Origin: Acidobacteriota bacterium
GTDB taxonomy: Bacteria > Acidobacteriota > Blastocatellia > Pyrinomonadales > Pyrinomonadaceae
Length of the DNA stretch: 29,847 nucleotides
Assembly: GCA_046730815.1 (NCBI GenBank)
Contig: JBKPJS010000581.1
Location: forward strand, 1-29,847
Reading direction: 5' to 3'
The position numbers and the translations under genes are program-made. The notes below the pieces were generated by a model. The model was not told the DNA's origin, ran no database searches, and saw only the letters and a list, made by a program, of their open reading frames with translations. Positions 1-29,847 of the stretch are shown piece after piece. The number at the start of each line of letters is the position of its first letter. Positions within the stretch are counted from its first letter, which is position 1.

Positions 1-719
1 ACGACAACGTCCACACCTTTCCGATCGGTCAATCGTTTCACTTCTTTGGGCCAATCGTCCCGGGTGTAGTTGATTGTCTCGTCCGCGCCCAGCTCACGCG
101 CCTTTGCGAGTTTCTCATCTGAGCTCGCGGTGGTTATCACCCGTGCCCCGCGCAATTTCGCGATCTGGATCGCAATCGAACCCACGCCGCTCCCTGCCGC
201 ATGCACGAGCACGTCTTCCCCTGGTTGCACGTTGGCGCGCGTAACCAGCATGTGCCACGCGGTTACAGTAACCAACGGCAAAGCCGCGGCTTCTTCCCAG
301 CTCAATTCAGCCGGCTTTGGAATAATGTTGACAGCGGGAACAGCCACCAGCTCCGCGTAGCCACCGTTTCGACGATACCCAACAATGTCGTACTCACGAC
401 ACAGATTGTCCCGCCCACTCAGACATGCCTCGCAATGTCCACACGAAACGCCCGGTTGGACCATCACTTGATCACCCGCCTGGACCCACGTGACAAGCTC
501 ACCAATCTCTCGCACGATCCCTGCGACGTCGCTGCCCAAAATGTGCGGCAGCGGAATCTCAATACCCGGCATTCCGTTGCGAACAAAGATGTCGAGGTGA
601 TTCAGTGCACACGCCTTTACTTCCACCAGCACTTCATTCGCATGGATCTCCGGCTCGGGTACATCCGCGTACTCGAGCACTTCCGGCCCACCATGCTGTC
701 TGAAGATTGCGGCTTTCAT
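1..719 (-). CDS. Zinc-binding MDR-family oxidoreductase (quinone reductase/alcohol dehydrogenase-like), 3' end runs off the window
   Basis: Not in the ORF track; manual translation from ATG at 719 gives [23 protein letters not shown]...ALNHLD...[10 protein letters not shown]...[15 protein letters not shown]...[16 protein letters not shown]. Structural-Zn Cys cluster and Rossmann Gly motif present; the usual catalytic-Zn C/GHE motifs are replaced by N/GSD. ATG overlaps the lipA TGA (ATGA). Confidence 0.9.
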
Positions 720-1618
720 TTTGCGGCTTGTTCGCGCGCGTGGTAAGACGAGCGCGTGAGCGGGCTCGATTCGACGTGATGAAAACCAAGGCTCATCCCA
801 ATCTCACGCCACTTCGCAAACTCTTCCGGCGTGACGTAGCGTTCGACTGGTAAACGCCGCGCGTGCGGTTGGAGATACTGGCCAATCGTCATAATGTCGC
901 AGGAGACCGCGCGTAAGTCGTGCATGAGGCCAACGACTTCATCAAACGTCTCTCCAAGGCCCACCATGATTCCGCTCTTGGTCAACATGCCGCGACCTTC
1001 TCGATCGCGCCTCGCCGCGGCACGTTGCAGCAGCGTCAAGGATTGCTGATAAACCGCGTCGGGCCTGACGCGCCGGTACAGCCGCGCGATGGTTTCGGTG
1101 TTGTGATTGAGCACGTCGGGTTGCGCGTCGAGCACCGTATTGAGCGCGGCTTCGTCTCCATTAAAGTCAGGGATTAGAACTTCAATCCGGCACTCGGGAT
1201 TCAAAGCGCGCACCTGTCGAATCGTTTCGGCCCAATGCGCGGCGCCGCCGTCTGGTAGATCGTCGCGGTTTACTGACGTAATTACAGCGTGCGCGAGGTT
1301 CAAGTGACCCACTGCTTCCGCTACGTGACGCGGCTCTTCAGGATCCAGTTGGCCGGGCTGCCCTTTGCCCACGGCGCAAAAGCCGCAATGTCGCGTGCAG
1401 ATATCGCCGCCGAGCATGAAAGTGGCCGTGCGATCGGACCAACATTCAAAGATGTTTGGGCATCGTGCTTCCTGACAGACCGTGTGCAGGTTCAGTCCTT
1501 CAATCAACTGCAAGACGTTGTTTTGATTGGTCGGATCGCCCAGCCGGATGCGAAGCCATTCGGGCTTGGGCTGGCGGACCTTTTGGTTGTTGCTGATTAC
1601 ACGAAGTTCGCGGGCCAA
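716..1618 (-). CDS. lipA: Lipoyl synthase (radical SAM)
   Basis: [12 protein letters not shown] (CX4CX5C auxiliary cluster), CTRHCGFC (CX3CX2C), C-terminal RSSY. TTG start preceded by GAGGT with 6-nt spacing. Confidence 0.97.
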
Positions 1619-1636
1619 TTGATTACCTCTGGAAGG

Positions 1637-1642
1637 ATTCTA
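1637..1642 (-). promoter_or_regulatory. Possible -10 hexamer (TAGAAT) for lipA
   Basis: TAGAAT 18 nt upstream of the lipA TTG; no convincing -35. Confidence 0.35.
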
Positions 1643-1661
1643 CACGAAGATGGTTTGCTAA

Positions 1662-1721
1662 GCCGCAGATGAACGCGGATGAACGTAGATTCATCTGCGT
1701 TCATCCGCGTTCATCTGCGGC
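1662..1721. repeat. Palindromic tandem-unit element, family A (CAGATGAACG-type unit)
   Basis: gccgcagatgaacgcggatgaacgtagat-tc-atctgcgttcatccgcgttcatctgcggc; 29-nt arms, 28/29 complementary; overlaps the stop of the PLP enzyme gene. Confidence 0.9.
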
Positions 1722-2666
1722 CAAAAGTTCTCGTAGCGAGTCAGGATCGATGTTGCCGCCGGACAGGACTACGCCAACACGGTTTACATCTGGGGGCAGC
1801 TTCTTAAACATCACGGCCGCCGCTGCGGTCGCGCCGGAGGTCTCGACCAGCAACTTCATGCGAAAGAGCAGGAAACGTAATGTCGCGACGATCTCTTCGT
1901 CGGACACTGTCAACACGTCCTCCGCCAGTCGCTGCACGATGGGAAAAGTGAGTTTGCCCGGTATTTGAACGCGCAGCCCGTCCGCGATAGTGGGCGGCGG
2001 TGGGATCGAAACGCGTTCGCCTTTCAAGAGCGATTGGCGCGTATCGTCGGCAGTAGCCGGCTCGACGGGAAAACATCGAATCTTCAAGTTCAAGGCTTTA
2101 GCCGCAGTGGCAACACCCGCAAACAACCCACCGCCACTGCAGGGCGCGAGCACACAGTCGAGGTCCGGCACTTCCTCAAGCAACTCGAGACCGCAGGTTC
2201 CCTGGCCCGCAAGTACGAAATAGTCATCGTAAGGCGGGACCATCACCAACCGTTCGCGCTCGGCGAGGTCTAGCGCAAACGCTTCGCGATCTTGTTTGTG
2301 GCGATCGTAAAAGACGATGTCGGCACCGTAGCCACGCGTCGCGGCAACCTTCGCCGCCGGCGCGTCTTCAGGCATTGCGACTAAAACTCGAACGCCCGCT
2401 TCGCGTCCGGCAAGCGCGACAGCTTGCGCGTGATTGCCCGATGAAAAAGCGACGATGCCTTGGTGCTTTTCCGCTGTCGTTAGCGACTGGATTTTATTGG
2501 TGGCGCCGCGAATCTTGAACGCGCCGGCGCGTTGGAAGTTTTCGCACTTGAAGAAGACTTCCTTTCCGGCCGCCTCGTTGAACTGCCGAGAAGTTAGAAC
2601 TGGCGTGCGATGAATGCGCGAACCGATTCGTTCACGCGCTTCCTGGATCATGTCGATGTTAAGCAT
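1701..2666 (-). CDS. PLP-dependent serine/threonine dehydratase or racemase (fold type II, no ACT domain)
   Basis: AGAFKIRGA (PLP lysine), FSSGNHAQ, APCSGGGL, LSGGNID. Start moved to ATG 2666 (MLNIDMIQ), directly after the lipB stop at 2668. Confidence 0.92.
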   Translation of the reverse strand: MLNIDMIQEARERIGSRIHRTPVLTSRQFNEAAGKEVFFKCENFQRAGAFKIRGATNKIQSLTTAEKHQGIVAFSSGNHAQAVALAGREAGVRVLVAMPEDAPAAKVAATRGYGADIVFYDRHKQDREAFALDLAERERLVMVPPYDDYFVLAGQGTCGLELLEEVPDLDCVLAPCSGGGLFAGVATAAKALNLKIRCFPVEPATADDTRQSLLKGERVSIPPPPTIADGLRVQIPGKLTFPIVQRLAEDVLTVSDEEIVATLRFLLFRMKLLVETSGATAAAAVMFKKLPPDVNRVGVVLSGGNIDPDSLRELLAADERG

Positions 2667-2667
2667 A

Positions 2668-3339
2668 TTAGCCACAGATGAACGCCGATAAAGACTGATA
2701 AGAAAAAACTTCGGAGAAGTGGTCCACGATGCGATCTTCGACCGCACTCAATTTAGTCTCGTGGCCCAGCAACTCCTCCATTGAAGTCACCGGCTCGCCT
2801 TCACAGGCGATTATGAGATCGAAGTAGCTGAGATCTGTGTTTACGTTCAAAGCAAAGCCGTGAGTTGTAACCCAGCGCGCGATGTGCACGCCAATCGCCG
2901 CGACTTTGCCGCGTTGGGTATGAACGCCGGTCAAGCCTTCGATGCGAAAGGCTTCGATATCAAAATCCGACATTGTGCGAATCAAAACTTCTTCCAGATC
3001 GCGCACGTAGCGGTGGACGTCTTCGCGATCGGGGCTGAGGTTGATGATCGGATAGCCGACCACCTGGCCCAGGCCGTGATAGGTCACTTTTCCACCGCGG
3101 TTTGTTTCAAATAGGGTGACGTTCCTCTTTTGCAGTCCCTCTGTGTCGAGCAGGACTGCTGAGCTGTCGCCGCGACGTCCGATGGTTAGCGTGTGGGGGT
3201 GTTCGAGCAGCAGAAGTGTATCGGGCTGAGTGCCGGCCTTTACGGCCGCTTCGGTATGTTTCTGGATCGCAAGCGCTGATTCATAATCGACCAGCCCTAA
3301 TTGTTGGACCAACAGCTTCCTTGCGTTCATTGACATCAT
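2668..3339 (-). CDS. lipB: Octanoyl/lipoyl transferase
   Basis: LEHPHTLTIGRR, RGGKVTYHGLGQVVGYPI, KVAAIGVH, HGFALNV, IIAC motifs. Start could be ATG 3339, 3336 or 3330. Confidence 0.95.
   Translation of the reverse strand: MMSMNARKLLVQQLGLVDYESALAIQKHTEAAVKAGTQPDTLLLLEHPHTLTIGRRGDSSAVLLDTEGLQKRNVTLFETNRGGKVTYHGLGQVVGYPIINLSPDREDVHRYVRDLEEVLIRTMSDFDIEAFRIEGLTGVHTQRGKVAAIGVHIARWVTTHGFALNVNTDLSYFDLIIACEGEPVTSMEELLGHETKLSAVEDRIVDHFSEVFSYQSLSAFICG
2671..2699. repeat. Single arm (half element) of family A
   Basis: gccacagatgaacgccgataaagactgat; lies inside the last codons of lipB. Confidence 0.7.
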
Positions 3340-3366
3340 GCAACCAGATCGCGGGCTTTCGGCGTC

Positions 3367-3375
3367 ATTCTAACA
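3367..3375 (-). promoter_or_regulatory. Extended -10 promoter for lipB operon (TGtTAGAAT)
   Basis: Plus-strand attctaaca = TG-T-TAGAAT on the minus strand, about 28 nt upstream of lipB. Confidence 0.55.
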
Positions 3376-3389
3376 GCCGCGTTGGTCTC

Positions 3390-3398
3390 TGGTACAAT
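3390..3398 (+). promoter_or_regulatory. Extended -10 promoter for the secreted hypothetical protein (TGgTACAAT)
   Basis: TG-G-TACAAT about 57 nt upstream of the proposed TTG start. Confidence 0.55.
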
Positions 3399-3455
3399 TA
3401 CCCGCCTCAAAAGAGGGACGCAATTGGAATTGAAAACATGAAGAGGAGAAACAAC

Positions 3456-3974
3456 TTGAAACCCATCGCAACCGTTTTACTGACAGTAATTCTTTTCGCT
3501 CCCTCTACAGCGCTCTCGCAAACACGGGGCCGGTCAACCAGGCCGAAACCGGCCGCTGCGAAAACACCACCTGTATCTCAGGTGCGGACCACGGGCGCCA
3601 CGCGAGTCGCTGAACAAATCAAGCTTTTGACCCAGTTTATTTACGTGCTTGGTAAAGTGACGAGTAGCATTGCGGCAGCCGACGAAGCTGCGCGTAGAAA
3701 TGAGGCATCACCCACCGTGCTGCAACAAACCCAGCAGAGCAAGACGCGGCTCAGAACCACCATTCAGGATGTTCGTGAGGGGCTCGATAAATTGGAGATC
3801 GATTTTCGCGCGACGCCTGAACTCCAGCCGTTCTACATCAAACTCGCCGGGGTAGCGGCGGGCGCCGCAACCGCTGAGGAGCAGGCAGCCGCTAATCAAT
3901 TCGACGCCGCTGGTCGAACACTGCTCAACGTGATCAATCGATTAGCAGATGTGCTGGTCGTGATGAGGCAATAG
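3456..3974 (+). CDS. Secreted hypothetical protein, predicted all-alpha
   Basis: GAGGAG (3443-3448) sits 7 nt before an in-frame TTG; N-terminus KPIATVLLTVILFAPSTALS-Q looks like a signal peptide, followed by a basic/Pro linker and amphipathic helices. ATG 3438 is the alternative start. Confidence 0.75.
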   Translation: MKPIATVLLTVILFAPSTALSQTRGRSTRPKPAAAKTPPVSQVRTTGATRVAEQIKLLTQFIYVLGKVTSSIAAADEAARRNEASPTVLQQTQQSKTRLRTTIQDVREGLDKLEIDFRATPELQPFYIKLAGVAAGAATAEEQAAANQFDAAGRTLLNVINRLADVLVVMRQ

Positions 3975-3978
3975 AGAG

Positions 3979-4029
3979 CATTGCCAATTGTCCATTTCCA
4001 ATTGCCAATTTAATCGGCAATCGGCAATG
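3979..4029. repeat. Palindromic tandem-unit element, family E (ATTGCC(A/G) 7-mer)
   Basis: attgcca-attgtcc-atttcca-attgcca followed by inverted aatcggc-aatcggc-aatg, between convergent genes. Confidence 0.7.
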
Positions 4030-4036
4030 ATCAGTC

Positions 4037-5161
4037 TTACTGCTTCTTCGGATAGTAACCCTGGCGGGCGCGGACGCGCACGTCATTGCGCGCCGGAACA
4101 GCAACCTGAATTCGCCTGAACACAGCCGGAGGAGCGTCCGAATTGCCGTAGTATTGAAGCAGGTATTGCCCTCGCAACTCTGCCGCGACCTGTCGAAACA
4201 CCCGCTGGAGATCCTGATCGGAATCCGGAACGAACGCCGTGCCGCCCGTAGTCTCCGCGATCGCTTCCATACCGCTCTCAGCCCGCATCGCGATCTGATT
4301 CAACTTCACTGATGGACCACCCGGATTCACCGAATAGAAAATCACGTCCGCCTTCTGCACTTCCTTCTGAACTTCCTGGACCGCGCGCCGGTGACGTTCC
4401 TGCAAACCCGCCCGCGTGCTGGAAAACGTTTGCTGCCCATTTTGCGCCGCCCGCGCTTCTGCGATCGACAAGTCGCGAATCTGTGTGCTGAAGTTATCGT
4501 CACCATCCGATAGCACAACGATGACTCGCCGGTAATTGCTCGGGGCACTATCCGTCAAATACTTTGCCGCAGCTATTACAGTGTCGTAGAACGATGTCGG
4601 CACAGGACCGGTCGCCGCTGGAATCGTCAACATCTTTGCGGCTGACGTTTCGGCTGAGGCGAGCGGCTGGATCATTGTCGCTTTGTCAGTGATGGTAAAT
4701 ATGGCAGCCTTGTCAGCCGGCTTCATCACCAGCTTGAGAAACGTCGCAGCCGCGTTCTGCTGCGACGCAAAAAAGCCTTTTTGACTAGTGCTGCTCGAGA
4801 TGTCAAACAGCAACGCAATCGCCAAAGGCACTTGCTCGGGATCACCAATTCCGGAAATCTCCTGTTGCTTGCCTTCCTCCAACAGGCGGAAATCAGCAAC
4901 CTGAAGTCCCTGAACAGCCTGGCCCTGCTGATCAGTTACTGACACCGGCACCATCACCAGATTTGACGTGACCTTAACAACGTCGAGCACTTCCTGTTCA
5001 GGCGGCTTCGGCGTTGGCGTCGGTTTGGCTTTCCAAGGCGGAGGCGGGGCCGGCATCTCTTTGACTGTTTGCCCCTGCACAATCGGTGTAGACAGAAAAA
5101 TGGCCAGCACTCCAATCAGGAACGCCGGCCACAAAAGTTTTTTCTCAACCCCCAGAATCAT
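4037..5161 (-). CDS. Acidobacteria-type VWA domain protein, exported
   Basis: Signal peptide, Pro-rich linker, VMVPVSVTDQQG, F.L.EEGKQQEI, MIDAS LFDISSS ... T ... SDGDDN, ETTGG, LRGQYLLQY, VRVRARQGYY. Confidence 0.9.
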   Translation of the reverse strand: MILGVEKKLLWPAFLIGVLAIFLSTPIVQGQTVKEMPAPPPPWKAKPTPTPKPPEQEVLDVVKVTSNLVMVPVSVTDQQGQAVQGLQVADFRLLEEGKQQEISGIGDPEQVPLAIALLFDISSSTSQKGFFASQQNAAATFLKLVMKPADKAAIFTITDKATMIQPLASAETSAAKMLTIPAATGPVPTSFYDTVIAAAKYLTDSAPSNYRRVIVVLSDGDDNFSTQIRDLSIAEARAAQNGQQTFSSTRAGLQERHRRAVQEVQKEVQKADVIFYSVNPGGPSVKLNQIAMRAESGMEAIAETTGGTAFVPDSDQDLQRVFRQVAAELRGQYLLQYYGNSDAPPAVFRRIQVAVPARNDVRVRARQGYYPKKQ

Positions 5162-5163
5162 CT

Positions 5164-5262
5164 TGGCACCCTCGAGTCTGTCTCATGCCGCCAGATTTGC
5201 TGGCTGCATGTCAACCTATCCTACCGCGTTCTGACGGCATGATCCATGACTCTTTGGTGCCA
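5164..5262 (-). other. Long imperfect RNA hairpin in the OmpA-VWA intergenic region
   Basis: Nested stems UGGCACC/GGUGCCA, GAGUC/GACUC, UCAUGCCGUCAGA/UCUGGCGGCAUGA and inner GGUUG/CAGCC; both wobble pairs are G-U only on the minus strand. Confidence 0.6.
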
Positions 5263-5272
5263 CGTCACATTC

Positions 5273-5298
5273 GCGGAGTTGCACCAGCAGGACTCCGC
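5273..5298 (-). terminator. Hairpin after ompA-like gene (possible terminator or stabiliser)
   Basis: gcggagt/actccgc 7-bp stem with inner tgc/gca; no U-tract on the minus strand. Confidence 0.35.
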
Positions 5299-5305
5299 TG
5301 CTTGA

Positions 5306-6331
5306 TTAGTTGCCCGAACCCGAAGTTCCCGGGTTCATCGTCGGCGATGGAGAAGTCAGGCCCTTGTTCACAAGCAACTTGATCTCAACGCGTCGATTCT
5401 GCGCCCGGCCTTCCTTCGAAGTGTTCTCCGCAACGGGTTGCATTTCACCGTAGCCGTACGGCGTAACGATCCGCCGCAGTGGGATATTGTGACTCTCAAC
5501 CAGGTAACGAATTACCGCATCAGCACGACGCTGACTCAACGCACGATTAAGGTTGACGCTGCCGCGCGAATCCGCGAAACCTGAAACTTCGAGCACATAG
5601 CCCTTGGCGTTCAAAGCCTTGCTGGCAATGTCGTCAAGCGTTGTCTTCGACTCAGGTGAAAGCACTGCGCTGCCGGATTTGAAATTCACAGCGGCAGTGC
5701 TCTGCGGTGTGTAATCGTCGAGAGCAGAGATGCGCTCGTTAGTTGCGTTGACACCAGCGACAGCCGCATCCGCAGTTGCCTGCGCCGCTTTCGCGCCGCC
5801 TCGTGCTGCGTTGGAAACGGCAGCGAGCTCATCCAACTGACCTGATAGACGCTGCGCGTTGGCTTCAACCTGGGTGAGCTTGGTTTCAGTGTCGGTCGCT
5901 CTCTCTTCGAGCGGCGCCGCACGGGATTCAACCGCGCGTGCTACGCGCATATCTGCTTCGTTGAACCTGATCTTCTCTGCATCCAACTCACCTGAACCAT
6001 TACCACGCCCTTCAACCTCTACGTTCAAGCCGCGCAGAATGCTGGTCTGTGCGTAGTTCGTGCCGCCGCGCAGGAAACCACCTTTGGTCTTTACACTGGT
6101 CCTGTCGCTCAGGCGCACCACTGTGTCCACGCCATTCATGTCGCGGACGGTGAACGTATCTGAATCTCGCCGGGTGACCACACCCTTGAGCTTCATCTTC
6201 TGGCCGCTGGCGACGGTGCGCGAGCCGGCCGGGTTGGTTGTATCTTGGGCCAGGAGTGGGGAGGCTGAGAAGACTAACAGGCAGGTAGTAAGCACTGCCG
6301 GGGCAAACAATTTATGTTTAGTGAATACCAT
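5306..6331 (-). CDS. Exported OmpA/Pal-like peptidoglycan-binding protein with N-terminal DUF5666-like domain and coiled coil
   Basis: Signal peptide ending PLLA-Q; AVNFKSGSAVL, GFADSRGSVNLNRALSQRRADAV, RAQNRRVEI (OmpA_C); Ala-rich heptad segment; AAGGAG Shine-Dalgarno. Confidence 0.9.
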   Translation of the reverse strand: MVFTKHKLFAPAVLTTCLLVFSASPLLAQDTTNPAGSRTVASGQKMKLKGVVTRRDSDTFTVRDMNGVDTVVRLSDRTSVKTKGGFLRGGTNYAQTSILRGLNVEVEGRGNGSGELDAEKIRFNEADMRVARAVESRAAPLEERATDTETKLTQVEANAQRLSGQLDELAAVSNAARGGAKAAQATADAAVAGVNATNERISALDDYTPQSTAAVNFKSGSAVLSPESKTTLDDIASKALNAKGYVLEVSGFADSRGSVNLNRALSQRRADAVIRYLVESHNIPLRRIVTPYGYGEMQPVAENTSKEGRAQNRRVEIKLLVNKGLTSPSPTMNPGTSGSGN

Positions 6332-6583
6332 CGATTTATCTCCTTCAAACTGTTAATCAAGTTAACGCGCTCCTTGAACGCGCGTCTTCTTCAAGCTGAC
6401 AATGGCGAGTCCTCGCTCCTCGCCTCCCGCGAGTTAAATTTTGCGGATGACATCTCTTAGACCTTCGCCGAAGCTAAGTCAATAGCCTCCGCATTTCTTC
6501 ATCGAATCACCACTTTATCGCAATAAGCAGCCGGTTGCTTACGAAACTGCATTGACGATCTTCACAAGGATGACACGAAAGTC

Positions 6584-6649
6584 TCGCGCAAAGACGCAAA
6601 GACGGCAAAGAATTCATTGATCCTTTGCCGTCTTTGCGCCTTTACGTGA
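6584..6649. repeat. Palindromic tandem-unit element, family C (GCAAAGAC unit)
   Basis: tcgcgcaaagacgcaaagacggcaaag-12 nt-ctttgccgtctttgcgcctttacgtga, 6 nt downstream of the E2 stop. Confidence 0.85.
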
Positions 6650-6655
6650 ACTGTT

Positions 6656-8062
6656 TTAGACCGAGAAATCCCCCGCCTCCAGTTGTTCCTTAACGAATGC
6701 AAGGAACCGTTCAGCATCAGCGCCGTCAATGACTCGATGGTCGAAGCTGAGCGCGAAATAGGCCATCCAACGGATGCCGATAAAGTCGTCGCCGTCTTCA
6801 GTGGTCATAACCTTGGCCCGCTTCTCAATTTTTCCAACTCCGAGAATTGCGAGTTGCGGCTGATTGATAATCGGTGTACCGAATAGACCACCAAAGACGC
6901 CTGGATTCGTGATCGTGAACGTTCCTCCGGTGACTTCGTCAGGCTTAAGCTGTTTCGTTCGCGCGCGGTCGGCAAGATCGTTTGCAGCACGGGCCAGACC
7001 AGAGATACTCAAGTCGTCAGCGCGTTTGATGACCGGAACGATCAATCCCCAATCGAGCGCCACAGCCATTCCGAGATTGATGTCCTGCTTGTAGATGATC
7101 TGATCGCCGTTGACCTGCGCATTAAAGATGGGAAACTTTCGCAGCGCCTTGTTCACCGCTTCAAAAATAAAGGGCATGAACGTGAGCTTGGTGCCGGTAC
7201 GTTCGTAGAACGCATCGCGATGTTGATCGCGAAGCCTCGCGATGCGCGTCATATCGATCTCGTAGACCGTAGTGACGTGTGCCGAAGTACGCCGGGACAG
7301 GACCATGTGCTCGGCGATCTTCTTGCGCATCACACTCATCTGCTCGACGCGATCTCCGGCTTGTGGCTTCGGAGGCGACGGTGCAGCGACTTCCTGAACT
7401 CGAGACGCGACCGGCGCGGCGACTTCCGCTCTCGGCTGAGGCTGAGTCTGGGGCGGCGCTGCTGCAGTTCCTGACTCGATAAAACTCAGTATGTCGTTTT
7501 TGGTTACTCGACCACTTAAGCCCGTGCCTTCGAGTTTTGAAATATCGACTCCGTGCTCTTGCGCGATTTTCCGGACCAGCGGGCTCGACTTGGTGCGCCG
7601 AAGTTCGTCTGCACTCGCAACGCTTCCATCTTTGCCGGCCGCAGGCTCGGCGGGCGGAGCTGGTGGTGATGATGGTTTTACTTCGACTGGCGGAGGCGGC
7701 ACTGGCGTTGATGCTGGAGGTGGAGGCGCAGGAGTCGCTACTGGCTGCGGTGCTGGCGCTGCTGCGGTTGCCGCGGGTTTCTCCTCGAGGGGCTTTGCTG
7801 CAGGCGGTGCTGCCGCAGACGACTGATCGCCATCAAGCACGGCCACGACTGTATTGACTTCTACCGTGTCGCCCTCTTTGAACCGGACCTCTGTTAACGT
7901 TCCCGCGGCCGGCGAAGGAATCTCCGCATCGACCTTATCAGTCGAAATCTCAAAGAGCGGCTCATCACGCTCAACACGCTCGCCGACTTTCTTCAGCCAC
8001 TTTGTAATCGTTCCCTCCGCAATGGACTCACCCATTTGCGGCATCACCACTTCAGTGCTCAT
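6656..8062 (-). CDS. Dihydrolipoamide acyltransferase (E2) of a 2-oxoacid dehydrogenase
   Basis: One lipoyl domain (ISTDKVDAEIPSP), Pro/Ala linker, E3-binding domain (SSPLVRKIAQEHGVDISKLEGTGLSGRVTKNDI), catalytic FDHRVIDG. Acyl specificity not resolved, so no symbol. Confidence 0.96.
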   Translation of the reverse strand: MSTEVVMPQMGESIAEGTITKWLKKVGERVERDEPLFEISTDKVDAEIPSPAAGTLTEVRFKEGDTVEVNTVVAVLDGDQSSAAAPPAAKPLEEKPAATAAAPAPQPVATPAPPPPASTPVPPPPVEVKPSSPPAPPAEPAAGKDGSVASADELRRTKSSPLVRKIAQEHGVDISKLEGTGLSGRVTKNDILSFIESGTAAAPPQTQPQPRAEVAAPVASRVQEVAAPSPPKPQAGDRVEQMSVMRKKIAEHMVLSRRTSAHVTTVYEIDMTRIARLRDQHRDAFYERTGTKLTFMPFIFEAVNKALRKFPIFNAQVNGDQIIYKQDINLGMAVALDWGLIVPVIKRADDLSISGLARAANDLADRARTKQLKPDEVTGGTFTITNPGVFGGLFGTPIINQPQLAILGVGKIEKRAKVMTTEDGDDFIGIRWMAYFALSFDHRVIDGADAERFLAFVKEQLEAGDFSV

Positions 8063-8089
8063 CTGTTCTCCGTCTCAATCCAAAATCAG

Positions 8090-8157
8090 TTTTACAGGAT
8101 GTACATGATTAATAGGATTATCATGTAAATCAGGTCTAATCCTGTAATCCTGTAAAA
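8090..8157. repeat. Palindromic tandem-unit element, family D (ACAGGATT unit)
   Basis: ttttacaggat-gtacatgat-taataggat followed by atcatgta...atcctgta-atcctgtaaaa, between E1-beta and E2. Confidence 0.8.
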
Positions 8158-8165
8158 TGACTTCA

Positions 8166-9194
8166 TTAATACGCCGCCAGCTTCCGAGCCGCATCGACGA
8201 CATCTTTTGTTTGCGGCAAATAGTAATCTTCCAGCGGCGGCGAATACGGTACCGGCGTATCGATTGACGCAACACGCACGACGGGCGCGTCAAGCCATTC
8301 AAACGCCTCTTCCGCGAGCATGGCTGTGATCTCGCCGCCGATGCCGCCAGTGCGCGATGCTTCGTGCAGCACGATCGCTTTGCTGGTCTTCTTCACACTC
8401 GCGAGTATGGCGTCTCTATCGAGTGGCGCGAGCGTCCTCAAGTCAATAACTTCGACGTCGAGACCCTCTTTCTCGAGTTCCTCAGCGGCGTCGAGTGCAG
8501 TCAGCACCATCGCGCCAAAAGTGATGATCGACAAATCGCGTCCGGCGTGCACGACGCGTGCTTTGCCAATCTCGACGATGTAATCATCCGCAGGTAGTTC
8601 TTCACGCAGACGCGGCAAGCGATAAAGTTTTTTGTGTTCGAAGAAGAGCACCGGATCGGGATCGCGAATCGCTGCTTTGATTAAACCCTTAGCATCGTAA
8701 GCCGTCGATGGCTCGACAATCTTGAGTCCCGCAGTGTTCAGGAAAAACGATTCGGCGTTCAGCGAATGAAACGGTCCGGACCGTACGCCTGAGCCACATG
8801 GACCACGAAAAACCGCCGCTATATTTGCGCCCCAGCGATAACGACATTTCGCAGCGTAGTTCGTGAGCAGATCGAACCCGGCGGAAATAAAATCAATAAA
8901 CTGAAACTCCGCGACCGGGCGCATACCCATCAAGGCCGCGCCACACGCCGCACCGACGATCGCGCCTTCAGATATCGGTGTATCGATAACTCGCTGTTTC
9001 CCAAACTCGTCGATTAATCCGTCAGTAACCTTGAAAGCTCCGCCATAGGCGCCGACATCTTCGCCGATCACAAACACGGTCGCGTCGCGTTCCATCTCCT
9101 CCCAGATTCCCTGGCGGATCGCCTCGACCATCGTCGCTTGCCCGCCACGTTCCGGTCGCGCAGATTTGTGTTCTTTTTTGAGAGCAGTTGACAT
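8166..9194 (-). CDS. 2-oxoacid dehydrogenase E1 beta subunit
   Basis: VIGEDVGAYGGAFKVTDGL, RVIDTPISEGAIVG, RPVAEFQFIDFI, HSLNAES, DPDPVLFFEHKKLY, VIDLRTLAPLD. Confidence 0.96.
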   Translation of the reverse strand: MSTALKKEHKSARPERGGQATMVEAIRQGIWEEMERDATVFVIGEDVGAYGGAFKVTDGLIDEFGKQRVIDTPISEGAIVGAACGAALMGMRPVAEFQFIDFISAGFDLLTNYAAKCRYRWGANIAAVFRGPCGSGVRSGPFHSLNAESFFLNTAGLKIVEPSTAYDAKGLIKAAIRDPDPVLFFEHKKLYRLPRLREELPADDYIVEIGKARVVHAGRDLSIITFGAMVLTALDAAEELEKEGLDVEVIDLRTLAPLDRDAILASVKKTSKAIVLHEASRTGGIGGEITAMLAEEAFEWLDAPVVRVASIDTPVPYSPPLEDYYLPQTKDVVDAARKLAAY

Positions 9195-9196
9195 CG

Positions 9197-9634
9197 TTAA
9201 ATACTCAGGCTGACTTGTTTAATCTTGGACGTTGCAATGTTCGGCGATTTTGGATTTACCACGAGCTTTTCGCGTGTCGGGTCTATGACTACGTCGAGAC
9301 CTTCCAGCGGAATTGCACCTAACAAGATCTCTTCAGCACCTGGCAAAAGGATAGCCTTTACGATCGTACTCCGGTTTTCGAAACGAACCTCCACAGGACC
9401 AACCATGTCGACTTGCCGCTGTGTCTCATCGGCCAACCATATAGTTCGCTGATGAAGAACAGGCAACTTAAGTTGTTGCTGGACCTCTTCGTTTATAACA
9501 AGGTCCAAGGCGCCGCTGTCGACTAATGCGTTAATAGTAATTCTTCGAATCTCGTTTTCAGGCAGACTCCCGCGTCGAGTAAAAGCGAGATCATCTCCAT
9601 TTAGCAGCTCAATTTCCGCATACACCAATCCCAT
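9197..9634 (-). CDS. Clan AA (retropepsin-like) aspartic protease, single domain
   Basis: GLVYAEIELLN, ALVDSGA (D-S-G catalytic motif), GPVEVRF, ILLGAIPLEGLDVVIDP. ATG 9634 preceded by GGAGG-AAAAGGA. Confidence 0.85.
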   Translation of the reverse strand: MGLVYAEIELLNGDDLAFTRRGSLPENEIRRITINALVDSGALDLVINEEVQQQLKLPVLHQRTIWLADETQRQVDMVGPVEVRFENRSTIVKAILLPGAEEILLGAIPLEGLDVVIDPTREKLVVNPKSPNIATSKIKQVSLSI

Positions 9635-9703
9635 TCCTTTTCCTCCGGTAAGTGAGGTACCTTCGGTACGTCTATATTTATGGCTCATTGGAAAAACCAT
9701 AGT

Positions 9704-10852
9704 TTACCCCTCCAGAACTTTCGGTCTGAATGCGGGCGGTACGATGTTGTTATCAAAAACGCCGTACGCCGCTTGCTCGCTTTCGGGCATCGGTGAAGAT
9801 TCAGCCCAGGCGCAGTCTTCGTCAATCTCTCGGAGAACACCCGCAACGATCTCTTCGAGCTTTTCTTTAGTCGCTAAGTTGCATTCCAGCAGGTAATGTT
9901 CGTAACGATCGATTGGATCGTTGTTTTTCTCCCACCATTCGATCTCTCCAGCCTTAACGTAACGCTGATCGTCGTGTTCCGCGTGTCCCTTGCGGCGATA
10001 AGTCTTCGCTTCAATCAACACCGCGCCGCCTCCGCGTCGCGCATACTCAGCCGCGTGTCGTGTGACTTCATAACACGCAACCACGTCGTTACCGTCGACG
10101 ATGTGCGCCGGAATGCCATAACCCGCAGCCTTCTCGGCCAAATCTCGCACGGCGGTTTGCAGGCTGGTCGGAGTTGAATACGCGTAATGATTGTGTTCGG
10201 CGATCACGATCAATGGTAATCGCTGCACGGCGGCGAAGTTGAGTCCCTCGTGGAATGCGCCAGTGCTCATGCCGCCGTCGCCGATGTAAGCAATAGCGAC
10301 GAGCTTCTTCTTTTGCATGCGACCGCCGAGCAGAACTCCAGTCATCACGGGAATCATGTCGCCCAGGTGGGAGATTGGACCAATGAATCCCCTCTGCATG
10401 TCGCCAAAATGGATGTTGAGATCCCTTCCACCCGATGGTCCCCACGCTTTCGCCATGTATTGCGCGAAGATCTCGCGCGGGCGGATGCCTTTTACGAGAA
10501 CGGCGCCAAGGTCTCTTATCAACGGCGTGACGAAGTCCTGGGGCTGAAGTGCGTAGGCGCTGCCGACCGCGGTAGCCTCCTGACCCAAAGAGCGAAACAC
10601 ACCACCGACGACTTTCGTTTGGCGATAAAGATTCACCAACCGTTCTTCAACGAGCCGGGTAAGTTTGAGATAGCGATAGAGCTCTAGGTGCTGCTCGGGC
10701 TTGAGCGTGGTCTCGGTCGAACAGCTTAGCGGCTTGCCGTCAACCGATTTGCGAGGCGCATATTTGGTGCTGACGCGCATTTGAAAACGAGGACGCGCTG
10801 AACGGCGACGGCGACGGTCTTTTTTTGGCTCTTGGTCCATGGTCGTAAACAT
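9704..10852 (-). CDS. 2-oxoacid dehydrogenase E1 alpha subunit (ThDP-dependent)
   Basis: GQEATAVG, GDGGMSTGAFHEGLNFAAVQRLP...EHN ThDP motif, VDGNDV, TYRRKGHAEHDD, DPI. The track start (10867) lies inside a repeat; ATG 10852, 10840 or 10780 are candidates. Confidence 0.95.
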   Translation of the reverse strand: MFTTMDQEPKKDRRRRRSARPRFQMRVSTKYAPRKSVDGKPLSCSTETTLKPEQHLELYRYLKLTRLVEERLVNLYRQTKVVGGVFRSLGQEATAVGSAYALQPQDFVTPLIRDLGAVLVKGIRPREIFAQYMAKAWGPSGGRDLNIHFGDMQRGFIGPISHLGDMIPVMTGVLLGGRMQKKKLVAIAYIGDGGMSTGAFHEGLNFAAVQRLPLIVIAEHNHYAYSTPTSLQTAVRDLAEKAAGYGIPAHIVDGNDVVACYEVTRHAAEYARRGGGAVLIEAKTYRRKGHAEHDDQRYVKAGEIEWWEKNNDPIDRYEHYLLECNLATKEKLEEIVAGVLREIDEDCAWAESSPMPESEQAAYGVFDNNIVPPAFRPKVLEG

Positions 10853-10859
10853 TTGAGAA

Positions 10860-10914
10860 CCATCCACAGATTACACAGAAATTCTTTTTACATATCTGCG
10901 TAATCTGTGGATGG
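10860..10914. repeat. Palindromic tandem-unit element, family A variant
   Basis: ccatccacagattacacaga-spacer-tctgcgtaatctgtggatgg between lpdA and E1-alpha. Confidence 0.8.
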
Positions 10915-10919
10915 CTCTT

Positions 10920-12326
10920 CTAAATATGCACTGCGAGATCGTGAACGCCTTCGGCAGCTTCCATCACTGCCTCTGAGATAGTCGGATGCGCGTGCATCGT
11001 TCGTCCGAGTTCGTCGGCCGTCGATTCGAGCTGCATGGCCACGCAAGCTTCAGCGATCAACTCCGTCGCATGTGGGCCAATGATATGCACGCCCAGGATT
11101 TCGTCGTACTTCTTTTCACTGACGATCTTTACGAAGCCTTCTTCCTCACCGATTATGCGTGCCTTGCCCGAAGCCGAAAACGGAAACCTCCCTACCTTGA
11201 CGTCGTAGCCCTGCTCTTTTGCCTTCGCTTCTGTCAGCCCGACGGAAGCGACTTCCGGATCGCAGTAAGTGCAGTTTGGCACGAGGCGCAGATTGATGGG
11301 CCGCACGTCTTTCCTGCCGGCGAGATGCTCGACCGCGACAATCCCTTCCTTCGAAGCAAGGTGGGCCAACAAGGGCGTCGGCACCACGTCGCCTATAGCG
11401 TACACACCTTTTTCGGCCGTCTGCTGAAATTCGTCTACCAGAATAAATCCCTTTTCAACTTTGATCTTAGAGCCTTCAAGTCCAAGGCCTTCGGTGTAAG
11501 GCATTCGCCCGACTGCGACCAGCAGCATCTCCGCTTCGAGACTAACTGCTTCGCCTTTCGAAGTCTTGCCGGTCACGCGTACACCCGATTCAGTCTTCTC
11601 CAGCTTCTCGAGTTTTGTGTCTACCTGCGACTTGATCCCACGCTTGCGAAAACTGCGTTCGAGCTCTTTCGAAACTTCTTCGTCTTCCAACGGCACGATC
11701 CGCGGCAGCAACTCCACGATTGTCGTCTCGGCGCCAAAGCGCGAATACACTGAAGCAAACTCCACACCCACTGCGCCCGCACCCATCACAATCAACGACT
11801 TCGGGACCTGCTGAAGCTCGAGGATGTGATCGCTGTTTACGACGTGGTTGCCGTCGGTTTCAAAACCTGGGATTGGCCGCACAACGGAACCCGTGGCGAT
11901 GATGATGTTTTTGGTCTGAAGCGTCTGCTTTTTTCCCTCAGCGTCGGTGACTTCGACTTTGCCGGGCAGCGCGAGCTTGCCTGTGCCTTTGAAGACAGTG
12001 ACTTTGTTCTTCTTCATCAGGTACTCGATGCCCTTCGAGTTTTTCAGCACGACCTTGTCTTTTCTTTTCTGCACATCCGCGAAAGCTAATTGAATGGCAG
12101 AAGCTTGCACGCCAAAATCGGCCGCGTGCTGCATCTGTTCGTAGACATGGGCCGACATCAACATCTGCTTCGTGGGAATACACCCACGGAGCGTGCAGGT
12201 GCCGCCGAGTCGATTGTCCTTCTCGATAATTGCTGTTTTGAGTCCTAATTGACCGGCTCGAATCGCTGCCACATAACCGCCAGGTCCACTGCCGATAATC
12301 GTCACGTCAAACTGTTCGTTCGCCAA
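10920..12326 (-). CDS. lpdA: Dihydrolipoamide dehydrogenase (E3)
   Basis: IIGSGPGGYVAAIRA, GGTCTLRGCIPTK redox disulfide, GAGAVGVE, HAHPTISE. Start assigned to TTG 12326 (LANEQFDV) after AGAGGGG. Confidence 0.97.
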   Translation of the reverse strand: MANEQFDVTIIGSGPGGYVAAIRAGQLGLKTAIIEKDNRLGGTCTLRGCIPTKQMLMSAHVYEQMQHAADFGVQASAIQLAFADVQKRKDKVVLKNSKGIEYLMKKNKVTVFKGTGKLALPGKVEVTDAEGKKQTLQTKNIIIATGSVVRPIPGFETDGNHVVNSDHILELQQVPKSLIVMGAGAVGVEFASVYSRFGAETTIVELLPRIVPLEDEEVSKELERSFRKRGIKSQVDTKLEKLEKTESGVRVTGKTSKGEAVSLEAEMLLVAVGRMPYTEGLGLEGSKIKVEKGFILVDEFQQTAEKGVYAIGDVVPTPLLAHLASKEGIVAVEHLAGRKDVRPINLRLVPNCTYCDPEVASVGLTEAKAKEQGYDVKVGRFPFSASGKARIIGEEEGFVKIVSEKKYDEILGVHIIGPHATELIAEACVAMQLESTADELGRTMHAHPTISEAVMEAAEGVHDLAVHI

Positions 12327-12377
12327 TTTGTAGGTTTCCCCTCTTAGGAACGGTAATGAAAATGGAAAAGACCGGGC

Positions 12378-12406
12378 ATTATAAACAAAGCCACAAAGAC
12401 GCACAA
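12378..12406 (-). promoter_or_regulatory. Sigma70-type promoter for lpdA operon: TTGTGC-N17-TATAAT
   Basis: Perfect TATAAT at 12383-12378, exactly 17 nt from TTGTGC at 12406-12401. Confidence 0.65.
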
Positions 12407-12418
12407 AAGGCACAAAAA
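12390..12418. repeat. Single arm (half element) of family B (CACAAA unit)
   Basis: gccacaaagac-gcacaaaag-gcacaaaaa. Confidence 0.75.
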
Positions 12419-12444
12419 GGGCGCGCTCGGTAAAGAGCACGCCC
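12413..12444 (-). terminator. Intrinsic terminator of TonB-dependent receptor 1
   Basis: GGGCGUGCUC-uuuacc-GAGCGCGCCC followed by UUUUUG on the minus strand. Confidence 0.8.
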
Positions 12445-12470
12445 ATTCAAGTTTTTGCCGTCCCGACTGA

Positions 12471-15400
12471 TCAGAACTCGAAGCGCGCAGCGAGCTGCAC
12501 CTGACGCTCGCGGAACAGAGTACTGTCAGCGCCCGTGACATTCCGGAAAGGATTTGTACCGACTCCATTAAAGGTCAACGTGGAACCGGCAAGGTTATAG
12601 ATAGTGGTGTTAACGAGGGTGACCTGCGTGCGGTTGAAGACGTTGAAGCCTTCCGCCAGCAGCTCGAGTTTCACACTTTCAGTGAGACTGAAACGACGTG
12701 AAAGCCGTGCATCAAGGTACCAGATATTCGGCTGCTTGAAGAAATTACGCGGCACGAGCGAAAACCTGTTCGCACCGCCGGAGCCGTTTGCACCGCCCGC
12801 AGGCGTCTGATTGGAAGCGAAACCAAACGACTGCGGGTTGATGCTGTTGGCTATGTTTCCGGTAAATCGCGCCCCTGAGAAAGCGTTGAAAATGGGCGCA
12901 ATCGTCCAACCATTGAAAATGTGCTTCGCTGGTCCATCCGAGAACGGATTCGGATTGTAGACCACACTCGCCACAAACTTCTGTCTCCGGTCGAAAGCCG
13001 AAAGTCCATTCTCATTCGACTGGTCAAACGCATTGAAAGGCACGTTGTTAGCAGTAAACGTTTGCGAGGTCTGACCATTGTCGGAAGAACGTGACAACGT
13101 GTAGTTCGTCTGGAACTGGAGTCCTTTCGTCAGACGGCGGTTAGCCTGCAACACCAGCGCGTGATACTTGGAATACACGTCGCTGCGGATTTCCGTCAAC
13201 TGCAGGAACCGAGTGTCAGGTCTTGGTCCAGCGAACAACGGCGTAAGGTACGTCTGGCCGGCGAATGGCCCACCAACGATACTCAGTGCAACCGTGCGGA
13301 CGGGCCTCGGCAAGTTGGTATCAACGAAGTTTGGCAGCGAATTGCCGAAGCTCCCCAGGTAGGAAGCGGAGACGACGGTGTTTCTCGCGATCTCTCGTTC
13401 GAAAATAAAATCCCACTGGTGAATCTGAGGCAACTGAAAATCGTCGTCGAAGAACTGCACTGCGCCAACTGGTGGATTCGAGGCGCTGATCAGATTTGGG
13501 TAGATCGGCATGAACGCGCAATTGTCGGCGGATGTTGGTGGCGTGGTACCAGTACAAGCAGCCGGCAGATTGGACGCGCTGGTGGTGAACTGTCGTTGAC
13601 CTTGATCGATGCCGACGCCGGTATTAACCAGCGCGTTGTAAACGGTCGAGTTGATGACGCGTCCGTAATAGAGTCCCCAACCACCACGGATGCTGGTTTT
13701 GCCGTCGCCATTTAGATCCAGGGCGAATCCTACGCGTGGACCAAAGTTATTTCGATCGTCGACCTTGTTGTTGGTCTGCGGCAGGAGCGGATTCACATTC
13801 ACCGGATTCGGATTTCGCTGGTACTCATAACGCAAACCGAGATTCAATGTGAATCTGGGACTGACGCGCCAGTCGTCCTGGATGAAATAGTTGAGGTCGG
13901 TGGTCTTCATATTCAGACCAAGAACACCAAAACCCTGGTTGAAGTTGCCGGCGTAGCACTTTCCGGCACGTCGGGTTGAACTAACGCAGAGTCCGTTATT
14001 GCCATTCGGCGTCGCAGACAGCGCGCGAATAGCGCCGTTTGTTTGGAAGTTAACGTAGTCGACAATGAAATCAGCGATTCCGGTTGTCGCTCCGGTGTAG
14101 TTGAACTCGCCCCCGGAGAACCGCAGGTTGTTGATGATGTCTTTGACAAAGTTGACATCCCCGCCAAATTTGAACGTGTGATTGCCGGACGTCATCGTCA
14201 CTGTGTCGGCAAACTGCCAGCGCCGCTCATCCGGAAACGAAGCACGCTCGAGAAACTCCGGCATACCGAACGAAAACGTTGACGTACCGACGAGAATTGT
14301 TTGCGGCGACCTGCCACCAACTGCGTTCGTTGGCTCACCGGGAATCGGCGGCTGACTAAACTGAAACTCATTGTCACGACCCCACTGGAAGCGAAACTCG
14401 TTCAGAAGGTTGGGCGTGAGAGTAGAAGCCAGCTTCGCATTGAGCGCGTCAATTTCGACAAAGTCGTCGCCAAAGTTGTCGACAGCCCGTGTGTTAGTCG
14501 CTTGCGTCTGAATCCCAGCGGGCGAGACCCAACGAAGGCGGTTGTAGCTTACGGTGAAAGTGTTCTTGTCATTTATGACCCAGTCCACCTTCGGCAGGAA
14601 AAGCTTTTGGTCGCCCGTCCTGGGAACCGGACCCGAAAGGGTGGAGAGAAAGGCAAGCGTGTTATCGATCTGCGTGTTTGTCAGGCCACGCGCAACAAGA
14701 GCGGTACGATTACTGGAGCTCAGGTTCAAAAAACCGTTCTGACCAAACACCGCTAAGCCGGGAAAGTTACGTTTCTGTTGATCGTAGCTGAAGAAGAAGA
14801 AAGCGGTGTCTTTTACGATTGGACCACCGATCGTACCACCGAATTGGTGCCGCACGTCTTTTGGTTTGTAGCCAACCGGAGTAAAGACGCCGTTGATTAC
14901 TTCCTGCCGGACTGCCAGCGGATTACGAGCGCCCCACCTGTTGTTGCGCTGATAGTAGAACCCGCCGCCGTGAAAATCGTTCGTACCGCTCTTCGTGATC
15001 GCGTTGACCACGCCGCCTGCGGAGCGGCCATACTCGGCTGAGTAGCTCGAAGTATTGACCTGAAACTCGCGAATAGCAGCCTGGCTAATCGAGTAGCTGA
15101 TACGTGTTCGGCCACGTTCCTCGGCGAAGAATGCCTGGTTGTTGTCTCCACCGTCGATCGTGTTGTTGTTCAGCAATCCGGAGATGCCGCGGAAGCTGAT
15201 CAGCCCGAAGGTGCCGTCGGGTACCGCGCCGGGCGTCAGCAGCGCGAAGTTTGACCAACGACGACCGTTGATTGGAAGTTCGTTGATGGAAGTTTGATTG
15301 ACGTTGGTCGAGAAGTCCTGCTGAGTGGTGTTGATAACGGGCGCCTCAGCGGTGACGTCTACCTGGCCAGTTACTGGGCCAACTGAGAGCGCGATCTCGA

Positions 15401-15713
15401 GGTTTGTCTCGCGTCCGATTTCAACCGTGACGTTTTCCGTGGTCATCGGACTAAAGCCGGACGAGTTCACCGTCACTGCATAATTTCCCGGTTGCAGGTT
15501 TGCTACCTTGAAACGCCCGGTGTCGTCGGTCGTAGCCGAATCTTCCTTGTTGGTTTCGATATTTTTGACCGTAACCGCGGCACCCGCCACGACCTCCTTA
15601 TTCGGATTAGTGACCACGCCTCCAATTGCGCCGGTGGTCGTCGACTGCGCAAAGGCCACAGCGCTGAGAGCGAGCACCAACAGAGTTACAAAAGAGAGCC
15701 TTATTATTTTCAT
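12471..15713 (-). CDS. TonB-dependent outer-membrane receptor (Oar-like) with N-terminal carboxypeptidase-regulatory domain, paralog 1
   Basis: Signal peptide, GAIGGVVTNP...GAAVTV...GRFKVANLQPGNYAV, ELPINGRRWSNFALLTPG, AIREFQV...AEYGRSAGGVVN..TKSGTN, IQDDWRVSPRFTLNLGLRYEY, C-terminal ARFEF. Confidence 0.95.
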   Translation of the reverse strand: MKIIRLSFVTLLVLALSAVAFAQSTTTGAIGGVVTNPNKEVVAGAAVTVKNIETNKEDSATTDDTGRFKVANLQPGNYAVTVNSSGFSPMTTENVTVEIGRETNLEIALSVGPVTGQVDVTAEAPVINTTQQDFSTNVNQTSINELPINGRRWSNFALLTPGAVPDGTFGLISFRGISGLLNNNTIDGGDNNQAFFAEERGRTRISYSISQAAIREFQVNTSSYSAEYGRSAGGVVNAITKSGTNDFHGGGFYYQRNNRWGARNPLAVRQEVINGVFTPVGYKPKDVRHQFGGTIGGPIVKDTAFFFFSYDQQKRNFPGLAVFGQNGFLNLSSSNRTALVARGLTNTQIDNTLAFLSTLSGPVPRTGDQKLFLPKVDWVINDKNTFTVSYNRLRWVSPAGIQTQATNTRAVDNFGDDFVEIDALNAKLASTLTPNLLNEFRFQWGRDNEFQFSQPPIPGEPTNAVGGRSPQTILVGTSTFSFGMPEFLERASFPDERRWQFADTVTMTSGNHTFKFGGDVNFVKDIINNLRFSGGEFNYTGATTGIADFIVDYVNFQTNGAIRALSATPNGNNGLCVSSTRRAGKCYAGNFNQGFGVLGLNMKTTDLNYFIQDDWRVSPRFTLNLGLRYEYQRNPNPVNVNPLLPQTNNKVDDRNNFGPRVGFALDLNGDGKTSIRGGWGLYYGRVINSTVYNALVNTGVGIDQGQRQFTTSASNLPAACTGTTPPTSADNCAFMPIYPNLISASNPPVGAVQFFDDDFQLPQIHQWDFIFEREIARNTVVSASYLGSFGNSLPNFVDTNLPRPVRTVALSIVGGPFAGQTYLTPLFAGPRPDTRFLQLTEIRSDVYSKYHALVLQANRRLTKGLQFQTNYTLSRSSDNGQTSQTFTANNVPFNAFDQSNENGLSAFDRRQKFVASVVYNPNPFSDGPAKHIFNGWTIAPIFNAFSGARFTGNIANSINPQSFGFASNQTPAGGANGSGGANRFSLVPRNFFKQPNIWYLDARLSRRFSLTESVKLELLAEGFNVFNRTQVTLVNTTIYNLAGSTLTFNGVGTNPFRNVTGADSTLFRERQVQLAARFEF

Positions 15714-15715
15714 TG

Positions 15716-15739
15716 GGGAACTCCTTAGGCAATGAGTTA
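15716..15739 (-). promoter_or_regulatory. Leader element shared with paralog 2 (contains Shine-Dalgarno)
   Basis: TAACTCATTGCCTAAGGAGTTCCC; 23/24 identical to 19374-19397. Confidence 0.7.
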
Positions 15740-15958
15740 ACAGTTGAATGCGCCTCAGCCCCTCGGGCTGCGCCCGTGTTTAGCCAGTTTTGTGAGCAAC
15801 TAAAATCAATTCAGATGGAATGTTGCAAAGGGCTTGCAAGAACGCGATTTCTATCACGCTTAGCTACCCTTTCGCAAGCTTTTACTTACCTTTCAAACCA
15901 TTAAATGCCATTAAATATCTGTGACACGCATTAGGCTGATTCGTTTTCCCGTAGGACT

Positions 15959-16006
15959 GCCGCAAAGAAACACAAAGGCACAAAACATTTTGTGCTTCTT
16001 CGTGGC
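15959..16006. repeat. Palindromic tandem-unit element, family B
   Basis: gccgcaaagaaacacaaaggcacaaaa ... ttttgtgcttcttcgtggc, directly after the paralog 2 terminator. Confidence 0.75.
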
Positions 16007-16008
16007 TG

Positions 16009-16050
16009 AAAAAAAACCCGGGTAGACTTGAATATCAAGCCTACCCGGTT
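16009..16050 (-). terminator. Intrinsic terminator of TonB-dependent receptor 2
   Basis: CCGGGUAGGCUUGA-uau-UCAAGUCUACCCGG followed by G and eight U on the minus strand. Confidence 0.88.
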
Positions 16051-16072
16051 AGTTTGGTAACTGCTTTGTTAG

Positions 16073-19000
16073 CTAAAACTCAAAGCGAACGGCCAATTGA
16101 ATCTGACGTTCGCGGAAGAAAAATCCATTCGAAAGATCGCTCGGTGTACCGAACGTCGGATCGAACGTAGCGATCACGTTCCCGCCGGAGGCCGAGAGTA
16201 CATACATCCGGTTGTTCACTCCCGTCACCTGCGTGCGATTGAAAATGTTGAAGCCTTCCGCAAGGAATTCGATCTTCGCATTCTCCTTGATTGTAAAGCG
16301 TCGCGAGAGACGAAGATCGACATACTGGATTGACGGAGTATGGAATTCGTTGTTTGGCGTCAAGCCGAAACGAAGCGATCCATTCGAACCGTTAATGCCG
16401 CCTGCCTGGCTGGCGCCGAAAGTAGAAGCCGTAGCAACATTTGTGGCGCCAGAAGAAGGAGGCGTGAAAGCATTAGTCACCGCAGTGTAGCGGAATCCTG
16501 AATACAGGTTGACGATTGGTGCAATCGTCCATCCATTCAAGATCGCTTTTCCAGCCCCGTTAAGTCCCTCGAAGTCGGTGTTGTAAACAACGCTCGCTAC
16601 GAACTTATGACGCCGGTCAAAGGGAGACAGACCATTATCTCCCTGCGGATCGAGTGGATCGAAGAGAGCGGAAAATCCAGGCGTGAAAGTATTTGAACTC
16701 TGCGATCCACCGTTGTCCTGTGCCCGCGACAACGTGTAGCTGCTCTGAAATTGCAGACCATTGGTCAGCCGTCGATTGGCCTGCAAGACTAACGCGTGAT
16801 ACTTCGTCGAAATGCTGTCGCGAATCTCGAGGATATTCCCAAAATTCGTGTTGGGCCTGGTTCCGCGGTAGTAAGGAAATGCCCAAACCTGGCCCGCGAA
16901 TGGACCATCGACGATGTTTACTCTTCCCTGCGCGCTCGGTGGATTCAAGTTCGTATCCACGAAAGTGGTTAAGTGGTTTCCATAACTGAACAAATAGCTC
17001 GCGGAAATCACGGTGTTGCGTGCGACTTCGCGTTCAATAATCACGTCACCCTGATGGATGAGCGGATTTTGGAAACCATTCCTAAAGTAGTTGACGGCGG
17101 CAGTTCCCGCAGGCGCGCTCGCTAAAATATTCGGAAACAGGGGAGCTGCTGGATTACCCAACGGAACGCTGGCTGGGGTCGGGCAGGTCGTATTGGCTGA
17201 GGTACCGGGCGTCGGAGTACTCGGGCAAGCAGCCGGCACTGAACTGACGGCTTGACCGGTGCTGAGGCCGGTATTGATCAGAGAATTGATAATGATCGTG
17301 CCGTTTATTCGACCATAGTAAATCCCATAACCGCCGCGCACGCTGGTCTTGCCATCACCACTCACATCCGCTGCAAAACCGATTCGCGGACCAAAATTAT
17401 TCTTGTCACTCGGCCGGTTGGCAGTTTGCGGCAAAGCTGGATTTACCAGGAAAGGCTGCGGAAACTGTTCATAGTCCCAACGCACTCCTAAATTGAGTGT
17501 GAGCCGTGGTGTAACACGCCAGTCGTCCTGGGCAAAGAAGGCCCAGTCAGTAGTTCTCAATTCGAAGCGAGGTTGACCGAAACCCTGGCTATAGTTTGAG
17601 GTGTAGCATTTTCCGGCAGTTCGGGTGGAGGTTGAACATAAGGCTCCCGCAGTCCTCAACGATCCGTTTGTCGTGAAATTCACCCAGTCAACGATAAAGT
17701 CGTTGATGTTGCCATAAGTGTAGGACCCGGCTCCTGTGAAGAGGTTATCGTCGATATCTCTTACACGATTGATATCCGTGCCAAACTTGAAAGTGTGGTT
17801 CCCGGTTGTGTAGGTAATCGAATCGGCGACTTGGAACCGTCTCTCATCAGGTAAAGCTACTCTATCGAGCGAGGTCGCTTTGCCAAACGTGATTCCGTTA
17901 GTCAAAGCCACCTGAGGCGAAAAGCCATTTGCGGTAGTGGGCTCGCTTGGAAGTGGTGGTTGCGCGAATTGTGAGTTGAGCTCGTCAGCGAATTGGAAAC
18001 GAAATTCATTGATGAGCTGGCTCGACAGGGTTGAAGCCAAACGCAGATTGAGTGAGTCAGTCTCAACAAAGTCGTCGCCGAAACCGGCACGATCGCGTGT
18101 GACGGTCGCTCCGGTTTGAACTCCCGCGGGCGACTTCCATCTCAATCGATTATAGGTAGCGCTGAATTGGTGATTCGAATTTACTTGCCAATCGATCTTG
18201 GGCAGAAATAGCCTTTGATCTCCACGACGCGGCACCTCGCCGGTCAGGTCGTTAATAAAGCTCAACGCAGAGTCAATCTGGGTGTCAGTCAGCGCGCGAG
18301 CGGGATTCCTTAATGACGCTGTGAATAGAGCCGCTGTACATCCGGGAGCGGACGCAGAAGCACAGCGGTTGACCGTATTGAGGTAACCGGGAGTACTGAA
18401 AACCGCGACTCCGGGAAAATTACGTCTCTGTTCGTCATAGCTGAAGAAGAAAAACAGCGAATCTTTGACTATTGGTCCACCAATCGTTCCGCCAAACTGG
18501 TAGCGTACGTCCTTCGGCTTGAACGCCTCACGAGTAGAAACTCCGTTGACTAACCGATTGATGAATGTGTTCGGGTTACGCGCTCCCCATTTGTTATTAC
18601 GGTCGTACAAGAACGCCGAACCGTGAAACTCATTGGTTCCGGACTTGGTCACCGCGTTAATCACACCACCCGCGGAGCGTCCGTATTCAGCAGCGAAGTT
18701 TGACGTGTTAACCTGAAACTCGCGAATAGCAGCCTGGCTGATCGAATACGCACTGCGCGTACGACCTCTCTCTTCCGAGAAAAAGGCCTGATTGTTGTCG
18801 CCGCCGTCAACGGTGCTGTTGTTCAGCAATCCGGAAATCCCGCGAAAACTGATCAAGCCGAAGTTTCCGTCAGGAACGGCGCCGGGCGTAAGAATCGCGA
18901 AGTTAGACCAACGACGGCCATTGACTGGAAGTTCGTTGATGGAAGTCTGATTAAGGTTGGTGGAGAAATCCTGCTGGGTCGTATTGATCACCGGCGCGTC

Positions 19001-19369
19001 AGCGGTGACGTCTACCTGTCCTGTTACCGGACCAACCGCCAATGCGACCTCGAGATTCGTCTCACGTCCGACTTCGACTGTTACGTTGTCAACAGTCATC
19101 GGACTAAAGCCGGATGAACTTACCGTCACCGCATAGGCTCCCGGTTGCAGGTTTGCAACCTTGAAACGTCCGGTGTCGTCGGTTTCGGCCGAATCTTCCT
19201 TATTCGTTCCGATGTTCTTTACCGAAACCGCAGCACCCGCCACGACCTCTTTGTTCGGATTAGTGACAACGCCGCCGATTGAACCAGTGGTGGTCGATTG
19301 CCCAAAGGCCACAGCGCTGAGAGCGAGCACCAAAAGACACACAAATGAGAACCTTACTATTCTCGACAT
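16073..19369 (-). CDS. TonB-dependent outer-membrane receptor (Oar-like), paralog 2
   Basis: Same architecture and motifs as 12471-15713; ends VRFEF. Start moved to ATG 19369 after AAGGAG. Confidence 0.95.
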   Translation of the reverse strand: MSRIVRFSFVCLLVLALSAVAFGQSTTTGSIGGVVTNPNKEVVAGAAVSVKNIGTNKEDSAETDDTGRFKVANLQPGAYAVTVSSSGFSPMTVDNVTVEVGRETNLEVALAVGPVTGQVDVTADAPVINTTQQDFSTNLNQTSINELPVNGRRWSNFAILTPGAVPDGNFGLISFRGISGLLNNSTVDGGDNNQAFFSEERGRTRSAYSISQAAIREFQVNTSNFAAEYGRSAGGVINAVTKSGTNEFHGSAFLYDRNNKWGARNPNTFINRLVNGVSTREAFKPKDVRYQFGGTIGGPIVKDSLFFFFSYDEQRRNFPGVAVFSTPGYLNTVNRCASASAPGCTAALFTASLRNPARALTDTQIDSALSFINDLTGEVPRRGDQRLFLPKIDWQVNSNHQFSATYNRLRWKSPAGVQTGATVTRDRAGFGDDFVETDSLNLRLASTLSSQLINEFRFQFADELNSQFAQPPLPSEPTTANGFSPQVALTNGITFGKATSLDRVALPDERRFQVADSITYTTGNHTFKFGTDINRVRDIDDNLFTGAGSYTYGNINDFIVDWVNFTTNGSLRTAGALCSTSTRTAGKCYTSNYSQGFGQPRFELRTTDWAFFAQDDWRVTPRLTLNLGVRWDYEQFPQPFLVNPALPQTANRPSDKNNFGPRIGFAADVSGDGKTSVRGGYGIYYGRINGTIIINSLINTGLSTGQAVSSVPAACPSTPTPGTSANTTCPTPASVPLGNPAAPLFPNILASAPAGTAAVNYFRNGFQNPLIHQGDVIIEREVARNTVISASYLFSYGNHLTTFVDTNLNPPSAQGRVNIVDGPFAGQVWAFPYYRGTRPNTNFGNILEIRDSISTKYHALVLQANRRLTNGLQFQSSYTLSRAQDNGGSQSSNTFTPGFSALFDPLDPQGDNGLSPFDRRHKFVASVVYNTDFEGLNGAGKAILNGWTIAPIVNLYSGFRYTAVTNAFTPPSSGATNVATASTFGASQAGGINGSNGSLRFGLTPNNEFHTPSIQYVDLRLSRRFTIKENAKIEFLAEGFNIFNRTQVTGVNNRMYVLSASGGNVIATFDPTFGTPSDLSNGFFFRERQIQLAVRFEF

Positions 19370-19373
19370 ACTA

Positions 19374-19397
19374 GGGAACTCCTTAGCCAATGAGTTA
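19374..19397 (-). promoter_or_regulatory. Leader element shared with paralog 1
   Basis: TAACTCATTGGCTAAGGAGTTCCC. Confidence 0.7.
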
Positions 19398-19455
19398 CAG
19401 AGATTGAGTCAGATGAAAGCCAGGCCTGGGGGCCAATTAGCGTTCATTTGAATTT

Positions 19456-19471
19456 CGCAATAGTTGTGCCG
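19456..19471 (-). promoter_or_regulatory. Sigma54 -24/-12 promoter for receptor 2
   Basis: CGGCAC-AACTA-TTGCG, matching YGGCAC-N5-TTGC with exact GG-N10-GC spacing, 87 nt upstream of the ATG. Confidence 0.7.
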
Positions 19472-19597
19472 GATAAAGCTTTTGATCGCCTCGCTTAACG
19501 AAAGCGATGTGTGCCAATAGTTAACTCCTGGAGAGAGGTGAAGGCCCCGGCAGAACCTGCACAAGAATTTGGATTTAATCTAAAAATCGGGAAAAAC

Positions 19598-19664
19598 GAG
19601 CCGCAGATTTACGCAGAATACCGCAGATCGGATCTGATCTGCGTCGTCCGTAAATCTGCGGCTC
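19598..19664. repeat. Palindromic tandem-unit element, family A
   Basis: gagccgcagatttacgcagaataccgcagat ... atctgcgtcgtccgtaaatctgcggctc, 7 nt after the thiolase stop. Confidence 0.88.
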
Positions 19665-19671
19665 CTGTCTT

Positions 19672-20853
19672 TCACACTCGCTCGACGATCATCGCAATGC
19701 CCTGCCCGCCACCGATGCACGCAGTCGCCAAACCGTAATGTTTTCCGCGACGATGAAGTTCATGCAACACAGTCAACACCAGGCGAGTGCCAGTCGCTCC
19801 TAGCGGATGGCCGAGCGCGATCGCGCCACCGTTGACGTTCGTGCGGCTGCGGTCGAGTCCCAACTCCTTCTCGACTGCCAAATACTGTCCGGCAAAAGCC
19901 TCGTTTACTTCGATCAGGTCGATGTCGTTAAGCGATAAACCCGCCTTTGCAAGCGCCGCACGAGTCGCGGGAACAGGTCCGATGCCCATGATCTCCGGTT
20001 CAACTCCCGCGTAAGCCCAACTCACGATCCGGCCCATCGGAGTAAGGTCTTTCTCCTTCATAAACTCCTCTCCGGCAATCACAAGAGCTGCCGCACCGTC
20101 GACAATCCCGGAAGCATTCCCCGCAGTGACAAAACCATCCCGGGCAAACGCCGGTTTCAGTTTAGCCAAACCTTCGAGCGTGGTCTCCGGTCGTGGATGA
20201 TCGTCCTCATTCACTTGAACGGTGCCTTTACGCGTCTCCACTTCCACCGGAACGATCTCTTGAGCAAAAAAGCCGGCATCTTTAGCGCGCTTCGTCTCCT
20301 GCTGGGATCGTAGTGCGTACTTGTCCTGTTCCTCGCGCGAAATCTCGAATTTGCGCGCCAGGTTTTCCGCGGTTCCAGCCATCGGTGTGTTGCAGTAAGT
20401 ATCTAGCAGCGCAACCATCAAACTATCTTCGAGTTTGCCCTGGCCTAACGCGAAGCCCGATCGCGCTCCACGGATAACATGTGGCGCTTGCGACATCGAT
20501 TCCATGCCACCAACCAAACAAGTCCGCGCTTCGCCGAGCTGAATCATGTGCGCGCCTGAAACGATCGACTGAATGCCACTGCCGCAGAGTCGATTAACCG
20601 TCAGTGCCGGACGATCGAAAGGCACACCAGCCCTCAACGCTACGTGACGAGCTCCATAAATCGCGTCGCCGGAAGTTTGCAATGCATTCCCAATTACAGT
20701 GTGATCGATTTCGTCAGCGTTAACACCGGTTGCTTCCAGGGCGCCGCGTGCTGCGACTGCGCCGAGATCAATTGCCGATACGTCTTTCAGCGCGCCGACG
20801 TATTCACCCATCGGCGTGCGCTTACCTCCCAATATGAAAACGTCTTTACTCAT
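19672..20853 (-). CDS. Acetyl-CoA C-acyltransferase (thiolase)
   Basis: VNRLCGSG (nucleophile Cys), NEAF, GGAIALGHPLGATG, ACIGGGQG. Confidence 0.96.
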   Translation of the reverse strand: MSKDVFILGGKRTPMGEYVGALKDVSAIDLGAVAARGALEATGVNADEIDHTVIGNALQTSGDAIYGARHVALRAGVPFDRPALTVNRLCGSGIQSIVSGAHMIQLGEARTCLVGGMESMSQAPHVIRGARSGFALGQGKLEDSLMVALLDTYCNTPMAGTAENLARKFEISREEQDKYALRSQQETKRAKDAGFFAQEIVPVEVETRKGTVQVNEDDHPRPETTLEGLAKLKPAFARDGFVTAGNASGIVDGAAALVIAGEEFMKEKDLTPMGRIVSWAYAGVEPEIMGIGPVPATRAALAKAGLSLNDIDLIEVNEAFAGQYLAVEKELGLDRSRTNVNGGAIALGHPLGATGTRLVLTVLHELHRRGKHYGLATACIGGGQGIAMIVERV

Positions 20854-20932
20854 TCCGTAACCCCTGTTGTAAAAATCGCCTCAGTCGAAACCCTGAAGGC
20901 TAACAAACCCAAAATAGATCGTCAAATCACTC

Positions 20933-21739
20933 TCAATCCCGGAAGCGATGCTCTTGCAGGTAGCGGTGCAGTAGTTCCTCTAAGAAGCCTTCGTACGTGA
21001 AGGTGGCGAGGTCGTAGGCAGGTCGAATTTTATAAAGAATCGGCAGTGAGACTCGCCACGCCATCCACTGACGCGGCACATCAGACAGTTCCCAGCGACG
21101 ACGCAGAAATGTTTCTACTACCTGGATCTCCGGCTCGGTGAGCGTGCTCAAACTGGCAGTGAAGTTGACCGGCTTGAACGATCGACGAAGCGCCGGATCG
21201 CTCACGGGCGTGGCAAAGACTTGCGAGAACTCAGGCGCTTCTGCTTCGCGTTCACGAACAACAACCGTCCCAGCCACCATGTCGCCCACACGCTGATCGC
21301 GAGTTGTCGAGAAGACGCTGATCAAGCCGATCGAATAAAACGGAAACGGCATCATGTCGAAACTGCGCAGCAGGTTTCGTACTGATGCCTCCCAGAAAGT
21401 AATTGGGCGTCCATCCTCGCGAATCACACGTAACTTCAACCAGCGCTTGCCTGGAGTTTGTCCACTCCAAATCCATTCGAAGAATGCGAAGTAACCGGAG
21501 AACGTGAAAAACAGGAGCAGGATCATTACCGCATAGACCCACTTCGGCGCTGTCGACAGCGCTCGTTCGATGCTCGAATAGTTCGCCAGTATGATGGAGG
21601 CGACGGCGATGAGCGCCAACGAAAGTCCTTGAATCGTGTGGTCGATGGCACATGCCAGAAAGCGGTTTCCGATCGACGCCAGCGCAAAGTGCAAGGGCAC
21701 ACGCTCAGGCGTTTCGATGATCAGAATGTCTTCAGCCAT
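20933..21739 (-). CDS. RDD family membrane protein
   Basis: IETPERVPL.F.LASIGNRFLACAID, two hydrophobic segments, GQTPGKRWLKLRVIREDG, RNLLRSFD, QRVGDMVAGTVVV. Confidence 0.9.
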   Translation of the reverse strand: MAEDILIIETPERVPLHFALASIGNRFLACAIDHTIQGLSLALIAVASIILANYSSIERALSTAPKWVYAVMILLLFFTFSGYFAFFEWIWSGQTPGKRWLKLRVIREDGRPITFWEASVRNLLRSFDMMPFPFYSIGLISVFSTTRDQRVGDMVAGTVVVREREAEAPEFSQVFATPVSDPALRRSFKPVNFTASLSTLTEPEIQVVETFLRRRWELSDVPRQWMAWRVSLPILYKIRPAYDLATFTYEGFLEELLHRYLQEHRFRD

Positions 21740-21748
21740 CGGATCTTA

Positions 21749-21807
21749 GCCGCAGATGAACGCAGATGACGCAGATCAGATCGGCGTCATCTGCGTTCAT
21801 CTGCGGC
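21749..21807. repeat. Palindromic tandem-unit element, family A
   Basis: gccgcagatgaacgcagatgacgcagat ... gtcatctgcgttcatctgcggc; contains the tyrS stop. Confidence 0.88.
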
Positions 21808-23011
21808 CCTTCACGCGCATGAATTTACGCTTTCCAACCTGGATCAAGTACGACTGATCTGCACTGAAGCTGAGTTCAAAGTCAGTTTGGGTGCGCCGTT
21901 CACCTTCAACGTAAACTCCGCCTTGCTCGATCATTCGACGGGCTTCCGCCATCGATGAGACCAGACCTAGTTCAACCAGCAATCGCGGCAATTTCCAAAG
22001 TCCGGATTCCAAAGCTCGCTCCTCGATAACATCCGGTGCCTGCTTGTTCCGGAACATCGAATTGAACTCTTCTTCAGCCTTATGCGCCTCGGCGTCGGAA
22101 TAGAAGTCGGCGACGATCCGTTTGGCGAGGTCGGCCTTTATGTCGCGCGGGTTACGCTGACCTGCGTTGGCGCTTTCACGAAGCGAAGCTATCGCACTCG
22201 GCGAAAGATCGGTGCACAGCTCGTAATAACGCCACATCAGATCGTCGGAAATCGACATCACCTTGCCGAAGATCTCCTGCGGCGGCTCGCTGATGCCGAT
22301 GTAGTTTCCCAAACTCTTCGACATCTTCTGCACGCCGTCAGTTCCTTCCAACAGCGGCATGACCATCGCGACCTGCGACTCCTGCCCGTACTCTCTTTGC
22401 AGATTGCGGCCCATCAGCAAGTTGAACTTCTGATCCGTTCCGCCCAGCTCAACATCAGCCTCGAGCGCAACTGAGTCGTAAGCCATCACCAGCGGGTACA
22501 TAACTTCGTGCAGCGCGAGTGGTCGATTCGCTTCCAGTCGCTGTTGAAAATCGTCGCGTTCAAGAATCTGCCTCACGGTGACATGTGAAGAGAGTCGCAA
22601 AAAACCTGCCGAGCCCAGCGTGTTCATCCAATGAGAGTTGAATTCAATTACTGTCTTTTCCGGATCGAGCAGCTTGAAGATCTGCTGCCTGTACGTTTCG
22701 GCATTGGCCTCGATCTCTTCGCGAGTGAGTTGAGGTCGTGTGGCGTTCTTACCCGAAGGATCGCCAATCATTCCGGTGAAGTCGCCGATGAGAAAAATCG
22801 CCGTGTGGCCCAGCTCCTGGAATGCGCGAAGTTTGCGGATCACGACTGTGTGGCCCAGGTGGATGTCGGGCGCCGTCGGATCCGCGCCCAGCTTAACGCG
22901 CAAAGGCTTCCCGCTTGCGGCAGACTTCTCGAGCTTCGCGCGCAGCTCAGCTTCGCGAATGATTTCTACCGTGCCTTTGCCAAGGTATGAGAGCTGTTCG
23001 TCGAGGGTCAT
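21797..23011 (-). CDS. tyrS: Tyrosine--tRNA ligase with C-terminal S4 domain
   Basis: [13 protein letters not shown] (HIGH), [16 protein letters not shown] (KMSKS), QVGKRKF. Start moved to ATG 23011 (MTLDEQL) to avoid overlap with proC. Confidence 0.97.
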
Positions 23012-23059
23012 GACCCGATAGAGTAGCTCAACTGTTGAAGCGTGCGCTATCCTCATTTC

Positions 23060-23914
23060 ATGGTTGATAAAAACTCTCTAAGCAACTGTCGTTTAGCTTT
23101 CATCGGCTGCGGCGTGATGGCGGAAGCAATGATCGCCGGACTGCTGCGCCAGAAGATAGTTGGACCGGAACAAATCGTCGGCAGTCATCCCCGCCAGGCT
23201 CGTCTCGAAGAGATGCACGTCAAGTATGGCGTGGAAATGTTTGAACAGAACCGCGAGGCCGTGACCGAGACCCATCCAGAGGGACCGGATGATAGCTCCG
23301 TCGTCGTGCTTGCCATTAAGCCTCAGCGGCTGCATCGAGTGCTGGAAGAACTGAAGGGTTCGCTGGTGAAGGAGCAGCTCATCATTTCGATCGTCGCCGG
23401 CGCTAAGATTGCAACGATTGCCGAAGAGCTCTTACACGCGTCAGTGGTGCGCACGATGCCAAACACGCCGGCGCAGATTGGCGCAGGTATTACGGCGTGG
23501 ACCGCGAGCCCCGAAGTTAACGAGAAGCAGGAGGGTCAGGTTTGCGCGATATTCGACGCGCTAGGGAAAACTATTCACGTGGAGAATGAACGTCAGATCG
23601 ACATGGCGACAGCACTGAGCGCCACCGGGCCGACGTACATCTTCATGGTCATGGAAGCGCTCATCGATGCGGGAGTTCACCTTGGTTTTTCGCGGCACGT
23701 GGCCGAGGAGTTGGTCCATCAAACACTGCTGGGGTCTGTGTTATTCGCGAGGGAGTCGCACAAACATCCGGCGGAGCTGCGAAACATGGTTACTTCGCCG
23801 GGAGGGACGTCGGCCGAAGCGATCTATCAGATGGAGAAAGGCAGTTTGCGGACGATAATGTCGAAAGCTGTTTGGGCTGCTTTTCAACGTGCTGAGTCGC
23901 TGGGTAAAAATTGA
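23060..23914 (+). CDS. proC: Pyrroline-5-carboxylate reductase
   Basis: [43 protein letters not shown]. Start at ATG 23060. Confidence 0.96.
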
Positions 23915-23990
23915 GCCGCAGATTTACGCAGAAAAACGCTGATGAGACAAACTTCTGATCAGCGTTTTTCTGCGTAAATCTGCGGCTCAA
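23911..23990. repeat. Palindromic tandem-unit element, family A; probable bidirectional terminator
   Basis: 33-nt perfect arms ttgagccgcagatttacgcagaaaaacgctgat / atcagcgtttttctgcgtaaatctgcggctcaa around a 14-nt spacer; includes the stops of both convergent genes proC and purN. Confidence 0.92.
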
Positions 23991-24558
23991 TACTGCTTAA
24001 CACTAGGGCTACCGCCTCAGGGTAGAGTTTGTGTTCCTGTTCTAGTATTCGCGCCGAGAGCGTCTCCACAGTGTCGCCTTCCAAAACCGGCACCGTACGC
24101 TGCGCGATGATTGGACCACCGTCAAGCGTCTCATCTACAAAGTGGACAGTGCATCCACTCACTCTCGCGCCATGCTCGAGCGCCTGACGTTGCGCATCGA
24201 GTCCCGGGAAAGCAGGCAAAAGACTCGGGTGAATGTTGAGTATCCGTTTTTTGAACGCCTCGATGAAGCAGGGCGACAGGAAACGCATGTATCCCGCGAG
24301 GCACACAAGATCGACCTCGCGCTCGCGTAAGACTGAAATGATCTCGCGCTCATGCTCTTCGCGATTGCGCCCGTGGCGTTCGACGACACGAGTTTCGATT
24401 CCGCGTTCTTTCGCCAGTGCCAGCCCGCGAGCGTCAGGCTTGTCGCTGATTACGATGCCTATTTCTGCGTTTGGGATCTTGCCGGCGCCAACAGCGTCGC
24501 TTAGCGCAAGCATGTTTGACCCACGGCCGGAAATTAAAATTGCGATCCTCTTGTTCAG
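23959..24558 (-). CDS. purN: Phosphoribosylglycinamide formyltransferase
   Basis: IAILISGRGSN (upstream of the track ATG), LAGYMRFL, LNIHPSLLPAFPG, GCTVHFVDETLDGGPII, EH.LYP. Start assigned to CTG 24558 (see findings). Confidence 0.95.
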   Translation of the reverse strand: MNKRIAILISGRGSNMLALSDAVGAGKIPNAEIGIVISDKPDARGLALAKERGIETRVVERHGRNREEHEREIISVLREREVDLVCLAGYMRFLSPCFIEAFKKRILNIHPSLLPAFPGLDAQRQALEHGARVSGCTVHFVDETLDGGPIIAQRTVPVLEGDTVETLSARILEQEHKLYPEAVALVLSSIEPQIYAEKR

Positions 24559-25586
24559 ATCAATACCTCACGATTGCCAGTCTCTACATTTCCGATCGCG
24601 TAGCACTTTTCGCCATGGTCCTGAAGATGGCCCTGAATAGTTGTGGCATCACTGGGTGAGCAAACGATCACCATGCCGGCACCCATATTAAACGTGCGAT
24701 ACATCTCGTTGTCGGAAACGTTGCCGAGACGGCGCAGCAACTCGAATAGCGAAGGTATGGGCCATGAGCCGTTTTTAATCTTCACTGCCGTGCCTGTGGG
24801 AAGGATCCGCGGGATGTTGTCGGTCAGTCCACCACCCGTGATGTGCGCCAGGCCCTTGATCAAACCCTGATCGAGCAGACCATCGAGTGGTTTCAGATAA
24901 CTGAGATGCGGCAGCAGGAGCGCCTCACCAGCGGTCATTTGCAATTCAGGCAGGTGCGTATGAGGTTCATAGGCGGCAACCTCGAAAAACAGTTTGCGAG
25001 CGAGCGAGTATCCGTTAGTGTGTAGTCCGGCGGAAGGAAGGGCGAGCAAAACGTCTCCGGCAGCGATCGTCTTTCCGTCGATGATCTTTTCGCGATCGAC
25101 CACACCGACGATAAAACCTGCGATGTCGTATTCGCCGTCCTGGTAGAAACCCGGCATCTCCGCCGTTTCACCACCCAACAACACACAACCATTTTCACGG
25201 CAGCCATTCGTTACACCCTCGACGATGCTCGCAACCACGTCAGGCGACAACTTTCCGGTCGCGATGTAATCGAGAAAGAAGAGCGGGCGCGCGCCCTGGA
25301 CCAGGATGTCGTTGACGCAATGATTGACGAGGTCACCACCGACGGTGTTGTGTACGCCCGTGGCAAAAGCGATCTTGAGCTTGGTGCCGACGCCGTCCGC
25401 TGACGCGACGAGCACCGGCTGCTTCAGCGTCGGGAACGCGCCGTCGAACATTCCACCAAAGCTTCCGATTTCGGAAAGCGTGCGCTCGTTGAAGGTCCTG
25501 CGCGCCAGCTCTTTGATCTTGTCGGTAGCTCGCGTCGCGGCATCGATATCCACGCCCGCATCGCTGTATGAAACTGGTTTTTGCAT
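24555..25586 (-). CDS. purM: Phosphoribosylformylglycinamidine cyclo-ligase (AIR synthetase)
   Basis: SYSDAGVDID, DGVGTKL, GGETAEMPG, GLHTNGYSL, HITGGG, TFNMG. Start at ATG 25586. Confidence 0.97.
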   Translation of the reverse strand: MQKPVSYSDAGVDIDAATRATDKIKELARRTFNERTLSEIGSFGGMFDGAFPTLKQPVLVASADGVGTKLKIAFATGVHNTVGGDLVNHCVNDILVQGARPLFFLDYIATGKLSPDVVASIVEGVTNGCRENGCVLLGGETAEMPGFYQDGEYDIAGFIVGVVDREKIIDGKTIAAGDVLLALPSAGLHTNGYSLARKLFFEVAAYEPHTHLPELQMTAGEALLLPHLSYLKPLDGLLDQGLIKGLAHITGGGLTDNIPRILPTGTAVKIKNGSWPIPSLFELLRRLGNVSDNEMYRTFNMGAGMVIVCSPSDATTIQGHLQDHGEKCYAIGNVETGNREVLI

Positions 25587-25595
25587 GCTTTGAGT

Positions 25596-25672
25596 ATCTG
25601 TAAATCTTGCCAATCTTGAAATCCTGTCAACTCTTTTTGACAGGATTACAGGATTTGCAGGATTTACAAGAT
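25596..25672. repeat. Palindromic tandem-unit element, family D, arms in opposite order to 8090-8157
   Basis: atctgtaa-atcttgcca-atcttgaa-atcctgtcaa ... ttgacaggatt-acaggattt-gcaggattt-acaagat. Confidence 0.85.
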
Positions 25673-25676
25673 ACGT

Positions 25677-26816
25677 TCACTTCTGCTCAGTCTTCTTCGA
25701 CGCGCGTGGTGGTGGACCGAAGTCGCCGTAAGCAATGAAACCTGAACGAGATGAATCATCCTTCTGCGCGATGCGGCCGGCCCAAAGATCTTCGGTGCTT
25801 TCTTTCGCCGTCTTGACAGTCATCTCGTTGTTTTTTCCGCGTGTCGTGATCGTTATCTCCCCCTGCAAGTCAGTTCGATAGAGTTTCACGTTTGCAGCAC
25901 GCAGCCGATCGAGCACAGCCTGTGACGGATGCCCATAACGGTTCCACGCGCCACACGACACAATTGCAATCTCAGGTTTGACGCGATTCAGAAAATCACC
26001 CGACGAGGCGTATTTTGAACCGTGGTGAGAGACCTTCAACACACGAGCTTGCAGATCAATCTCCTTCGTCAGCAACCGATGTTCGGTCTGGTCTTCAGCA
26101 TCGCCTGCCAGCAACATCGAAAACGAACCATAATCTAAACGAGCCACGATCGAGTTTGCGTTCGCCTCGTTCCCGCCCGTACTCATTTTATCTTTCGTAA
26201 AGAACGGCTCTGACGGCGCGAGGATCGTCAACAGAGCGCCGCCGCCGAGATCGTACTTCGTTCCCGGCCTGGCGTTTTCATAACGAGCGCCACTCGCGTT
26301 CAACGCCGCTTTGTAATCGTCGTAGAACTTGGTAAGTGAAGCCGGTTGATTCGATCTTCTGGTTGCCGGTTTCTTCGCACCAGTAGTTTGCTTTTGCGTG
26401 GCTGCAAGTTCGGGAGGAACACTTGGCGCCTGACCGTTATCGATTACATTCAACACTTTTACGGCCTTGAAAACTTCAGCAGCTCCACCGATGTGATCCG
26501 GATGCGGATGCGTGGCGATGAAGTAGTCGAGCTGCTGAACGTTGTTACGCTTCAACGCTTCGACTACAGTCTTGCCTTTCGTCGTATCGCCCGCGTCAAT
26601 GAGTACAGTTTTTCCGGAAGGTGAGGAGATGAGTATCGAATCGCCATTAATTGGACCAACGTCGAGAATGCGAACCGTCAACTCGCCGCCCGATGCCGGC
26701 GGTGGCTGGCTTTTCCACCACGGATAGACGTACTTCCACCCGGCATAGCCACCAAGCAAGGCTACTACTAAAAGAACTGCAACCGCACAACCACAGCCTC
26801 GGGTAGCTCGTCCCAA
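25677..26816 (-). CDS. Membrane-anchored ComEC/Rec2-type metallo-beta-lactamase-fold hydrolase
   Basis: N-terminal hydrophobic anchor; LDVG..GDSILI, LIDAG, THPHPDHIGG (HxHxDH), LLAGDAE, LKVSHHGS, NRYGHP, YRTDLQGEI. No ComEC channel domain. TTG start after GAGG. Confidence 0.9.
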   Translation of the reverse strand: MGRATRGCGCAVAVLLVVALLGGYAGWKYVYPWWKSQPPPASGGELTVRILDVGPINGDSILISSPSGKTVLIDAGDTTKGKTVVEALKRNNVQQLDYFIATHPHPDHIGGAAEVFKAVKVLNVIDNGQAPSVPPELAATQKQTTGAKKPATRRSNQPASLTKFYDDYKAALNASGARYENARPGTKYDLGGGALLTILAPSEPFFTKDKMSTGGNEANANSIVARLDYGSFSMLLAGDAEDQTEHRLLTKEIDLQARVLKVSHHGSKYASSGDFLNRVKPEIAIVSCGAWNRYGHPSQAVLDRLRAANVKLYRTDLQGEITITTRGKNNEMTVKTAKESTEDLWAGRIAQKDDSSRSGFIAYGDFGPPPRASKKTEQK

Positions 26817-26990
26817 TCAACGCCTCGTTATCTACGGTCTTAAAGGTCTTAAAAGAACGCGCGGCCAGACGTGAGGAGCATCAACCTGGTTAGTCACGCA
26901 TGCTTCGTGAACGCTCAATGGCAGATCGAGAACCTGAAAGACCTCGACGCTGAGATCGTTCGTTTGTAAGGGCTTTGCTCCAATATTTGA

Positions 26991-27051
26991 GCCACAAAGA
27001 AGCACCAAAAGCACAATAAATTTAACGAAGAAATTTGTGCTTGTTTGTGGC
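26991..27051. repeat. Palindromic tandem-unit element, family B
   Basis: gccacaaagaagcaccaaaagcacaa ... ttgtgcttgtttgtggc, 18 nt after the purF stop. Confidence 0.8.
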
Positions 27052-27069
27052 AATTTTCCTAAAAACATA

Positions 27070-28494
27070 TCAGCTCTCAGCAGTCACCGATTCATGCTCG
27101 CGCTCCCACATCGTCTCAGCCTCTCTCGTGATGGGCGTCGGGTATTGTTCGTTCCAGCAAGCGACGCAAGACGCATCCGCGCTCAAACCTGTCGCTGCGA
27201 TCATTCCCTCGAGCGATAAGTAACCCAGCGAGTCGGCCTCTATATATTCTTTTATCTGTTCCACGCTCTTCTGCGCCGCAATCAACTCCGACTTGTTCGG
27301 CGTATCGACGCCGTAATAGCACGGACTGATCGTCGGCGGACAACTGATACGCACGTGAATCTCCTTCGCGCCCGCCTCGCGAACCATGCGTACGATCTTT
27401 TTCGAAGTCGTGCCACGCACGATCGAATCGTCTATCAAGACCACGCGCTTGCCGTTTATTAGATCCCGCACTGGATTGAGTTTGATTCGCACTCCGAAGG
27501 AACGAATCGATTGCCGCGGCTCGATGAACGTGCGTCCAACATAGTGGTTCCGAACCAGACCAAAACGAAAACTCAAACCACTCTCCGCCGCATAACCGAT
27601 CGCAGCAGCGACGCCCGAGTCGGGCACTGGAACTACGAGGTCAGCATCCGCAGGCTGCTCGACTGCAAGACGCCGGCCCATCTTGTGTCGCGACTCGTTG
27701 ATCGACTTGCCGTAGATCAAAGAGTCCGGTCGCGCAAAATAAACATGTTCAAATAGACACATCGAATGCTTCTGCTCCGGCAACGGATGCGATGAACGCA
27801 AACCCTCCCGATCGATCACGATCATCTCGCCAGGCTCGATGTCGCGCACGTACTGCGCGTCAATCAGATCAAACGCGCACGTCTCGGAAGCAACGACCCA
27901 CGCGTCGCCGAGCCGCCCTAACGCGAGCGGGCGAAAGCCGCGACTGTCGCGAATCGCAATTAGCTCCGACGGCGTAAGAAAGAGCATTGAAAACGCGCCT
28001 TCAGTCTCGCTCAGCACCTGCGGGATTGCTTCTCTGACTGTCAGGCGCGAGCGTGCGACACCATGAAGCACGACTTCCGTGTCGGAAGTCGAAGAGAAGA
28101 TTGCGCCGTCGCGTTCGAGTCGTTGTCGTTCTTCGCGTGCGAACGGAAGATTTCCGTTGTGGCAAACTGCGATCTGTCCGTGCTGGCAAGTCACGAGGAA
28201 CGGTTGCGCCTCAAGAATCGAGACTTCGCCGGCAGTCGAATACCGCACATGTCCGATGGCGCTCGAGCCGCGCAAACGATCCAACGTAGCTTGATCGAAT
28301 GATTCGGAGACGTGACCCATCGCACGTTCGAGACGCAGTTCGGCGCCATCGGAAGCGACGATGCCGCACGATTCCTGCCCGCGATGCTGGAGCGCGTACA
28401 AACCGAGGTAAGTCAACCGGGCGGCGTCGGGATGTCCGTAGATTCCGAAAACCCCACACTCTTCATGCAGCTTGTCGATCTCGATTTCAGTCAA
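27070..28494 (-). CDS. purF: Amidophosphoribosyltransferase, propeptide-containing [4Fe-4S] type
   Basis: HEE-CGVFG (Ntn nucleophile), QHRGQE, GHVRYST, HNGN, DDSIVRGTT, Cys at MCLFE, ISCPP..SPCYYG, CVAC. TTG 28494 after AGGA gives a 12-residue propeptide, close to the 11-residue Bacillus subtilis propeptide. Confidence 0.97.
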   Translation of the reverse strand: MTEIEIDKLHEECGVFGIYGHPDAARLTYLGLYALQHRGQESCGIVASDGAELRLERAMGHVSESFDQATLDRLRGSSAIGHVRYSTAGEVSILEAQPFLVTCQHGQIAVCHNGNLPFAREERQRLERDGAIFSSTSDTEVVLHGVARSRLTVREAIPQVLSETEGAFSMLFLTPSELIAIRDSRGFRPLALGRLGDAWVVASETCAFDLIDAQYVRDIEPGEMIVIDREGLRSSHPLPEQKHSMCLFEHVYFARPDSLIYGKSINESRHKMGRRLAVEQPADADLVVPVPDSGVAAAIGYAAESGLSFRFGLVRNHYVGRTFIEPRQSIRSFGVRIKLNPVRDLINGKRVVLIDDSIVRGTTSKKIVRMVREAGAKEIHVRISCPPTISPCYYGVDTPNKSELIAAQKSVEQIKEYIEADSLGYLSLEGMIAATGLSADASCVACWNEQYPTPITREAETMWEREHESVTAES

Positions 28495-28534
28495 TTGAGT
28501 TGTCCTGATTTGGCGACTGGGGATTACGCGCTTA

Positions 28535-28563
28535 ATCATAACCACTAAGACACAAAGGCACAA
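28535..28563 (-). promoter_or_regulatory. purF promoter candidate TTGTGC-N17-TATGAT
   Basis: Left arm of the palindrome read on the minus strand. Confidence 0.6.
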
Positions 28564-28589
28564 AGTAAAACACCAAAATGAATGTTACT

Positions 28590-28618
28590 TTGTGTCTTGG
28601 CGTCGTGGTGGTTATGAT
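28590..28618 (+). promoter_or_regulatory. Cytochrome c promoter candidate TTGTGT-N17-TATGAT
   Basis: Right arm of the palindrome; GTG start lies 6 nt after the -10 hexamer. Confidence 0.6.
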
Positions 28619-28624
28619 TGCACC

Positions 28625-28969
28625 GTGATTCGCGGCCTTTCAATAGCGTTCTTTATCGTTGGTGGCCTGTCGCCGTTTGCGATCGCCGGCGACAACGCCC
28701 GCCCCGCGTCGCAGTTATATCGACGTCATTGCGTCTCCTGTCACGGCAACGATGGCCGGGCAAAGACTTCGAAGGGAAAGTTTAGCCATGCGCGCGACCT
28801 TTCCGATGCTCAGTGGCAGGAGGAGGTCAGCGACGAACGCATCTTCAACTCGATCATGAATGGACGAAACGTACGCGGCAACATGCCGGCGTTTGCCGAC
28901 AAGCTTAACCAAAACGAGGCCGAATCGCTGGTAGATTTTGTGCGCCGGCTGAAGCGTAACGGGCAGTAG
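28625..28969 (+). CDS. Periplasmic class I monoheme cytochrome c
   Basis: Signal-like N-terminus, LYRRHCVSCHGNDG (CxxCH), I.NG...NMPAF (distal Met). The track start (28592) is inside the repeat; GTG 28625 preferred. Confidence 0.88.
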   Translation: MIRGLSIAFFIVGGLSPFAIAGDNARPASQLYRRHCVSCHGNDGRAKTSKGKFSHARDLSDAQWQEEVSDERIFNSIMNGRNVRGNMPAFADKLNQNEAESLVDFVRRLKRNGQ

Positions 28970-28975
28970 CAATTC

Positions 28976-29500
28976 ATGTTTTTCAAGCGTATCTCCGCAC
29001 TGAAATCTGCCGTCACATTTCGCGGTGTCGTGATTGCTGCTTTGCAAGTGGGGCTGATTCTTTTGCTTGCCGGCGCCGGATGGATGATTTATCGACAACT
29101 TCCCGCCGGCGGCTCTGACGTCGCAAATCAAAGAACGACGACTTTACAGATCGTGATTCGGCAAGCCCCGGAAACTGTCGGTCCGTCACTGGACGTGGCT
29201 GTGAGTCTTTATCCGGTCGACATCGTCGCGGTGCGACACGAGTTCTTTACCGAGCCGCGCGCCGGCAAACGCTTTGAAGATTTTCTCAAGGAGCGAATGA
29301 GGGGCCGGTCGCCGGTTAACGCGCGCCTTGACAAACAGGGACACGGCGCGGTGATGCTTGCGCCGGGCAGTTGGTGGCTGCACGCCACCCTCTCGGGCGA
29401 CGAACAACTCGAGTGGCGCTTGCCGGTAACAGTAGGAGGCGCCAGACAGATCGTCGAACTCACGCCGCAGAATGCGTACACGAGAAGTAAGACCTTCTGA
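28976..29500 (+). CDS. Hypothetical membrane-anchored protein
   Basis: 174-aa ORF 6 nt after the cytochrome stop; one hydrophobic segment (VVIAALQVGLILLLAGAGWMIY) then a beta-rich domain. Confidence 0.75.
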   Translation: MFFKRISALKSAVTFRGVVIAALQVGLILLLAGAGWMIYRQLPAGGSDVANQRTTTLQIVIRQAPETVGPSLDVAVSLYPVDIVAVRHEFFTEPRAGKRFEDFLKERMRGRSPVNARLDKQGHGAVMLAPGSWWLHATLSGDEQLEWRLPVTVGGARQIVELTPQNAYTRSKTF

Positions 29501-29558
29501 GCCGCAGATGAACGCGCATAAATGCAGATCGGCGTTATCCGCGTTCATCTGCGGCTCA
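29498..29558. repeat. Palindromic tandem-unit element, family A
   Basis: tgagccgcagatgaacgcg ... cgcgttcatctgcggctca; begins with the stop codon of 28976-29500. Confidence 0.88.
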
Positions 29559-29571
29559 AACTAAGCACCAA

Positions 29572-29847
29572 ATGCTCGCCCTCCGCGTCGAAAAGAAAAG
29601 TCTTTCAGTTAAAGAAGTAGAGAAGCCGGATCGCGCTGACGAGGCGCTGGTGCGCGTGCTCCTGTCAGGCATCTGCAACACCGATTTAGAAATCGCTCGT
29701 GGTTACGCCGGGTTCAAAGGCACGATCGGACACGAGTTCGTTGGTCTTGTCGAAGACAGCACGAATCGCACGCTCGTTGGTCGTCGCGTCGTTGGAGAGA
29801 TTAATGCGGGCTGCGGCAAGTGTGATCTATGCCGCGCAGGCGATTCA
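29572..29847 (+). CDS. Zinc-dependent alcohol dehydrogenase (MDR family), 3' end runs off the window
   Basis: Not in the ORF track; manual translation MLALRVEKK...VLLSGICNTDL...GTIGHEFVG...GRRVVGEINAGCGKCDLC, with catalytic-Zn C and GHE motifs. Confidence 0.9.
   Translation, partial: MLALRVEKKSLSVKEVEKPDRADEALVRVLLSGICNTDLEIARGYAGFKGTIGHEFVGLVEDSTNRTLVGRRVVGEINAGCGKCDLCRAGDS

Follow-up and report, generated by a model that had tools for sequence, protein, structure and literature searches.

Tandem-word palindromes at gene junctions of a soil Acidobacteriota genome and their association with GxxExxY nuclease genes

RESULTS

Palindromes at the gene junctions of the window

The stretch of DNA analysed here (the window, 29,847 nt) belongs to a Pyrinomonadaceae soil MAG that is 87% complete. 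Combining repeat search, Tandem Repeats Finder and sequence reading, we found 15 elements in it, consisting of 13 palindromes and 2 lone arms, and all 15 lie at gene boundaries if over-extended ORF starts are allowed for. Repeat search and Tandem Repeats Finder recovered palindromes with tandem-unit arms at positions 1662, 6584, 8087, 10856, 19598, 21749, 23910, 25599, 28534 and 29498, and sequence reading added three palindromes that are gapped or asymmetric (3979, 15959 and 26991) as well as two arms without a partner (2671 and 12390). The window has nine ungapped hairpins with arms of at least 16 nt, whereas 100 first-order Markov shuffles gave 0.22 on average and never more than 2. DNA folding gave z-scores between -5.3 and -16.1 for 11 of the 13 palindromes, the other two being the gapped or asymmetric ones at 3979 and 15959. 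Individual z-scores are given below.

The first element, a family A2 palindrome (1662..1721, z -13.0), is built of CGCAGATGAA units with 29-nt arms and a 2-nt loop, and its right arm contains the stop codon of a PALP (cysteine-synthase-like) gene. It is followed by a lone family-A arm (GCCACAGATGAACGCCGAT..., 2671..2702, plus strand), which abuts the lipB stop codon without a partner arm, and by a family E palindrome (3979..4029, z -2.7) of 7-nt ATTGCCR units with unequal arms, flanked by two convergent ORF ends. A family B2-like palindrome with CGCAAAGA units (6584..6649, z -8.7) stands just 3' of the E2 acyltransferase gene, a family D palindrome with ACAGGATT units (8087..8152, z -6.3) occupies the junction of the E2 start with the E1-beta stop, and a family A1 palindrome with the CCATCCACAGATTACACAGA terminus (10856..10918, z -9.5) that of the E1-alpha start with the lpdA stop. 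A lone family-B arm (12390..12420, plus strand) begins with GCCACAAAG and is followed by a separate G+C-rich hairpin. Two TonB-type receptor genes flank the family B palindrome at 15959..16006 (z -2.5), whose right arm is one unit short.

In the second half of the window, family A2 palindromes are found 3' of the thiolase gene (19598..19664, GAGCCGCAGATTTACG terminus, z -8.7) and between the RDD gene start and tyrS (21749..21807, z -14.2), the right arm of the latter containing the tyrS stop codon. A further palindrome of family A2 (23910..23991, z -16.1) has 38-nt arms, and the convergent proC and purN genes end in it, with one stop codon in each arm. A family D palindrome (25599..25668, z -8.8) joins the purM start to the stop of the upstream gene. 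The last three elements are a family B1 palindrome with the GCCACAAAGAAGCAC terminus and a 31-nt loop (26991..27051, z -5.3), a family B variant with ACCACTAAGACACAAAGGCACAAAG (28534..28619, z -7.5) and a family A2 palindrome with the TGAGCCGCAGATGAACGCG terminus (29498..29558, z -8.6).

A genome-wide population of tandem-word hairpins

The density of elements is higher in the window than the genome average, and the same repeats extend over the whole assembly. A total of 959 hairpins with arms of at least 16 nt were counted genome-wide in at least seven word families, plus lone arms, and this agrees with the original prediction of a multi-family system of dispersed repeats at gene boundaries. 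Family A is represented by 370 of these hairpins, B by 182, D by 135, E by 53 and G by 25. Over 90% of the hairpins lie between genes, in a genome of which ∼91% is coding by our ORF proxy. Each arm consists of a conserved outer terminus followed by two to four tandem words of 7–10 nt, and conservation declines inward from the outer end. The arm termini predicted to be shared are real and highly repeated, since GCCGCAGAT is found in 360 arms, TCCACAGAT, the terminus of the commonest family A1, in 551, GCCACAAAG in 269 and GACAGGATT in 390. The motif GCCGCAGATGAACGC occurs 92 times when 0.01 occurrences are expected, and an identical 20-mer terminus, that of the A1 palindrome at 10856..10918, is common to as many as 84 arms. 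It had also been proposed that arms are often more alike within a copy than between copies; by our measure this applies to A2 (0.83 versus 0.74) and not to D, B1 or A1.

No Rfam family matches the hairpins. The GTAG or CGTC head is absent from the termini GCCGCAGAT, TCCACAGAT, GCCACAAAG, GACAGGATT and ATTGCC, and the classical REP layout is lacking in the window families, as had been noted. The only GTAG-headed family, F (TTGTAGGGG...), is separate from the others, with 41 copies in the genome and none in the window. The absence of a transposase also holds beyond the window for the Y1 HUH/RAYT type (PF01797), which has no match in the 87% complete host assembly.

Turnover of the elements between close relatives

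Seven orthologous junctions were compared in 29 genomes of the same genus, and presence/absence and family-replacement differences between close relatives proved abundant: the sites are empty, carry a remnant or hold a different family. At the junction of 21749..21807, relatives are empty, half-filled or full, and at that of 23910..23991 they have family D, A1, an TATAGGAC-type repeat or nothing. The family D palindrome at 25599..25668 has no counterpart in two relatives, G044 and G046, and in G046 the spacer is reduced to 4 nt between translationally coupled genes. Arm counts range across close relatives from 21 to 789 for family E, from 45 to 620 for A1 and from 60 to 641 for D, which corresponds to differences of up to 37-fold. 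Alignments of filled and empty sites showed no direct repeat or target-site duplication, although the inverted ends would mask a palindromic TA, and they revealed no intermediate of excision or insertion. At the strain level no polymorphism was found, as contigs from four other soil studies retain the window elements in place.

The position of the elements raises the question of a benefit to the host. The hairpins could act as terminators (factor-independent or bidirectional), as mRNA 3'-end stabilisers or as operon insulators, and their link to the GxxExxY genes described below would then be incidental. This would be consistent with the distance between hairpin edge and upstream stop codon (median 0.5–8 nt), with the occupation of 32% of convergent junctions genome-wide as compared with 16% of tandem and 14% of divergent ones, and with the fixation of the elements in near-identical strains from several soil studies. 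However, runs of T (five or more in the adjacent 8 nt) follow only about 9–14% of the hairpins of families A, B and D and 0–5% of those of E and G, and canonical intrinsic terminators were rejected because the U-tract after the stem-loop is mostly missing. G.U-type mismatches on the transcribed strand are not significantly enriched either (202 versus 170, p = 0.11). Moreover, the same junction can be empty in a close relative, down to the 4-nt spacer mentioned above, families replace one another at a single site and expand many-fold between relatives, and the divergent junctions, where promoters lie, are occupied as well. A host function of this kind is improbable as the explanation of the system.

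GxxExxY genes are associated with tandem-word arms

The original prediction included a link, in other genomes, between such repeats and small GxxExxY genes, and this link was recovered. In the host, C67:6714-7010 is a decayed GxxExxY (PF13366) gene enclosed by family-A arms; it is the sole gene-sized filling among ∼470 arm pairs, whose gaps otherwise measure 0–80 nt. Only one GxxExxY gene is intact in this genome, the A2 copy being frameshifted and without a start. The C243 protein matches TIGR04256 (E 4.8e-37) and PF13366 (E 2.4e-37). In relatives, all 45 GxxExxY loci inspected have tandem-word arms within ∼130 nt, 32 of them being enclosed and 13 having an adjacent arm or hairpin. The genes occur in hairpin loops of either polarity, and some are simply neighbours of whole hairpins. 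A CCTCAC...ATG leader is conserved within the cassettes.

Paralogs differ in the words of their arms. The relative G046 has six GxxExxY paralogs with arms of families A1, A2, B1, B2, D and G, respectively, which are six of the host's seven word families, and G044 has four paralogs. Bracketing of PF13366 genes by the same words, in the same genome or in close relatives, was found for each of these six families. On the protein tree, the arm word class requires 8 changes as compared with 17.5 for shuffled labels, and none of 200 shuffles was as low, although this clustering overstates independence since orthologous cassettes share arms by descent. In several families of the class, and at different loci, G-type proteins are accompanied by CACAGAG-type arms. 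The genes themselves occupy fixed orthologous loci genus-wide and are inherited vertically, without sign of hopping. The GxxExxY and D...ExK motifs, with residues G24, E27, D66, E76 and K78, are invariant in 38 sequences, and the invariance of the catalytic residues suggests that function is maintained.

Gene content and repeat abundance coincide in part. The A1 count is highest in the only one of five genomes that has an A1 gene, and D counts are highest in genomes with a D gene or a freshly broken copy. In the host, the orthologous A1 cassette site contains no gene. G044, whose assembly is 97% complete and consists of 2 contigs, lacks the A1 and D genes and yet contains 334 A1 arms and 204 D arms. 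Both families remain abundant and well conserved in genomes without their gene. In no genome searched did a GxxExxY or four-helix-bundle gene carry arms of family E, which has 789 pattern matches in G046 and 330 in G007, and the predicted gene link was not supported for this family.

The predicted link to four-helix-bundle genes was found only for relatives, in which PF05635 genes outside rRNA have tandem-word arms at all 16 loci. These arms form a distinct class of 7-nt words, and both the genes and this word class are absent from the host genome; PF05635 is wholly absent from G046.

Probable gene-less spread of the hairpins

The window elements had been interpreted as the empty form of a cargo-carrying element, which implies a loss of cargo at each site. 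Our data do not favour this view: most orthologous sites in relatives are empty or carry other gene-less families, and an identical 20-mer terminus is shared by up to 84 arms. From these two observations, the copies most likely spread as gene-less units.

The same observations bear on the idea of an RNA-level cassette similar to the ORF-bearing intervening sequences (IVS) of 23S rRNA. The arms would pair in the transcript and RNase III would cut there, releasing the GxxExxY message or removing the hairpin, and gene-less hairpins would be cassettes after gene loss. The build is indeed IVS-like, with a long inverted-repeat stem enclosing a small ORF at C67 and at the 32 enclosed loci of relatives. 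RNase III excision has been demonstrated for the Coxiella IVS (PMC4990558), the IVS-family four-helix-bundle genes of relatives share this build, and the conserved leader within the cassettes would also fit. Yet ∼900 gene-less copies stand against 2 genes in the host, relatives have no gene at the orthologous sites, which are empty or occupied by other gene-less families, the identical termini point to gene-less amplification and the strand-specific G.U signal is absent. We consider such a cassette very unlikely.

DISCUSSION

The observed repeat population, its turnover, the association of genes with arms, the pairing of paralogs with words and the conservation of the catalytic D...ExK residues can be accommodated in a single model, to which we give a probability of roughly 0.5: a PD-(D/E)xK nuclease operates a system resembling REPIN/RAYT, with gene-less hairpins that are mobile or turn over fast. 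The 15 elements of the window are gene-less members of a genome-wide palindrome population that is mobile, or at least rapidly turning over, and the GxxExxY paralogs, inherited vertically at fixed loci, each pair with a word family of their own. Two points are inferred, namely an action of the nuclease on the arms and a dependence of the gene-less copies on this enzyme. The nuclease would recognise, in hairpin or cruciform DNA, the words that are repeated in its own hairpin family, and would cut there. Such cuts would cause gene-less hairpins to be copied, excised or replaced in trans. Selection would then spare only those copies that are wedged exactly between genes. Stated for the enzymes themselves, the proposal is that GxxExxY proteins serve a second, HUH-independent kind of REPIN-like system, each paralog copying or swapping gene-less hairpins of its own words at gene boundaries; this we put forward tentatively, at slightly less than even odds. 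The weak points are the gene-less family E and the abundance of A1 and D where their gene is missing.

These weak points are also what speaks for another possibility, in which the hairpins spread without GxxExxY, through host replication or repair or some other enzyme, and GxxExxY is a selfish passenger or homing-type gene in their loops. Once settled in a loop, the gene would be inherited with the local hairpin. The thriving of family E without a gene, the persistence of A1 and D, the presence of genes in loops of both polarities or merely beside whole hairpins and the decay of several gene copies (C67, L084) are in line with this. It is at odds with the fixed genus-wide loci, at which no hopping is apparent, and with the invariant catalytic residues. 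In addition, a promiscuous homing gene should give no correlation between words and proteins, whereas protein clades and word classes match across bacterial families where the loci are not orthologous. Overall, a passenger gene seems unlikely to us.

Like the system described here, the REP/REPIN-RAYT systems of Proteobacteria (PMC3733652, PMC8266576, PMC8049555) comprise short extragenic palindromes in hundreds of copies, with several families per genome, populations that vary between close relatives and a gene in low copy number that is inherited vertically and has repeats of its own family on both sides. They differ in that the hairpins described here have no GTAG/CGTC head and their arms are tandem 7–10-nt words instead of a single imperfect palindrome. 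RAYT (TnpA-REP) is a Y1 HUH tyrosine transposase, of which the host assembly has none, whereas GxxExxY is a PD-(D/E)xK nuclease of ∼125 aa, and its gene is often inside the hairpin loop and not between two REPINs.

The ORF-bearing 23S rRNA IVS of Coxiella and Leptospira (S23p/PF05635; PMC4990558), for which a selfish-element origin was put forward long ago, likewise have a long stem of terminal inverted repeats whose loop contains a small ORF, and PF05635 genes outside rRNA in relatives are also tandem-word-armed. In contrast to IVS in helix 25 or 45, all copies here lie between protein-coding genes, nearly all are gene-less, the cargo is a nuclease and not a four-helix bundle, and the RNA-level signal is absent by the G.U test. 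With MITEs (Correia/NEMIS, RUP, Nezha) the elements share small size, a non-autonomous nature, an intergenic location, polymorphism between strains and, for some, the provision of stop codons or gene termini; terminal inverted repeats are present as arms of opposite orientation whose outer termini are conserved. Unlike in MITEs, the two ends abut as one hairpin built of tandem words, and a parental IS encoding a DDE transposase is lacking, the 125-aa nuclease being the only enclosed gene. No target-site duplication is seen, with the reservation made above for TA.

A survey of PD-(D/E)xK proteins lists the function of GxxExxY (PF13366/TIGR04256) as 'Unknown' (PMC3424549). In the literature searched, the name occurs in only three papers, and no paper describing a tandem-word hairpin/GxxExxY system was found. 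If the model is true, it would give a function to this protein family, and its hairpins would make up at least a fifth of the intergenic DNA of these Acidobacteriota. A functional pairing would constitute a new enzyme–repeat partnership comparable to REPIN-RAYT. It would account for a large share of intergenic DNA, for stop codons and protein tails encoded by the elements and for much of the fragmentation of soil Acidobacteriota assemblies, and it would provide a natural set of nucleases whose short word specificities look programmable. The six paralog–word pairs of one genome lend themselves to a direct test on oligonucleotides.

The GxxExxY profile touches only two solved enzymes, both phage endonuclease I (PDB 1m0d, phage T7, and PDB 3cae). 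T7 endonuclease I is a junction-resolving PD-(D/E)xK enzyme, and a cutter of cruciforms would suit palindromic substrates. It aligns with GxxExxY along the D...ExK core over 77 columns (hhalign probability 48%, pairwise E 2e-4). In hmmsearch, the comparison with phage endonuclease I remains below significance (E 0.8–1.8), and the likeness may reflect only the common fold. Finally, cyanobacterial STRR are tandem heptamer arrays in intergenic DNA, described without paired inverted arms or an associated gene; by description, the 7-nt period of family E and of the four-helix-bundle arms resembles theirs.

Hairpin families in the window and in the whole genome

The window is contig C581 of a fragmented soil metagenome-assembled genome (4.68 Mb, 802 contigs, 87% complete, 54% G+C), and its tyrS has its best relatives in the Pyrinomonadaceae (Blastocatellia, Acidobacteriota). 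Its genes are housekeeping genes: a lipoate and 2-oxoacid dehydrogenase cluster, two TonB-type receptors, a thiolase, tyrS, proC and purNM. Within the 2-oxoacid dehydrogenase operon, a retropepsin-like aspartyl protease ORF (9197-9700; weak matches to PF13650/PF13975) separates the E1-alpha gene from the E1-beta gene. All 15 tandem-unit elements claimed in the original prediction are present. Ten were recovered directly by repeat search and Tandem Repeats Finder, and the gapped palindromes at 3979, 15959 and 26991, together with the lone arms at 2671 and 12390, are visible on reading the sequence. Nine ungapped hairpins with arms of at least 16 nt occur in the window versus 0.22 in Markov shuffles, and DNA-fold z-scores range from -5.3 to -16.1 in 11 palindromes; the remaining two of the 13, which are gapped or asymmetric, score -2.7 and -2.5.

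A scan of the whole assembly (G000) detected 1173 hairpins with arms of at least 14 nt and 959 with arms of at least 16 nt. At the latter threshold, 370 belong to family A (A1, CCATCCACAGATTACACAGA, and A2, GCCGCAGATGAACGC, together), 182 to family B (B1, GCCACAAAGAAGCACAAA, and B2, CGCAAAGGCGCAAAG, together), 135 to family D (ACAGGATT), 53 to family E (ATTGCCR, 7-nt period) and 25 to family G (CACAGAG). The arm termini TCCACAGAT, GACAGGATT, GCCGCAGAT and GCCACAAAG occur 551, 390, 360 and 269 times, respectively, and identical 20-mers of the repeats occur up to 84 times. Arm conservation is highest at the outer terminus and declines toward the loop. Mismatches mostly involve A/G variants of the words, which are intermixed in the two arms. 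The purine-word arm almost always comes first in families A, B, D and E, and family G is always reversed (18 to 0).

With long ORFs as a proxy for genes (91% coding), >90% of the elements are intergenic. Of the convergent junctions, 32% contain an element, compared with 16% for tandem and 14% for divergent ones. The median distance from the upstream stop codon to the element edge is 0.5-8 nt, and the stop is often inside the element.

Other repeats were noted in the same assembly. Family F, a classical GTAG-headed REP-like family with 41 copies in the genome and none in the window, forms inverted doublets 15-35 nt apart (TTGTAGGGG(C/T)GGCCCTCCGTGGCC..., e.g. C763:6926, C272:4039 and C236:1908); a RAYT gene for it was not found in the assembly. 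A non-tandem palindromic family (...ACCGAGCGCGGTAGCGCCGGGT...) has ∼16 copies (e.g. C692:3409, C65:723 and C528:1921). Nextera-type adapter sequence and poly-C/G runs recur many times (20-mers such as GGGCTCGGAGATGTGTATAA ×27, TCTCCGAGCCCACGAGACAT ×16, ACATCTGACGCTGCCGACGA ×13 and poly-C ×50), indicating that the assembly carries sequencing artefacts, probably located at contig ends.

No credible Rfam match and no canonical terminator pattern among the hairpins

With E-values up to 1, Rfam returned only spurious microRNA-precursor matches to long hairpins. A T-run follows the hairpin in only 10-14% of copies, which does not fit a canonical terminator. Selection at the level of the transcript was likewise unsupported, as G.U-type and A.C-type mismatches on the transcribed strand of co-directional junctions numbered 202 versus 170 (p = 0.11). 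No Y1/RAYT transposase gene (PF01797) was found in the assembly. Di Nocera et al. surveyed REPs of the GTAG and CGTC types only. Among described systems, ORF-bearing intervening sequences of 23S rRNA come closest in build.

GxxExxY genes lie between or beside tandem-word arms

The genome contains two genes for the small PD-(D/E)xK nuclease GxxExxY (PF13366). The first, at C67:6714-7010, is frameshifted and without a start. It is enclosed by lone family-A arms separated by 381 nt, and is the sole gene-sized filling among ∼470 arm pairs, the other gaps ending at 80 nt. The second (C243:391-765) is intact, with a complete family-D palindrome directly upstream. Besides C67, the only cargo found between split arms in this genome was a duplicated B element (C300) and the loop of a family-B hairpin at C288:2466-2684, grown to 176 nt as ∼8 tandem copies of a ∼21-nt unit (TTGAAGAAGTCAGACGATTCA-like).

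GxxExxY is present in 1-7 copies in 36 of the 41 genomes searched (40 relatives and G000). At each of the 45 loci read, tandem-word arms lie within ∼130 nt of the gene, enclosing it at 32 loci and standing as an adjacent arm or hairpin at 13. The link to GxxExxY that the original prediction had proposed is borne out, both by the C67 gene between A arms and by these 45 loci. Enclosure was seen in both arm polarities, and some genes (locus L021) stand between two whole palindromes, each an inverted copy of the other. A pattern search for the CACGAAA family with a 9-nt period, which passes over the 10-11-nt arms of the loci of interest, carries no weight in the pairing. The unpublished genomes G048 and G054 underlie no claim made here. 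Orthology across the genus was evident at several loci, such as the FAD-oxidase/aroC site in five genomes, indicating vertical inheritance of the genes.

In the best-assembled close relatives, G044 (four paralogs) and G046 (six), the pairing of paralog to word is one to one; the arms in G046 are A1, A2, B1, B2, D and G. The arm classes of these paralogs cover six of the seven families of G000. In a 32-protein tree, the word class of the arms requires 8 changes versus 17.5 with shuffled labels, and none of 200 shuffles was as low, a clustering that partly reflects shared descent. G-type proteins from other bacterial families of the class, however, have CACAGAG-type arms at different loci.

Several different paralogs share a conserved leader with CCTCAC motifs (ACCTCACRRGGAG...CCTCACATG) between the upstream arm and the start codon (L077, L079, L080, L083, L089, L092, L027 and C243 of G000). 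This leader may serve the cassette of gene and arms as a common signal for expression or regulation.

A second gene family, the four-helix-bundle PF05635, reaches 19 copies in relatives, and all 16 loci read there are enclosed by inverted arms of 7-nt words (e.g. AGTGAnn, CGTGAAT, CAGTGGG and GTAGAAA). Neither PF05635 genes nor word arrays of this type were found in G000, so that gene family and word class are absent together, which parallels the GxxExxY pairing. The proposed link to four-helix-bundle genes consequently does not apply to the families of the window.

Element turnover at orthologous junctions

Seven junctions of window 19400-26900 were located across 29 same-genus genomes. G000 has A2 at the proC/purN junction; five of the other genomes have D there, two have A1, one has a TATAGGAC-type repeat and one is empty. 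At the purM junction, G000 shares D with a second genome; four genomes have a TCGTAAA-type, one has a reversed B type, and two are empty, one of these with a stop-to-start spacer of just 4 nt. The rdd/tyrS junction shows full, half, remnant and empty states among relatives. No target-site duplication was visible at the compared junctions. Repeats with TATAGGAC/GTCCTATA words were seen at proC/purN in G042 (L032) and at rdd/tyrS in G012 (L060), and G000 has 45 TATAGGAC sites. Across close relatives, arm matches range from 21 to 789 for E, 45 to 620 for A1 and 60 to 641 for D.

In two genomes (L037 and L043), proC reads into the element at the proC/purN junction and stops in the far arm. As at C152:3577-3813 of G000 (L097), a host ORF without its own stop runs into the inserted hairpin and ends at an arm stop; housekeeping proteins therefore receive short C-terminal tails encoded by the elements.

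Contigs of near-identical strains from four other soil studies span five window elements without gaps, so the elements are fixed at that scale, and short contigs of public soil metagenomes yielded no presence/absence variants of the window elements. The joints listed between public contigs and the window look like repeat-induced cross-matches. The public runs holding the window are all DNA of soil metagenomes, none RNA.

Four sites that carry cassettes in G044 or G046 have no gene in G000 and harbour other families. A remnant A1 arm and a full B1 hairpin are present at the A1 cassette site, and a lone arm at two others (B1 at the aroC site, A at the second G site). At the B1 site, the upstream ORF now extends into a full D hairpin. 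The original prediction had suggested that the elements are the empty form of a cargo-carrying element; an origin by cargo loss is unsupported.

A possible nuclease-based repeat system as the best explanation

Residues G24, E27, D66, E76 and K78 are invariant in 38 GxxExxY sequences. Solved structures gave no sequence match and the protein atlas no named neighbour. The family profile reaches phage endonuclease I alone (the T7 junction-resolving enzyme), at an E-value of about 1, and hhalign against T7 gene 3 gave 48% probability over 77 columns including D...ExK. From these alignments, a likeness to T7 endonuclease I may be taken as a lead only. The function of PDDEXK_3 is given as unknown (PMC3424549), and we found no report in the searched literature linking GxxExxY/PDDEXK_3 to repeats.

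The best explanation of these data is a repeat system similar to REPIN/RAYT but based on a PD-(D/E)xK nuclease, to which we assign a probability of about one half; we could not find a published description of such a system. The analysis contributes a one-to-one map of paralogs to words inside one genus and shows that other families stand in place of cassettes at orthologous sites. It also contributes negative results in the RNA-strand and terminator tests, and counter-examples, namely family E and the occurrence of A1 and D in genomes that lack their genes. In G000, A1 is more abundant than any other family, and the genome has no gene to match it; A1 and D are likewise common in G044, also without matching genes. 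The highest A1 and D counts belong to genomes with a matching gene or a freshly broken copy, which agrees with slow decay after gene loss; dependence on the gene is not proven. For family E, no partner gene was found in the genomes searched, even though E outnumbers every other family in G046, a genome without PF05635. A candidate E-arm cassette in the relative G007 was rejected, its neighbouring E arms being ordinary hairpins at successive gene junctions. E hairpins occupy three successive junctions around tadA and what, judged by eye, is an apparent tRNA gene in G007:C1:922000-925000 (L099), a region that shows how densely one family can saturate part of a relative's genome.

What the first reader, a model, noticed from the sequence alone, without database searches (positions are those of the whole stretch)
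28535..28625. A palindromic repeat that forms a mirror-image pair of divergent promoters
Seen: each arm of the family B palindrome reads TTGTG(C/T)-N17-TATGAT pointing outward (minus 28563-28535; plus 28590-28618). On the plus side, a GTG with no Shine-Dalgarno sits exactly where transcription would start (28625), implying a leaderless cytochrome c mRNA. On the minus side, a 34-nt leader with AGGA precedes the TTG that gives PurF a canonical-length propeptide. The lpdA promoter uses the same TTGTGC-N17 geometry from another family B arm. Inference: family B arms are portable outward-facing -35 modules, so the element can seed or rewire promoters, here for an essential purine gene. The other two family B copies (15959, 26991) lack a matching -10, as expected if activity depends on flanking sequence.
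Basis: partly seen in the sequence, partly recalled or inferred. Interest (0 to 1): 0.72.

Follow-up and report, generated by a model that had tools for sequence, protein, structure and literature searches.

The report
Palindromic repeat between two native promoters
A short mobile hairpin repeat in a soil Acidobacteria genome sits exactly between the conserved -10 boxes of two back-to-back promoters (purF and a leaderless cytochrome c), so its arms now fill both -35 positions; this is a local co-option of the kind known from Neisseria Correia elements, not a general property of the repeat family.

Summary
Arms 28534-28568 and 28585-28619 form an 86-nt palindrome, and each arm reads TTGTGY-N17-TATGAT outward.

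Orthologous spacers from about 170 related Pyrinomonadaceae genomes and soil contigs support both promoters:
- The purF -10 box sits 39-42 nt before a conserved TTG start in 85 of 117 distinct spacers.
- A TATGAT-type box lies 5-11 nt before the cytochrome c start, so that mRNA is probably leaderless.

Three points need correction:
1. The -10 boxes are ancestral. They are not part of the repeat. The outgroup has TTGAAA-N17-TAAGCT at the same purF position.
2. The element is not canonical family B. It belongs to a shorter-armed sister subfamily (B'), whose TTGTGY lies 17 nt from a terminal TA.
3. The "portable -35 module" idea fails genome-wide. TTGTGY-N17-TAnnnT occurs 30 times against 25 expected. 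Correctly spaced -10-like boxes are equally common beside arms facing gene starts and gene ends. Canonical elements sit a median of 8 nt after stop codons.

In B'-bearing orthologs the four hexamers are more conserved than the spacers and loop, while arm pairing decays. That fits weak -35 use at this locus. However, many orthologs have no TTG at that position, so the -35 may be dispensable.

Verdict: a real pair of divergent promoters with a co-opted repeat, a new member of a known kind.

The parts
28534..28619 (.). 86-nt palindrome: the B' repeat element (28541-28612) plus the two flanking native -10 boxes
28541..28568 (-). Left arm of the B' element. Read outward on the minus strand it ends in GTGGT. 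It is a clear member of subfamily B'.
   Evidence: 25-27-nt matches at 92% identity at five other loci; 25.2 bits, E=6e-5 against a leave-out profile
28585..28612 (+). Right arm of the B' element. It is degenerate, but homologous sequence is shared by most in-group orthologs.
28535..28540 (-). purF -10 box, TATGAT
   Evidence: TAnnnT lies 39-42 nt before the start in 85 of 117 distinct orthologous spacers (TATCAT 36, TATGAT 27, TAAGCT 21)
28558..28563 (-). -35-like TTGTGC inside the left arm, 17 nt from the -10 box
   Evidence: invariant in 7 of 7 aligned B'-bearing orthologs
28590..28595 (+). -35-like TTGTGT inside the right arm, 17 nt from the -10 box
   Evidence: 5 of 6 columns invariant
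28613..28618 (+). cytochrome c -10 box, TATGAT, 6 nt before the start codon
   Evidence: a TATGAT-type box lies 5-11 nt before the start in 55 distinct orthologous contexts; found in 87 of 127 loci
28625..28969 (+). Small class I cytochrome c with a signal peptide and a GTG start. The mRNA is probably leaderless.
   Evidence: Pfam PF13442 and PF00034; orthologs have ATG at the homologous codon
27070..28494 (-). purF (amidophosphoribosyltransferase), TTG start, 12-residue propeptide before the catalytic Cys
   Evidence: Pfam; TTG start in 95 of 117 orthologs
28503..28506 (-). Shine-Dalgarno AGGA, 8 nt before the purF TTG
   Evidence: CAGGACAA is conserved
28519..28527 (-). Conserved GTAATCCCC at the start of the predicted purF leader; function unknown
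12378..12406 (-).

Best explanation
The palindrome is one copy of a short-armed sister subfamily (B') of this genome's abundant family B hairpin repeat. The outward arm consensus of B' is CTTTGTGTCTTnGTGYCTTTGTGGTTA. Family B is a REP/MITE-like, lineage-restricted mobile element. This copy fills the whole 72 bp between two native, back-to-back sigma-70-type promoters. One promoter drives purF from TATGAT on the minus strand. Its predicted start is near 28528, giving a leader of about 34 nt with AGGA and a TTG start codon. The other drives a leaderless cytochrome c mRNA from TATGAT on the plus strand, with the GTG start 6 nt after the box. Both -10 boxes are older than the repeat. Because B' arms are about 3 nt shorter than canonical arms, their inner TTGTGY lies exactly 17 nt from the element's end, so both -35 positions now read TTGTGC and TTGTGT. 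These hexamers probably act as weak -35 elements at this locus. The promoters are mainly driven by the -10 box and the G two bases before it, which is why the -35 region tolerates turnover. What is shown: the geometry, the age and positional conservation of the -10 boxes, the family membership and the genome-wide statistics. What is inferred: the transcription start sites and any contribution of the arms to promoter strength.
For: Geometry is established. The purF -10 box: TAnnnT peaks 39-42 nt before the start (8, 21, 38 and 18 of 117 spacers, against a background of 1-3 per position), whatever sequence lies upstream. Deeper-branching relatives have a textbook TTGAAA-N17-TAAGCT at the same distance from the start and from the GTAATCCCC motif. 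The cytochrome c side: a TATGAT or TATCAT box lies 5-11 nt before the start in 55 distinct contexts (ATG 44, GTG 8, TTG 3), which leaves no room for a Shine-Dalgarno sequence. Genome-wide, TAnnnT peaks 6-9 nt before start codons (67-74 per position against about 40). Those candidates also show T at -24/-23 and G two bases before the hexamer, which indicates sigma-70-like promoters on leaderless genes in this organism. Leaderless genes were already predicted in 3 of 3 Acidobacteria genomes (PMC3160421). Subfamily membership rests. Among 7 B'-bearing orthologs, 20 of 24 hexamer columns are invariant against 29 of 60 spacer and loop columns (Fisher p=0.003, not corrected for phylogeny). Arm complementarity decays to 23-29 of 34, with uncompensated mid-arm changes. 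The constraint therefore tracks the promoter hexamers rather than the hairpin.
Against: There are no transcript data. TTGTGY matches the -35 consensus at only 3 of 6 positions, and the consensus scanner does not call either site. At the purF -35 position, orthologs carry at least five unrelated sequences. Some have no TTG at all (GTTCAT 9, TAAACT 4, AGACTC 4). Only 26 of 55 cytochrome c contexts have TTG at N17/18. The -35 may therefore be dispensable and the arms mere passengers. The spacer segment CTTAGTGGT is also invariant, so part of the conservation may reflect recent ancestry or something other than promoter function. On a tree built from 600 nt of purF, the B'-bearing spacers fall in two clades separated by lineages with the ancestral promoter, so the history is not one simple insertion.
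Confidence: 0.65

Rival explanations
1. One reading: family B arms are portable, outward-facing -35 modules that seed or rewire promoters wherever a -10 box lies at the right distance.
For: Three sites in this window have the geometry, against 0.26 expected. B' arms place TTGTGY exactly 17 nt from a terminal TA. A few other B' arms are followed by TAnnnT and a nearby start codon, for example on C298, C41 and C422.
Against: Genome-wide there are 30 sites against 25 expected. For canonical arms, TAnnnT at N16-18 occurs beside 11 of 131 start-facing and 13 of 180 end-facing arms (p=0.83), matching the local base composition. For B', the figures are 9 of 37 and 4 of 28, not significant. Elements sit a median of 8 nt after stop codons and are depleted in divergent spacers (12 of 93, against 22-27% expected). 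The most common adjacent -10-like box abuts the arm end, which gives spacings of 11 or 20 nt. lpdA orthologs with the arm have spacings of 17, 17, 11/20 and 11/20.
Confidence: 0.12
2. The promoters are real but depend only on the -10 box. The repeat is a neutral passenger that landed in a tolerant spacer, and its TTGTGY contributes nothing.
For: At least four unrelated repeat families, or no repeat at all, occupy the same position in orthologs while the -10 boxes stay fixed. The G two bases before the hexamer is conserved (GTTATSAT) and is enriched in the genome's leaderless candidates.
Against: The TTGTGY hexamers are invariant or nearly so in B'-bearing orthologs while the neighbouring mid-arm and loop vary. 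Both arms keep the 17-nt spacing, or 18 nt in one case.
Confidence: 0.25
3. The palindrome is a regulatory DNA element (an operator for a dimeric regulator, or a cruciform) that co-regulates purF and cytochrome c.
For: It has strong dyad symmetry centred between the two promoters. The inner and outer arm segments are conserved symmetrically.
Against: The same arm sequence occurs at dozens of unrelated loci, mostly after stop codons. Orthologs lose one arm or the loop, or replace them with other repeats, and keep only the -10 boxes. Mid-arm pairing is not maintained.
Confidence: 0.05
4. purF is transcribed from a promoter inside the cytochrome c 5' coding region (TTGAAA-N18-AATCAT, 28643-28614, minus strand), so the palindrome would be an RNA hairpin in a long purF leader.
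For: This is the only site the consensus scanner reports in the region.
Against: The TTGAAA lies in codons that are not conserved in the closest orthologs, for example L013. Its -10 is simply the complement of the cytochrome c box. The conserved purF box 39-42 nt from the start explains the data better.
Confidence: 0.03

Closest known systems
Correia repeat-enclosed elements (CREE) of Neisseria
   Same: Both are short, abundant, inverted-repeat non-autonomous elements. CREE can generate a promoter at either or both ends, together with flanking sequence, and so alter expression of neighbouring genes (PMC2649163).
   Different: Many CREE lie 5' of genes (71 of 113 in strain FA1090) and their promoter activity has been shown experimentally. 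Here the family is mostly stop-codon-proximal. Only this copy, and perhaps a few others, has promoter geometry. The -10 boxes are native, and nothing has been tested. There is no sequence similarity to CREE.
Hybrid promoters formed by outward-facing -35 boxes at IS element ends (IS1, IS2, IS10 and ISAba1-type activation; from general knowledge and the review PMC9330008 listed)
   Same: A mobile element supplies a -35 hexamer at the right distance from a resident -10 box.
   Different: IS elements are autonomous, kilobase-sized and act at one end. Here a hairpin of about 72 nt replaces both -35 regions of a back-to-back promoter pair.
REP / REPIN / BIME extragenic palindromes
   Same: High copy number, 20-40-nt arms forming a hairpin, positions just after stop codons and within operons, and lineage-restricted bursts.
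   Different: The arms carry no GTAG or CGTC terminal tag (PMC3733652 abstract). No Y1 (RAYT) transposase was found in the 87%-complete genome. The arms are built from 8-10-nt sub-repeats.
Leaderless mRNAs of Actinobacteria and Deinococcus
   Same: The -10 box lies 5-9 nt before the start codon and there is no Shine-Dalgarno sequence.
   Different: This copy uses GTG, whereas most orthologs use ATG. The start site has not been mapped.

Membership tests
sigma-70-type promoter (both sides) | -10 hexamer of the form TAnnnT at a fixed distance from the gene | tested here: met
   TATGAT on both sides. The position is conserved in 85 of 117 purF spacers and in 55 distinct cytochrome c contexts.
sigma-70-type promoter (both sides) | -35 hexamer resembling TTGACA, 16-18 nt upstream | tested here: inconclusive
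   TTGTGC and TTGTGT lie at 17 nt but match only 3 of 6 positions and are not called by the scanner. They are conserved in B' orthologs, but many orthologs lack TTG at this position.
sigma-70-type promoter (both sides) | Mapped transcription start about 7 nt after the -10 box | not testable with these tools
   The genome is an uncultured MAG and no transcript data are held.
leaderless mRNA (cytochrome c) | Start codon at or within about 3 nt of the start site, with no Shine-Dalgarno sequence | tested here: met
   This is met for geometry only. There is a 6-nt gap from the -10 box to the GTG and no Shine-Dalgarno sequence. The gap is 5-11 nt in orthologs. The genome-wide peak appears.
family B hairpin repeat of this genome | Match to the canonical arm profile (GCCACAAAGAAGCACAAAARGCACAAAA) | tested here: not met
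   Neither arm hits at E<1 with the refined profile, which gives 402 arm hits elsewhere in the genome.
subfamily B' (AACCAC...GTGGTTA type) | Match to a B' arm profile built without the window's copies | tested here: met
   The left arm scores 25.2 bits, E=6e-5. The right arm scores only 10.6 bits but pairs with the left at 86%.
REP/REPIN mobilised by a RAYT transposase | GTAG or CGTC tag at one end, and a Y1 transposase gene in the genome | tested here: not met
   Neither consensus contains the tag. PF01797 gave no hit in G000, which is 87% complete, so absence is not proven.
MITE (Correia-like) | Terminal inverted repeats, a target-site duplication and a cognate transposase | tested here: inconclusive
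   The inverted-repeat structure and the variation in copy number among congeners are met. TA is frequent at the element boundaries. No empty site was compared and no transposase was identified.

The most novel reading that the evidence does not exclude
In this Pyrinomonadaceae lineage, the space between fixed -10 boxes is a recurrent landing pad for several unrelated hairpin repeat families (B', A, the CCTGTAATCCTG family, the GCAAAGAC family). Each one re-supplies or erases the -35 region, so repeat turnover would be a main mode of promoter evolution. On this reading, B' is a shortened derivative whose TTGTGY sits exactly 17 nt from its terminal TA, making it a ready-made cassette of a -35 box plus half a -10 box.
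Probability: 0.2. Interest if true: 0.6.

Novelty: new member of a known kind. Interest (0 to 1): 0.38.

Why it matters
Promoters of Acidobacteria are almost uncharacterised, and this group is largely uncultured. This locus gives a comparative, sequence-only definition of two promoters, one of them leaderless. It also shows a naturally replicated experiment: dozens of lineages keep the two -10 boxes while different mobile hairpins replace everything between them. If the arms do contribute -35 function, this is an Acidobacteria counterpart of Correia-element promoter creation, acting on an essential purine gene. If they do not, it shows that these promoters are essentially -10-driven. Either result would help annotate start sites and promoters in soil metagenomes.

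Tried and rejected
- Rfam scan of the window: no family matched.
- Consensus promoter and terminator scan: it calls neither arm. It reports only a non-conserved minus-strand site inside the cytochrome c gene and no terminator.
- Treating the copy as canonical family B: rejected after the refined profile missed it. This led to defining B'.
- My first idea that the purF -10 box had shifted from an ancestral TAAGCT, now TAAGCG at 28529-28534: rejected. Distances to the start codon and to GTAATCCCC show that TATGAT occupies the ancestral position.
- Hairpin selection: no compensatory changes between the arms.
- RAYT search: negative.
- Enrichment tests for -10 boxes beside arms, by flank position and by orientation to genes: negative.
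- A purF tree to polarise the insertion gave a patchy pattern that I could not resolve. My automatic labels in that script misclassified the B' spacers as 'other', so I read them by eye.
- Loci L188 and L207, from unpublished genomes G044 and G050, were left out.

Full report
**Setting.**
The window is the largest contig (C581) of an 802-contig, 4.68-Mb, 54% GC assembly that is 87% complete. Record titles of the closest purF loci name uncultured Pyrinomonadaceae (Blastocatellia, Acidobacteriota) from soil.

The finding lies in the 130-nt spacer between two genes:
- purF, on the minus strand, carries GATase and PRTase domains.
- A small cytochrome c, on the plus strand, matches PF13442 and PF00034 and is followed by a 174-aa gene.

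**The observation.**
- The palindrome has 35-nt arms, 86% complementary, with a 16-nt loop.
- As DNA it folds far better than shuffles, with z = -7.5.
- TTGTGY-N17-TAnnnT occurs three times in the window against 0.26 expected. The three sites are the two arms and the lpdA site.

**What the repeat is.**
Canonical family B is a very abundant hairpin. Each arm is 28 nt and is built from sub-repeats of about 9 nt. The loop is about 15 nt.
- A profile search finds 402 arms at E<1 and 114 paired elements.
- Using my own ORF-based gene calls (4171 genes), elements lie mostly in tandem (62) and convergent (19) spacers and are under-represented in divergent ones (12).
- They sit a median of 8 nt after the upstream stop codon, against 52 nt before the next start.
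- The exact 17-mer core occurs 114 times here and 41, 26 and 15 times in three congeners. It was not found in 14 other congeners or in 12 other genera searched. This looks like a young, lineage-restricted burst.
- No Y1/RAYT transposase was found and the arms lack the GTAG/CGTC tag of classical REPs. I therefore call the family REP/MITE-like without assigning it to either.

The copy at 28535 does not hit the canonical profile. BLAST of its left arm finds 25-27-nt matches at 92% identity at five other loci. These define a sister subfamily, B', whose termini read AACCAC...GTGGTTA and which has 67 arm hits.
- Against a profile built without the window's arms, the left arm scores 25.2 bits (E=6e-5). 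The right arm scores only 10.6 bits.
- B' arms are about 3 nt shorter than canonical arms. Their inner TTGTGY is therefore exactly 17 nt from the terminal TA.

**The promoters are real and older than the repeat.**
I collected orthologous purF-cytochrome c spacers from three sources: congeners, GTDB species representatives and soil metagenome contigs found with a 22-nt purF 5' motif.

On the purF side, in 117 distinct upstream regions:
- The TTG start is kept in 95.
- TAnnnT piles up 39-42 nt before the start, in 85 of 117 regions. The background is 1-3 per position.
- The hexamers are TATCAT (36), TATGAT (27) and TAAGCT (21).
- Deeper-branching lineages carry a textbook TTGAAA-N17-TAAGCT at that position.

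The sequence at the -35 position is not conserved. It reads TTGAAA (22), TTGTGC from B' arms (10), GTTCAT from family A arms (9), GTGAAA from another repeat (8), TTGTTT (5) and several others.

On the cytochrome c side, 55 distinct contexts have a TATGAT or TATCAT box 5-11 nt before the start codon (ATG 44, GTG 8, TTG 3), which leaves no room for a Shine-Dalgarno sequence. The window's GTG aligns with an ATG in close orthologs.

Genome-wide, TAnnnT is enriched 6-9 nt before start codons. Those candidates show T-rich positions at -24/-23 and G two bases before the hexamer. This agrees with earlier in-silico predictions of leaderless genes in Acidobacteria (PMC3160421).

The mirror symmetry of the outer 8 nt of the palindrome is therefore simply two native -10 boxes pointing in opposite directions.

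**Do the arms matter here?**
Seven distinct B'-bearing orthologs were aligned. Twenty of the 24 hexamer columns are invariant, against 29 of 60 spacer and loop columns (p=0.003, not corrected for shared ancestry).

Arm-to-arm complementarity has decayed to between 23/34 and 29/34. The mid-arm changes are uncompensated, while both the inner (-35) and outer (-10) ends stay symmetric. This pattern fits selection on promoter hexamers rather than on a hairpin.

Three points count against a necessary role for the arms:
- About a third of purF orthologs and half of the cytochrome c contexts have no TTG at the -35 position.
- The conserved G before the -10 box suggests promoters that are mainly -10-driven.
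- The spacer segment CTTAGTGGT is also invariant.

**The family-wide claim fails.**
- In canonical arms, the inner TTGTGC plus 17 nt lands on the terminal GGC.
- The outer TTGTGC plus 16-18 nt shows TAnnnT at the rate predicted by position-specific base composition: 28 observed against about 29 expected.
- That rate is the same for arms facing gene starts (11/131) and gene ends (13/180).
- For B' arms the figures are 9/37 and 4/28, not significant.
- Genome-wide the exact pattern occurs 30 times against 25 expected. Three of the 30 sites happen to be in this window.

At lpdA, the TATAATGCCCGG box and the TTG start are conserved across the genus with or without the arm. The four arm-bearing orthologs have spacings of 17, 17, 11/20 and 11/20.

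**History.**
The right arm, or sequence homologous to it, is shared by most of the in-group. The left arm and loop are present in a subset and are replaced by other repeats or deleted elsewhere.

On a tree built from 600 nt of purF, the B'-bearing spacers fall in two clades separated by lineages with the ancestral promoter. I cannot tell recombination from repeated insertion.

**Comparison with known systems.**
The closest analogue is the Neisseria Correia element, which can generate a promoter at either or both ends (PMC2649163). IS-end hybrid promoters work the same way at one end only. This case is a new member of that kind, in a phylum where promoters are barely described, and it remains untested.

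**Verdict.**
- The promoter and leaderless readings are well supported by comparative evidence.
- The "portable -35 module" generalisation is not supported.
- Interest is moderate.

Noticed in passing
L013-L172 (orthologous purF-cytochrome c spacers): The spacer is a hot spot for repeat insertion. At least four unrelated hairpin repeat families (B', family A GCCGCGGATGAACGCGG, a CCTGTAATCCTG family, a GCAAAGACGCAAAG family) occupy it in different lineages, while both -10 boxes stay fixed.
   Followed up: partly
window 25599-25668: A palindrome of the CCTGTAATCCTG family has a perfect TTGACA at the inner end of each arm, facing outward. In some orthologous purF spacers the same repeat puts TTGACA about 17-18 nt before a weakened cytochrome c box (GATGAT).
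   Followed up: no
window 28519-28527 (minus): A 9-mer, GTAATCCCC, lies at the start of the predicted purF leader. It is conserved in the in-group and in part of the outgroup, 6-8 nt after the -10 box. It could be a discriminator or initially transcribed element, or a regulator site.
   Followed up: no
L056, L058-L061, L065, L084: In another Pyrinomonadaceae clade purF itself looks leaderless: TTGAAAGCC...-N17-TAATCT, then 6 nt, then a GTG start.
   Followed up: no
G000 whole genome versus congeners: The canonical family B 17-mer core occurs 114 times in this genome and 41, 26 and 15 times in three congeners. It was not found in 14 other congeners searched. This points to a recent, lineage-restricted expansion.
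   Followed up: partly
window 12411-12444 (minus): The intrinsic terminator of the TonB-dependent receptor gene runs straight into the lone family B arm upstream of lpdA. The terminator and the arm are shared by the four closest orthologs.
   Followed up: partly
window 15957-16050: A family B hairpin after the second TonB-dependent receptor gene is followed by a separate canonical terminator (a GC-rich stem and a T-run on the minus strand). This suggests that family B hairpins are not themselves the terminators.
   Followed up: no
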